From the NCBI RefSeq assembly GCF_902713615.1, contig NC_052157.1:76201411-76265410 (forward strand): DNA of 64,000 nt, read 5' to 3'. Both the position numbers and the translations under genes were made by a program. The notes under the pieces were generated by a model. The model made no database searches, had not been told where the DNA came from, and was given only the letters and a program-made list of their open reading frames with translations. How positions within the stretch are numbered: position 1 is the first letter of the stretch; each line of letters begins with the position of its first letter. Below are positions 1 to 64,000 of this stretch, in pieces. The stretch is from Scyliorhinus canicula (Eukaryota).

Positions 1-308
1 CATTAAAATCTCGTGCATACCTCAGATTATCTTTAACCCTCATTACATCTCCATGATTATTAACTGATCTCAAAACCGAATGAGCATCCGTTCCACCAAA
101 AAAAACAGTCCCTCAAAGGAAGAGCAACAGTGACAAAATATGTGTCACCGACGAGGTACACTCCCTGCAGGTTGATATCACGGATTCTTAATATGCGCCT
201 TCAAAAAACACGGCGACTGCCGGGCGACATGCGGTGGACACGCAGCTGGAAGTTTTCATCAAGCCATTGAGAATCCTGACTTGTAAACGTAGTGTCGATT
301 TTTCCCTG

Positions 309-925
309 TGTTATGGGCCAGGTTTAGAGAACCCCAAAGTGTATCATAGAATTCACCTGACCCACAACGTTTAATAGATTGTGGCATGGGGAGCACCTGG
401 CCCAATCTACAGGTGCGGCACAGCAGAAATGGAAATATATTTTCTAAGAATACCAATGTGTATTCTATGAACTCCAGTTAAAATGTTTAACATTTACAGT
501 GGACATCAGAGCAACCATTAATTCAAATACAAATCCCAAAGTATACAACACAAAGTAATCCTTAATATATTCGCAAACAACATTCAGAAGACAAAAGACC
601 CTTTTAACAGAACGATTAGGTTTAAAGTAACTATTGAGGGCAGTTATCAAATTGAAAATCACAACTAAACGTTCATGAGCTTGCAGAAATTCATACACAT
701 CCTGCTGTGATTTCAGCTTCTCCAAAACTAAAATGAAACCAAACCCACCCTGCAGCAGAAAAAAACTAAAGCGAAAGTAAAAAGAAGACAGAGAGCCCAA
801 CTCCACCCACTCTATGAAATCAATGCAGAAATAAATACCCATTTCTGAAAGGAACCGCCATTACAGACATTTATGTGCACGTCCATTTATTAGCTCTCAT
901 TTCTTAAAGGTACTCTCACATGACA
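309..925 (-). repeat. 3' LTR of the Gmr1-like element
   Basis: TG...CA termini; aligns by eye with 4531-5122. Confidence 0.9.
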
Positions 926-1199
926 GCCGCCCCCAAGAAATAAAATGACCCATCAACTTCAAGATGGTTTCATTATTCATCTTATCACTATACAGTAAAT
1001 GCAGTTTTTCGTTTTAATAAAAAATACACACAAACAGGTATAATAATGTAGTCCATTTCATTTTTTTTCTTCTTCCTCCAACTGTAATCCTTCTCGATTG
1101 AAATCCCCTTGAACAAGAATATCTTTGCACCATCCATGCATTTCTCAACGCCTCGGCATTTCACTTTGAAGTCAGATACTTCAGTTTAATCTGTTCACA

Positions 1200-2100
1200 G
1201 GGTCCCTTGTAATTAGCCAACATAGGAGCATTGGTTATCACAGCTTGCAGGCAGTCAATTGCCTGTTGAAACTCCGCTGTCCACCGAAATTCTTGACGTT
1301 TCTTCAGCAAGCCCATCCAGTGGAGCAATCATGCTACGAAACTTTTTCACAAATGTTTGATCAAATCTGCTAAATCAAAGAAATCACATTATTTCCCTTC
1401 GTGTCGAGGGTAGTAAACACTCCTCAATAACTGTTGGTTTCACATCCCGTGTGTCCAATCGACCCTGTCCGATTTTGTGGCCAATAAATTTTCCAAATTC
1501 ACTTTTGGCTAAATTTATCACCAAAACCACCTCCTGAAGTCGATCGAATGACTCCATCCTATATTTTAAATATTCTTCCCATACCTGGCTGAAAGATACC
1601 AGATCGTCGATGTGTACTGCACAATTGGGTTATCCTGAAACTGTTTTGTTAGTTAACCATTGAAATGTGGCTGGAGCGTTTTTCATTGCAAATGTCATAC
1701 ATTTGAATTGGTGTATACCATCTGGAGTCACAAAAGCTAAATCTCTTTCGCCCTTTCGGAAAAAGGTAACTGCCAGTAACTTTTAATTAAATCTAGTTTC
1801 GAAATAAAAGCTGATTGTACCACATTCTCAAGGCAATCCCCAAACGTGGGATATGATACGAGTCCGTTCTTGTAACTCAATTAACTTTTCTTTTGTCTAC
1901 ACACAACCGTTGGGTACCGTCTGACTTTGGTACCATGAGTATGGCTGACCTCCATTGGCTAGAAATATCTTCAATGATGCCATTTTTAAGCATACTCTCA
2001 ATCTCTTTGTTAACCTGTGTCAATTTTAAAGGGTATCCTTTATGGATATCGATTGGTTGGAACAGCCTTTCCCACATCTACGTCATCTTTAGCCATTTTA
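1200..2100 (-). pseudogene. Reverse transcriptase remnant of the LTR element
   Basis: EIESMLKNGIIE..SSQW.SAILMVPKSDGTQRLCVD and a downstream HIDDL (YxDD-like) motif; many stops and frameshifts. Confidence 0.85.
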
Positions 2101-2319
2101 TTAATTCGCAATTTATCTCTACAAACTTGCCCACGTTATATAAATAACTCTTCCAGGTCAGTTCGTTTTTCCTCTGGATTGTAACACAACAATTTATCCC
2201 AATTCTTAAGAACATCTTCACTTTCCAATTTAATTTGAGTATGTCAAATAAAAAGTCATTTGGACTTGGTTCATCACTTTGAGTTAGGGTCATTAAAACA
2301 TTGTCCATTTTCTCTCCGT

Positions 2320-3360
2320 TCCTTTTAAAGTACCTTTTAAGCATACTCACATGACACACTCGGTGAGTTTTTCGTCTTCCTGGCGTTTTTACCACATAAT
2401 TGACCTCACTTAATTTCCTTTCAATCTGATTAGGCCCACAAAACCTTGCTTCTAAAGGTTCACCTCCCACTGGTAACAATGCTAAAACTTAGTCTCCACT
2501 GGCAAAACTACGAACTTTGGATTGATTGCCCACAACACGTTTCATGACATTTTGTGCAACTTATAAATGTTGTCGAGCCAATTCACGTGCTCTGTTTAAT
2601 CGTTCCTTAAAAGTTGACAAGTAATGCAATAATGTAATTTCCGATTTCTCACTCACCAATTTTTCCTGAGTCAATTTAAATCGTCCTCTTACTCATGACC
2701 GCAAATTAGTTCAATAAGGACTGAATTTGGTTGACAAATTAGGTGAATCTCTAATTGCAGACAGTACGAATGGAATTCCTTTGTCCTATCCTCTGCATAA
2801 TTGTGACAATAAGCCCTCTACATTGTCTTTAATGTCCGATGCCACCTTGCTAACACACCCTGCGATTCTGGATTGTACGCAGTCTGCTTCCATTGTTTTA
2901 TTCCTATGCTATCCATAAAATCTGTGAATTACCGTGAGATAAAATTTGATCCTTGATCAGATTATGTTTCTGTGGGTCGGCGATATCGTGGAAATAATTT
3001 AAGTAACTCCTCCACAATCATTTTAACTGTAATATTACGTACTGGAATGACGTCTGGCCACTTTTCGGTTTGGGAAGCGGTCCGACGCAATCAATTAGAG
3101 CCCTTGTAAACTGTTCCTCAAATGCTGGAATTGGTAACAAGGGGGCTGGTTCTATCACTGCTTGAGGTTTCCCTATCAATTGGCATGGGTGACATGATTA
3201 ATAAAATTTAACTGCACCTTTATGTAGTCTAGACCAATAAAAACGTTTCTGGATTTTAGCTTTGGTTTCGCATATTCCCAAATGACTTCCCACTGTTACC
3301 TCATTCGCAACTCACAACACCCCTTTTTCCAAACCCTACCGGCAATACTACTTCATGAAC
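2320..3360 (-). pseudogene. Integrase remnant (Zn-binding, DDE core, GPY/F-like C-terminus) upstream of RT
   Basis: SCHPCQLIGKP, LIDCVGPLPK, SDQGSNF, AYNPESQG, LEARFCGP..IERKLSEVNYVV. Confidence 0.85.
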
Positions 3361-3399
3361 TTCTTATTATCTCGCATTGATCACCTTTACCTTTACCAC

Positions 3400-4400
3400 T
3401 TGAGTATTTCCCATGTCCCCAGTTTCTATCCCTCACAGGCTGAAATTGATGCCGTAAACCGAACTTTGATTTATGAACTAATTCATAATCATCTGCCATT
3501 TCTTCTCATAGCCTTGCAGTTTTAACTCTCTGTTCATCCACATGAGTTCTCAGAAATCAGGAAATGACTTTTTGAACTCCTCCAAAACCATAATTTTTCT
3601 GAGAGCTTCATACGTTTGGTCGATTTGAAAAGCCCTTATGCAACTATCAAAATTCCTGATTGATCCTTTCAAACTCCATGTACATTTGACCAGACGCTTT
3701 TCTTAAATTTCTAAACCTTTCTCTGTAGGCTTCAGTCATTAATTCATATGCACCTAAGATTGATTTTTGCACATCCCCAGACGTCCCAGATACCTCACAG
3801 GGTCGTGATGCAAACAGCTCGCTGGCCCTACCTACCAGCTACGCTTCAATCAGTAAAACCCACAAGTTCTGCTGCCATTTCATTTGTTTAGACACCTTTT
3901 AAATTAAATCAAAAGGCTTCCAACTCCTTCTCGTCAAACGCTGCAATGCTTGGACATATTTAAATAGATCCTGACCAATCCTTCGACTTTGACACTGTTT
4001 CTTACTATCCTCATCACAATCCTAAAACTTTACATTTCCCTTTACATCCGCTAATTTTACCTCACTATCTTTAGTCATGCACATTTTCCGAAGTACAAAG
4101 TCTCGCTCTCTTTCTTTTTCCTCCCTCTATTTTCCTCTTTCTCTCTTCCTCTCTCTCTTTCTTTATCCTCTTTCTCTCTTTCGTATTCAAGCTGCTTTAA
4201 TTCTTTCTCATGTTCCATTTTTCAAGTTTGTAAATGAATTTTTGTCATTTCCAATGAGTCAAACTGTATCTCAGACAACTTTAAAAGCTTAGCCACCGCC
4301 ATAATTACCTCATATTTTCGCATTATGTCAGGTAATGTTAACTGCAATGTTTTTGCCAAAAACCCCCAAAAACGTCAGAGCCTCTGAAAGAGCCAAAGTC
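3400..4400 (-). pseudogene. gag remnant with SCAN-like capsid segment
   Basis: YEALRKIMVLEEFKKSFPD/LRTHVDEQRVKTA..EMADDYELVHK at ~3470-3640. Confidence 0.7.
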
Positions 4401-4530
4401 CGAAACACACTCCCTACGTCAACTGAAGTACGAAACGTTAAAACAACCACAATATGCTCACCCCTTACTGTCTTTAAGTTCATTCAGTCAATCCAATTGA
4501 TCGACTTCTATCCCACTCGAGCCACCAATT

Positions 4531-5122
4531 TGTTATTGGCCCGGGTTCAGACAACCCCAAACTGTATCATTAATCACAACATTTACTAGATATTGATATG
4601 GGGAGCACACATCCCAATCTACAGGCCTGGCACATCAGAAATGGAAATTATTTTTTTCAAAGCAACATAATTTTTATTCTAGGAACTCAAGTTAACCTTT
4701 TGAAAACATGCAGTGACCATCTTAGCAACCATTAATTCAAATACATCCTCCAAATAATACAACACACAGTAATCCTTAATACATTCCCAAATAATAGTGA
4801 GAAGACAAAAGACCCTTTTAACGGAAAGATCAGGTTTAAATTAAATATTGAGGGAAGTTGCCACTTTGGAAATCCCAATGGAACATTCATCAGCTTGCAA
4901 AGATTCATACACATCCGGCTGTGATTTCAGTTTCTCCAACACTAAAATTAAACCAAACCCACCTTCCAGCAAAAAGCCTAAAGCAAAAGTAAAAAGCCAA
5001 CAGAGATCCCAGCTCCACCCACTCGCTGACATCACACCTTTTCTGAAAGGTACTCTCACTACAGATATTTATGTACACGCACATTTTGGAACACCGTTTC
5101 TTAAAGGTACTCACACATGACA
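4531..5122 (-). repeat. 5' LTR of the Gmr1-like element
   Basis: TG...CA termini, adjacent PBS-like site, followed by TSD CCTG. Confidence 0.9.
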
Positions 5123-5807
5123 CCTGCTATTGGTGCAAATAATAGAGCGCAATCTGTGAAAGAAAGTCTGTTCGACAAACAATGTCGCCAGAGGGCGAAT
5201 AAAGCAGCCCTATAGGAATTTCGCAAAATGAATAAATGTTCCATTCGCTAGCAATGCTCAGATTTCCGAAATGTGAAATTAAAAGTTCACAATTAAACAC
5301 ATTCCATAATCTTATTTTTACGCAAATTGGAAGTGAAACGAACGTGACATTTTAACTGCCTTAGATGTCAACATGAGCCGGAATTTCCAATAGGCAACAT
5401 CGTCCATTTCGTGCTTTAGTCAGGGCTCACACATACACAGCGGTAGACGCCCTTAACTCAGCCTCAGCCAACCACATTGAATCGACGTCACTTAGGACAG
5501 ATCTATCCAATAACTGGCCACAACTAAAGTGAACCTTACTCCCTTACTCATTCATGCACAGAGCTCGCCTCCTGCAAGCTTGTCCATAGCTGAACTCTGC
5601 TCAACAGGCGGACTGCTGCTGTAATGACAGCCACATCAGAACGCAACTGTATACGACTTTATGGACACGTCATCGTTTATTTGCTACATTAGTTGCAATA
5701 ACATGGCCAGCGGTAAATACGTTTAAAATTTGCATCAGCTCTTACTTTGATTAGAATGCCACGACTGCCACACGAATGATTTAATGACCCATTTCCAACT
5801 TGCTCAC

Positions 5808-5843
5808 CACTTTGTTGAATTTCAGCCTTGAGTTCCTTTATTT
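5808..5843 (-). CDS. Host coiled-coil gene, micro-exon 10 (36 nt, EIKELKAEIQQS)
   Basis: ttgcag|AAATAAAGGAACTCAAGGCTGAAATTCAACAAAGTG|gtgagc; phase 1-1; paralogous to exon 53757-53792. Confidence 0.75.
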
Positions 5844-6254
5844 CTGCAATCACCGTAAAGCATTTGATCAAGAACGTTATATTATGTTTCTCCAGACATT
5901 TATTAGTTTGTCAATTACAGGTTCACGATTGCTAGCAAACGGCCCGATGACAACACAATGGACATGTTTTTAGCAGTTTTCTAGTTGAAGGAATTTGCAG
6001 ATGTATAATTCGACAAAATGTTCCAAATACCTCCGTTGGCATCATGTGGAATGATGCACTATCCTCCATGATAGTAGCTGAGGCAATATAGGACATTCAA
6101 CATCCTATTTGAAGATAACTAGCCCCGGCGGGCATAATTTGAATAGCAAATATAATTTACGTGGAACGCGTCTTTGGCATGAGCCTTTGCAGAAGGCCTC
6201 TGTGTAACTTTAAATTGGCATCAAATAAAGACCACTAACTGGGAGAGATGGCTT

Positions 6255-6605
6255 TAGAACATAGAACAGTACGGCACAGAACAGGCCCTTCGGCCCTCGA
6301 TGTTGTGCCGAGCAATGATCACCCTACTCATGCCAACGTATCCACCCTATTCAAGTAACCCCCCCACCCCCACCACCACACACATTAACCTTATTTTTTA
6401 GGACACTAAGGGCAATTTAGCGTGGCCAATCCACCTAACCCGCACATCTTTGGACCGTGGGAGGAAACCGGAGCACCCGGAGGAAACCCACGCACACACG
6501 GCGAGGACGTGCAGACTCCGCACAGACAGTGACCCAGCCGGGAACTGAATCTTGGACCCTGGAGCTGTGAAGCATTTATGCTCACCACCATGCTACCGTG
6601 CTGCC
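6255..6605 (-). mobile_element. HE1-type tRNA-derived SINE
   Basis: Near-identical (reverse complement) to 53117-53468; tRNA-like head and (TTCTATG)n tail. Confidence 0.9.
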
Positions 6606-7084
6606 TTCTTTTATTATCTTATATAGGAGATCACACATACGGGAGATCGCCACTTTGACACTGCTGGCGAGTGACAGACGCAGTCGAAAACAACGATTCG
6701 TCATTTGGAGCTGCATTTAACACCACGGAATTCAGAAACAGCTGAAAGCTGCGAAAGACGGAGCCAAAGCTGACACAATAAAGACAATGTGGAATAAATT
6801 ATGTAGTTCACCTTCATCTTTTTAAAAGATGGAAACATGTTCAAAAGTATGATTGTTGGTAATTTAAGACAGCAATATCAATATGCATTATAAGCCATTT
6901 GTTAGACCAAAACAGCAGTTAATATCAAACTTAGAATTTTAACTCATCACATTACGTCCTAACAAAGCTGAGATAGATTTTGACTTTTTGATATGGAGCC
7001 TTCATGTAAAACCCAACCAGTGCTCAATTGTTGGTTAGTTTTGGTTTACTGTAGCTGAATATTCTTGCTTTTAATACACTTATA

Positions 7085-9890
7085 GCATGGAAGAAGGTAA
7101 ATACGCATGTGTGCACATTGAAATTGGCGAGTACGATGGTGTGTGTGTTTCACAGAGACGTGGGAACAAGGGTATTATGGCTGGCATCTAAATGTACATC
7201 GATATGTGGTCTATGGAAAGGATAAGCAGATGGGCAAAGGGACGGGGTTGCATTGTTAGTACCGAATTAAGTTAAAAAGAACAGCAAGGCGCGATATAGG
7301 ATCAGAATGCATACCATCTCTGTGAGTAGTGTTGAGCAATGGCAACGGCGAAAAGACCCTCATTGCTGTTATGCAAAAGCACCCTAGCAGTTATCAGGGT
7401 GTGGGGCAGAAAATAAATAATGAGATAGAAAAGGCATGTAAAAAAAGGCAAAGTTGCAATAATCATGGGGGACTTCAATATGCAAGTGGACTGGAAAACT
7501 CAGTATCGTAGTGGATCCTAAGAAGTGGAATTTGTGAAATGTCTGTGGGATATTTATTTGGAGCAGCTTTTGACAAAACCGACGAGGGTGCAAGCAATTC
7601 TGGATGTGCTTATGTGTAATGAGGTAGACTCGATTAGGGACCTTATGGTGGAGGAACGCAAAGGGAGCAGTGAGCACAAAATGATAGAATTTGTCACGTA
7701 GTTTGAGAGGGAGAAGCTTAAATGTGATGCGACGGTATTATAATTAAAACAAGGGTAACTGCAAAGACATGAGGGAGGAGATTATCAATTTTTTTTGGAA
7801 AAATAAGCTAGCAGAGAAGACACTGGAACTGCAATGACAGGACGTTTCGGCTGTTCTTCGGGAGGCACAGCAGAAATTCACCCAAGGAGGAGGAAACATG
7901 CTAATGGGATGACAAGGCATCCATGGTTGAGGAGGGATGTCAAGCTCAGCATGAAAGCAAAATAAACTGTTTGCAAATTGGTGCCGATTAGATGAAGCTA
8001 GAGGATTGGGAAGCCTTGAATAGCGAGATTAAACAATAAGGGGGTAGAAGATGAAATATGAGTGCAAGCTAGCTAGTAAGATGAAAGAAGATGGGAATCT
8101 TATTTTTTAATATTTAAAAGGTAAGAGAGAGGCAAAAATAGACATTGGACCACTCGTAAACGTGGTAAGAGCAGTGATAATAGGAAACAACGAAATTGCA
8201 GACGTACTGAATAGGGACATTGCATAAGTGTTCACCGTGGAAGACACCAGTGGGATGCCGGAGCTCCAGGATAATCAAGAGCCAGAGGTGAGCTTTGTGG
8301 CCGTCATTAATGAGAGGATCTTATGGGAGCTGAAAGTTGTGAAGGTGGATAAATCACCTGGAGCGAATGCACTACAACCCAGTGTTCCAATACAGATAGC
8401 TGAGCTCATTGTGGACGCATTGTTGGTGATCTTTCAGGAATCACTGGAAGAACGGAGGGTTCCAGAGGACGGGAAAGTTGCTAATATAACACCGCTGTTT
8501 AAGAATGGAGGGAGGCAAGAGACGGGAAAATATAGGCTGGTTAGCCTGACTTCCGTTTGATTTTAGATTGCATTATTAAACACCAAATCACGGAGGAGCT
8601 GGAAGTCCATGATAACAAAATTATAAATCGTCAAGGCTATTACAAGGGGAGGTCTTAGCGGACACATATGTGAGAATTATTTGAGGAGGGAACACGTATA
8701 TTCAACAAAGGAGAACCAGTGGTTGTGATTTATTTAGATTTCCAGAAGGTCTTTGACAAGGTACTGCGTAAGATATTTCTAATTTAGTTAAGAGCCCATG
8801 GTGTATGGAGAACATCCTGGTATGGATAGAGGGTTTTCTGACTGGCTGAAGGCGGAGCGTGGGGATAAGGGAGTATTTTTCAGAGTGGTGGCCGGTAAAT
8901 TGTGGTGTGCCTCATGAGTCTGTGCTCGGAACACATCTTCTCACAATGTATATTAATGATCTGGAAGACGGAACTGAATGCACTGTTTCTAAGTTTTCAG
9001 ATGATGCAAAGATCTGGAGATGTTCAGGTGGTATTGTGGAAGCACGAGGGCTGCGGAAGGACTTGTACAGACTCGAAGAGGGGGGAAAGAAATGACAGCT
9101 GGTATGCAATGTTGGAAAGTGTTAGGTTGTGCACTTTGGAAGGAGGAATCGACGCACAGAATACCTTCTAAATGGGGACATACTTAGGAATTCAGAAGCA
9201 CTAATGTTCTTGACATATTGTTCAAGATTGTTAAGGTTAACGTGCAGTTTCCGTCGCCAGTTACGAAGGCAAATGTAATCATAACATTCATGTCTAGAGG
9301 AATGGTTTACAAGACCAGGGATGTTCGACTGAGGCTGTATAAACTTTGGTCAGACAGCATTTGGAATGTTGTACACAGTGTTGGGCCCAGTACTAAAGTA
9401 AAGATGTGCGGGTCTTGGAAAGGGCCGAGATGATATTCACAAGAAAGATCCCGGGAATGAAGAATTTGTCATATGAGGGACGGTTGAGGACCATGGGTCT
9501 ATTCCCGTTGGAGTTTAGAAGGATGATGGAGAATCTTGTTGAAACGTACAGGATACTACGCGGCCTGTGTAGAGTGTACATGGAGAGGATGCTTCCAGTT
9601 GCAGGAAAAATAGAACCAGAAGACAGAATATCAGACTAAAGAGACGATCCTTCATGGCAGAGAAGAGGAGAAATTTCTTCTGAGTGTTGAGCTCTGCCGC
9701 AGAAGGCTGTGGAGGCCAAATCACTGAGTGTCTTTGAGACAAAGGCAGACACATTATTGAATAATAAGTAGGTCAGCGGTGTTGGGGAGAAGGCCAGAAG
9801 AAAGGGAATGGCAAAATATCAGCCGAGTGAATGGCGAGGCAGACTCGATGGGCCGAGTGGCCTCCTTCTGCTCTTATGACTTATGGTCTA
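7085..9890 (+). mobile_element. CR1-type LINE, ORF2 (APE+RT) and 3' UTR, degenerate
   Basis: IIMGDFN, KSPG, ANITPLFK.G, YRLVSLTSV, YLDFQKVFDKV, YINDL, SKFSDD. Confidence 0.92.
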
Positions 9891-10924
9891 ATTTATTTCG
9901 CTCGATATTTGTTTTTACTTGAAATTCTACATCAGCCCTTCCAAGTGGAGTGAACTAGTCACACGAAGAGCCCATTCGAACAGATCACCCGCTTCAATCA
10001 ATAAAGTTTTCCAATGCATTAACATGTTGTGTACAGTAATTCACATTCTTTTATTGAATCACTAATTAAGAAGAATTGATGGAGGAGTTACTCATGCATT
10101 TCATTACGCGGATATATTTGAACCAAGGCGCCGGTTTGTCAACGACTATGTTAATTCCGCTGTTCAGGAACTCTTAACAAACAAGAAAATGTACACCATG
10201 CGTCCGTTGGAACCTGCGGTACTTGTACCAGTTCTGCTGAAGAGTCTGCAATTCTGAAGCGAAATGTAATAACATGTTCACATAGATAATAAACTTAGAA
10301 ATATCACTATGACAAGTCTCCAACCTTATATTTTTTTACAGATGAACATCAATACTCTTTCCAGCAGAAACACAGCCTCAAACAAAAGGAAACCACCACT
10401 GCATAGAGACTGGTATTGATGAGACGATTGCAGCTTCCTTTTCGTACAGTTTCTTCACGCTATTTATTGGTTGCGTAATCCTGATCACATCGAGAGATAA
10501 GTAGAAGGTTTATCTTTGATGAGTATCTTAAATGTCGCGTGAAATAGGCATGCTTTAGACAAAAATAAGTGAATAAATGTTGAAGATAGAATAATTGTCT
10601 ATCCCTCGGAGAGTGCTTTGCAATGCCTTGTTTCTCAAAGTGGTGGAAGTGGGATCATTGAATATTCTTTAAGTCCGTGGTTTATCTATTTTTTCAACAT
10701 GATATCCGAAGTTATCTGCACTGGATGGTCATTGCTAAACTCAACAAAAATGGATCACCTATGATATTATTGAATGCCGGCACAGGTTCTAGAATGTTAA
10801 TGACCTACTTATTTTCCTGTTTTGTCTATTCCAGTAATCGCAGTTCGTTGAGCTCCTGTTCAATGAGACAAACGTTTTTGCTGTGCATGTAGATGCTGCC
10901 ATTCTGCTACTTTGTTTCCATTTT

Positions 10925-11072
10925 TACGTCATCCTGGGGAATTTTCCAGTCAATTGACGCGCCACGTCCTTCCGAGTGACAACACAAATGACATAACCAA
11001 TATTTTTTATCGGATTTCCCGACGTCTTTGGCTCTTGGGTGTTAAATAATTACAGTCGCAAGATGAGTAAGT
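10925..11072 (+). promoter_or_regulatory. Cluster of NF-kB-like and CRE/UPRE-like motifs followed by ATG and a consensus donor
   Basis: GGGGAATTTTCC 10936-10947, CGGATTTCCC 11011-11020, TACGTCA, TGACGCGCCACGTC, AAGATGA|gtaagt at 11060-11072. Confidence 0.35.
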
Positions 11073-12519
11073 TGAAATTGAATTACTGTTTGATTATAAC
11101 AAGGATGTGTTAAAATATGTAATAAATACAACTGGATAACAGCAAGTTAGTAACTGCTACGCGCTTTGATTGTCCATCCTCCACTCACAAACACAAAACA
11201 AACATGAGGGGGGTTAAAATATTGAGGATGCGGGTCAAAAGATTGCTTAAAATAGTGGTTTTTGTCTTGTTCACTAACAATACGCTTGCACGTCTCAGTC
11301 TACGTTCGCCAAGCTGTACTCAAATATCTCGGAGAAATCGTGCCCCTGCTTCATCAAACTTTCCTTTCAGCTTGTGGCCTGTCTTCAGTAATTGTATTTT
11401 AAGTAATGCAAAACCCACATGCTTAATGGGGAGAGAGGTAGCCGGTTATATCTGGAGAGAATTACGAATTACTGGATAAAATCAGTAGATTCTGATTTTT
11501 TTCTTTAAGCATCCTTTAATGGTGCTGGTGTAGATAGATTCGTCCATATTCCCTACCAGTTCACAAACATAGTGTTTCATTTTCCTTCCGCTTCCATTTG
11601 TGATACGTGCTTCGTTGTAAGTACATGTCCATATATCATCCTTGGATCACAAATAGAACTGCAAAAATGAGAGAAAGGGCGGAATATGGAAAGGAACAGA
11701 AATGTTACAGTGCATAGCAAATTCAATAGATGTTCTCTATGATAATGCTCAGAAAATAGTGAAAGAAGTAACCTCGGCAAACAAAATCTGTAACTGTATG
11801 TATCTAACCCGTTCACAGTCGTCTATTTAAATCAATTATTTGTTGAATAGGCTACCTTTTTCACTGTATTTCAACTTTTCACCTTTTAAGGAATAACGGA
11901 AGAGGAAAATTTTGCGATTCTTGAGGAAGTGAAACGTTTAGAAATCACAATGCAAGTTTGGCAGAGCATTCCGAATGCAATTGTTAACACTGGGAACATG
12001 TTGCAGTGAGCATACAGTTGCAGCGTTGACAGACAGCCATGCATCTTGGCATTGGTTTTCAGGGTTAAACTAACGCGCATGCCACAACCGTCCATTCAAC
12101 GCCGCGAACGATAACCACCTGAGGCAACTCAACTCCTAATTCATCCGAAGTGTTCACTTTGGGGAGACTCACGACGGAACATGCACATCTGACCAAATTT
12201 TCAACACTTAGTACTACATCTCTGCTCTTGCACTACGATCTGTTTCAACGATTTATCTTGTATGGACGTTGGACACCTCCTCGTTTTACCAACGTATATG
12301 GACATTGGGAGAGTGTAGAAGATGTAACTGCTCATTTTTTAGTACTTTACTTAAGTTCACAGCGCTGGAAACCTGGCATTTTTCAATTCCCAGGAGAGCA
12401 GATACGTTGGCTATTTGATGAATTATTCCTTTTTAATGGGACGCTCATTCTTGGGGAAGTACTTTACAATAAATTGCCTCAACGTTAATTACGTTTGGAA
12501 ACTAGGTGGCAGGGAAATA

Positions 12520-12880
12520 AAGTAATTGCACGTCAAATCAGAGGGATTGGGCTGAAGAGTAGCGGGGCGAAAAGAACGTCGGGTTCGTTTCACCGCCGGC
12601 GGTTTTCTCGTTGCACCGGCAGTGCACCTAACCCACAGGTTTCCGGGCGGCGTGGTTTGGCTAAAATACGAAATCTCATTGGTAGATGGCAGGAATGGAG
12701 TGCCCAGTTCATAGTACGTGTTTGGGAAAATTGAGAATGAATAGAGGCAGGGCGCAAACTAAGGCATCGTTCATTGGTCGATGCATCTGTTATCCAGACA
12801 ACGTTTAGGCCAATACGTTTAATTTCCCTACTCTGCATTTTTTTTAATATGCGCGCTCTTCGAAAGAGATGGTAGTATAT
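12520..12880. promoter_or_regulatory. CpG-rich promoter-like island
   Basis: Four CCAAT/ATTGG boxes (12546, 12678, 12773, 12810), overlapping Ets and GC boxes TTCCGGGCGG (12641-12650), RFX-like GTTATCCAGACAAC (12789-12802); locally CpG-rich and non-repeat. Confidence 0.45.
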
Positions 12881-13574
12881 CGGGCAGAAAATGTCTTAAA
12901 TAAATTAGCAAATTGCTGCACACCTGCATCCTTTAAAGCGTCTTGGCAGACTTGCAACTCTGGAATGGCAATACATGAGAGCTAAGCATGTTGTCAACAT
13001 TCCTCAGAGAAATCCCTTCCCCGATCCCCCCTCCCCAACCATGCCCAATCATCGAACTCTCCACTACACTGTTTATCAATTGCAGCACATAAAATGGCGT
13101 TCGAAAACCGCTCAAGGTATTCCCATGCAGCGACTGCATCTCGTACGTTCATTCGTTGCATTCGAAGCACCACTGTCAAGGTCAACAGCACGGTTACACT
13201 CAATGTTCTATGATTCATATTCGTACATCTCGAAGCTCATGTTTGACAGCCATTGTGTATTGCGTTTTAAGTAAAAGCAAAAGTTAATAATTACACCGTG
13301 CTGGAATTTCAGGATAATTCCGAGCCAGGCTGTATTTGAGTGCAGGTCCGCAGCGAAATGCAACTTTATCCTAAGTCCCGTCGGTAGACTTCTCCAAATG
13401 ATCAGCGGAATGGTGCTGAGTATGGTATTTGCATTGACTGTTTTTGAAAATTAAACTTGTATATAGCAGTGTAACTCACATATTTTTGGCGAGGTAAGAC
13501 TCATTTACTTGTTTGCGGCATTGCATCTTGCCAATGAATGATATACGGGTGAAGCCATATATTTACAGAGCCTA

Positions 13575-14227
13575 ATAAAATCAAAATAATAAATGCTGCT
13601 GAAAACTAGCCTTTCCGGGGGCATTTGAGGTGAGCAGCAGATGATCTAATTGCCGCTTCTCGAGTACTTTGTCCATAGTTTCCTATTTTTATTTAATATT
13701 CTCGGCGTCCCCAGGAGTATGCTCTTATTTCAAATAATAATTACAGTTCAGCTGGACATTACCTGTTTTTGCCTTCGTTCTGCCATTTTAACTTTTCATC
13801 ATAAGTTTGTTCAAATATGTATGTTGCAGTTCAGAATGTTCCGATACATCCCAGATCTAAAGGTGTTTGATCATTCTTATTATGGTACTTTGAGTATGTT
13901 ATAATCTCTCTATGTGCCACCAGCAGCACCATTCTTAGACATAATCAACCACATTTACGTTCCATCTGTCTTCTGTCCTCCACATGTTTGTCAATGTCTG
14001 GCCTTCTATCCGGCGGCATCGGTACATGAACCTCCTCACCCTCCACACAACAGTATCAATCTGCCCCATATGACGTTCTCTATCGATTTGACAAAGAGGC
14101 ATCAATACTCGAAACGTTAGTTCTCGCATATGTCCATCGATGCTGTCAGACCTGCTAAGATTGCCTAGTATTTTGTTGCTGCTGTTTTTGTTTCAGATTC
14201 CGACATCCGCCATAATTTGCTTTTATA
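13575..14227 (+). mobile_element. Penelope-like element remnant with degenerate hammerhead terminus
   Basis: 14085-14227 matches 50151-50282 and 61983-62105; a short degraded inverted copy may lie at ~13575-13640. Confidence 0.55.
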
Positions 14228-14974
14228 TTCGAAAAATTAGTATGACTTCGCTAGCCTCGACTGCTGGTTCGTGATGCAAGGCCAGCTAGCAGCGGTGGTT
14301 GCATTTACCGTGCCACCTGAATTTAATCCCTTCACACATATCAACCAGGATAGAATGGTGGAGGAGGCCCGATGTGCCCGAAGGCCTAATTCTGCTCGTA
14401 TATCGTATGAACCTGTGAACTATGACACTAAACACATTGCCTGAGGTGTGGGGAATGCGCTGGTTATATCACCAACACTCTGCTCTCCACTTCAAAGTGG
14501 AATGCAGAGAAGATTGTCCGACTCCCAAAGATTTACAGCACAACGCCCACGCTATCGATCAGCTGCCTCAATCCACCGTTGTTTCTGCAAAAAGGAGCCA
14601 CCAATTTACTTTCATTTATTATCCTCCAAGAAAGTAGGCCCTTCAGAAAGCATTGATGGCCATTCACTTCGAAATGAATTTGGCCCTGATTGCGTTTTGT
14701 ACACACCTACAGTGGTTTGTCGTTTCTTGCATCTGACGGCTAACTAGGTATCTATTCCGGAGTGTTAACCCACAATTAGGGCTTTTGGAGGGCGTTACCG
14801 TGTGAAAGCCAACTTGCTTGTCGACGTGAAAGCACAGCATGCTTTGAAGCGGGAAAATCGGACATGCTCACGAAGTTTCTGACGGAAATATTCTGAACCA
14901 CCACAGCTACCAAATGTCCCTTCATTTACATATATATCAGCAAAGCTGTCATTTCATCCACATTATAATTGTAA

Positions 14975-15248
14975 TAATAATAATAATCTATATTGCCACA
15001 AGTAGGGTTACATTAACACTGCAATGAGTTGCTGTGAGTAGCCCCTCTTCGCCACGTTCAGGCGCCTGTTCGGGTACACAGAGGGATAATTCAGAATGTA
15101 CAAATTACCTAATCCGGAAGTATTTCGGGGACTTGTAGGAGGAAACCGGAACATCCGGAGGATACCCACGCAGACACAGGAAGTACGTGCAGACTCCTGG
15201 GACTCTGGATCTGTGAAGCAACAGTGCTACTACTGTGCTACCGTGCTG
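14975..15248 (-). mobile_element. tRNA-derived SINE, family 2 (CTTCATTGCAGTGTTAATGTAA...CTTGTGACAATAAA tail)
   Basis: Reverse-complement match to 17189-17495. Confidence 0.8.
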
Positions 15249-15249
15249 C

Positions 15250-15348
15250 TATTATACAATACAACATAATACAATCTAATAGAATATAATACAATGTAAT
15301 ATAATATTATATATATATATATATAATATATATATCAGAGAGAGAGAG
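15250..15348. repeat. AT-rich, (AT)n and (AG)n microsatellite
   Basis: Directly visible. Confidence 0.85.
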
Positions 15349-15619
15349 TACTTCGGTTTAAGATGGATCAGTTGAATACCTCATGCACATGATTAGTTTA
15401 CACTTTATATAGATTGTCATTGCGCTCGCGCTTTTTATGATCCTGTATCTGAAAATGTGCTCTCTCAACGCTGACCTATCAATCACTGGAATATGCTTCT
15501 ACTGCAGCTAATGCTGACTGTATATTTCACCGAGTCGAATTGCAAAACGTCCAAGCGAATACAAAATAGACAATTTGAATTGAGCAACAACTCAATGGCC
15601 TATAAGTATTAAAAACTAC

Positions 15620-15646
15620 CGGCGTCTTTTGCTTTGATTTTTTCGC
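15620..15646 (-). CDS. Host gene micro-exon 9 (27 nt, GEKIKAKDA)
   Basis: ttcttttctttcacattgacaccggaacag|GCGAAAAAATCAAAGCAAAAGACGCCG|gtagtt; weak donor, but size, phase and heptad register fit. Confidence 0.62.
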
Positions 15647-17188
15647 CTGTTCCGGTGTCAATGTGAAAGAAAAGAATATAAAATGTATAATATTTTATGA
15701 GTTCGAGGAGTTGCATCACCGGTCAAATAACATTCCCAACTTGATGCTTGGTCGATTCAAGTTTATTAAAATTATTCGTCTGTCTGCGGAGCCGACTACT
15801 AGTTGAGGGCTATGCAACAAATAATGATGGCACATGATATATTGCGCCTAATTGGTTAGTTCGATTATTTTATATTTTGCGCAGTTTGGTTGTTTTGATT
15901 GAAGTAATCAGAATCTAAAGTCAGCCTTTCACCATTTAACTCGGGCTTGCGTTTATAGTTTCCTATTGAACAAAGAAACAAACATTTTCAAAATAATACG
16001 GCAAAACGACTGCCAAAAATAAATGCCCACCTAAATCTTTTCGAGATCTTTGGCAATCGTTCAGCTCTTTAATACATAAAATGAAAAGTCCAAATTGAAA
16101 TATCAGAAAAATGCCTGGTGTCGAGCAACTTATATTGTATACTTCGAGAGATTATGGTTACTATAAGATGTGTTGATGTCATGACTTGAGTGTGCAGGGC
16201 AGAATTTCACAATTCGTAAAAATCAACAAACTGTGAATTGCGAGAAAGACCAATAACGTACGTTAAAATATCTTAGAGGTCCTGAGTAATGGGATAACAC
16301 GTCACAGTTGATATTTTAGGGAGGCATATGAGTTGATCCATTTAGGCAAATAGGGCCAATGGACGACGTTGAACAACAATACAAGGCAGATTAATCTGTG
16401 GAGGGAAATGAGACGTATGTGCGTACAACCCCGTTGAACGAGGCAGAGAAAATCCAGGACGTAGTTCCTGAAGCACGCAGTATCTGGGATTTCTAAAATG
16501 AGCAATTAGGAACGAAAGCAAATAATTTGTGACAACCACACAGAAAGCGAAGTGTCTGCCTAACTTGGAAAATTGTGTCCATCTTTAGAGGTAACAGTTT
16601 TCAAGATCAGAGTACGTTAAAAGTCTTTGAGAATATTGTTTAGGGATGCTCAAGCACGAGGAAATATAGCAACGGGAGAGGACTGGGAAATATTGGGCCG
16701 CCCCACGGAAAAAAAACGGGGCTGAAATTAGTTTTGATGAAGCTATTAATTTTCATTAACGTGATCGAAATGCAAAATGTTTCACATTATAAATGGTCAG
16801 GAAACCGTAGACAATAATTTATTGTCAATTGGGGAATAACACGATTTCGTGGCTGAAGGAAAAATGTGCAGCGGATGAATACACTCCGGCATGTACTGCC
16901 TACGATTGTTTTTGAGGAATGCTCGTTAAATATAATTTGCAACACTGTTGCGAATGGTTAGAGGGATTGGAATAATTAATTATTCATTTAGACAGCGAGG
17001 TTCTGCATAAGATAATATAGTACAGCCTGCAATGTATTCGATCTACAAGAAATAACATTTTGATTTTTATTACAAAATCATAATTTCTGTTCCACTCGTG
17101 CAGTGTTCTCCCTCGCGGTTAGCTGCACAGGATAAACCTCCGAAGTAATGAGTGCGCATAGAGCTGTCTCCCTAGAATTGCCTGCTGA

Positions 17189-17495
17189 GCGGCACGGTAG
17201 CGCAGTGGTGAGTAATGTTGCTTCACAGTGCCAGGATCACAGTTCAAATTTCCAGCAATGGTCACTGTCTCCGCGGAGCCTGCACGTTCTCCACATGCCT
17301 GCGTGTGTTTCGTCAGGCTGCTCCGGTTCCTCCACAAGATCCGAAATACGTGCTTGTGAGGTGAATTTCACTTTCTGACCTCTCCCTCAGTGTATGCGAA
17401 CAGGTTGCCGAATGTGGCGACTGGGTTCTTTTCATATTGATTTAATTGCAGTGTTAATGTAAACCTACTTGTGACAATAAAGATCATTACTATAA
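17189..17495 (+). mobile_element. tRNA-derived SINE, family 2
   Basis: GCGGCACGGTAGCGCAGTGG head, conserved core, family-2 tail. Confidence 0.85.
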
Positions 17496-18086
17496 TATGT
17501 TGGAGGCGTGAGTAAATCCCTGGTGAAGAAGAACTCATTGTTATTCTTGACTCCGAATATGACTGATGTGCGAGATTCGGGATTAGCAGACTGGTTGGCA
17601 CTTACAACATCCGTATCATTATCGGATAACAGCGCGTTAATCGCTTTGTAGTTTAGGTTTCTCTGTTGGAAACTTCTACAGTCTCTGACACAAACCAACG
17701 AGGTGATAACCAGTATGTAATGTCAATGGGAAATTTGTTTATGATAGCTTCACCCACGACACGATTCAAGGAATCCTTTCATGCATTCATGCATTCCTTT
17801 CATGATGTCCTTTTTTAGCTTTGTGCAGTAACTTAGGAATCAAAATCACGTGTAATAAATGTCTGCGTTTTGATTTTCAGTTCGCAACAATTCACACACT
17901 TATGCCCTCCCGATTGAAAGGTGATAAATACATTTTACAGTTATGAATTCCTGGAAACACCAATCCTGCTCCCTCTGCACATTGCTACTCGCCAAACTGA
18001 ATGTGAAATTGCTCAGACATAAATAAGTAAATGCGTGACATATAAAGCGTGCCCGTCCAGTTGCACAAGAAGAAGTCTAATCTTAC

Positions 18087-18325
18087 CTGCAAGGGTAAAA
18101 ATCATAACTTCAATGACAAGAAAGGAAGACAATTTATTTGTTGGTTCTATTGCAGGAAGAAAAGTCGTTAAATAACCGTACATAGCTCCTCCTTCTTCGG
18201 TGTTCTGCTGTTCACATGGGTACGCGAGCGAGAGTCTGCGGATGATTTCCAGGGTTCCTTAAAAGCCTTTAAGCAAAAGAAAAACAATCATTTTATAAAG
18301 ATACCACCGCTTTCTACCTGATTGG
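18087..18325 (-). promoter_or_regulatory. Candidate internal promoter and phase-1 leader exon (MYGYLTTFLPAIEPTNKLSSFLVIEVMIFTLA)
   Basis: On the minus strand: CCAATCAG (18325-18318), TATAAAA (18297-18291), ATG at 18183, donor CAG|GTAAGA at 18087/18086. Confidence 0.35.
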
Positions 18326-18596
18326 ACCACTTTTTTCTTACTGATTGTCCAGGTTCCAAGGGAAAAAAGCATCAGGAAGGGACAATGGAACGATTCCAGA
18401 CACGATATGGCTATCTATCAAAAGTGGCAAGTGTGCTCAAAAGCGGCGCTCTACAGTAAATAAATGTCATGGTTTTTTGGACTGTGACGCGGTATTATCT
18501 CAAAACTGAAAACCACATTAGGTATAATGGTCATTGACCATCAAGGCAATACACTGATACCTGAGATGACAGAGGAGTGTATGTAACGGCAAATAG

Positions 18597-18835
18597 AAGC
18601 ATAGTGGTAGTTCGGCCACAGTCTGTGCAGTGTCTGCATGTTCTCCCTGTATCTGTGTGGTTTTCCTCTGGTTGGTCCAGTTTCCTCCCACATGTCCCGA
18701 AAGACGTGCTGTGAGGTAATTTTAACGTTCTCACTTCTCCCGGAAAATGCGCTGCAATGTGGCGACGAGCGCCTTTTCACTATAACTTCATTGCAGTGCT
18801 AATTCATGTCTGCTTGCGAAAATAAGGTTAATTAC
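18597..18835 (+). mobile_element. SINE family 2, degenerate
   Basis: Core and tail similar to 17189-17495. Confidence 0.75.
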
Positions 18836-19593
18836 TTAATTAATTTTGAAGTTGATTGCATGTATAATGCATAGTTACTCTGATTGCAGGCAAAATACGT
18901 TTTGACGTCAGCTTTCCTTTAATCAATTTAAATGTTAGTGTCTTAGAATCTGCTTTCCCTGACCTTTTTTTATTTTTTCTGTAAAAAAGCAAATGAAACT
19001 TAACGTGTACACGACGTACAGCGGAAATATTAGCCTTGTAAGTAAAATCGAATTAGCCAACAGCGCAGTGTCAATGGACACGTCATGAGGTAGAAATGTG
19101 GATATGTTGTGTCTGGAATGGTATAGTTCATTGTTCGTTGAAAACCCTGCACTCTATCTGCTGTTAACTGCTACAGTGCTACCTCTCTTTCGGACAAAAC
19201 AACAATAATTGTTCACAATTACTTTCCACGTACATCGGAGTAGTGGTATTCATGGGGAAAAAACGGCACGCCATGAAACATTAAGTCCACAACCGGGAAT
19301 TTATCTTACATTCCGTGCCGGGCTTCCCCAGATGTTTGCTTTACATAAAAGCTGATAACATTTAAAAAATGTAGTAAAGTGAAGACGACTCCGGACTTGC
19401 ATAACGTGTCGAATTTAATTGCGTCAATTCAATACCTACATTAATGATTTCAGTTTTGGATAGTTATGTATACCGAACTATAACATGTAGAAAGTACATT
19501 ATATGCCCAACCTAACATGTTCTAATTCACTGTAGTTAGAGCTACCGAACGTAATTATGGCAATAGATTGCTACTGCCCAATTCAATGTCATC

Positions 19594-19765
19594 AAATGAA
19601 AATTGTTTATTGTCACAAGTAGCTTCAAATGAATTTACTGTGAAAGCCCCTAGTCGCCACATTCCGGCGCTTGCTCGGGGAGGCTGGTACGGGAATTGAG
19701 CCGTGCTGCTGGACTGCCTTGGTCTGCTTTCAAAGCCAGCGATTTAGCCCGTATAAACCAGCCCA
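19594..19765 (-). mobile_element. Short tRNA-derived SINE (family 3) sharing its 3' tail with family 2
   Basis: Minus strand reads GGGCTGGTTTA...GGCTCAATTCCCGTACCAGCCTCCCCGAGCAAGCGCCGGAATGTGGCGACTAGGGGCTTTCACAGTAA; tail also seen at 27513-27610. Confidence 0.75.
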
Positions 19766-20053
19766 TTGCCAGCAACAAAATTCTAATATAATATGAAAGA
19801 CCCTGAACAATGACACTGTGATAAATTCGATGGTAAGAATCTAATGGATGTTTTAAGCGGGCATTACGACGCAGCAAACATCTGCTCTGCAAACCAAAGC
19901 AAAGCGGCTTAAAATCCATTATATATTTATAAACAGATTAATAATCCAGGATTGTATTTTACCTAAGGTACTTTACAAACACTGGGCCACTTGCATCATT
20001 GAAAGTAAAACGATCGAATGGAAATTTAAGAAAGCAACAAATAGTGTGGTCAC

Positions 20054-20090
20054 CTGAATCTTTTATGCTACTTTGGCATTTTGCTTAGCG
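20054..20090 (-). CDS. Host gene micro-exon 8 (37 nt as assembled; ALSKCQSSIKDS if one A is removed)
   Basis: cattatccattccag|CGCTAAGCAAAATGCCAAAGTAGCATAAAAGATTCAG|gtgacc; paralogous to exon 49606-49641 (DLSICQTSLKDL). Confidence 0.65.
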
Positions 20091-21077
20091 CTGGAATGGA
20101 TAATGTAACAGTTTTACACTTTACTGTTAAATAATTATGTTTGTAATTAGCCTTTCAACTTCTTAAAACTCCCTCATTTGGTAAGGTGTCACATTCTAGC
20201 ACATGTCCAATCGGCAATTAAACAGCAGAGGAGATTGATACAAATAAGAAATAAATGAACTGCACAGAAACAAGCATGTTGGCCCTTCACAACGGTGCGA
20301 CCATGCTGTCCGTTTTAATTAAAACTTTCGACATCTCCGGGGCTCTTATCCCTCTATTTCCACCCTTCTCATGTATTTGTCAAGACGCCATATAAAGGTT
20401 CCTATCGTACCTCCTTCCGCCTTGAACCTCAGTCAGCGAGTTCCAGCACCCCTACCCAATGGTATACTACTCTCGCAAATGGCCTCTACACATTGCTCCT
20501 CGTACCTTAAAGCTTTGTCCCATAATAATTGATTCTCACTTCCTTGGTAAAAGGTTCTGACTGTCCACTCTGTAAATGCACCTCATAATTCAGTAGAACT
20601 GTCGGTAGCCCCTCAATCTGCGGAGCTCCAGTGAAAACACACCGAGTTGACCTTAGCTTCATCATAGTTAGTGCCCTCCATACCATGGAACATCCTCGTA
20701 AGCCTCATCAGTACGCGCTCCAAAGCTTGCACCCACTTCTCACTCGTGGTGTGACCTACATTCAACGTATATTCCAAGCACGTCCGATCTGAGGCTCGAT
20801 ACATCTGCAACGTGATTTGTAGGTTTTCATTTACTCAATGCCCCGGGCGATACAGGCAAGCATACAATTTGCATTCCTGAATACATTCTCTACTTGCGTT
20901 GCCACTTTCAGTGACTTGTGGGCCTCTGCACCCTGATCTCTCAGTGTCAATACTTTTAGGAGTTCTACCATTTACTATATATTTCCCACCAGTATTAGAC
21001 CGTCCAAAAAGCATTGCCTCACGTTAGTCCATATTAAAGTCCATCTGCCATCTCTCCGCCCAAGTCATAAACGATCT

Positions 21078-23467
21078 TGTCATGGGTGAGTCCAAATTCC
21101 CTAACATTGACTGGAACCTCCTAAGTGCAAATGGTTTTAATGAAGCAGAGTTTGTCAGGTGTGTACAGGAAGGATTCCTGCCTCAAAATGCAGATGGGCC
21201 GATTGGGGAAGGCCAGACTGGACACGAGACGGGGTGTAAGATGCCACGGTGAGGAGCGTTTCGGTGACAGTGACCACAACTCCTTGACCTTTCCCACAGT
21301 CATGGAAGGGATATGAACACACAGTATGGGAAGTTATTTAACTGGGTGAGGGGACATTATACTGCTATTAGTCAGGAACTGAGGAGCATGTTCTTGGGGA
21401 AATACAAACAGTAATTGGGGATTGTTTAAGGAACACCTGCTGCGAGTGCTGAATAGTTTTTGTCCCACGAAGACGAGGAAGGATCTGATAAGGTGAAGGA
21501 ACCTTGGATGACAGGATAAGTGGAGCTTCTCGGCAAGAGGAAGAAGGAAGCTTATGTAAGGATGAGGAAGCAAGGATCTGACTCGACTCTATAGGGTTAC
21601 AAGATAGCCAGAAAGGAACTCAAAATGGATTGAGGAGTGTTAGAAGGGGCGTGTAGAAGCCCTGGCGGGAAGGTTTAGTTAAAACCCCAAGGCGTTCTAT
21701 ACACATGTGAGAAATAAGAGGATGATCAGAGTCAGAGTAGGACCGATCAGGGATAGTGGAGGGAACCTAAGGCTCGAGTCTTAAGAGATTGAGTAGGCCC
21801 TAAATGAATACTTTGCTTCACTAGAGACAGGGAACTGGTTGCCCATGAGAACAATGTGATCCAGTTTAACAACTCGAACAAGTTGACACTAAGAAGGAAG
21901 ATGTGCTGCATCTTTTGAAAAGCGTCAGGATAGATAAGTCCCGTGGGCCCTGACGGGATGTACCAAGGTTACTACAGGAATCGAGACAGGAAATTGCTGC
22001 GCCGTTGGCCATGATCTTTGCGTCCTCACTCTCCACTGGAGTGATACCGAATGATTGGAGGGAGGCGACTGTTGTACCCCTATTCAAGAAAGGGAATAGG
22101 AAAATGCCTGGGAATGACAGACCCATCAGTCTTACGTCAGTGGTGAAAAAATATTGGAAAGGATACTGAGAGATAGGATTGATAATCATTTAGAAAAACA
22201 TAGTTTCTGTAAAGGTCAGGGGCAGATCATGCCTCACATGCCTCATTGAATTCTTTGAGGATGTGACGAGAGACATTGAGGAAGGTATGGCAATTGATGC
22301 GGTGTGTATGGATTTCAGCAAGTCATTTGATAAGGTTCCCATGCCAGGATCATTCAGAAAGTTATGCGGCATAGGATACAGGGAAATTTGGTCGTCTGTA
22401 AACACAATTCGCTGGCCGAAAGAAGGCAGCGAGTGGGAGTGAATGGAAAATATTCCGCCTGGAGGTCGCTGACCGGTGGTGTCCCGCAAGGATCTGTTCT
22501 GGGGCCTCTGCTCTTTGTGTCTTTTATAAATGACATGGACGAGGAAGTGGAAGAGCTGGTTAGTAAGTCTGCCGATGACACAAAGGTTGATGGAGTTGTA
22601 GATAGTGTTTAGGGTTGTTGCAGGTTACAACAGCACATTGACAGGATGCAGAGCTGTGCTGACAAGTGGCAGATGGAGTTCAACCTTGTTAAATGTGAAG
22701 CGATAGCATTTACAAGGTCGAATTTAAATGCTGAATAGAGTTAAAGCCAGCACTCTTGGAAGGATGGAGGACCAGAGGGATGTTGGGGTCCACGAACATA
22801 GATCACTCAAAGTTGCCACCAACGTTGATAGGGATGTTAAGAAGACGTGTGTCGGCTTTCAATAACAGGGGGATTTAGTGTAAGAGGCGCGAAGTTTTGC
22901 TGCAGCTTTATAAAACTGGAATTAGACCACACTTCGAATACAGTGTCCAGTTCTAGTCGCCTCTTTATAGGATGGATTCTTTGGGGAGGGTTGAGATGAG
23001 ACTTACCAGGATACTGCCTGGACTGGAGGGCACGTTTTGTGAAGAAATATTGAGAGAGCTAGGGTTTTTCTCACTGGAGCGAAGAAGCCATCGCGGTAGG
23101 TTGATAGATGTGTACAATGTGATGAGTGGTATGAATAGAGTGGACAGTCTGAGACTTTTCCCCGTGGTGGAAATGGCTGTCAAGAGGGGACATAATTTTT
23201 AGGTGATTGAAGGAAGGTGTAGGGGAGATGTCAAAGGTAGGATCGTTACACAGAGAGTGGTGTGTGTGTGGAATGCACTGCAGCAGAGATGGTGACGTCA
23301 CAGTGATAGGAACATTTTAAGCGACTCTTAGACAGACACATGGACAGCGGTAATTTGAAGGATGTAGGTTAGTTTTTATCCTAGATTAGGATAAATGATC
23401 GGCACAGAATCGCGGGCTGAAGAGCCTGTACTATGCTGTGCTGTCCTACGATCTGTGTTCTATTTCT
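21078..23467 (+). mobile_element. 5'-truncated CR1 LINE nested in the older CR1
   Basis: [40 protein letters not shown] tail. Confidence 0.9.
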
Positions 23468-25733
23468 ATCTATATCCCGATGAATCCCCGGACAGTCCTA
23501 ATCGCGATCCACAATTTCTCGAACATGTGTGTCATCCGTACTTACTAAGGAGATCAATTATATTTCCCTGCAAATCATTTATATATTGTATAAATAACAA
23601 ATGTCTCAGCATTTATCCCGGTGGAACACCGCTAGTCACAGCACTCCATTGTGTAAAACTCTCTTCCCCTGCCACCTTCTGCTTTTGATGACTCCAATGC
23701 GACTTCACCTTCTGTACCAGACTGCCAAGAAGGACTTTGTAAAAGTCAATGCAGAAACAATCCACTGCTTTACCTTCACCCATCAACTTCGCCTCTTCCT
23801 CAAAAGCCACTGAAAAGTTAGGAAGGCACGACCACCCCTTCAGAATACCATACAGGCTCTCGGTAATATATCAATTTGCTTCCAAATGTGAGTATATCCT
23901 GTTGCGAATAATCCTTTAAAATAATTTCCCCTCCACTGATGTACGGCTCACTGGCCTTTATTTCCCTGGATTTTCAAAAATCATGAACCTTGGAACAATA
24001 CGAGTTATTCACCAGTCGTCAAGGACCTCATTTGGTGCCAGTGACGATACAAACATTTTTCGCAAGGCGCCAGCAATTTCCTCTCTTGCCTCCTTCAATT
24101 CTCCGGGGTAATTTCCATCAGGCCCTGGGGACTTACCTGCCTGAATGTTTTTTTTCAACACGCTCAAAAATCCTCTTGTGTGATCTCAATTTGTCGAAGA
24201 TATTTACACACCCTTCTCTAGGACTAATCATCCACGAATCATTTCGTTTGTAAAACACTGATGCAAAAATTTCAATTAGTGCTACACTCACTTCCTCTGG
24301 CTCCACACGTAGTTTATCTCCCCTTTCCTTCAGTGTGCCAATCCTATCCCTGCAGACCCCCTGCTCTTTAAATACGTATAATAAGCATTGTGAGTTTCCT
24401 TAGTCCTGTTTGAAACGAATTTTCGTGGCCTTTTAGCATTGTTGACAGCTTGCTTAAGTTTCTTTCCTACTTTCTGTATTTATGATTTGCTTCATCTGTA
24501 CCGAGATTTTTTAGCACTACAATGTTTATTTTATTTACTTTTGGACAAGGCTCACAATTTCCCTCACTTCCAAGGTTGCCAAAACTTGCCATACATACCC
24601 TTGCTCTGTTCACCAGGAACAATGCGGTGCTGAATCACTCTATCGACAGACATTTGAAAGGGCTCCCACATGCCAGCTGTGATTTACCCTCAACCATCCG
24701 CTCCAACGTAGATTCTCAGTTCCGTATTAATACTGCGAGAAATAGCCATCCCACAATAAAGACATTCAGCCGAAGGACCTAGTATTATTTTGTCCAACAG
24801 TAAACTTATATTTTACTGAATTGTAGTCACTGTTTCTGATCTGCTGTCTCCAGCAATTTAGACCAAATGGTCTGGCTCATTCCGCAAAGCAACTGCAGCA
24901 TGGTAACATTCCGTTGGAATTATTTATATATTGTTCCAGAAGCCCTCATGAATGCTCCTTGCAAACACTGTCACACCAAAAACCCGATCTCTGAGTGAGT
25001 CTCAGTCAAACTAGGAAAAGTTAAATTCACCCATCACATCAGTCTTGTTCATTATTACACCTTTCGAACATCTGCAGACATATCTGCCTCTTCTACCTCC
25101 CGCTGGTTGTTGGGAGTCTTGCAGCAAACCCATAACTTTGACAGCCCTTCGTATTCCTGAGCTCAACCCATATTGTCTCGTTGCATGAGCTCTCTGAGGT
25201 ATTCTCTCGCAGTACAGCTGTGATATTCTCTTTAACCAGTAATGCAACTCCCTTATCCCGTTTACATCCCCCTCTATCCCACCTGAAACAGCGAAATCTG
25301 AGAGCGTTTAGCTACGAATCCTGTCCCTCCCTCAGCCAAGTCTATGTAATGACAGGAACATCATATTTCCAATCATCAATCTATGCTCTACGGTCATAAG
25401 CCTTGTCTGTTTACTTTTTGCTTTGAAACAAATACACTTCACACCACCAGTCCCGTTGTGTCGGCAACATATCCCTGCCTGCTCACCGTATCCAGCTGGC
25501 CCTATTCTCTAATTCCCACTCAGTTATTTTCACCTTCCGACCTATTTCACCGGTCCCCGACCCCCTGCTAGTTTATCATGGATCGCATGGTTGTGAGGAG
25601 TGCAAGGGGGGGGGGGGGGTCAACATGCGCGTATTAAACCACCAAACCCCGCGGCAAGGATAGTATAGCTTTCAAGTTTAGATGCAATCCGTCATTCCTG
25701 TACAAGTCCCACCTACCCGCGGAAGGGATGCAG

Positions 25734-26925
25734 ATAGAACATAGAACCGTACAATACAGCCCCTGTGCCCCAAAATGTTATTCCAAACTAGTCTGAAAAT
25801 AAGATCAAATCAAACCTACTCCCAATCACTCTAATGCACTCCATATGCCTATCCAATAATCGTTTGAATGTTCCTAAGTGTCTGACTCCACTACCATAGC
25901 TAGTAGTGCGTTCACGCTCCCAATCACCCTCTGTAAAGAATCTACCTCTGACATCCCTCCTATATATTCCCCATGACCCTTATAGTTATGCCCTCTTATC
26001 TACCCGAGGAAAATACGCTGAACGTTCACTCCATTATCCACCTCATCATCTTATACACCTCAATTAAATCACCTCTCATCCTCCGTCGATCCAATGAGAA
26101 AGCCCAACTCCCTCAACGTTCCTCAAAAGACCTACCCTTCAATCCAGGCCAGCATCCTGGTAATTCTCCTTTCCACCCGTTCCCAAGCGTCCACCTCCTT
26201 TCTGTAAGGAGGAGACTAGAACTGCACACAATACTCCAAATGTGGTCAAACTAATGTGTGTCTAGTTGCAGCATAAGCTCACGGCTCATAATGCAACCCG
26301 CCTGTTAATAAATGCTAACGCACCACACGCTTTCTTCACGGCTCTCTCCAATTGGACCTCTGGACATAAACACTGAGATCTCTCTGCTATTCCACATTCT
26401 TGAGAAACCTGCCGTTAACCGTGCAATCACATTCAAATTTGTCCGACCGAAATGAATCATCCCCCACTCATCAGGGTTCAATTCCATCTGCCTGTTGACA
26501 GCCCATTTCTGCATCCTATCAATGTCTTATTGCAGCCAACAGCCCTCCACAATATCCACTACTCGACGAATCTGGTGTATCAGAAATCTACTGAGCCCAA
26601 CCTTCAACTCCATCATCCAAGACATTGATAAGAGCCACAAAAGCAGAGGACCCAGCATGATCCCTGTGGTACACCGCCGGTGAATGTGGCTCCAGGTGAG
26701 AATTTACCATCTCCCTCCACCCGTCATAGCCAGTTATTGTTTCAATCGGCCAAATTTCCGTCTGTGCCATGCCTCTTACTTTCTGCATGAGCCGACCATA
26801 GGGCACCAAAGTCCATGTATACGACATCAACTCCTCTACTTCCTCTGGTGTAGCTAGTTACCTCATCAAAGAATACAATCCAAATTGTGAGGCAAGACTT
26901 ACCACTCACAAATCTAGATATGATG
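25734..26925 (-). mobile_element. 5'-truncated CR1 LINE (RT C-terminal half and tail), nested
   Basis: GKSCLT, VDVVYMDF, WAVNRQMELNPDEW.MIHFGR; tail at 25734. Confidence 0.88.
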
Positions 26926-27512
26926 AACCAGATATCTGAAAGACACCCTCTGCCGCTCAGCCTCCCTTTAAACTGTACTATCTTTCTGTTTCTAGCCTCA
27001 CTACCACGCGCTGCATGGAATAAATGCGTGATTACCAACACAGATGTATTGTTTGTAAACTTTCTACTAAACTACTTAAACTTCTCCTGCACGACCTCGT
27101 CACAATATCTGATGATGCCGGTCTTCGCAATCTGTAGCACAATCTCAGGCTGTTCAAACTTTTACTTCAGAATGTCCCACGCCCGTTCAGAGATATCCTG
27201 GACCCTGGAATCAGGAAGGCAATATGCCACACTGGAATTTCTTTCTCGACAACAGAAGCGCATATCTGTTCCAATCACAACAGAGTTCCCTAAAACTATT
27301 AATGTTCTCCAGTTTGTCCCTCTCAGTTTATCCACAGAGCCAGCTGTGGTGCCACTGCTCAGGCTGCTGCTGCCGCCGCCCGCCCACCCCAACATAATCC
27401 AAATATATGTTGTTTTTGGACTAGGAAAGTCAGGTAATTCATGCATGACTGCCTGCGCCTTCTAACGGTCAACCCAACTATGTTCCGTCTCTTTTGAATG
27501 TAACCACGTCTC

Positions 27513-27610
27513 TAAATGAATGAAATGAAATGAAAATGAAATGAAATGAATGAAAATTGCTTATTGTCACGAGTAGGCTTCAAATTAAGTTACTGTGAAA
27601 AGCCCCTAGA
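27513..27610 (-). repeat. SINE family-3 3' tail with (AAATG)n microsatellite
   Basis: Matches 19594-19655. Confidence 0.7.
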
Positions 27611-28317
27611 TATCCTGCCTATGGCGCTTTTCCGCCACTTGCATGATTCCGAGTGAATCTAACCATTCTTCTAAAACATCCATGCAGTGTGTCAGGAACC
27701 GTAATGAGTGCACATCCTGCAGATTTAATTGTCACGAATGCTGGAAGCATCACTGACATCCCACATGTCACATCTGAAGCATTTGCCTCCTCTAACTGCT
27801 ATTTCGCGAACGAATTCCAGTGATTAACAGAAGAAACAATACTTATTAAGTTAAATTAGTTGCCGTTAACTATAGCATCCTCGGCAGTAGATTCCTACTA
27901 TAAATGAGTCACTTTATTTTCTCAGTTTTGTTCCCCAAACTGTTATCCTGTTCATTTTTTTCAGTTCTAGTTATTTTTACACAGTCCCTCACTTCAGTTA
28001 CCGCGAGGGATGTTCAGCTGACCAATTTCCTGTGATATCACTGTGTTGTTTTCTTGAATCCGAATCCGGAGTCGAACAGTTCCTGAAACCTGGGAAAGGC
28101 TGATTCCCGCAGGTCCGTTATTCTCTCCACCCTAAAAAAGATTCAGGCCCTGATTCTCCGGCTGTCTGTATATACTCCCCCGTGCCAAGCTGTCCCTCGC
28201 AGATTTGGTGTTCTTAATCATGAAAAGCAGGCCTGGAGCTGCTGACGATAGCTTGACTGATAGCTGCCAGATGTTCATCTGGAATTCGCATTGCAGACTG
28301 ATGCGGATCAAGAAGAA

Positions 28318-29025
28318 CACAGAACAAAGAAAATTACACCACAGGAACAGGTCGTTCAGCCCTCCAAGCCTGCGCCGACCATGTTGTCCTTCGAAACTAA
28401 TCTCTTCTGCACTTCCAGGGTCCGTATCCCTCTATTCCAATCCTTTTCATGCGTTTGTCAAGATGCCCCTTAAACGTTACTATCGTCACAGCTTCCATGA
28501 CCTCCTCTGGCAGCGTGTTCCAGGCGCCCACTACCCTCGGTGTAAAAAACTTAACTCATACATCTCCTCTCAACCTTACCCCTCGTACATTCAACCTATG
28601 ACCCACAGTAATTTACCCCTCTACACTGGAAAAAAGTCCCTAACTATCCACTCTGTCTATGCCCCTCATAATTTTCTAGACCTCTATCAGGTCGCCCCTC
28701 AACTTCCTTCATTGACGTGAGAACAACGCAAGTTTATGCAGCTTATCCTCAAGGCTAATGCCCTCCTTACCAGGCAACATCCTGTAAAATCGCTTCTTCA
28801 CCTTCTCCAAAACCTCCACATTCTTCTGGTAGTGTGGCGACCACAATTCATCACTATACTCCAAGTTGGCCTCATGTTCTATACAGCTGCTGCATACCTT
28901 GTCATTTTTTATATTCAATGCCCCGGCCAATGAAGGAAAGCGTGCCGTATGCCTTCTTGACTATCTTCTCCACCTGTGTTCCCCGTTTAAGTGACCTGTG
29001 GACCTGTACACCAAGATATCTCTGA
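28318..29025 (-). mobile_element. CR1 LINE 3' fragment
   Basis: YLGVQVHRSLK..TQVEKIVKKAYGTLSFIGRGIEYK; WSPHYQKNVEVLEKV. Confidence 0.88.
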
Positions 29026-29688
29026 CTCACAGCAATCAATATAACGATACTCAACTGCATGGACTTGGTAAACTTCATAGGCAAAGGACAGAGACCTATT
29101 CAGAAGGAAGTCAACTTAATGACTGTAATGAAGGTACGTTGCAGAGTTACTCAAACGTTATTTACATTCTATGTGTTTAGTGCTGGCCCCGGTCTCCACG
29201 AAAACCTTGGCGTCAATTGAACTCTATACTACACAAGAACAGTACCGCTAATTTAACTAACAATATTATAAACTGTGCTTGTATTGCCCTGTGAAACGAG
29301 TTAACTGCATAGTGTTTTTGCAAAGAATAGCTGGAAGTTGATTTGCTTGCTGAGTATCTGGGACCATTAAAGAAACGGTCGGTTTCAGTTTCAGCAATTA
29401 TCCTCTGGGCACTCTATCGTACCCACCATGATACGAGGGACTGGGGAGGTTGGAAGATGGATTAGACGGAACATGATGAACTGCAATACAGTAGGTGTTT
29501 TGACTGCAGTGGTTGACAGAATGGAGGCAAGCAGTCGCAGGGAAACTTGAAAATGAGGAAATGCTCGTCTATTCAGCACCACGGATGACGTTCGACAGGA
29601 AAATAGTGCTACTCTCCTGAGAAGGATTATCAGAATTCCTTATTGCTCATGCTATGCACGCAGTATTAAGTAACGTTTTGAAACTTAC

Positions 29689-29703
29689 CCGTCTTTATAT
29701 TTT
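29689..29703 (-). CDS. Host gene micro-exon 7 (15 nt, ENIKT)
   Basis: ctgatcacag|AAAATATAAAGACGG|gtaagtt; exon and both flanks resemble 51018-51032. Confidence 0.72.
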
Positions 29704-29849
29704 CTGTGATCAGGTGCAGAAAATATAAACATAAAGAAGGTGATAGGTGATATCACTGTGGAAAAAAATTATCTGCATTAAATATGATACATTTAAGAGC
29801 GATTAATGGCTCTATCCGTCATTTACAGTTAATGAAGAATATAAATATA

Positions 29850-32400
29850 AAATAGAAGCAATCAATTCGGGCCTTCGAGGTTGCTCCACAATTCGTTTTG
29901 ATCATGCATAATTCTGGAACCTAATCAAGCACCTTAGCCCACTTCTACATATTGGTATCCATAGACTGCTATGTTCTTAACTTCCAAACTTCACCACCCT
30001 TGCAGGAAATTATGATTTCCTAACCGAAGTAGCAAGTGACATATTTGTTACCTTCATATATTGAATGCCTGTTCTAAACCACTGCCAGATGAAACAAGAA
30101 CATTCTTGCATCATATTTGCCCAGCACTGCTTCAATTACTTCTCCTCTCATTCTGATACATGTCAGTCAAAACAGACCCTGCCGAACCAATATCTACTCA
30201 AATGACAATCCAGCCATCCTAGGAATTAGTCTGGTGAGCTTTCGTTGCGTTCCGTCGATGGAAAGAACATAATTTCTTAGCTAAGCGGAATTTAACTGTG
30301 TATAATAATCCTGGCGAGGTATCACCAACATCCTCTGAAAAGTGTGGCTGCATTCAAGCCCGCTTGCAATGATACAACAAATTACATTTGCTTTGCTCAC
30401 TGCTTGCTGTAACATCATGCTTGTTTTCATTGGCTGGTGCACATGGATAAACAACAGTTCCCAACATTTCCCAGTTGAATAATATTCTGCCATTACGTTT
30501 CTCCAGCAGGGATGGATAACGGCATGCGTATCTGGGTTTCCCTCCTATTTGTCCGTTCACTCACTTGTCTCAACCACGGCAAATCTTCTTGGCATCTTTG
30601 TTACCATTCACATCACCAACAAATCTCGTATAGTCAGAAAACATGGAAAGATTACATTTAATGATTTCATCCTAATATATGATATAATTTGACAATATTT
30701 GGGACTCAAGCAGTGACCATGCCGGATCTTTAGTCACGGCCTGCCTGTCATAAACATATCTATTTACCTCTACTATCGGTTTCCTGTTTTCTACCACTCT
30801 CAGTTAATACTTCGAAGTACATTTATTTTAACATTTTCACTCTCCTAATCCTTGACACTTTACCGAAATGTTTCTGAAAATCCGATGTCCACGTGCCACT
30901 CGTGCACGCTTATCTTTTCTACTGGTTACGTTCTCAAAATCTCCTGTTCGGTGGTCAAGAACGAATATCTTTTTAAAATCCTGTTACACCTTTCTATGTG
31001 TCCTGTTGTCACATCATTAATAGCACGCCTCAGCCAATTCCAGGCTGGTGACGTCAGGCTCACTGGTTTTTTATTCTATGTTATTTTCACTGACAACCCA
31101 TCTTTCTTTGAATAGCCAACAGCAGTTCGGACAAAATATGATTTCCATGGCCACCGAATTCACTATATTGGAACGCCGATGATAAGGCTCTATTTTTTAT
31201 TCACTTATAGTCCCATTATTGTGCCCTGAAATATTTTTTGATGGAAAGCGAACTTTCGTCAATTCCTCACGAAGCCCTTGCTTAAGCAAAGCTATTTGTG
31301 AATACAGAACTATAGTAGATGTTTAATTGCACAATACTGAGCGTGTTCTGCGCCATAAGTCCTCGCATGTCGACTGAAGTGGACCAAAATTTATCTTTGC
31401 TATTTTTATATCATTGTAAAAGCCTTTGCTGTGTGTTTTCTATGTCAGTCGGAAAATAATTCTCATACTCACTACCTAATCAATTCCTGGATCCTGCTTT
31501 GCTGAATGCTGAATTGCCAGAAATCGTTAATCTCGCTACATTTTCTTGCAACTTCATACGAACCATATTTGGAGCGAATATTATCCTCAATTTATGCTGC
31601 TTGATTTGTGTGGGCTCTTTTTCGCACAGTACTTTTTTTCTCCAGGACGGAATGTATAAGCCCTGCAATGCAACAGTCCATTCTTTAGATTGCCCTGTTC
31701 TACCGTTTTGCATTTTAATGAAGTTGCCTAATTTACCTTACCGAACATCATGAATTGAGTTTCCCAGATTTAGATCAGGACCGCGGTTTATTATCCAGCA
31801 CATGCATATTCCGTCCAAATGAAAAATTAAATCATGTAGTAGTCATGATTCGCTAAGCACTCCCCACAACCTTCTAAGTGATTACACACTTCTCATTGCA
31901 TAGCACAAATGCGTTGAGCATCTTTTTGTTTGATTTGTCTCGACATACTGCTCCAAACAATACAACTTGTACACGTTCCTCGAATCCATCTGCAGCAATA
32001 TTAATGCTGATTTATTTACCCAATCTACATGTGGGTTGAAATCTCCCACGGTTCTGAAGCGCCCTTGCTACATGCATCTCTGAGTTGCTATTTGCTATCA
32101 ATCACGTCCTTACCACTGCAGTTTGAGGACTTGTAGAGAACTCCCAGTAATTGTTTACTCCCATGATTGCTGTTTAGTTCCACCAAGCCCGATTCTGGAT
32201 TCAGGTTTTATGAACCAACATCAGAGCACTGATGTCACCATTCAGTGAGAACGACTCTCCATCATCTCCTGCTTGCTATCTGTGATATTAATTGGGGAAA
32301 TTAAGAATCGGTAATGACATTTGGATCAAGGAATATAAAGCTGGGGGATTAGGAAAACATGATGCCATGCAAATTTGTAAATAAATCGAAAAATAAGATT
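29850..32400 (-). mobile_element. Highly degraded CR1 LINE
   Basis: Scattered motifs (PVSLTS, QQAVSKAN...IASGLE, CR1-like tail). Confidence 0.65.
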
Positions 32401-32429
32401 GATTGGAGGAAAACAATGAATTAAGGGCT

Positions 32430-32965
32430 GTTCGGGGCGCAGTGATTAGACCTGGGGCTACAGCACTGAGGACTCGGATTCGAATCCCGGCCCTGGGTCC
32501 ACTGTCCGTGTGGAGTTTGCACATTCTCTGCATGTCCGTGTATGATAGAATTTACAGTGCAGAAGGAGGCCATTCGGCCCATCGAGTCTGCACCGGCTCT
32601 TGGAAAGAGCACCCTACCCAACCTCCACCCTATCTCCATAACGCAGTAACCCCACCCAACACTAAGAGCAATGTTGGACACTAAGGGCAATTTATCATGG
32701 CCAATCCACCTAACCTGCACATCTTTGGACTGTGGTAGGAAACCGGAGCACCCGGAGTAAACCCACGCACACACGGGGAGGATGTGCAGACTCCGCACAG
32801 ACAGTGACCCAAGCCGGAATCGAACCTGGACACTGGAGCTGTGAAGCAATTGTGCTATCCATAATGCTACCGTGCTGCCCGTGTGCATGTTTCACTCCTG
32901 CAATCAAAATATGTGCAGGTTAGGTGGATTGGCCACGCTAAATTGCCCTTATTTGGAATCAAAAA
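32430..32965 (+). mobile_element. Short SINE interrupted by an antisense SINE
   Basis: Head and core at 32430-32540 resume at 32881; similar to 39290-39510. Confidence 0.75.
32541..32880 (-). mobile_element. HE1-type SINE variant nested in another SINE
   Basis: GGGCAGCACGGTAGCA head on the minus strand; short (CC)GTGT duplication at the junctions. Confidence 0.85.
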
Positions 32966-33551
32966 TTATTGGAACTCTGAATTAAACATTTCACTTTAAG
33001 TTTTAGATTGAAGGGCAGTGACACATGTGTTGCCAAAGGCTGGCTCCACACGATGGAAAACATCAAACTAATGAAAGGTACTGCAAAGCACAATTTGTTG
33101 GGAACAGGCAGACGGACACAATCAAATCGAACTTCACAGCCACAGCTAGTTGAAGTAAAAAATATCCAAAAATAATTAGAAGCTGTATCTTTCGCTGACA
33201 AGGAGGAATATGTTTCCAAATTTCGCCTCATGTCCTCTGTATGGTTATTAATTTCTGGATGGTGCTGATAATGTTACAATATATGCCATTTAACATGGGG
33301 AAAAAGGGCACCTGCAGAGTTCATGGAACCTGGAGCGTCGGAACCAAGGGATAATTTAATGGAATATGGCATCTGGAGCCGTTAATTTACTTTCATAAGC
33401 TAGTGTATTTTCTTTTTGTACATTTTTACTTCCGTGCGTTTTTTTATAATTTCCTTTTACGTGAATAAATATGCCTCATTAATTGTCCATGCAACGGCTG
33501 GACATTTTTTCCCTGCTTTAAATCTGTTCCTTACAGTACAGAAGATTTAAT

Positions 33552-33744
33552 TAAGAAGACTTACAACACCAAGTTAAAGTCCAACAGGTTTGTTTCAAAT
33601 ACTAGCTTTCGGAGCACAGCTCCTTCCGAAGGTTGAGTAGTGCTCCGAAAGCTGGTGTTTGAAACAAGCCTGTTGGACTTTAACCTGGTGTTGTAAGACT
33701 TGTTACTGTGCTCATTCCAGTCCAACGCCGGTATCTACACATCA
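33552..33744. mobile_element. Palindromic Penelope-associated element (inverted arms of ~65 bp)
   Basis: Arms 33552-33617 and 33640-33706 are reverse complements; same family as 36115-36328. Confidence 0.8.
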
Positions 33745-34029
33745 TAACAAATTGAAAACATACACGAATACGAACTCTTCATTGCAAAAAATCGAATACG
33801 TTTGGATATTAATTTCCCAGCTTTACTCAGCAGCAAGACGCGTCTCTGAAATCGCAATCATATTCTACTTATTCATATCAATTCAAAATTTTAATTTTTC
33901 ATGGGACTGTCCCTTGAAGAAATGTTTTCACTTATCACATGGCTTCAGTGATGTCATTGTGTGGGTACAGCTGGGCTGTGAATCCGTGGGTTTTTATTTC
34001 GCTTTGAGATTGCACTTTTTTTTGAACTG

Positions 34030-34538
34030 CACAGTTTGAAAGAAGTGTTTCCCTATCTTTATTTCAAAAGCTGATTCGAGACTGCTTGGTAACGTAAATT
34101 AGATAATTGGGTACTGGAAGGAATTCTACCCTGCTGTTTGAAAAAAAGAACAGAGTATCACCAACAAATCTTATACTCAGTAAGAATGTCGTGTGCTGCA
34201 CCTTACCTTTCAAAAGGAGTTTCTGGTTTTACTTGGATTTCGTGAATGAATTGGAACAATGAAGTGGGAATTCACTAATGGTTATACATAGAATCCTATA
34301 GCTCTGTGGGGTCTTCAGGTTTCTCGTTGATAAAACATATTACTCTGTGTGTTTGTCCAAATGTTAACTAAATTCGTAAAATAAAGCTTGTTTTTTGATT
34401 AAATACCCCTCGCAGCTACATTGAATAACACCTGAAAGGCAGGATCTTGTGTTCATCCTACCCAAATTCAACAAACAGTTGAATGTCAGTTTAACTCCAT
34501 AATATGCTTTTGAGTGTTCTAAACATTGGACTATAAGA
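34030..34538 (+). mobile_element. Probable solo LTR related to the 309-925 LTR
   Basis: 34480-34538 resembles the reverse complement of 309-370; AATAAA at ~34380. Confidence 0.5.
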
Positions 34539-36114
34539 AATTAATCTACTGTAGTTAAAAGGCGCTGTTGATTGAGATACCCCTTATCTTGACTCGTTCC
34601 TCAAATGTTATACATTTTTTAATAGTAGGAAACAATGTGCTATTAAATGTTTTATTTATCCACCTTTCCCTTTGCTTTTTACGTATTTTGCCTTTCCATT
34701 ATGTATTTCCCATTCTGTCTCTTCCTGCTCAGTTTCTGACCCTCATGCCTTTTGTCTTTGACCCTCCCCACCAGACGCAGCATGTGCGCCGACAAAGCCA
34801 ATGGTTCTGAACCAGCTGTTGTTCAGCACATCGAGATTATATTTCTCCCGTTGACCCAACAATCGGACCGAATGGATCAGGATTCGAAATGCCTACCTCC
34901 CACAGCATCACTACAATCTGACATTAATCTGGGCTTTCCTTTGTACTCACGACGTCGCCAGCACGTGATACTGTGAGTAATCCAGAACTCCATACGTTTA
35001 AATCCTGCGTATTAAATTATTTCGTGTTCCCCTATCGTGTGTTTTTAAGATGTAATTGCTCTTCTTATCTCCGTCCTTGGTACGGATATGGACAACTACC
35101 TTCCTCTACTCAGCCCCCTCATTCACAACTGCCTGCACCCATTCAGCTCCAACATTGATAATGGAACCATAGAAGAAATATATCAATTCTTGCTCCGTCT
35201 GACGCCTCGGAAATGCATAGCAGCAAATTGTGAGAGGATATTTTTTGTCATTATCGATCATTTACCTCCCTCCCTTCCTCCACCACCCGCCACCAGCACT
35301 GTCAACAGGGATATGGCGGACCAGGCTATCGCTCTATTCCACTGGAATTGCACTTTCTCCAGCATTATTTGCTACCAGGAGCAGAGCGTAATTTTGATTG
35401 AGAAATCTGACGAGATCGGAACACTTGTTTCAGGTCGTTATTTGAGAGGAAAGGATACTTTGCTGTAGGTGTAAATTCACTGAGAAATAGGGATATTTTA
35501 TGTTGAAACAAACAATTTGATTAACATTAGATTCTCCCCATTACATACAACTTGAAAGGAGCCTTTGATTAACAGCTGATGAGTTGTAAAAAAATAAATA
35601 TGGTGTTCTTCCTGTACATCTACCTCTCAATTTTAAATTAGGCAGCATTAACTCATTAAGGCCAAATACCACGTACTAATGAAGTAAATAGTCTTTCAGA
35701 TGTATTCATAAAGTAATTGCATGTTTACATACAAGAGTAGAATTCTTAACTGAAAGTTAGCAGGGCAGACGTAAAAAATAAACACCAAACTGGCTGAGAC
35801 CAACCCTTGAGTGGCACAGCAGTCGAACCAGCAGTTATTCCCTTAATTTTAGCTTCAGTAGACATATTATCTGTAACTTGTTGACAACCATATAAGAATC
35901 AATTGGAGCAGGAACATATCAATTGCCCACCCCAATCTTCAGACTTTTCTACAAGAGTACAAAATATGTGGTAGGTCCTTAAATTCACTTCAAAAGATGC
36001 TATCTGAAGTAAACACTGCAGGGAGTACTATCGATCCGCAAAGTTAGCCTTGTTTCTCGCGCGAATCACATTTCTAGACATGATAAGGTTTTGTGGCTTT
36101 CACTATTTATTTCG

Positions 36115-36328
36115 AGCACAGTAAGAAGTCTTACAACACCAGGTTAAATTCCAACAGGTATGTTTCAAACACGAGCTTTCGGAGCACTGCTCCTTCTTCA
36201 GGTGAATGGAGCAGTGGAGCAAGGAGCAGTGCTCCGAAAGCTCTTGTTTGAAACAAACCTGTTTAACCTGGTGTTGTAAGACTTCTTCATGTTCTCACCC
36301 CTGTCCAATGCCGGCATCTCCACATCAT
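36115..36328. mobile_element. Palindromic Penelope-associated element
   Basis: Long inverted arms (…AGAAGTCTTACAACACCAGGTTAAA… / …TTTAACCTGGTGTTGTAAGACTTCT…). Confidence 0.85.
36170..36204 (-). ncRNA. Minimal type-I hammerhead ribozyme motif
   Basis: Minus strand: CAC-CUGAAGA-A-GGAGC-AGU-GCUCC-GAA-AGCU-C-GUG (stem I, core, stem II, palindromic stem III). Confidence 0.65.
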
Positions 36329-36829
36329 ATGTATATACATTTTTAGGATCTGCACAGTTTTGTGATTAAGGTATTGAGATTTGAGGACTTTTGGCTTCAT
36401 TCTAGGTTAACCTGTAACCCCCTAATTATAAATGTTTTCAATAATTCTATATGACTCCTCGATTGGAAACATACCCATATCACCTTCGTTGCCATGCAGA
36501 TCACATTCATATACGTTTCGAAAAGGAAACCTTGTTTCCTCGATACTGCAATGGATATATCTCCAATCTATCAGGCGTTTCTTCGCAAAGCATCAATTTT
36601 ATATCACCAATCAGGTCATCTAAAATTGGGCTAATGCCACCAACGTAAGTACAACACCCACGCTGCCATGGCTTCCTTGCACACAAATCATTCTTCTGAT
36701 TGTTGTGTGCAGATAAAAATGGTCAACCCAACAACAGTCCTGTTCCTCCCAGAATAGTGTGTCAGCCAGAAAATGACCTGTTTATCTCTCTGCTTAGAGT
36801 GCTGTGAAGAAACCTGTTTATAATTTTAA

Positions 36830-37360
36830 GTGACGGGTGGGACATTTGCGAAAGAAATTTATGCTTCAACTGTACGTCTGCAATATTGAGCATATTTTGG
36901 TATCCGAATTTAAAGAACGATAGGAAGATATTGCAGGCAGTTTAGAGGAACGAGAATAGATTGATGCCTTTAATCAGCGTATTTCACGATAAAATGATGG
37001 ACAGACTGGGCTGGTGTCAAATGTATTGTCGAAGAGTGAGAGGCAAGTTAATTGAAGCGCAAAACATTCTGAATTCTGTTGTCAACGAGATGTCTGTTTC
37101 TCGCTGTAGGTAAGTTGAAAATTAGGGAAAGTTATGGAGCCGTAATTTTACAGCAGTGACGAGGAGATGGGTTTTCTCACAGAGCTTTTCGCTACTTTGC
37201 AAATAAGAAGGTGGCACAATTTTTAAGCTGGATGTCGATATATTCTTGGTTGGCAAGAATGAAAATTGTAGCTGGGTAATTGGAAAAGTAAAATTCAAAA
37301 CACGAATAAATGAGCCAACGGACCGAATCCGATGTCTGCTCCAACTTCCAACGTAAGCTT
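36830..37360 (+). mobile_element. Degraded CR1 3' fragment
   Basis: Weak matches to the RT C-terminus and 3' UTR. Confidence 0.55.
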
Positions 37361-37459
37361 GTATGACCAGAAGGCGTGTTCTATGCATTCTATCATATTA
37401 CCCAGAACAGCATGAGCTCATATTTTTAAATTGCATTTCAGGTGGAACTTTACCGAACA

Positions 37460-37608
37460 GAAGAACTAGGATCAGGAGTCGGCCATCTGGCCCCTCGAGC
37501 CTGCTCCACCATTCAATGAGATCATGGCTGATCTTTTGTGGACTCAGCTCCACTTTCCGGCCCGAACACCATAACCCTTATTCCCTTTATTCTTCAAAAA
37601 ACTATCTT
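37460..37608 (-). mobile_element. Very short 3' end of a young CR1
   Basis: Nearly identical to ~52510-52657. Confidence 0.88.
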
Positions 37609-37719
37609 CTGCAACGGAAACTCCTGTGTATAATTCGTCACATTGATCCAGCCTGTTTTTTTTAATTCAAATCAGGCACTAATTAATTGATCAAACACCA
37701 TTTCCCCGTGATATAAGCA

Positions 37720-37875
37720 GAATAATAATCATCTTTATGAATGATACAAATAAGCTTCCACTAACACCGCAATGAAGTAACTGTGAAAATCCCCCTTTTC
37801 ACCACACTATGCCAGTTCCGATACATTGGGAGAGAATTCAGAATGTCCGATTCACCTCAGAAGCACGTCCTTTGT
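37720..37875 (-). mobile_element. SINE family 2, 3' part
   Basis: Tail similarity to ~14975-15130. Confidence 0.6.
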
Positions 37876-38328
37876 GACGACGCGGCTGTCTGAATGAATT
37901 GTCAGATTCTAAATATTCTGCTATTACTGCCTTCATATTAGATTCTTCCATTTTCCAAAATATCAGAAGCTATCATGATTCGATGTTTTGTTCCTTCCAT
38001 CTCCCTTTTGTTCATTAATAGAATTTTGGATGTGATCGCGTTCCACTTTTTTCCAGCTGGCCAAGAGTACTTTCTGTCAGAGTTTGATCCAAATGTAAGT
38101 AGAATTTATTACATTGTGAAGTAATTACTTGCTGGACTTTGGTTGTTGAAATTGTAATACTCTTCTTCGTAGTGCCCAAATAACGATTGCAAAGGTTTAT
38201 CCAAACACACAGAAACATAGATATTTCTATTTCACCTCGAAAGTTTTACACACTGTTTGAAACATTGTGCGATTTGAACATGTGGTGTCAGACATAAAAT
38301 GACATAAAGCAATTATTTTACTATTCAC

Positions 38329-38364
38329 CGAATTTAGATAGAAGTTCGTGGCAGTCGCTGAGCT
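38329..38364 (-). CDS. Host gene micro-exon 6 (36 nt, ELSDCHELLSKF)
   Basis: tttcctgttgacattgcag|AGCTCAGCGACTGCCACGAACTTCTATCTAAATTCG|gtgaat; same xLSxC pattern as exons 4 and 8. Confidence 0.75.
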
Positions 38365-39289
38365 CTGCAATGTCAACAGGAAACATATGGACAATTAATT
38401 TCCAATAGAAACAAAACAGCTTCCGCATCCATTTCTGTCTTCAGATCTTAACCCTGCTCAGAATGGGAAATGTTCCTCCTCGAAAACGTTCAAAAATTCG
38501 GGGAGAAATGCATTTCAGATGCATCAGAATAGTTAATTCCTGATATCTCAGTGCAGCTTCATATCCATACATTTCTGAGATTGAATTATTTTTGAAACAA
38601 CTTATTTCACCCGATAAATTAAGTGAAATTAGATGAGCTGAGAAGTGACCACTCTGTAGCTATAAGAATGTTTCAGCATATTTTTCTCTTATTGCGACAT
38701 CTCTTCCGAGACCACGACACAATGACATCCTAAACTGTAGAAAGGTTGTTTAATTTTCTTACCTATCCCCGAGCTTGCTACAGTACTCTCGACAGTCGCG
38801 CACCATACTTAGTTTAAGTAAAATATAAATCTCTTTATCCATGGGCACCACCAGTTTTTCCTTCGATGCTTTTGAAGTAAACGGCATATTACCTTACATT
38901 AGCCATATTCGCTCATATTGTTACCTCTATTATTTTCATACGTTACCCCCCTCCACATGAAATCTGCTGTCCTTACCCTTCCCTCAAAGAAAAACGCCAT
39001 AAGGGTTGCGAAAAAATACGCTAACTGTCGTCTCGCTTTCTTAGCGAAATACCGTAAAATTGTTGTCGTCTTCCGAATTAATTACCATTTGGAAAGACGT
39101 TTTTTTTTCGAATCGTTCCCCAATTACCATTGTACGTGCCGACATACATTGGGTCACGCTTTGAAAGTGTTCGCTAGCCTTCCCATTTCGCATGTTTTTA
39201 TCTACTCCATCCCAACGACATTTCACGATATATCTTCTGTTCAAATTCAAAAACATTTCTGTATTATCACTCATATTTTTTCCATCGTG

Positions 39290-39512
39290 GGGCAGCACGG
39301 TGGCCTAGTGATTAGCACAACCGCCTCACGGCGCTGAGTTCCTAGGTTCAATCCCGGCTCTGGGTCACTGTCCGTGTGGAGTTTGCACATTCTCCCCGTG
39401 TCTGCGTGGGTTTCGCCCCCACAACCCAAAAAACGTGCAAGCTAGGTGGATTGGCCACGCTAAATTGCCCCTTAATTGGAAAAATGATTGGGTACACTAA
39501 ATTTATTTTAAA
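39290..39512 (+). mobile_element. Short HE1-related SINE
   Basis: GGGCAGCACGGTGG head, B-box GGTTCAATCCC, conserved core. Confidence 0.85.
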
Positions 39513-39989
39513 AATATATTTTCCCCATCGTTCGTGGTCTTGTTTTCAGTAATTAGGCAATATAAGTTATTTGTGCCTCAGAAGCTATTCTTGGTTCCAT
39601 GTCCAATTCTGCAAACCCTTTAGGTTCAGAAGAACACAGTGTTGAGGAAGTTCTCATTTGTGTACCGTCCTGCAGAGTATCAACTCATTTTAATTCGTGA
39701 GAATTAGTGATAGGGTTAATATCAATGTTGGGCCACAACTTAAAGCATTCGATTGTCCACTCAGTTTATATTACGCCGTTATGAGAAAGATCATGATGAG
39801 GTTTGTGCATCTACTGTTGCATTTGTCTGCAAACTGAACCAAGGCCATAAAATAATTCGAAGGATACTCTCTGAATATATTCTCTCATTTAACGATATCA
39901 CTGGTGACGTGCCAAGCGCCCACACCCCACTCCAACCCGTCACCCGAGATTTAAATTGATGAGGGAGATATAACATGGGTGACCAAAAG

Positions 39990-40700
39990 ACAGAGCAAAT
40001 GTAGGAAGGAAATGCAGTTGTCCCCTTACTCCATCTCCCTGCAAAACTGATTTACCGATGTGGATAATGTTGAACTAGATGGCTCACCAAGGGAAGGCAG
40101 TAGCAGCCAAGCTCATTGTACCATGGTTGGAAGGAGAATGACAGACCTATAGTGATAGCCGACTCAATCGTAAGGGGAATAGAAAGGCGGTTCTGAGGTC
40201 GCAATCGAGATGCAAGGATGGTATGTAGCCACCCTGGTGCAAGTGTGACGAAAATAAAGGAGCGGCTGTAGGACATTCTGCGGTGTGGGGGCGGTAGACA
40301 GCCAGCTGCGTGGTACATACAGGGACCAACGATCTAAGTAAAAAACGGGATAAGGTCCTACACACTGAATTCAAGGGAGTTAGGAGTTAAACTATAAAGT
40401 TGGACCTCAAAGGTAGTACTCTCAGTGTTGTTACCAGGGCCACGAGTTAGTCACAGTGGGGATTGCAGGCTAGTTAGGACAAATGCGAGTCTCTGAGATG
40501 GGGCAGAGGGAGGGATTCAAATTCCTGGGGACTTGGAACCGCTTCTGTGACAAATGGGGCCAGTACAAACCAGAGGGGCGGCATCTATGGAGCACTGTAA
40601 CCAGTGCCCTAAGGAGGGAGGGGGTCGTGTTGTTGAGGTGCGTTCAAACTAATATGGAAGTGCGATGGAAACGATGTAGGAGGTCGGAGGGAATTAAAAC
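39990..40700 (+). mobile_element. CR1 ORF1 (esterase) fragment
   Basis: IVIADSIVRGIERRF, VVHTGTNDL, EGFKFLGTWNRF. Confidence 0.8.
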
Positions 40701-41000
40701 ATAGAACAGTACATAGAACAGTACAAAACAGAACAGGCCCTTCAGCCCGCAATGTTGTGCCGAGCTTTGTCGGAAACCAAGATCAAGCTATCCCACTCAC
40801 TGCCATTCTGATATGTTCCATGTGCCTATCAAATAACCGTTTGAAAGTTCCGAAAGGGTTCGACTCCATTATCACAGCAGAGAGTCCATTCCACACCCTA
40901 ACAACTCTCTGAGTAAAAAACCTACCTCGGACATCCCTCCTATCACCCACCCCGAACCTTATAGTTATGCCCCCTTGTAACAGCTGCATCCACCCGAGGT
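40697..41000 (-). mobile_element. CR1 3' end
   Basis: RDVRGRFFTQRVVRVWNGL and TTCTATG-type tail. Confidence 0.85.
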
Positions 41001-41455
41001 TGTAGCCTTTTTATGCATTGCAGGCCTTGTCACAGTCGACGGGGGTCCGTGTGGCTAGCCTGGGACTCGAACTTGGTCCGGTACTGTCTTTTGGCATCTT
41101 TGATGAATCTCCTTACATCATATCTGGATTTCTTGTATCGGCCAGAATCGCATGACTTGAACTCCTCAGACCTAGACTTCAGCAAGCAGTGGATATCCCA
41201 GTTCATCCAGGGTTTCCAGTTGGGAAACACGCGCATTAGCTTATTTGGCAGTCTTCTACACACTTACTATTGAAGTCAGTCACTGCAGTGGTGCACTCGT
41301 TCAGGCTGATCGCAGAGTTTTAAAATACGGGCCAGTCCACTGACTCTAAGCAATCCCGCACGAGATCATCCGATTCCTCAGACCAATATTGCACGACGTT
41401 GTTTGACGGGTTCTCAAGCTTCAGCTTTTGCTTCTAAGCCGGGAGCAGGAGCACG
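41001..41455 (-). mobile_element. Rex1/Babar-like LINE fragment
   Basis: RVFPNWKPWMN.DIHCLLKSRS..FKS.D...YKKSRYD.RR.IKDAKRQYRTK. Confidence 0.7.
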
Positions 41456-41489
41456 GTACGCTCTTGAAAAACGGCTTAGGCCAAATGAC

Positions 41490-41790
41490 CGGCAGGCATT
41501 GAAACAAAAACACGAATCACGGGAAAACATTCATCTTTACTGCCTGCACCCAGCCTGCCAATGACAAAGGGAGATTATCCGATATCAACAAGTCAGACTC
41601 CACCCTGTCCACCAAGCGAGTGGAATTGAACTTGCGAAGTTCTGCCCAGTCCCGGGCCACCTGAACCCCCAGATAACTAACGTGAGACACTGCCAAACGG
41701 TATGGCAACCCCCTCTACTCCATCCCCTGTCCCTGGAGAGGAAAGCACAAAGTATTCAATTTCCCCAAATTCATCTTATACCTGGAGAAT
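41490..41790 (-). mobile_element. L1/Tx1-like RT fragment
   Basis: YLGVQV......LRKFN...LV..V..DL.....LPLSLAG.VQAVKMNV.P. Confidence 0.75.
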
Positions 41791-41794
41791 GTTC

Positions 41795-42360
41795 CAAATA
41801 TCTGCAGCAAGCCTTCGGCCCACCCAAGCCTGTGCTGATCATGATGCCCTAACTTTACAAAAAAAACCTTCTGCCCTTACTCTGTCCGTATCCCTCTATT
41901 TCCTCCCTATTCATGTACCCATGTAGATGTCTCATAAATGTTGCTACTGTGCCTGCATCCACTACATTCTCTGGCAACTCATTCCAGGCAGCCACCATTC
42001 TCTCCATGAAAAACGTACACCGCACATCTCCCTTAAACTTTCCCTCTCTCACCTTAAACCTGTGTTCCCTTGTAGTTGACACTTCCACTCTTGGAAAAAG
42101 CTTCTGACTATCCTCCCTGTCTACGCCTCTCATAATTTTGTAGATCTCCAGTGAAAACTATCCTAATTTATTCAACCGATCATTATAGCGAACACACTCG
42201 AGACCAGGCAACATCCTAGTGAACCTTCTTTCCACTCTCTTCAAAGCTTCCATGTCCTTCTGATAATGTGGTGACCGAAACTGCACGCAATACTCCAAAT
42301 GCGGCCGAATCAAGGTTTTATATAACTGCAACATGGTTTCACATCTCTTGCACTCAAGGA
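41795..42360 (-). mobile_element. CR1 3' fragment
   Basis: MRGVDREDSQKLFPRVEVSTTREHRFKV…FFMERMVAAWNELP. Confidence 0.85.
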
Positions 42361-42469
42361 CACCCTATGCACCCTAGTCCCCTTACTATCGCCCTTCCAC
42401 AACCCCTAGCTCCTCAGTTTCAGTGGCCAAGGGCTCAAAGAGAAGTGGGGGGGGGCATAGGGCCTCACT

Positions 42470-43097
42470 CTCTCTGTATGATTCTCTCTCTCTCCAGCCA
42501 TCTCTCTCTCTCCCTTTGTCTCTGCCACTCTTTCGCTCTGTCACTGTCTCTTTCCCTCAATCTCCAGCCTTCTCACTGCTTATCATCGGCCACCCCGTTC
42601 TCTCTCTCTGCTCTCCATACCTCTCTACTTTATCTTTCGCATTCTCTCTCTCACTCCAACCATCTCGCACACTCACGAGCCATATTTCCCTCTCACCGGC
42701 CATCTCTCAGTCTCTCCAACCATCTCTCTCTCTCTCTCCAGCCATCTCTCTCTCATCAGCCATCTCTCATCTCTCTCTAGCCATCTCTCTCTCTCTCCAG
42801 CCATCACTCTCTCTCTCCAGCCATCTCTCTCTCATCAGCCATCTCTCTGTCTCTCTCTCCAGCCATCTCTCTCTCTCCAGCCATCACTCTCTCTCTCCAG
42901 ACATCTCTCTCTCTCTCACCAGCCATTTATCTCTCTCTCTCTCCAGCCATCTCTCTCTCTCCAGTCATCTCCAGCCATCTCTCTCTCTCTCTCTTCAGCC
43001 ATCTCTCTCTCTCTCTCTGCAGCCATCTCTCTATCTCTCTCCAGCCATCTCTCTCTTTCTCTAGCCATCTCTCTCTCTCTCGATCCATCTCTCTCTC
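42470..43097. repeat. (CCAGCCAT(CT)n) minisatellite, homopyrimidine-rich
   Basis: Directly visible tandem units. Confidence 0.95.
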
Positions 43098-43385
43098 AAA
43101 TAATTTATTGAGTAAATCAACAAATAAACTTGTGAGTTTGATGCTTCAATACTTTTGCTCGCTATTAAATAAACAAGATAGAATAAGAATAAACTATGAT
43201 TAGACTTGCACTCTGAGCTAACTCTCTATACCTTTGGTCACTAGTCACAATACACAAGAAAAGACGGGAAAACAGACTGAATCTGTCTTTATACCCCTTG
43301 TCCGTGCTGGCATTTAGTGATCACGTAGCTTTAATGCCTGTACATTAACCCCTTATGTGCATATATAGATATCCAGATCACTACA
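43098..43385 (-). mobile_element. Partial Gypsy-type LTR
   Basis: Minus strand begins TGTAGTGATCTG…AAGGGGTTAATGTA and contains TATAAA and AATAAA. Confidence 0.5.
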
Positions 43386-43619
43386 TCCCTCCTTCTCCCT
43401 GCTTCCTCTCTTTCTGATTCCCTCTGTCTCTGTCAGATGGATCAGATCAAACGGGGAACTTCATTAAAAGTTAGAAACTGGACAGACAATGGCTAATATT
43501 TCAGCATTGCAGCAGGTCGACATTCCTTTCAGCCGCAAACACACACCAAGAAAAGTGACACAACCATTGTTAACAAAATAAATGAAGGATAGTATTGGAT
43601 CCAAAAAGAAATCATAAAC

Positions 43620-45418
43620 AATGTGTTTCTATCAATGTGAGCGTTTGTGTGTGTCTGTGTCAGTGTGAGTGTGCTTGTGTGTCTGTGTCAGTCTGAGAGT
43701 GTTTGTGTGCCTGTATCAGTGTGAGTGTTTGTGTCTGTGTCAGTGTGATTATGTTTGTGCGTGTGTCAGTGTGTGTGTTTGTGTATCGGTGTCAGTATGA
43801 GTGTCTTTGTGTGTCTGTGTCAGTGTGAGTATATTTGTGTGTCTGTGTTTGTGTGCCTGTGTCAGTGTGTGTGTGTCTGTGTCAGTGTGAGTGTGTTTGC
43901 GTGCCTGTTTCAATATGAGTGTGTTATCATGAGTGTGTTGTATGTGTGTCATTGTGATTATCTTTGTGCGTCTGTCATTGTGTGTGTGTTATTATGAGTG
44001 TGTTTGTGTGTGTCTGAATGTGAGTGTGTTTGTGTGTGTATCAGTGTGAGAGTGTCTGCGTGTGTGTCAGTGTGAATGTGGTTAAGTGTGTGTGTTTTTG
44101 TTTGTGTGTGTTTGATGTGTGTGCCGTTGTGTGTCTGCGTGAGTGTGTTTGTGTGTGTATCACTGTGGGTGTGTTGTGTGTCAGTGTGAGTGAGTTTCTG
44201 TGACTGTGTCAATGTGATTGTATTTGTGTGTTCGTATCAATGTGAGTGAATTTGTGTGTCAGTGTGACTTTGTCTGCGAGTTGTGTGTCAGTTTGAATGT
44301 GTTTGTGCGTGTCAGTGTGTTTTTGTGTTTCTGTTTCAGTTTGAGTCTGTTTGTGTGTCTGTGTCAGTGTGAGTGTGTTTGTGTGCGGGTGTCATTGTGT
44401 GTGTTTGTGTGTCAGTGTGAGTGTATTTGTGTGCCTGTGTCAGCGTGAGTGTGTTTGTGTGCCTCTGTCAGTGTGACTGTGTTTGTGTGTCTGGGTCAGT
44501 ATGTGTGTTTGTGTGCGGGTCAGTGTGTGTAATTGTGTGCTGTTTTATGTGTCAGTGTATGTTGTTGTGTATGTCAGTGCGAGGTGTCTGTGTGTGTGTG
44601 TCAGTGCGAGTGTGTTTGTGTGTCTGTGTCTGAGTGTGTTGCGTGTCTGTGCATGTGAGTGTGTTTGTGTGCCTGTGCCAGTGTGAATGTGTTTGTGTGT
44701 GTGTGACTCTGTGTGTTTTTGAGTGTATGTCAGTGTGAGTGTGGCTGTGTGTTAATGTGAGTCTGTTTCTGTGTCAGTGTGAGTGTGTCTGTGACAATAT
44801 GAGTGTGAATGTGTGTCTGTGTCAATGTGAGTGTTACTGAGTGTGTGTCGGTGTGTGTGTGTTGTGTGCCTGTGTCAGTGTGAGTGTGTTTGTGTGCCTG
44901 TGCCAGTGTGAGTGTATTTGTGTATCTGGGTCAGTGTTAGAGTGTTTGTGTGCAAGTGTCAGTGAGTGTTCTTGTGTGTCTGGGTCATCATGTGTGTTTG
45001 TGTGCGTGTCAGTGCGTGTAGTTGTGTATTGTTTTGTGTGTCAGTGGGTGTTGTTGTGTGTGTCAGTGCGATTGTGTTTCTCTGTGTGTGTCAGTGCAAG
45101 TGTGTTTGTGTGTTTGTGTCTGTGAGTGTGTTGCGTGCCTGTGAGTGTGTTGTGTTAGTGTGTGTGTGTGTCTGTCAATGCGAGTGTGTTTGTGTGCCTG
45201 TGTCAGTGTGAATGTGGTTGTGTGTGTGTGTCAGTGTGTGTGTTTGTGTGTATGTCAGTATGAGTGTGGCTGTGTGTAAATGTGAGTGTGTTTGTGTGTC
45301 AGTTTGAGTGTGTTTGTGTGCCTGTGTCAATGTGAGTGTGACTGTGTGTCTGTGTCAATGTGAGTGGCAGTGAGTGTGTGTCAATATGTCTGTCAGTGTG
45401 TCAGTGTGTGTGTTGTGT
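43620..45418. repeat. ~1.8-kb GT-rich degenerate satellite (unit approx. GTGTCAGTGTGAGTGTGTTTGTGTGT)
   Basis: Directly visible. Confidence 0.95.
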
Positions 45419-45419
45419 G

Positions 45420-48400
45420 AAGGGAGTAAGAGGAAACGTGTAAGGCAGAGAAGCAATGGTCAAAAATCTAAAAGGGCCACAGGACAGGATAAAGTGAGGA
45501 AGGAGAGCTCAGTGAATATGTCCAGTAATACCAAAAGGTATAAGACTAGAGTAAAGCGAAACAGCAGGTTATTACGTGAAGACATTGATTCAAATATAAG
45601 AAAAATTAGGAGAAAGGCTAAAGGGAAAAATAACTGAGAAGAGGTTATTGACAAAGGTGAGAAGAGTCAAAATGCAGGTATAAAGGCCGACATACGAGTA
45701 TATTGCGTGAATGCTCGTAGTATTCGTAATAAGGTGAATATGTTGATGGCACAAACCATTGTGAATGACTATGATTTAGTGGTCATTACTGGAACATGGT
45801 AAAATGATGGTCAAGACTGGGATTTAAACATCCAAACTATTCGGAAGGACAGAGTGGATGGTCAGGGATGTGGTGCAGCTCCTTTACTTATGTTTGACAA
45901 CTGGACAGTATTGGGGGATGACATCAGTGGTATGTAGGATAAGTTTGAATCCATGCGGGTGGAAATCAGGAATACTAAGGTGAAAACCTCACTGGTGGGA
46001 GTAGTCTGTAGCCCACTAAATAGTAACAATATGGTGGGGCGGGCAATTAACAAATAAATAACTGATACATGTAGAAATGGTACCTCAGTTATCATCTTTG
46101 ATTATAAAATATCTGTTGATTGGTTGAACCAGATCAGTCAAAGCAGCTTTGAGGCTGAGTTGATAGAATGCATCGGCGATAGTTTCTTGGAACAGTATGT
46201 AATGGAACCTGCAAGGGAACAAGTGGTCCTGTGTATAGTCCGGTATAATGAGTCAGAATTGATTATTGGTCTCATTTTCAGGGCTCCTCTCGGAAGGAGC
46301 GATCACTATATGGCGGAATATAAAATGCAGATACATGGGTGAGAAGGTAAAATCAAAGAATGGTGTGTTATGCTTAAACAAAGGAGATGACAATAGGAAG
46401 AGGGAAGACCTTGCTAAGGTAGACTGGGAGCAACTACTTGATCGTGCAACAGTTGAAAAACAATGGAGAACCTTCCAAGCATGTTTTCACAGTGGTCAGC
46501 AAAAGATTATAATCAGAAAAAAGAAGGACGGTACAAAGAGGGAAAATCGACCGTCAATATGTAAGGAACGAAGGGAGAGTAGAAATCAAAGTCAAAATCA
46601 TACAAATGGCAATGATTAGTGGGAGATTAGAGGATTTGGAAATCTTTAGAGGGCAACAGAAAACAACGACAGAAGCAATAAAGAAGACTACGATAGTTTA
46701 TGAGATTAAGCTTGCTCAGAATATAAAGAACAGATTGCAAACATTCCTACAAAAATTAAAACAATAAAAAGAGTAGCTGTGGTAAATATTTGTCCTTTAG
46801 AGGATGAGAAGGGAAATTTAATAATGGGAGATGAGGAGACTTCTGAGGAACCGAACAGGTGTATTGGGTCTGACTTCACAGTGGAAGACACAAATAACAT
46901 GCCAGTGACTGATTGAAAAGAGGCTACGGCAGGTGAGGAACTTGAGACAATTGTTACCACTAAGCAGTTAGTGATGGGCGAGCTAATGGGAATGAAGGAA
47001 GAGAAGTCTCCTGGCCCTGATGGATGCGCCCAGGGTACTAAAAAATATGGCAAGGAAATTGAACAGGCACTCGTAATAATTTACCAAAATTCACTAGACT
47101 CTGGGTGGTGACCGCGGATTTCAAATTAGCAAACGTAACACCATTGTTTAAAAACGGAGGTAAAAAGAATACGGATAATTATAGGCTCGTTAGCTTAAAA
47201 TCAGTAGCAGGGATGATGCTGCAATCTTCCATCAAGGATGAAGTAGAGAGGGATCTGAATGGAAATTGTCCCATTGAACCGACGAGGCAGGGGATTATGA
47301 AAAGCAGGTCGTACCTGAGTAAATTAGTGGAATTGTTTGAGGACATTACAAGTATGATAGACAACGGGGAGCCAATGAATGTGATATATCTGGATTTCCA
47401 GAACGCCTTTAACAAGGTGCCACACATGGTTGCTGCATCAGATAATGATGCATGACGTTGAAGGTAAAGTAGTATCATTCGTACAGGATAAGTTAATTAT
47501 CAAGAAGCAAAGAGTGAGGATTAAAACGTGTTTTTGTTTTATTGGCAATCAGTGCCTAGTGGTGTCCCTCAGGGATCAGTGTTCAGTCCACAATAGTTCA
47601 CAATTTACAGAGGTCATTTGGAGTCGAAGACCAATGCAATATGTCTAAATTTGCAGGCGACACTAAGATGAGTGTGTAGACAAAAATTGCAGAGAATACT
47701 GGAAGTCTGCAGACGGATTTTGAAAGTTTAAGTGAATGGGTAGAGTCTAGCAGATGGAACACAATGATAAAAATTTGAGGTTATCCATTTTAGTAGTCAT
47801 AACAGCAAAATGGATTATTATTTAAATGATAAAATATTGAAACAGGCTGCTGTGCAGAGGGAGCTGGGTGTCCTCGTACATGTGTTGCAAAACTTAGGTT
47901 TGCAAGTGCAGCAGGTAATTCTGAAGGCGAATGGAGTTGTGTCCTTCATTACTAGAAGGATGGCATGTATGACTCGGTAGGTTATGATGAAACTGTATAA
48001 GATGTTAGGGAGGTCACACCTGGAGTAGTATGTCCAGTTTTGATCTGCATACCTGAGAAAGGACGTACTGGCGCTGGAGGGTGTGCAGGGGCGATTCAGG
48101 AGGCTAATCCCAGAATTCAGGCGGTTGGATTAGGAGGAGTTGTTTAATAGACAGGGAAGTACCTCGATTGAATTTAGAAGGATGTCTTGGGATCTCATAG
48201 ATACATAAAACAATGAAGCGGATATGTAGGATTGATTCGGGCACGTTGTTTCCACTCGCCGGTGAAAGGAGACCGAGGGGGCATAATCTCAAAATAAGGA
48301 TTAAGGACTACGTTTAGGAGGAACTAATTCACACAAAGTCTTGTGAATTAATGGAATTCTCTGCCAAGTGAAGCACGTGAGGCTCCTTGATTAAATGTTT

Positions 48401-48560
48401 TCAAGATTAAAATAGATCGTCTTTTGAAGAATAAAGGAATAAAGTATGTTCGTGCGGGAAAGTGGAGCTCAGTCCACAAAAGATCACCCATGGTCTCATT
48501 GCGTGACGGAGCTAACTCGAAGGGCCAGATGCCCGAATACTGCTCCTAGTTCTTATGCTG
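45420..48560 (+). mobile_element. CR1 LINE ORF2 and 3' UTR, degenerate
   Basis: VNARSIRNK, LGRSDH, ANVTPLFKNG, YLDFQNAFNKVPH, FAGDTK. Confidence 0.92.
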
Positions 48561-48936
48561 CTATATTAATATTTCCTGGTTGTTTCTAGTTAACGCATAC
48601 ACTTAACATGACCTTATATTCTCATTTGATGTCAAACACTTATTACTCAAGGTTGACCGAGTTCCACGTTGTGACCTTTATCCATGTCCAGAAGTAAAGG
48701 CTGGATGCATAATTGGATACATTGACGACGATCTTGCACTCATATAAATTACTCTAATTTTCACTACATCGCAAGTGAAAATGCCTCCTGTCCGTCTTGT
48801 CGAACACATTTCCACCATAAGGCCCTTACTAACATACGTTATTTCTGAATGTTATTCAAAAAAACGATGGCACATTGAAGCAAAGCAATAATTGCTACAT
48901 GGAAACACTTATGAGTTACTGTGAGGAAATTACAAC

Positions 48937-48963
48937 CTTTTTCTTTTACGTTATAAGATCCTT
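48937..48963 (-). CDS. Host gene micro-exon 5 (27 nt, EGSYNVKEK)
   Basis: gttgttttcacccttgtaaacag|AAGGATCTTATAACGTAAAAGAAAAAG|gttgta; weak donor, fits size and register. Confidence 0.62.
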
Positions 48964-49605
48964 CTGTTTACAAGGGTGAAAACAACAATGTTAAATTAGT
49001 TCAAGTAGTTCGAGGTCGTTTAAGGGTATTGGGATTGATGGAAGTACGAACTAACACCGAGATTATGAGTGAATGATTGAACCAAAGAAAAGAAACTTTG
49101 CTGCAAACTTTCCCCAATCACCCTTGTTTTGGCCTGCATAATTTGTAGCACATAAAATATTGCAAATTATCTGCACTTTGCCTTTAACCATGCGCTACTG
49201 GATCATTCCTCTGTGATGCACCATAATGATATATTCAGAGCGGTCAATGGAACAAAATATATGTGTTTTCCCAGATCAAAGGTTTTAGTGCAAAGCATTG
49301 ATCTGTGTAACAAGACAAATTAACGTTCGAGGAACTCTATTCCAGCATAAAAAACGATGGGCACACAAATTGGCTTGTGACGCATCTGCTGGATTATTAT
49401 ATCAAACAATTTTGACACTTGTATTTGCGTCACATCATGGCAAAACGTTCAAAACTCCATTCACTTATTTCTTGTCATAATTCAGAATTATATCCTGGCG
49501 TGTTTAGAGTATCTTTGAAACATAATGCAATACAACTTACAACACATGAAATAAATTAAATGATTCATTATAACAAGTAAATAGATGAACGATTATATTT
49601 CTCAC

Positions 49606-49641
49606 CTAAATCTTTCAGTGATGTTTGGCAGATGCTCAGAT
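49606..49641 (-). CDS. Host gene micro-exon 4 (36 nt, DLSICQTSLKDL)
   Basis: ttttactgtattgtag|ATCTGAGCATCTGCCAAACATCACTGAAAGATTTAG|gtgaga. Confidence 0.78.
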
Positions 49642-50150
49642 CTACAATACAGTAAAATAACAATCCAGCATTTAATGGGTGTGAGCAGTGGCGTCGTCAG
49701 CTCCTTAAGATAGAGGAACTCGAAAAATAAACAAAGAATATGATATATTTATCATGTAATTCAACATCTTTGGCAGGGGAACAGAAAAACAATTTGAGCG
49801 ATGTGAATATCCATATTTTTTAAATATAAATATAATGTGTACACTATTCTTTTATTTCCCCCTTCAATATCTATCCAACCGAAAAGTTCCAATCAACGGT
49901 CAATTCTCTGTTCTTGTCTACTTCAGTGCAGTGGTAAAGAAGATTGGCAGGCTCGACAACCAGAATGATGCAGACATGCATAAATGTGTTCCGCCGGCCA
50001 GAGGTCTGATAAATGTGGTGCGTTAATTAGAATCCCGGTGCAATGCGATGTTGTAAAGCCATGCTTTTCAATTGATGGTTGTTGGATCGAACATACCATC
50101 TGCTCCTGGAACCAAAGACAGAATGATGAAACATCTCAGCAGGTATGGGC

Positions 50151-50282
50151 TTTGACAAAGCGTCATCTGGACTCGAAACTTTAGCTCTTTTCTCTGCTAA
50201 CAGATGCTTTCAGGCCTTCTGAGATTTCGCAGCATTTTTTATTTGCTTTCAGATTCAAGCATCCGCAGTAATTTGCTTTTAT
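50151..50282 (+). mobile_element. Penelope-associated short repeat with degenerate hammerhead core
   Basis: TTTGACAAAGCGTCATCTGGACTCGAAAC…CAGATGC…TTTCAGATTC…CATCCGCAGTAATTTGCTTTTAT; three copies in the window. Confidence 0.7.
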
Positions 50283-51017
50283 ATTCGCCTGCTGCCATTG
50301 CCACAGACGCGACGGCACCCAAACAACTCTGTAAGCTATCTGGTGGAACACAGAACATCGCTCAATGGATGGATTTTTTTTTTTACAATCATGTTTCGGT
50401 TAATAAATGCAATCAAAGCAATCTCGCGGTATCAGAAGATCTCTCACGCTGGATAGAAACTATGGATTTCGACAGACCGCCTTTTTTTTCTGCGAGCGCA
50501 AGGGAAGACAAGAAATTCACTCATGGTATCTGTTTCTCGCTGGGCCATCTCTCAGTGCCATGGAACTGAGCTCTGGAAATGCCATCCGAGTTTCAACCAC
50601 ATTGGCGTTAGTGCAGTAACATACAGGTCAACCCATATAAGGATAGCATGTTAGCTGCCCGAAAGATATTGTTGAATCACATGGAATTTTACAATAATTG
50701 ACAAGAGTCATATTGAACTATTCATTTTCGATTATAGAAAATATGTATGTATAACATTCAGCATATACAGTGATGGATTATGAACATAGGTCCACAGAGT
50801 ATTAAGCAGAAAAGCAAGGGTAAATTATTCCTCATTGTTTCGTCATTTCGGAGGCTCCATCAATCCAATTTTACTTTCAAAAGAATTAGAAACAATGTAC
50901 GAGCTACTTCCGTTAATATTTGTCATTCCCACGAATTTCCAAGGAATTCTTACTGTGCGGAAAATTGCAGTTCGGGCTATCGCATATGCTCTGGTGCTAC
51001 CAAAGGCTCTAACTTAC

Positions 51018-51032
51018 CCGTCGATATTTTAT
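51018..51032 (-). CDS. Host gene micro-exon 3 (15 nt, DKIST)
   Basis: ttgttttctgattcacag|ATAAAATATCGACGG|gtaagtt. Confidence 0.75.
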
Positions 51033-52492
51033 CTGTGAATCAGAAAACAAATACATGTGTCAAAGGACAGATGCACCCTTTATGTTCCTTGCATAAGGGC
51101 ATTGCAATGTCCACTATGTAAATATATCAAATAGGTTTCCATCAGTAAACAGACGGTCAAATCATTTAACTCGTGGTTACTGGCTTGAAATAATAAAACC
51201 ATGATCAGGGTGGATAGCTGTATCTTTACCTCACGGCTCCACTTCGCAAATTTGCAAATCGGGAATGAGCGCAATACACTTATCTTTTGTGGATGCGCTC
51301 ACGTTGGTTATATATGACCATTCAATTGAATGGAGACAGTAAATTGCCTTGTGAGGGTTCACACAATGTCCAAGAGATTTGGCACCACCCCAAGAGAAGT
51401 AGTGAACATATTTTGATTCAAAAAGAGACAAAGCCCTCCACTCAACATACCGTGATTCGGGCCCAAAACATAGCGATGTCTTTGGAGAATATTTGAACAG
51501 ACGCAGATTCAAATTAACTTCGGGCCATGGACTTCGCTGAATTACATTCGTTGAAAAAGATGCACTTGTGGATACGAGTCGGATGCAAATATAGGGCAAT
51601 CGATCATTTTGGTCGGATCCGTATTTCAATTAAACCATGATTCGCCTGCTTGTAAGCTGAAGTCATCATTGCCAATCATGCTGGAAACCGTCTACCTTTA
51701 CCTGAAGAGTGTGTTCAGAGGTTGACCGTCTTTTGAGGAAGAGACCATAAAAGCTCAGTGCCATTTGACAAAAAATAATGAGCGCCCCATTCTTTTAAAT
51801 TGCGGCGCCGTGTTCTCATTATCAAACAAAAACATGTACACCCGCCAATTCTGAGTCACTCGAATTACCCTTCCAAGGTCATTTGGAGGTTAGATGTCTC
51901 AATTACTCCTCTTTCAATCCACTAGACATGTAATGTGCAAAACATTAAGCCGATTCAATGAAAACTTTGCCTTTATGTGCTACATTTGCAATATAAAAGC
52001 AAAACTGATGGGGTTATTGTCAAATTATTACATTTTTGATTTTTCTAAATCCGTACTGAATGAACGTGGAGCAGACACTTAATGTTGAACAGCGTCCCAT
52101 CTGAAATAGTAAGACACTATCACCGCCAATTTTTTTGCAATGATATTCTTGCCGGTTAAATATTGGTGCAGGCCAACATGTATCCACATTTATGCCCGAC
52201 GAAGTACATCACACCACATCAATTCTCTGAAGGAGGATACAAATATTTGAGCAATATTTCACAATGGAGCCGAACTCCCAATCTGTTATCTCAAACAACA
52301 CGCACAGGCACTAACATCACTCACGGTGCAGCGCCACTAATTCTCCCATGTCACAATCAGTGTCTCTCAATCGTATTGTACATGAATCCTGATGGATTTT
52401 ACCCCAACACATAACAATAATGGCCATTCGAGTGACTGAGAAGGCTCTCCGGATAATTCACGTGTTATGCGTTCAGCGGGCTTTTCCAGTAA

Positions 52493-53667
52493 TAAGAACA
52501 TAAGAACATAAGAACTAGGAGCAGGAGTAGGCCATCTGGCCCCTCGAGCCTGCTCCGCCATTCAATTAGATCATGGCTGATCTTTTGTGGAATCAGCTCC
52601 ACTTTCCGGCCCGAACACCATAACCCTTAATCCCTTTATTCTTCAAAAAACTATCTATATTTACCTTAAAAACATGTAATGAAGGAGCCTCAACTGCTTC
52701 ACTGGGCAAGGAATTCCATAGATTCACAACCCTTTGGGTGAAGAAGTTCCTCCTAAACTCAGTCCTAAATCTACTTCCCCTTATTTTGAGGCTATCTCCC
52801 CGAGTTCTGCTGTCACCCGCCAGTGGAAACAACCTGCCCGCATCTATCCTATCTATTCCCTTCATAATTTTAAATGTTTCTATAAGATCCCCCCTCATCC
52901 TTCTAAATTCCAACGAGTACAGTCCCAGTCTACTCAACCTCTCCTCATAATCCAACCCCTTCAGCTCTGGGGTTAACCTAGTTAATCTCCTCTGCACACC
53001 CTCCAGCGCCAGTACATCCTTTCTCAAGTAAGGAGACCAAAACTGAACACAATACTCCAGGTGTGGCCGCACTAACACCTTATACAACTGCAACATAACC
53101 TCCCTAGTCTTAAATTGGGCAGCAGGGTAGCATGGTGGTTAGCATAAATGCTTCACAGCTCCAGGGTCCCAGGTTCGATTCCCGGCTGGGTCACTGTCTG
53201 TGTGGAGTCTGCACGTCCTCCCCCTGTGTGCGTGGGTTTCCTCCGGGTGCTCCGGTTTCCTCCCACAGTCCAAAGATGTGCGGGTTAGGTGGATTGGCCA
53301 TGCTAAATTGCCCGTAGTGTCCTAATAAAAGTAAGGTTGGGGGGGGGGGTTGTTGGGTTACGGGTATAGGGTGGATACGTGGGTTTGAGTAGGGTGATCA
53401 TGGCTTGGCACAACATTGAGGGCCGAAGGGCCTGTTCTGTGCTGTACTGTTCTATGTTCTATGTTCTAAACTCCATCCCTCTAGCAATGAAGGAAAACAT
53501 TCCATTTGCCTTATTAATCACCTGTTGCACTTGTAAACCAACCTTCTGTGACTCATGCACTAGCACACCCAAGTCTCTTTGAACAGCGGCATGCTTTAAT
53601 ATTTTATCGTTTAAATAATAATCCCGTTTGCTGTTATTCCTACCAAAATGGATAACCTCACATTTGT
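52493..53667 (-). mobile_element. Young 5'-truncated CR1 LINE with a SINE inserted
   Basis: Open RT C-terminus (MLQLYKVLVRPHLEYCVQFWSP…), (TTCTTATG)n tail. Confidence 0.95.
53117..53468 (+). mobile_element. HE1-type SINE nested in the CR1
   Basis: tRNA-like A and B boxes (GGTTCGATTCC), conserved core, LINE-derived tail. Confidence 0.93.
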
Positions 53668-53756
53668 AAATATACATACATATACATACATACAATGTAT
53701 GCTGTAATGGACACATCATTTAAAGGTGTTCGGCTATGTTTTTATAGTCTGCTCAC

Positions 53757-53792
53757 CTAATTGTTCCACTCTATATTTCAATGTTTCTATTT
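53757..53792 (-). CDS. Host gene micro-exon 2 (36 nt, EIETLKYRVEQL)
   Basis: atttttgtttcag|AAATAGAAACATTGAAATATAGAGTGGAACAATTAG|gtgagc. Confidence 0.78.
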
Positions 53793-54424
53793 CTGAAACA
53801 AAAATATGCTCAGATGCATTCGTTCAATACAATTTCAATCATTTGATACCTGGGATGCTTTCTAATTGGTAACATCTCTGCTTGTGAATTCCAACAACTT
53901 CAATTCTTCGTGCAACATCTCTCCAATTTTAAATATAAAATGAAAGATCAAGTCGCGCCTATCAAGACGTAGAGACATGCCAAAGTATTTTCGTTACTAT
54001 TTGGACTGTACCTGGCCTATAATTTCGGAACTTTAGCATGAGGTAGCATCGAACAGTTTGCAAATAGCAAATAGATATCAATTATATATTCAATATTAAT
54101 TACGTTGCATGACGGCTGGTAATGCGGCAGAAAAAAATGAAAACTAATTTTACTGGTTGTTGTAACAACATGTGCCAATTTATATCAATGTAGGATGTAA
54201 ACGTATGCCAGGTGTCTATTTTTAAAATCTGAAATATCACAAATTCGGCAATGATTTGCTTGGAAGAACTGTGTGTTGTCGTCCGGAGATTGAGCATCAT
54301 TCGGTGTTGCGCGAAAACATAACAGGACTTTGTCGTTCAGGATTTAGTTTGCTGTACTCGAAGTTTAGACTGACACTAACGTACACTAATTAATTTTGTT
54401 GCTATGGAATACGCAATCGAGTCA

Positions 54425-54680
54425 TTTAATTCCTCCATTGCAGAAGGGAGTCATTTTGTCCTTGGAGTCTACCCCGACCCTCTGAAAGTGGGCAGTACCA
54501 TATCCTCGTAATTAAACCTAAGTTGTAAATCTTTGGACACATCAATGCAACCTGTACATATTTGGACTTGAGAGTAAACCGCAGCACCCGAAAGAAATCC
54601 AGGCAGACAGGGGGAGTCTCCCAAAGTCCAAATTTAACCCGAGTTCCTGGGGCTTTGAGGCAGCAATGCCGTCCCACATG
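54425..54680 (-). mobile_element. Degraded SINE
   Basis: Weak match to the HE1-type core. Confidence 0.55.
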
Positions 54681-54730
54681 TTTAATCAATGCAAAAATAT
54701 GAGCTTGGAGGGGCGAATTGTGTAATTTAC

Positions 54731-54757
54731 CTCTAGTTTTGTCATTGAGTTCATTTT
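54731..54757 (-). CDS. Host gene micro-exon 1 in this window (27 nt, ENELNDKTR)
   Basis: ctgtctcctgcctcttgcag|AAAATGAACTCAATGACAAAACTAGAG|gtaaat. Confidence 0.75.
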
Positions 54758-55259
54758 CTGCAAGAGGCAGGAGACAGTTGAAATTTGAGGCTTAATGGCA
54801 GGATGCACAACCTAAATGTGTATTCTTGACCAGTTATTCCGCTGTGTACTGCAATCTGAGAGTGGCTGCAGACGCCTAACATTTTTCGCAATCTCTCATT
54901 GACCATATGAGTTCGTAGAAAAAACTCTAATAATTCAAATAATTCAAATCATGCCACTCATAATAATAAAAAAAACTCTAAAATACCGCTGTTCATGGTA
55001 GTTAAATATACGTCCAGTTTCAACCCATATCAAGAACCAGGAGTCGTGCATTTTGTCCGTATGCCTGCTGGTGCCAATAGACGCCAGGCTGCGAAAATGC
55101 AATAGTTCCAGTTTCTCCACATGATTCCAATCTGTTGACCACGTCTGGCCCGTATAACGAAGTCATGAAAGAACAAGAGTCATGAAAGTGCTATATTATA
55201 TTATTATTTTTTTATTTGTTTTATATTTGTTTACCAGAACTTGGTTGAAATTAAGTGGG

Positions 55260-56180
55260 ATGGCAGGGAAGGTAGTGCAATGTTCCTCCTGCAGGATGTT
55301 TGAGGTGAGGGATGCCGTTAGTGTCCCTGCTGATTTTACCTGCAGGAAGTGCAGCCAGCTCCAGCTCCTACAAGACCAAGTTATGGTACTGGAGCTGGAG
55401 TTGGATGAACTTCGGATCATTCGGGCGGCAGAGGTGGTCATAGATAGGAGCTTCAGGGAAGTAGTTACGCCAAAGAGTGGAGCTAGATGGGTAACTGTAA
55501 GAGGGACTGGGAAGAAGCAGACAGTGCAGGGACCCCCTGCGGTCGTTCCTCCGAGTAACACGTATACCGTTTTGGATACTTGTGGGGGGGGGAATTACCA
55601 GGGGTAAGCCGTGGGGTGCGGGACTCTAGCACGGAGTCTGTCCCTGTTGCTCAGAAGGGAAGAGGGGAGAGGAGCAGAGCATTAGTAATTGGGGACTCAA
55701 TAGTCAGGGGCACAGATAGGAGATTTTGTGGGAGCGAGAGAGACTCACGTTTGGTATGTTGCCTCCCAGGTGCAAGGGTAAGTGATGTCTCGGATCGTGT
55801 TTTTCGGGTCCTTAAGGGGGAGAGGGAGCAGCCCCAAGTCGTAGTCCACATTGGCACTAACGACATAGGTAGGAAAGGGGACAAGGATGTCAGGCAGGCC
55901 TTTAGGGAGCTAGGATGGAAGAGCGGGAACAAACAGAGTTGTTATCTCTGGGTTGTTGCCCGTGCCACGTGATAGTGAGACGAGGAATAGGGAGAGAGAG
56001 CAATTAAACACGTGGCTACAGGGATGGTGCAGGCGGGAGGGATTCAGATTTCTGGATAACTGGGGCTCTTTCTGGGGAAGGTGGGACCACTATAGACAGG
56101 ATGGTCTACATCTGAACCTAAGGGGCACCAATATCCTGGGGGGGAGATTTGTTAGTACTCTTTGGGGGGGTTTAAACTAA
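55260..56180 (+). pseudogene. CR1 ORF1 (CxxC…CxxC Zn finger, coiled coil, SGNH/GDS esterase), frameshifted
   Basis: CSSC…CRKC, LVIGDSIVRG, HIGTND, DGLHLN. Confidence 0.9.
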
Positions 56181-56299
56181 TTCAGCAGGGGCATGGGAAC
56201 CTGGATTGTAGTTTTGGGGTGCGAGAGATTGAGAGTAGAGAGGTCAGGAGCACAGATTTGACTTCGCAGGAGGGCGGCAGTGTTCAGGTAGGTGGTTTG

Positions 56300-59064
56300 A
56301 TGTGTGTCTATTTCAATGCCAGGAGTATACGAAATAAGGTAGGGGAACTGGCAGCATGGGTTGGTACCTGGGACTTCGATGTTGTGGCCATTTCAGAGAC
56401 ATGGATAGAGCAGGGACAGGAATGGTTGTTGCAGGTTCCGGGGTTTAGGTGCTTTAGTAAAGTCAGAGAAGGGGGCAAAAGAGGGTGAGGTGTGGCGCTG
56501 CTAGTCAAGGACAGTATTACGGTGGCAGAAAGGGTGCAAGATGGGGACTCTTCTTCAGTGGTAGTATGGGCTGAGGTTAGAAACAGGAAAGGAGAGGTCA
56601 CCCTGCTGGGAGTTTTCTATAGGCCACCTAATAGTTCTAGAGATGTAGAGGAAAGGATGGCGAAGATGATTCTGGAAAAGAGCGAAAGTAACAGGGTAGT
56701 TGTTATGGGAGACTTTAACTTTCCTAATATTGACTGGAAAAGATATAGTTCGAGTACATTGGATGGGTCGTTCTTTGTACAATGTGTGCAGGAGGGTTTT
56801 CTGACACAATATGTTGACAGGCCAACAAGAGGTGAGGCCACTTTGGATTTGGTTTTGGGTAATGAACCAGGCCAGGTGTTAGATCTGGGGGTAAGTGAAC
56901 ACTTTGGAGACAGTGACCACAATTCGGTGACCTTGACATTAGTGATGGAAAGGTATAAGTATACCCCGCAGGGCAAGAGTTATAGCTGGGGGAAGGGCAA
57001 TTATGATGCCATTAGACATGACTTAGGATGTGTAGGTTGGAGAAGTAGGCTGCAAGGGTTGGGCACACTGGATATGTGGAGCTTGTTCAAGGAACAGCTC
57101 TTGCGTGTTCTTGATCAGTACGTACCAGTCAGACAGGGAGGAAAGGGTAGAGCGAGGGAACCGTGGTTTACCAAAGAAGTGGAATCTCTTGTTAAGAGGA
57201 AAAAGGAGGCCTATGTGAAGATGAGGCGTGAAGTTTCAGTTGGGGCGCTTGATAGTTACAGGGAAGCGAGGAAGGATCTAAAGAGAGAGCTAAGACAAGC
57301 AAGGAGGGGACATGAGAAGTCTTTGGCAGGTAGGATCAAGGAAAACCCAAAAGCTTTCTAAAGGTATGTCAGGAATAAAAGAATGACTAGGGTAAGAGTA
57401 GGGCCAGTCAAGGACAGTGGTGGGAAGTTGTGTGTGGAGGCTGAGGAGATAAGCGAGATACTAAATGAATACTTTTTGTCAGTATTCACTCAGGAAAAAG
57501 ATAATATTGTGGAGGAGAATGCTGAGACCCAGGCTATTAGAATAGATGGTATTGAGGTGAGTAGGGAAGAAGTGTTGGTAATTCTGGACAAGGTGAAAAT
57601 AGATAAGTCCCCGGTGCCTGCTGGGATTTATCCTAGGATTCTCTGGGAAGCCAGGGAAGAGATTGCTGAGCCTTTGGCTTTGATTTTTAGGTCATCATTG
57701 GCTACAGGAATAGTGCCAGAGGACTGGAGGATAGCAAATGTGGTCCCTTTGTTCAAGAAGGGGAGTAGAGATAACCCCGGTAACTATAGGCCGGTGAGCC
57801 TAACATCTGTGGTGGGTAAAGTCTTGGAGAGTATTATAAAAGACACGATTTATAATCATCTAGATAGGAATAGTATGATTAGGGATAGTCAGCATGGTTT
57901 TGTGAAGGGTAGGTCATGCCTCACAAACCTTATCGAGTTCTTTGAGAAGGTGACTGAACAGGTGGACGAGGGTAAAGCAGTTGATGTGGTGTATATGGAT
58001 TTCAGTAAAGCATTTGATAAGGTCCCCACGGTCGGCTATTGCAGAAAATACGGAGGCTGGGGATTGAGGATGATTTAGAGATGTGGTCAGAAATTGGCTA
58101 GTTGAAAGAAGACAGAGAGTGGTGGTTGATGGGAAATGTTCAGAATGGAGTTCAGTTACGAGTGGCGTACCACAAGGATCTGTTCTGGGTCCGTTGCTGT
58201 TTGTCATTCTTATAAATGATCTAGAGGAGGGAGCAGAAGGATGGGTAAGTAAATTTGCAGACGACACTAAAGTCGGTGGAGTTGTAGACAGTGCGAAAGG
58301 ATGTTGCAGGTTACAGAGGGACATAGATAAGCTGCAGAGCTGGGCTGAGAGGTGGCAAATGGAGTTTAATGTGGAGAAGTGTGAGGTGATTCACTTTGGA
58401 AAGAATAACAGGAATGCGGAATATTTGGCTAATGGTAAAATTCTTGGTAGTGTGGATGAGCAGAGGGATCTCGGTGTCCATGTACATAGATCCCTGAAAG
58501 TTGCCACCCAGGTTGATAGGGTTGTGATGAAGGCATATGGTGTGATGGCCTTTATTGGTAGAGGGATTGAGTTCCGGAGCCATGAGGTCATGTTGCAGTT
58601 GTACAAAACTCTAGTACGGCCGCATTTGGAGTATTGCGTACAGTTCTGGTCGCCTCATTATAGGAAGGACGTGGAAGCTTTGGAACGGGTGCAGAGGAGA
58701 TTTACCAGGATGTTGCCTGGTATGGAGGGAAAATCTCATGAGGAAAGGCTGATGGACTTGAGGTTGTTTTCGTTAGAGAGAAGAAGGTTAAGAGGTGACC
58801 TAATAGAGGCATACAAAATGATCAGAGGGTTAGATAGGGTGGACAGCGAGAGCCTTCTCCCGTGGATGGAGGTGGCTATCACGAGGGGACATAGCCTTAA
58901 ATTGAGGGGTAATAGATATAGGACAGAGGTCAGAGGTGGGTTTTTTTACGCAAAGAGTGGTGAGGCCGTGGAATGCCCTACCTGCAACAGTAGTGAACTC
59001 GCCAACATTGAGGGCATTTAAAAGTTTATTGGATAAGCATATGGATGATAAGGGCATAGTGTAG
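56300..59064 (+). pseudogene. CR1 ORF2 (AP endonuclease and reverse transcriptase) with a few stops and frameshifts
   Basis: [43 protein letters not shown]. Confidence 0.95.
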
Positions 59065-59344
59065 GTTAGATGGCCTTTAGTTTTTTTTTCATGTCGGTGC
59101 AACATTGAGGGCCGAAGGGCCTGTACTGCGCTGTATCGTTCTATGTTCTATGTTCTAACAGTTGCCTTGCAGACTTCGGTCTTTGATTGGAGACGAACTA
59201 TTTAATCATTGCAAAGTATCTGAATGAGCCTGTCAAAAACTGTGTTTTCGAGGCCATCCCGCCATCCGATTCCCGGCCGTGATTCCAGCAACGTGATGTG
59301 GGAGATTACCGACTGTTAGAATGTATGTAATGAACAGAGTAATG

Positions 59345-59443
59345 AACTGAGGAAGGGACAGTGCTCCAAAAGCAAGAGTTTGAAACAAACCTGTTGGATT
59401 TTAACCTAGTGTTGTCAGACTTCTTATAGTGCTCAACCCAGTC
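59345..59443 (+). mobile_element. Single arm of the palindromic Penelope-associated family
   Basis: CTGAGGAAGGGACAGTGCTCCAAAAGC…AAACAAACCTGTTGGA. Confidence 0.7.
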
Positions 59444-60817
59444 ACTGTGAGGTCTTGGACTAAGTAGACGGGGAGGCTTGGGGCTAATACCTGATGTATT
59501 GAGACCTAATATCGAGCGCAAGTTATCAGACACTATCGATTCGCGTGGCTCTTCCTTAACTGACATAATATGACAAGCCCCAACCAATTGGGTCTCGATC
59601 CACCCTTCCCATGATCTCCCAATCACTATTCGCGCTTACCGATCGTGTGATCCACCCCAACACCGTGCATTCCAATGTTACTCAGCCAAACGCACTACCG
59701 ATTCATTTAATGATGAAATCACCCATTCGTCGGTTCACTAACATCTACAATTCTTTGCAGATGCAATGCAGATATTCACCCATCCAGCCATTTAAGATCG
59801 ATGTCCAGTCTGATATTTCGCCTATTAGTGTCGCTGAACGTGTCTGTCTCCTCTCGTGCTTGTTTCATGCATTGAAGTCTGAGATGAGCGTGTTCTTTGG
59901 AAGCTGCACGGCAATTTGTGCCTTTTTAATGTAGGCAAGTAAATTCCTATCCTTTATGACATATTAGCTCAGACAGTTTGTTTTCAAGCAGTGAAGGAAG
60001 CCTGGACTAGACCTTACATTCGACGGTTTATGGGAAACCGTACATGCCACATAATGTGCGAATCCAGACCTCGCAATGTCCGGCCATGCTGATATCCCTG
60101 GGAGTTTCACAGGAAGTTAGAAATTCAACAGGATGCTGCAACATGCCTGCCACCCTAAAACCTATATGGACCCCGCATTCGAATCCATGTGGATCGGGTA
60201 CAGATAGGGTTCTGTTACGAAGTTAATGTCAGATTTTCAGAATAACGTTTGACTTTTATAAATAGATCAGTAGATGTAGGTGACGCAGTGATAACTTGGC
60301 TACAGTTAATATTCAAAGAGATAAAACTATTGTCCTGGAAAGAGGTAGTCTAATTGCAAAAAGGAATATTATGTCAGTAATATGTAGTGAATTGAATAGC
60401 TCGACACCTAATTGCTAATCATAATAACTATGACAAAATGCTGTAAAATAGGAACCTATGTCTCTTCATCATTTTACGGAAGGGAAATAAGCTTCTGCCT
60501 GGTGCGCCGACACAGGCGCACAACAATGCGGTTGATATTTTACAGGGAAAATAAATGACCTCGCAAGACTCACAGACGTCGAGTGATTGCGGAAAAGAAT
60601 CAAACATGCTGTTTTTATCAGCGTAATTATGTTGTACGTTGTATAAACCAGCTAGAAAGATATTGCATGATTTACAGTGGAACTTTCCTGTTATTCTTAT
60701 TATGCATATGGTGCAATGAATTCTCAAGGTGGTGAGTATTCATCTTTGCAAAGTGCTTTCGAAGCTGATTGAAAAGGTCCTGCTTTTCATCGGAGTGTTT
60801 TTCAAGTTGCACCCATT

Positions 60818-61105
60818 AGAATAGAAGAGATTTTATACAGCAGAAGGAGAACATTCGGGCCATCGACGTGTGCACCGGTCCTTGGAAAGAGCCCATGCAT
60901 CCCCCTTCCATCTCCGCAATCTACTAACCCCACCAAACCTTTTGGACAATAAGGGACAACTTAACATAGCCAATCCACCTAATCTGCACGTCGTTGGACC
61001 AGCGGGGCACCCGGAACCAACCCACGCGGACACCAGGAGAACGTGCAAACTCCACATACTCACAGGAACCCGACGCCGGAATTGAACCCGGAACCATAAA
61101 GCTCT
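60818..61105 (-). mobile_element. Degraded HE1-type SINE
   Basis: Similar to 32541-32880. Confidence 0.75.
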
Positions 61106-61982
61106 GCCTTCCCTTGTAAGCTGTAAGAAGCTATACGTTAACAGTTGAAATTCAATTACAGTTCGAACGTTCGCCAATTAATTTCGTGGATTGGCTTAAT
61201 GGAAGCATTGTTAGTGTTCGCCGGCCATACATTTTCAAATGTTTGAACAGCTTGATCTCTGAATATTTCTCATTTGGCCCAGCGAATATCATGATATATA
61301 AATGGTGTTCCTTGTCCTTAATGAAGTGGGGTATCAAACAATGTAGTGTCGTTAAATATCCTGAGAAGAAGTTCACATTGTCCCTTCCTGGACATTATAT
61401 TCTGTTGACATCTGTGTGGCCATACTGTAGCACGCCAATTCAGTCCCAGAATGAACGATACCCAATTTTTGTTTGACGTATGCAAAACTTGGTTCATTTT
61501 TAAGCAGAAAACTGAAAACATACGTTCGGAGAACCTTAACTTTGAGGACAATATAATGAGTTGTGATCGATGGAGCACCGAATGCTTTGAGACATTGCGT
61601 ATTAGAATGAAGAGCGACTCCATCGAAATCTTCATTGGCCTAAAAAAAACATGCATCTTCTCTTTTGATATCCAAAAGACAAGCCACATGATCACCCCAC
61701 GCCGAAACACGCTCCTCGATGTTTCAGATTTGCATTGACGTTTGATTTGTAGAAACTCCATGATGGGCAGTATTTATCATTGAAACATACATAATTGGAG
61801 CAGAGTTAGGCCATTCGGTCCTTCGACCTTTTAGCAACATTCATGGTGGTCACGGATAATGAGCCAGAACAGTAACCCGTTCCAACACCCCTTCCAAGCT
61901 GCATCTGATTCTTTCTTGAAAACATATAATATTTTCGCCTCGACAGAGGTGAGATCTTAGTTCACCTATGGATTTCAAATAT

Positions 61983-62105
61983 TTGACAAAGAAGCATCCA
62001 GACTCGAAACTTTCGCTTCCCTGAATCTCCACAGATGCTGTCAGGAAGTGCCGAGTTTGTCCAGTTTTTCCCGTTTTCGGTTCAGATTCCAACATCCGCA
62101 GTAAC
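61983..62105 (+). mobile_element. Penelope-associated short repeat, third copy
   Basis: Matches 50151-50282. Confidence 0.7.
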
Positions 62106-62214
62106 TTTCCTGTAAATTTGAATTCAAATCTCAGTTTTGCGAAAGAGCAGTGGGCGAAATAACATCTTGAGTTGCAAGTCAGTGTCGGTTAGGCAGGATA
62201 TATCAGACAATTAG

Positions 62215-63878
62215 ATGGCTGAAACTAGATGCGACGGGGGTGGTTCCGATTCCTGGGGCAGTGGGATCGATTCTGGGACAGGTGAGACCAATACAACCTG
62301 CATGGGTTACACCTGGGAAGGACAGGAACTGATGCCCGTCGGGAGTATGTGCGAGCGAGGTATGGCAGTGCTTAAAGTCAAATGGCAGAGGGCTCGACGC
62401 AGATAAATGAGTCAGAGGAGGACAACATTGAAAGACAGACAGGAGAACAAGAAAAGTGCGCTGCAGAGTAACAAGGGACCTGTTACAAAAGGGTCAGCGT
62501 GAAAAATATTGGGAGTGAGACAACCCATGTTAATCATACAAAGTTACAAGTACTGTGCCTTAACACGCAGAAACTTGACAATACAATCGATGAACGAGTC
62601 CAGCAATTAGGCGTAAAGTAGAGTGATATAGTTGGGATTTCGGACTCTTGGTCGCAGGTTGGACAGGAATGGAAACTCAATGCCCAGGGGGTATTCATAC
62701 TTTAGGAGGGACAAACAAAAACAAAAGGGTCGTGAGGTTGCATTTCTGGACAAAGAAGCATTTAACGCAATAGGAAGAAGGAATATTAGTTCAGACACTC
62801 TGGCATTAGTGTAGGTGCAGCTGAGAAACACATAGGGGCAACGGAACCTTAGTGTGCGTCTTATTTCGAACCCAAACAGTAGTGGTGATGTTGGGAATGG
62901 CTTTAAACATGGGATTAAAGATGCATGCGACTGAATATATATCTGTAATTATGGTGCTTATAATCTGCGGATACATTTGACAAATCCAATTAGCCACGAT
63001 ACCGAAGAGGATGGATTCCGAGAGTATACCTTGAGATGGCTTTACGAACGAATACGTTGAGGAACAAAATAGAGAACAGAGCATCCTTGTATGTGTACTG
63101 TGTAATGAAAACTGAATAATTGACAATCTAACTGTCTAACAATCTAACAATCTAACAAATCCTTGGGATTTGCGACCATAATATAATATAATTTTAAATT
63201 AAGATGGAAATTTAAACAGTTAATACTGAGATTAGTTTCTCGCACCGTAATAAAGGAGGTTACGATGATATGAGTCAGGGGCCGGCTTTCATCGTTTAGT
63301 TAGGGTAAATTAAATGAATGACAGTAATAGCAATGGCAAACATTCACGGAGCGTATGGGAAAACACGAACAATAGTTTATTCCTCTCTGGCACAAACGTA
63401 AAACGGTAAACGTGGTCAATCCATGGCTTACAACGGGAATGACAGATATTATTCAATCCATGGAAGAAGCCGACAAATTAGCCAGGACAACCAACAGGTG
63501 TGAAGATTGGGAGAAGTGTCGTGTTCAGCAAAGAATGATCAAACGATTGATTAAGAAGCAGAGAATAGAGTACGAGAGTGGTATGCAGGGAACATAAACA
63601 TTGACAATAAAAGTTTATATATGTACGTGAAAATAAACATATTGACAAAGACAAATGCAGGTCCCAACAATATAGAAAATGGGGAATGTATTGCACGTGA
63701 CACATGAATGGCTGGACAATTAAAAACACACTTGCTTCTTTCTTGCCAAGTATGGAAACAAATCAGAGACCAAAAATGTTGAAGAATGCCAGGCTTAGGA
63801 AGAGGGAGGAGCGGAAGTAAAACAATATTAATAGATAAATACTGCTGTGAACATTCATGGAATTAAATATTGCTGAAA
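62215..63878 (+). mobile_element. Degraded CR1 (ORF1 end through APE region)
   Basis: GFRFLGQWDRFW, GYSYFRRD..KQKGREVA, PWLT. Confidence 0.8.
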
Positions 63879-64000
63879 TGCAAGAAATGGCAAAATTAGC
63901 GAACCATGGATAACAGGTAAAAATGTGAGACTCTCTAAGAGAAAAAAAGGAAACATACATAAGTTCTAGGCGGCTGAAGACAGGCGTAGCTTTCGAACAA

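Follow-up and report, generated by a model that had tools for sequence, protein, structure and literature searches.

A candidate array of 14 minus-strand micro-exons, probably from a coiled-coil gene, in a genomic window of Scyliorhinus canicula

The window analysed here is a 64-kb stretch of Scyliorhinus canicula DNA, and a candidate micro-exon array of 14 units, all on the minus strand, extends across 49 kb of it. The AG and GT borders were intact at 14 of 14 units, and all of the units are in phase 1. An open frame was found in 13 of them, the exception being a 37-nt unit at 20054-20090, and the length was likewise a multiple of three in 13 of the 14. The order of the units is strictly alternating over the whole array, with a short unit (27 or 15 nt) being followed each time by one of the 36-nt class. 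The repeat of the array is a two-exon module, in which a short linker comes first (type A of 27 nt or type C of 15 nt) and a 36-nt exon second, the latter being of type B or of type D, which bears a Cys. An A exon together with B or D (27+36 nt) gives 21 residues, that is three heptads, and C together with D (15+36 nt) encodes 17 residues, made up of two heptads and a three-residue stammer. The gaps between the units (the predicted introns) are 0.4-10.6 kb long and have transposons within them.

Ten of the units belonged to the original prediction, with sizes of 27, 36, 15, 36, 27, 36, 15, 37, 27 and 36 nt. All ten were recovered on the minus strand with these sizes, each preceded by AG, followed by GT and ending in G, and none of them overlapped with the repeats found by self-BLAST of the window, in agreement with the claim that they lie in non-repeat DNA. 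The strict (27-36-15-36)n period and the junctions 20054>15646 and 15620>5843 did not hold, because four units had been overlooked (18964-18978, 16031-16066, 12924-12959 and 11856-11882) and these fall between the segments that were to be joined. Growth by a four-exon cassette was also given up, as slot 2 of the second cassette (38329-38364) is occupied by a D-type and not a B-type exon. It is because of the four added exons that we describe the two-exon module, rather than the four-exon cassette, as the repeat.

Read from 5' to 3' on the minus strand, the array begins with the 27-nt linker exon A1 (54731-54757, ENELNDKTR), which has AG/GT borders, a final G, splice scores of 8.5 (acceptor) and 7.3 (donor) and a hydrophobic residue at position 4. 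It is followed by the 36-nt heptad exon B1 (53757-53792, EIETLKYRVEQL) with a donor score of 9.7 and hydrophobic residues at positions 2, 5, 9 and 12. The 15-nt linker exon C1 (51018-51032, DKIST; acceptor 4.6, donor 10.7) precedes D1 (49606-49641, DLSICQTSLKDL), a 36-nt Cys-bearing heptad exon that matches D4 in 27 of its 36 nt. The next 27-nt linker exon, A2 (48937-48963, EGSYNVKEK), has a weak donor (-0.4) and is therefore the least convincing unit; it is located 642 nt past D1, in line with the other D-A pairs. D2 (38329-38364, ELSDCHELLSKF), also a 36-nt Cys-bearing heptad exon, was assigned to the D type by alignment of the family. The second 15-nt linker exon, C2 (29689-29703, ENIKT; acceptor 4.5, donor 10.7), shares with C1 the sequence cacag...GACGG followed by gtaagtt.

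The 37-nt unit at 20054-20090 (D3) is D-type and was the best non-training nhmmer match of the D profile (E = 0.18). It carries one extra A, which results in a frameshift and a stop. The originally proposed join of the segments in phase 1 was confirmed as open, and open in that frame only, except at this unit, where the frame is shifted and a stop follows. D3 may be a dead, skipped or mis-assembled exon. Within this unit, position 20083 offers a weak acceptor (score -2.1), the use of which would give a 30-nt in-frame exon (AKCQSSIKDS).

The remaining part of the array contains the four additions. The candidate 15-nt linker exon C3 (18964-18978, EKIKK; acceptor 8.0, donor 7.7) was added in the short slot between D3 and D4 and shares the Ile at position 3 with C1 and C2; owing to its low-complexity sequence it is the least certain of the four. 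D4 (16031-16066, ELNDCQRSRKDL; donor 7.6) is an added 36-nt Cys-bearing heptad exon, and the 27-nt linker exon A3 (15620-15646, GEKIKAKDA), which has a weak acceptor (-1.6) and a donor of 4.2, is found 384 nt past it. The other added 36-nt Cys-bearing heptad exon is D5 (12924-12959, ELQVCQDALKDA; acceptor 2.5, donor 8.8). The candidate 27-nt linker exon A4 (11856-11882, GEKLKYSEK; acceptor 3.2, donor 4.7), the last of the additions, is located 1041 nt past D5 and was the top non-training BLOSUM match to the A exons when both strands were considered. The added short units C3 and A4 were chosen by score and not by position. The array ends in the window with the 36-nt heptad exon B2 (5808-5843, EIKELKAEIQQS; donor 8.8), in which the hydrophobic pattern is present. 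Three extra 36-nt candidates (38947-38982, 26324-26359 and 23774-23809) had fair splice scores but no heptad pattern; they would also break the short/long alternation and were left out.

Splicing of the array in silico gave a product of 135 residues that contains no Pro and no Trp and in which K accounts for 17%, E for 14% and L for 12%. The hydrophobic coiled-coil pattern that had been claimed for the shorter peptide was upheld: the power at a period of 3.5 residues in the 135-residue product exceeded that of 2000 out of 2000 shuffles, and periods of 2, 3, 3.6 and 4 gave no signal. Among the seven 36-nt exons, a hydrophobic residue was found at position 2 in 7/7, at position 5 in 7/7, at position 9 in 6/7 and at position 12 in 4/7, with charged residues at positions 1, 6, 10 and 11. 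Cys is at core position 5 of all D exons, and the core Leu and Ile residues are encoded by several different codons. The predicted product has both the helix-compatible composition and the heptad periodicity of an alpha-helical coiled coil. With Pfam it matched generic coiled-coil families alone, each under its cut-off, and the sequence search of the PDB similarly returned generic coiled-coil matches alone, under the cut-off. On the evidence of the sequence itself, the segments behave like genuine coiled-coil-coding exons, and the units are probably real exons of a coiled-coil gene.

Comparison of the paralogues with each other showed an identity of 58% within the exon, 44-48% in the adjoining 36 nt and 22-31% beyond +/-72 nt. 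Such exon-limited similarity is to be expected if an exon is under selection together with its splice signals, but not from a recent segmental copy or a transposon. The Nei-Gojobori pN/pS among the paralogues, at 0.82, was not significant (p = 0.13) and did not improve on the values for the two other frames; saturation of the paralogues is probable.

RNA runs, proteins and gene ends were also searched. The RNA runs shared 12-15% of the words of 48900-54800, which fits a repeat at 52504-53668, and this was rejected as evidence of expression. The words of 11800-20200 were in none of the RNA runs among the matches listed. Spliced peptides of 117, 59 and 59 aa gave no match at E <= 10 in a set of 5.8 billion proteins, where targets of 0.55-1.75 times the query length, i.e. 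about 32-205 aa, were covered; a long annotated protein would escape this search because of the length band. Two degenerate DNA patterns for the D exons had no match in metagenome contigs. No match to Ig, transmembrane or SPRY (B30.2) exons was detected among the open stretches of the minus strand between 54.4 and 63.9 kb, and terminal exons of the putative gene, a signal-peptide exon included, were not found in the window, of which the 1-5.8 kb stretch carries an LTR element. A signal-peptide-like ATG segment at 60934-61057 was discarded because it overlaps with an intra-window repeat (60828-61000).

These results bear on the possibility that the locus is a dead or dying gene, in which once real coiled-coil exons now form a pseudogene without productive splicing or translation. 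We consider this unlikely. The frameshift and stop in D3, the poor donor of A2 and poor acceptor of A3, the lack of RNA words over 11800-20200 among the listed runs, the lack of a matching protein within the bands of about 32-205 aa, the non-significant pN/pS and the introns full of transposons would all fit it. However, 13 of 14 units are still open, AG and GT are kept in 14 of 14 despite a paralogue divergence of 40-50%, and the core heptad positions are still maintained; a broken symmetric exon, moreover, could be skipped without harm to the remaining transcript.

It is very unlikely, in our estimate, that the units belong as real exons to a transcript that is non-coding or untranslated, or that they are short, exon-like conserved non-coding elements. 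The conserved intronic flanks at the D units are consistent with such an origin, as are the lack of a protein homologue in the searched length bands and codon-level selection that is not significant. Against this, the heptad pattern at the amino-acid level draws on several synonymous codons for Leu and Ile, the unit lengths are multiples of three (apart from the 37-nt D3) with one frame open, and if there were no translation it would be difficult to account for a composition in which Pro and Trp are lacking and K, E and L abundant.

Open AG..GT-bounded segments of 12-60 nt in phase 1 are common in the window, with more than 2000 on each strand, and their mere presence is therefore no evidence. 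The claimed paralogy of same-size exons was only partly confirmed by comparison with this background. The D-type 36-nt family ("ELxxCQxxLKDL") has five copies, all on the minus strand, and is above chance: its pairs, with 27, 22, 21 and 20 of 36 positions identical, occupy the first four ranks of the 14,964 minus-strand pairs of AG/GT-bounded 36-nt segments left after repeat masking. D1/D4 at 27/36 is the best repeat-masked pair, and the binomial expectation for an identity of at least 27/36 is 3e-5 (24,043 unmasked pairs). The nucleotide identity within the 27-nt (A) and 15-nt (C) families was not above background, and the similarity of the B pair was modest only. When a filter on splice score alone was applied, 9 open 36-nt segments passed on the minus strand vs 1 on the plus strand, and 4 open 15-nt segments, C1 among them, vs 0; nothing comparable to the minus-strand array was found on the plus strand. 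A chance pattern drawn from these thousands of segments, which would be in keeping with their number (>2000 per strand), with the background identity of the A and C families and with our own estimate that 27/36 identity is not rare over all 36-mer pairs of the 64-kb window, is highly improbable in view of the D pairs ranking first to fourth, the splice-only enrichment on the minus strand alone, the strict alternation of 14 units on one strand, the periodicity above 2000/2000 shuffles and the lack of a plus-strand counterpart.

We consider it likely, on the sequence features described above, that the window covers the middle of a minus-strand protein-coding gene with a rod of at least 14 symmetric phase-1 micro-exons. 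In this gene, the array would have grown as the two-exon module was duplicated in tandem several times over, and the product would be a coiled-coil stalk of two or three alpha-helical strands. Both gene ends would be located beyond the window. Because the unit lengths are multiples of three and the phase is the same, skipping of units would keep the frame, and the length and sequence of the rod could thus vary through splicing. The locus may serve as a test case for gene finders, with about 400 coding nt over 49 kb that would probably escape ORF-based tools and many model-based ones. It would also offer a concrete case in which to ask if coiled-coil geometry is followed by the exon borders and if rod length is tuned through symmetric micro-exons.

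Known systems share several of these features. In CD23 (FCER2), every 21-residue repeat has an exon of its own, derived by duplication, and this period equals that of the A+B and A+D modules described here. However, CD23 has one 63-nt exon per repeat vs the 27+36 pair of the present array, its array is short, and its stalk is followed by a C-type lectin domain, a domain not seen in the window. The stalk of CD23 is a heptad-repeat coiled coil that oligomerises the receptor (PMC6791321).

Schistosome MEGs have their coding sequence mostly in symmetric micro-exons of 6-81 nt, with long introns (bioRxiv 10.1101/2023.06.21.545858). They resemble our locus in having 10-20 tiny exons, whose length is mostly divisible by three and frequently 15 nt, with long introns between them, in being hard for automatic annotation and in permitting variation by skipping of symmetric exons; the part of the putative gene visible in the window is also built of symmetric micro-exons. 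In contrast, MEGs are restricted to Schistosomatidae and encode small secreted, largely disordered proteins, whereas a heptad coiled coil is predicted here, in a shark; MEG introns are up to about 5 kb long, and the window yielded no signal-peptide exon. A rather doubtful extension of the comparison is that the locus could be a vertebrate counterpart of the micro-exon genes, lineage-specific and unannotated, with a stalk made from interchangeable two-exon heptad modules and varied rods produced by combinatorial skipping. Such rods would differ in length, in register (with or without stammers) and in disulfide pattern.

Butyrophilins (BTN) have "very short exons called heptads", which come after the transmembrane exon and before the B30.2 exon (PMC6790196). 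These exons are in frame like the units described here, and their skipping in BTN drops single heptads with the frame kept. The BTN heptad exons differ in that they are few, of other sizes and adjoin a B30.2 exon, while the window yielded neither a B30.2 exon nor an Ig or transmembrane exon. Chicken BG cytoplasmic tails have a coding sequence of 13-36 exons, each 21 or 24 nt long, which form sequence groups derived from duplication, vary in number and undergo alternative splicing or read-through (PMC4046983). The likeness is in the exon layout, as both have a long run of symmetric micro-exons encoding heptads for a predicted alpha-helical coiled coil. However, the BG exons are 21 nt (sometimes 24), with one heptad each, compared to 15, 27 and 36 nt here; in BG, the array is preceded by exons for an Ig V-like domain and a transmembrane segment, which were not found in the window; and the introns here are up to 10.6 kb. 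The heptad micro-exon array as a concept is already known, and the candidate array resembles the chicken BG and butyrophilin tails. If transcribed, it would represent a second vertebrate design for an exon-by-exon coiled coil, in which three heptads are split 9+12 over two micro-exons and a 5-residue exon adds a stammer, in contrast to the one heptad per exon of BG and butyrophilins.

All ten micro-exon candidates of the original prediction were found on the minus strand. In gene order these are A1 (54731-54757, 27 nt), B1 (53757-53792, 36 nt), C1 (51018-51032, 15 nt), D1 (49606-49641, 36 nt), A2 (48937-48963, 27 nt), D2 (38329-38364, 36 nt), C2 (29689-29703, 15 nt), D3* (20054-20090, 37 nt), A3 (15620-15646, 27 nt) and B2 (5808-5843, 36 nt). 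Each was preceded by a pyrimidine-rich tract and AG, ended in G and was followed by GT, and none (0/10) overlapped a repeat from self-BLAST of the window. The observation is real, but incomplete. Four further units were identified on the same strand: the 36-nt D-type exons D4 (16031-16066, ELNDCQRSRKDL) and D5 (12924-12959, ELQVCQDALKDA), the 27-nt A-like exon A4 (11856-11882, GEKLKYSEK), which matched the A exons best among the non-training segments of either strand, and the 15-nt C-like exon C3 (18964-18978, EKIKK; acceptor 8.0, donor 7.7). C3 carries Ile at position 3 like the other C exons; its sequence is of low complexity and it is the least certain unit.

Along the gene the order is A1 B1 C1 D1 A2 D2 C2 D3* C3 D4 A3 D5 A4 B2. 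These 14 units form seven pairs in which a short exon of 27 or 15 nt precedes one of 36 nt, so that the array repeats a two-exon module and not the four-exon cassette proposed earlier. The 27-36-15-36 size series holds for the first eight units only, the second slot of the second cassette (38329-38364) is D-type and not B-type, and the proposed junctions 20054>15646 and 15620>5843 jump over real-looking exons. The earlier reading was thus wrong in its cassette and in two junctions but right in kind, as the units are probably micro-exons that code for a coiled coil. The large introns contain four other open minus-strand AG..GT segments of 36 nt whose splice scores are fair (38947-38982, 26324-26359, 23774-23809 and 23676-23711); they were not counted as members, having neither heptad pattern nor family resemblance, and may include a diverged or alternative exon.

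From the sequence we consider it likely that the array forms the central rod region of a coiled-coil gene on the minus strand, grown through successive duplications of a two-exon heptad module, and that the ends of this gene lie outside the window. Joining the 14 units, with D3* read with the one-base correction of the original prediction, gave a product of 135 residues without Pro or Trp and with 17% K, 14% E and 12% L. Its hydrophobic power at period 3.5 exceeded that of 2000/2000 shuffles, and no hydrophobic signal was seen at periods 2, 3, 3.6 or 4. In the 36-nt exons hydrophobic residues occupied positions 2 (7/7), 5 (7/7), 9 (6/7) and 12 (4/7), charged residues were found at positions 1, 6, 10 and 11, and all five D exons had Cys at position 5. 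The linker exons had a hydrophobic residue at position 4 in every A and position 3 in every C. Because of these positions, A + B or A + D yields 21 residues, that is three heptads in which one core position is polar, and C + D yields 17 residues with core spacings of 4, 3, 4, 3 and 3, corresponding to two heptads and a three-residue insertion (stammer). The Leu and Ile codons of the core were varied (CTG, CTC, TTG, CTA, TTA, ATA, ATT). Pfam returned generic coiled-coil families alone, all under cut-off (Tup_N, ATG16, Fez1, Tropomyosin), and the PDB sequence matches were equally unspecific. As every unit is symmetric and phase 1, any of them can be skipped without a frameshift; such skipping would vary rod length and register by splicing, and the core-position cysteines could have a role in interchain disulfides.

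The same array could now be a pseudogene, which we regard as unlikely. The phase-1 frame claimed earlier was the only open one and the first seven segments read through, but it breaks inside 20054-20090 (D3*), where one extra A relative to the paralogues is followed by a stop. D3* could be a dead exon or the product of misassembly in an A run, or it may be rescued via a weak internal acceptor to give a 30-nt in-frame exon. Splice scores were poor for the donor of A2 and the acceptor of A3. Among the paralogues pN/pS was 0.82 (p = 0.13), which is no improvement on the other frames, and the paralogues are probably saturated for this measure. Synonymous versus non-synonymous codon differences were 17/62 in frame compared to 11/79 and 7/71 for the two alternative frames, which leans in the direction of coding.

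It is less probable still that the units belong to a transcript that is not translated, or are conserved elements that resemble exons. Spliced peptides gave no match in a search among proteins of about 32-205 aa, and a long protein would lie outside that band. RNA runs shared 12-15% of the words of 48900-54800, a fraction that fits the repeat block 52504-53668. This block recurs within the window (near 37455-37607 and elsewhere) and probably explains the sharing by nearly every RNA run of the species. Words of 11800-20200 were found in no listed RNA run.

Chance is a very improbable source of the array, even though open AG..GT phase-1 segments of 12-60 nt number more than 2000 on each strand of the window, so that finding such segments says little by itself. 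Of 14,964 minus-strand AG|36|GT pairs outside repeats, the top four in similarity all came from the D type (ELxxCQxxLKDL), with 27, 22, 21 and 20 of 36 identities, and the binomial expectation for at least 27/36 was 3e-5 (24,043 unmasked pairs). The LINE region near 57.7 kb contributed to the top plus-strand pairs, which are probably due to divergent LINE copies. With a profile from four D exons the best other match was the frameshifted copy at 20054-20090, and nothing comparable was found on the plus strand of the window. When open segments were filtered by splice quality, independently of sequence similarity, the 36-nt segments that passed were nine on the minus strand, B or D exons in six cases, and one on the plus strand; for 15-nt segments the numbers were four and zero, with three of the four C-type.

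The claimed paralogy of same-size exons stood for the D-type 36-nt family, but the nucleotide identity of the A and C exons was no higher than background; these two families are supported by splice scores, place in the alternation and residue pattern. Mean pairwise identity of the D copies was 58% in the exon, 48% and 44% in the adjoining 36 nt and 22-31% further out. This is the pattern expected of old duplicates that have kept the exon and its splice signals alone, and a transposon or recent segmental copy would not give such exon-limited identity. The 44-48% identity in the 36-nt flanks (e.g. 49570-49605 and 49642-49677), compared to the 22-31% background, may stem from an acceptor region and splice-regulatory sequence that the copies have in common. 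Shared flanking splice-regulatory sequence has been reported for regulated micro-exons.

Several mobile elements and repeats lie around and within the array. Upstream of A1 a LINE-type retrotransposon lies on the plus strand at 56492-59021 (also given as 56.4-59.0 kb). Its three broken reading frames encode an endonuclease (Exo_endo_phos_2) and a reverse transcriptase (RVT_1), and the window contains further, diverged copies, e.g. near 22.2-23.1 kb. An LTR-type retroelement on the minus strand (363-5122; direct repeats 363-925 and 4575-5122) carries integrase C-terminal and Tf2-1 SH3 domains together with open stretches that resemble gag and RT. Most of the window downstream of B2 is taken up by this element, and the next exons of the gene would therefore lie beyond the window. 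The intron from A2 to D2 (10.6 kb) contains a 1.8-kb TG-rich minisatellite (43632-45419, plus strand, 28-nt unit, ~64 copies) and an adjoining TC-rich tandem array (42643-43097, 20-nt unit), which together cause a local swing in GC skew. On the minus strand, an open segment at 60934-61057 begins with ATG and a signal-peptide-like stretch and has a phase-1 donor. It is unlikely to be the gene's first exon, given its overlap with the within-window repeat 60828-61000, which we take to resemble a fish SINE core. The flanks within the window yielded no exon of the Ig, transmembrane, B30.2 or signal-peptide kind.

The closest precedent for the array is the chicken BG genes, in which 13-36 exons of 21 nt (in some cases 24 nt) code for the cytoplasmic tail, with one heptad per exon and jointly a predicted coiled coil; groups of these exons arose by duplication and are alternatively spliced or read through (PMC4046983). 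Butyrophilins have a few 'heptad' exons placed after the transmembrane exon and before the B30.2 exon, and single heptads can be skipped (PMC6790196). The array works like a BG tail but differs from it in the defining exon size, and as its flanking exons lie out of view we leave the relation at likeness. Schistosome micro-exon genes defeat automatic annotation (bioRxiv 10.1101/2023.06.21.545858). The array is no such gene by taxon or by product, but resembles them in its many symmetric micro-exons, often of 15 nt, with long introns between.

What the first reader, a model, noticed from the sequence alone, without database searches (positions are those of the whole stretch)
5808..54757. Exon sizes encode coiled-coil geometry: 27+36 nt = three heptads, and each 15-nt exon inserts a stammer
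Core positions in the spliced peptide are L4,K7,I11,L14,V18,L21,I24,L28,C31,L35,L38,Y42,K45,L49,C52,L56,F59,I62,L66,C69,I73,S76,I80,K83,I87,L90,I94. Spacing alternates 3-4 except for a 3-3 step exactly at each 15-nt exon (21 to 24, 59 to 62). The 38-residue unit is therefore 5 heptads + 3, which is a stammer in coiled-coil terms. Every 27-nt exon also places a Lys at the same core position (7, 45, 83). This regularity independently supports the exon calls. It differs from the plain 21-nt heptad exons known in chicken BG and butyrophilin tails.
Basis: partly seen in the sequence, partly recalled or inferred. Interest (0 to 1): 0.7.

Follow-up and report, generated by a model that had tools for sequence, protein, structure and literature searches.

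The report
Shark coiled-coil gene of tiny exons

Summary
Partly confirmed. The minus strand between 5808 and 54757 carries a real array of micro-exons. All have AG/GT sites and the same split-codon phase (phase 1). Heptad-patterned 36-nt exons occur 6 times, against 0.05 expected by chance and 0 on control strands or phases.

A 27+36 pair gives 21 residues, which is three heptads. A 15+36 pair gives 17 residues, and the only register breaks in the joined peptide are -4/+3 shifts (stammers) at the 15-nt exons.

Three details fail:
One extra A puts a stop in frame.
- There is no regular 38-residue (27-36-15-36)n super-period.
- The core-lysine rule holds for 3 of 4 of the 27-nt exons.

Best reading: a length-modular, probably dimeric coiled-coil rod with Cys and Lys at d positions. 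It works like chicken BG heptad-exon tails but uses a different exon grammar. Earlier scan notes describe two similar arrays elsewhere in this genome.

The parts
54731..54757 (-). Short exon A1, 27 nt, peptide xNELNDKTR (core L, K)
   Evidence: AG/GT sites and open in phase. Splice score sum is 18.6 against 6.6 for the next candidate in its 4.2-kb interval.
53757..53792 (-). Long exon B1, 36 nt, xIETLKYRVEQL (core I, L, V, L)
   Evidence: Passes the heptad and splice filter. Splice sum is 17.7.
51018..51032 (-). Short exon C1, 15 nt, xKIST (core I); first stammer
   Evidence: Top splice candidate in its interval, 18.8 against 6.5. It shares 11 of 15 exon bases, the cacag acceptor and the gtaagtt donor with C3.
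49606..49641 (-). Long exon D1, 36 nt, xLSICQTSLKDL (Cys type)
   Evidence: Best hit in the splice-blind profile scan. It is 75% identical to D4, and the similarity runs 26 nt into the acceptor flank.
48937..48963 (-). Short exon A2, 27 nt, xGSYNVKEK (core Y, K); the weakest call
   Evidence: AG/GT and open, but the donor GTTGTA is poor and it ranks only 9th by splice score in its interval. It lies 643 nt after D1, like the other short introns that follow a long exon.
38329..38364 (-). Long exon D2, 36 nt, xLSDCHELLSKF (Cys type)
29689..29703 (-). Short exon C3, 15 nt, xNIKT (core I); second stammer
   Evidence: Top splice candidate in an 18-kb interval, 15.7. Homologous to C1 including its flanks.
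20054..20090 (-). Long exon D3, Cys type, 37 nt: one extra A gives an in-phase stop. An inner AG would give a 30-nt form, 20054-20083.
Evidence: Sequence read. Alignment to D1 and D4 shows a single-base insertion.
18964..18978 (-).
   Evidence: Top splice candidate in its interval, 17.9 against 5.3. The sequence is A-rich and low in complexity, so some doubt remains.
16031..16066 (-).
15620..15646 (-). Short exon A5, 27 nt, xEKIKAKDA (core I, K)
   Evidence: AG/GT and open. It ranks 2nd in its interval and is the best coil-like candidate there. It lies 385 nt after D4.
12924..12959 (-).
   Evidence: Splice sum is 15.2.
11856..11882 (-).
   Evidence: rank 2 in its interval.
5808..5843 (-). Long exon B6, 36 nt, xIKELKAEIQQS (core I, L, I, S); last exon recognised
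41272..41304 (-). Possible dead Cys-type exon relic (LNECTTAVTDF), wrong phase, no usable splice pair
   Evidence: Profile score is 15.0 against a best of 14.0 on the control strand. Borderline.
10291..10323 (-). Possible dead Cys-type exon relic (LETCHSDISKF), no donor
   Evidence: Profile score is 14.1. Sequence read. Borderline.

Best explanation
This is part of a minus-strand gene, or at least a long-maintained gene segment. Its coding sequence here is written entirely in symmetric phase-1 micro-exons that alternate short (27 or 15 nt) and long (36 nt). It encodes an alpha-helical coiled-coil rod of about 117 to 134 residues, roughly 17 to 20 nm long.

The basic unit is a 21-residue repeat split as 36+27 nt. 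Its a positions are Leu, Ile or Tyr. Its three d positions are typically Cys, Leu and Lys. Where a 15-nt exon stands in place of a 27-nt one, the unit has 17 residues and the heptad register jumps by -4/+3, which is a stammer.

Every exon has the same phase and a length divisible by three. Duplicating, losing or skipping a short+long pair therefore changes rod length without touching the frame, and for 27+36 pairs without touching the register.

The buried Lys, the Cys at d and the attractive g-e' pairs suggest a parallel in-register dimer. In an oxidising compartment it could be stapled by d-d' disulfides.

Shown here: the exon anatomy, the statistics and the in-silico register. Inferred: splicing, dimer state, disulfides and cellular location.
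For: - 36-nt exons: 6 heptad-patterned examples against 0.05 expected and 0 in five strand/phase controls.
- Splice-blind scan: the four Cys-type exons rank on top and all carry correctly placed AG and GT.
- Short exons: A1, C1, C3 and C4 are by far the best splice candidates in their intervals.
- 15-nt exons with splice sum of at least 15: four on this strand (three of them in the array), 0 on the plus strand, 0.28 expected.
- C1 and C3 are homologous, flanks included.
- The 14 exons alternate short and long without exception.
- Conservation: exon identity among the 36-nt exons averages 0.46, and 0.47 to 0.75 among the Cys type. Their flanks average 0.26 to 0.31, about the random level, so the exons were kept while the introns diverged to saturation.
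- Register: breaks occur only at the 15-nt exons, all c-to-a. The score is 6.4 to 7 SD above shuffles.
- Positions: a is hydrophobic in 17 of 18. The d positions are L, I, C, K, A or S. g-e' pairs are 4 attractive and 0 repulsive. There is no Pro.
- The stammer definition is taken from PMC4786415.
Against:
- One of the 14 exons (D3) carries a frameshift and stop, so the locus may be decaying.
- A2 has a poor donor, and A5 and A6 have only modest splice scores.
- No start, transmembrane, globular-domain or terminal exon was found in the window.
- Pooled pN 0.41 against pS 0.54 among the Cys-type exons gives no clear sign of protein-level purifying selection beyond the core positions.
- The exons were partly found by requiring AG/GT, so conservation of splice sites is not fully independent evidence.
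- My splice matrices and register scores are home-made approximations.
Confidence: 0.6

Rival explanations
1. It is a dead or dying fragment, a pseudogenised copy of a coiled-coil micro-exon gene family. The exons are real by descent but are no longer spliced into a functional mRNA.
For: D3 has a frameshift with an in-phase stop. There are two possible exon relics without splice sites. No RNA holder was listed. No start or end of a gene lies in the window. An earlier scan note on a similar array 3.3 Mb away (s1-240112) also reports that no RNA was found; I did not check that note.
Against: 13 of 14 exons keep an open frame and both splice sites, although their introns have diverged to random-level identity. 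Because all exons are symmetric, one broken exon can simply be skipped. The absence of listed RNA is uninformative here: the second search had only 3 sampled words, and 27- to 36-nt exons hold few or no 31-letter words.
Confidence: 0.25
2. The gene is real, but the 15-nt exons are not constitutive. They could be skipped, tissue-specific or false calls, in which case no stammer is written into the main product.
For: Exons of 15 nt are hard for the spliceosome to define. C4 is a low-complexity A-run. By chance 0.8 heptad-compatible 15-nt candidates are expected per window at the loose threshold.
Against: C1, C3 and C4 each have by far the best combined splice score in their interval. C1 and C3 are homologous, flanks included. 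Leaving the 15-nt exons out puts two 36-nt exons side by side and gives a worse break, -2/+5 residues, than the stammer.
Confidence: 0.2
3. The exon-like segments are chance open frames between chance AG and GT dinucleotides in AT-rich intergenic DNA.
For: Thousands of AG..GT pairs exist in the window. Generic composition filters do not separate the strands.
Against: 6 observed against 0.05 expected for the 36-nt class, and none on the controls. The exons share a Cys-Gln...Lys-Asp motif and have flank homology. They all share one strand, one phase and strict alternation.
Confidence: 0.02

Closest known systems
Chicken BG genes (butyrophilin family): cytoplasmic tail of many heptad micro-exons
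   Same: A long tandem series of tiny exons with split codons at both ends, each holding a whole number of residues and together predicted to form a coiled coil. Exon number varies between genes, so tail length is modular (PMC4046983).
   Different: BG exons are 21 nt, sometimes 24, so one exon is one heptad, with 13 to 36 per gene. Here three heptads are split 27+36 and a 15-nt class is added. No Ig V exon or transmembrane exon was found in this window. Introns here are kilobases long and full of transposons.
Mammalian butyrophilins (a few cytoplasmic heptad exons before the B30.2 exon)
   Same: Phase-1 micro-exons encoding heptads (PMC4046983 introduction).
   Different: Butyrophilins have only a few such exons, followed by B30.2. 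No B30.2-like open frame was seen in the 5.8 kb downstream of the last exon (only two of the ORFs there were scanned against Pfam).
CD23 (FCER2) stalk
   Same: An alpha-helical heptad stalk (PMC6791321). From my own knowledge, not checked here, it is built of 21-residue repeats, each on its own 63-nt exon, and the repeat number differs between species.
   Different: CD23 is described as a trimer without a regular core Cys. Its repeat is one exon, not two. No C-type lectin exon was found here.
Documented coiled-coil stammers (MITF/TFE leucine zipper; stammers in trimeric adhesin stalks)
   Same: A 3-residue insertion in a heptad background giving a local 3-3 core spacing (PMC6954422; PMC4786415).
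   Different: Those are single, structurally verified stammers inside ordinary exons. Here each of up to three stammers would be contributed by its own 15-nt exon, and none has been verified structurally.
Two similar micro-exon arrays noted earlier in the same genome (s1-240112 and s1-253616)
   Same: According to the notes: alternating 36/27-nt phase-1 micro-exons with a 21-residue Cys-containing repeat, and a cassette that adds 63 residues in frame.
   Different: Neither note mentions 15-nt exons. I could not read those sequences, so family membership is unverified.

Membership tests
Alpha-helical coiled coil | Heptad a/d pattern of hydrophobic residues kept over many heptads, without Pro | tested here: met
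   17 of 18 a positions are hydrophobic. There is no Pro. The register score is 6.4 to 7 SD above shuffles.
Alpha-helical coiled coil | High probability from a standard predictor (Marcoil, DeepCoil) or a confident multimer model | not testable with these tools
Pfam gave only sub-threshold hits to generic coiled-coil families.
Coiled-coil stammer | Insertion of 3 residues (or deletion of 4) in the heptad register, giving 3-3 core spacing | tested here: met
   c-to-a register jumps occur exactly at the 15-nt exons and nowhere else. The definition is from PMC4786415. This is sequence-level only.
BG/butyrophilin-type heptad-exon tail | Tandem micro-exons with split codons, each encoding heptad sequence | tested here: met
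   14 phase-1 exons, but sized 27, 36 and 15 nt rather than 21 or 24 nt.
BG/butyrophilin-type heptad-exon tail | Ig V-like exon and transmembrane exon upstream in the same gene | tested here: inconclusive
   None was recognised in the 9.2 kb upstream, which is largely a LINE. The gene may start beyond the window.
BG/butyrophilin-type heptad-exon tail | B30.2 exon (butyrophilins) or a stop/3'UTR exon (BG) after the heptad exons | tested here: inconclusive
   No B30.2-like open frame was seen, and there is no convincing terminal exon in the 5.8 kb downstream. Only two ORFs there were scanned against Pfam.
CD23-like type II lectin stalk | 21-residue heptad repeats followed by C-type lectin domain exons | tested here: inconclusive
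   The 21-residue repeat is present. No lectin-like open frame lies in the window.
Expressed gene | Spliced RNA joining the exons | not testable with these tools
No RNA holder was listed.

The most novel reading that the evidence does not exclude
Sharks have a gene family in which coiled-coil geometry is written at the exon level. A Cys/Lys-bearing 21-residue repeat is always split into symmetric 36+27-nt exons. A dedicated 15-nt exon class replaces the 27-nt exon to insert a stammer at chosen points. Exon choice or exon turnover would then tune both the length of a disulfide-stapled rod and its local supercoil twist.
Probability: 0.25. Interest if true: 0.65.

Novelty: new variant of a known kind. 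Interest (0 to 1): 0.42.

Why it matters
If these exons are transcribed, this would be a second, independent exon grammar for building coiled coils from micro-exons, alongside the 21-nt heptad exons of BG and butyrophilin genes. It would also be the first case I know of in which a coiled-coil discontinuity (a stammer) has its own exon.

That would make two things directly testable. One is whether stammers are selected structural features. The other is whether rod length and twist are varied by exon skipping or duplication.

It also flags a gene type that automatic annotation and k-mer-based expression searches are likely to miss, because the exons are at or below typical word sizes.

Tried and rejected

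2. The look-up of sequencing runs, two searches. The 5.9-kb search returned only small-share holders guessed to be RNA, and I suspect repeats. The 60-nt search centred on exon B1 had only 3 sampled words and listed no holder. Searches hit a busy machine. Both results are uninformative and are not evidence of silence.

3. Homology. I therefore did not send spliced peptides to any further tool, so there was no large-database homology search, no AlphaFold model and no complex test.

4. The look-up of encoding contigs with a window ORF, tried as a way to walk beyond the window: nothing on record.

5. Generic exon hunting by composition and splice score does not separate the strands. Only heptad-specific criteria do.

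6. Intron homology between units: none except 26 nt next to D1 and D4, so the duplication history cannot be reconstructed.

7. A terminal exon after 5808: no convincing candidate. The strong AG-15-GT candidate at 4963-4977 (GFLLE) lies in a duplicated 620-bp element and is not coil-like.

8. Rfam: no hits.

9. Literature searches for shark heptad exons, 63-bp repeat exons and exon-level coiled-coil design found nothing specific.

10. Earlier scan notes searched by sequence: blank, which means nothing according to the operators.
Full report
**What the window is**

The window is AT-rich vertebrate DNA, about 40 to 45% GC, full of SINE and LINE copies and long compound microsatellites. Earlier notes of this scan call the genome the small-spotted catshark. 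I did not verify the species myself. Rfam finds nothing at gathering score.

The finding's end coordinates are exon ends on the minus strand.
- 54731-54757 is a 27-nt segment with AG before and GT after.
- 5808-5843 is a 36-nt segment of the same kind.

Both read as 2 nt + whole codons + 1 nt, so the flanking introns are phase 1. I scanned the minus strand for AG-(15/27/36)-GT segments open in that phase.

The exon that should give L66, C69, I73 and S76 is 20054-20090. It is clearly a sister of the other Cys-type 36-nt exons, but it is 37 nt long. One extra A sits in a run of four. An inner AG would give a 30-nt in-frame version, but that version breaks the heptad pattern in three places.

- 18964-18978 (15 nt)
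- 16031-16066 (36 nt)
- 12924-12959 (36 nt)
- 11856-11882 (27 nt)

**Actual architecture**

With these included, the 14 exons alternate strictly short then long: (27+36)(15+36)(27+36)(15+37*)(15+36)(27+36)(27+36). In residues the pairs are 21, 17, 21, 17 (broken), 17, 21, 21. There is no regular 38-residue super-period.

Five of the seven long exons share the pattern Leu-x-x-Cys-Gln/His-x-x-x-Lys/Ser-Asp/Lys-x. The first and last long exons lack the Cys but keep the same hydrophobic spacing.

**Is it more than chance?**

I required a heptad pattern, polar residues elsewhere, no Pro, Gly or Trp, and a combined splice score of at least 6.

| Test | 36-nt class | 15-nt class | 27-nt class |
|---|---|---|---|
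| Minus strand, this phase | 6 | 4 | 2 |
| Five other strand/phase combinations | 0 | 0 to 1 | 0 to 2 |
| Mean of 100 second-order Markov simulations | 0.05 (max 1) | 0.82 | 0.22 |

- A BLOSUM profile scan that ignores splice sites ranks four Cys-type exons on top. Their scores are 15.6 to 24.9, against a best of 14.0 on the control strand. All four have AG and GT in exactly the right place and phase.
- For the short exons, I ranked every in-phase open AG-15/27-GT candidate in each interval between long exons. The called exon leads by a wide margin in four intervals:
  - A1: 18.6 against 6.6
  - C1: 18.8 against 6.5
  - C3: 15.7 against 13.8
  - C4: 17.9 against 5.3
- A5 and A6 rank second in their intervals. 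A2 ranks ninth because of a poor donor.
- Four 15-nt candidates on this strand have a splice sum of at least 15 in this phase, against 0 on the plus strand and 0.28 expected. Three of the four are the array's own exons. The fourth lies in a duplicated element downstream and is not coil-like.
- C1 and C3 are homologous, flanks included.

The long exons are solid, the three 15-nt exons are well supported, and the 27-nt exons are supported more by context than by splice strength.

**Age and selection**

- Pairwise identity among the 36-nt exons averages 0.46, and 0.47 to 0.75 among the Cys type.
- Their flanks average 0.26 to 0.31, which is random level.
- Self-BLAST finds no intron similarity between units apart from 26 nt beside D1 and D4.

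The duplications are therefore old, and exon sequence, frame and splice sites were kept while the introns diverged to saturation and filled with transposons. That argues for long-term function, with one caveat: part of the exon set was found by demanding AG/GT. Pooled pN 0.41 against pS 0.54 among the Cys-type exons is not decisive. Conservation sits in the core positions and the Cys-Gln / Lys-Asp motif.

**Coiled-coil geometry**

I ran a register-tracking dynamic programme on the joined peptide, scoring a/d against the other positions with a penalty for register jumps.
- It keeps one continuous heptad register across every exon junction except at the 15-nt exons.
- There the register jumps from c to a. 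That is a deletion of four residues, or equally an insertion of three.
- The score is 6.4 to 7 SD above shuffles of the same residues.
- An insertion of three residues is the definition of a stammer. It gives a local 10/3 periodicity and overwinding, absorbed in known structures by a short 3-10 segment (PMC4786415).
- Leaving the 15-nt exons out does not restore the heptads. Two adjacent 36-nt exons give a -2/+5 shift, a harsher break.

By position:
- a is hydrophobic in 17 of 18 cases.
- d is a mix of Leu, Ile, Cys, Lys, Ala and Ser.
- g-e' pairs are 4 attractive and 0 repulsive.
- There is no Pro and no N-glycosylation sequon.

The core Lys in the 27-nt exons holds for A1, A2 and A5, but A6 has Ser.

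Its regular super-repeat does not survive.

**Most likely mechanism**

The array encodes a rod of about 117 to 134 residues. All exons are symmetric, so pairs can be duplicated, lost or skipped without a frame change, and a 27+36 pair also preserves the register. This is the same logic that gives chicken BG molecules their variable tail length from 21-nt heptad exons (PMC4046983).

A buried Lys once per 21 residues, Cys at d, and only attractive g-e' pairs fit a parallel in-register dimer. Outside the cell the Cys could form d-d' disulfides. Inside the cell they would simply be small core residues. The lack of sequons leans weakly towards a cytoplasmic location. These points are inference.

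If D3 is really broken, it must be skipped. Skipping it together with C3 or C4 leaves a clean chain with two stammers.

**What could not be done**

- There is no transcript evidence. I sent nothing of those places to any search tool afterwards.
- Neither run search listed an RNA holder. With 27- to 36-nt exons and 31-letter words that is nearly uninformative.
- A spliced peptide has no contiguous reference. I then sent it nowhere else, so there is no database homology, no AlphaFold model and no complex prediction.
- No start, transmembrane, Ig, lectin, B30.2 or terminal exon was found in the window. Upstream is mostly a LINE with endonuclease and reverse transcriptase. Downstream holds a gypsy-type integrase remnant and a duplicated 620-bp element.
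- What protein the rod belongs to therefore stays open.

**Comparison and verdict**

The array works like the heptad micro-exon tails of BG and butyrophilin genes. Membership in that family is not established, because its other defining exons were not seen. The 21-residue unit recalls the CD23 stalk, where to my knowledge each repeat is one 63-nt exon. Here the unit is split in two, carries Cys and Lys in the core, and no lectin exon is present.

Earlier notes of this scan describe two similar arrays elsewhere in this genome (s1-240112 and s1-253616). If they are truly related, this is a small gene family. I could not check them.

I rate this a new variant of a known kind. Interest is moderate until RNA shows that the exons, and above all the 15-nt ones, are used.

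Noticed in passing
window 55100-59100 (+): A LINE with endonuclease and reverse-transcriptase open frames (Exo_endo_phos_2, RVT_1) sits just upstream of the first recognised exon, on the opposite strand. More diverged copies lie at about 20300-23400, 25800-26800 and 28350-29030.
   Followed up: partly
window 42400-45420: Two large compound microsatellite arrays lie inside the A2-to-D2 intron. One has a 20-nt unit rich in TC ending CCAGCCA (42.6-43.1 kb). The other is a roughly 1.8-kb TG-rich array with a 28-nt unit (43.6-45.4 kb), with a sharp GC-skew flip between them.
   Followed up: no
window 309-925 and 4531-5122: Direct repeat of about 620 bp, 77% identical by BLAST. The downstream copy holds the strongest AG-15-GT candidate in the window (4963-4977, GFLLE, splice sum 20.1), 830 nt after the last coiled-coil exon. 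It is not coil-like, and the other copy has lost the sites.
   Followed up: partly
window 2081-2479 (-): Open frame with Integrase p58 C-terminal and Tf2-1 SH3 domains: a remnant of a Ty3/gypsy-type retroelement.
   Followed up: partly
window 41272-41304 and 10291-10323 (-): Two Cys-type exon look-alikes (LNECTTAVTDF, LETCHSDISKF) without usable splice sites or phase. They may be dead exons of the same array, but their scores are only just above the control strand.
   Followed up: partly
window 6401-6605, 32676-32880, 39290-39470, 60940-61106 and others: At least six copies of one SINE-like element in both orientations, up to 90% identical.
   Followed up: no
window 12250-13250, 15250-16950, 18750-19250, 38750-39250: CpG observed/expected is about 1.0 to 1.5 in 500-nt windows here, against a window median of 0.68. 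Several of these stretches surround the micro-exons. The cause is unknown.
   Followed up: no
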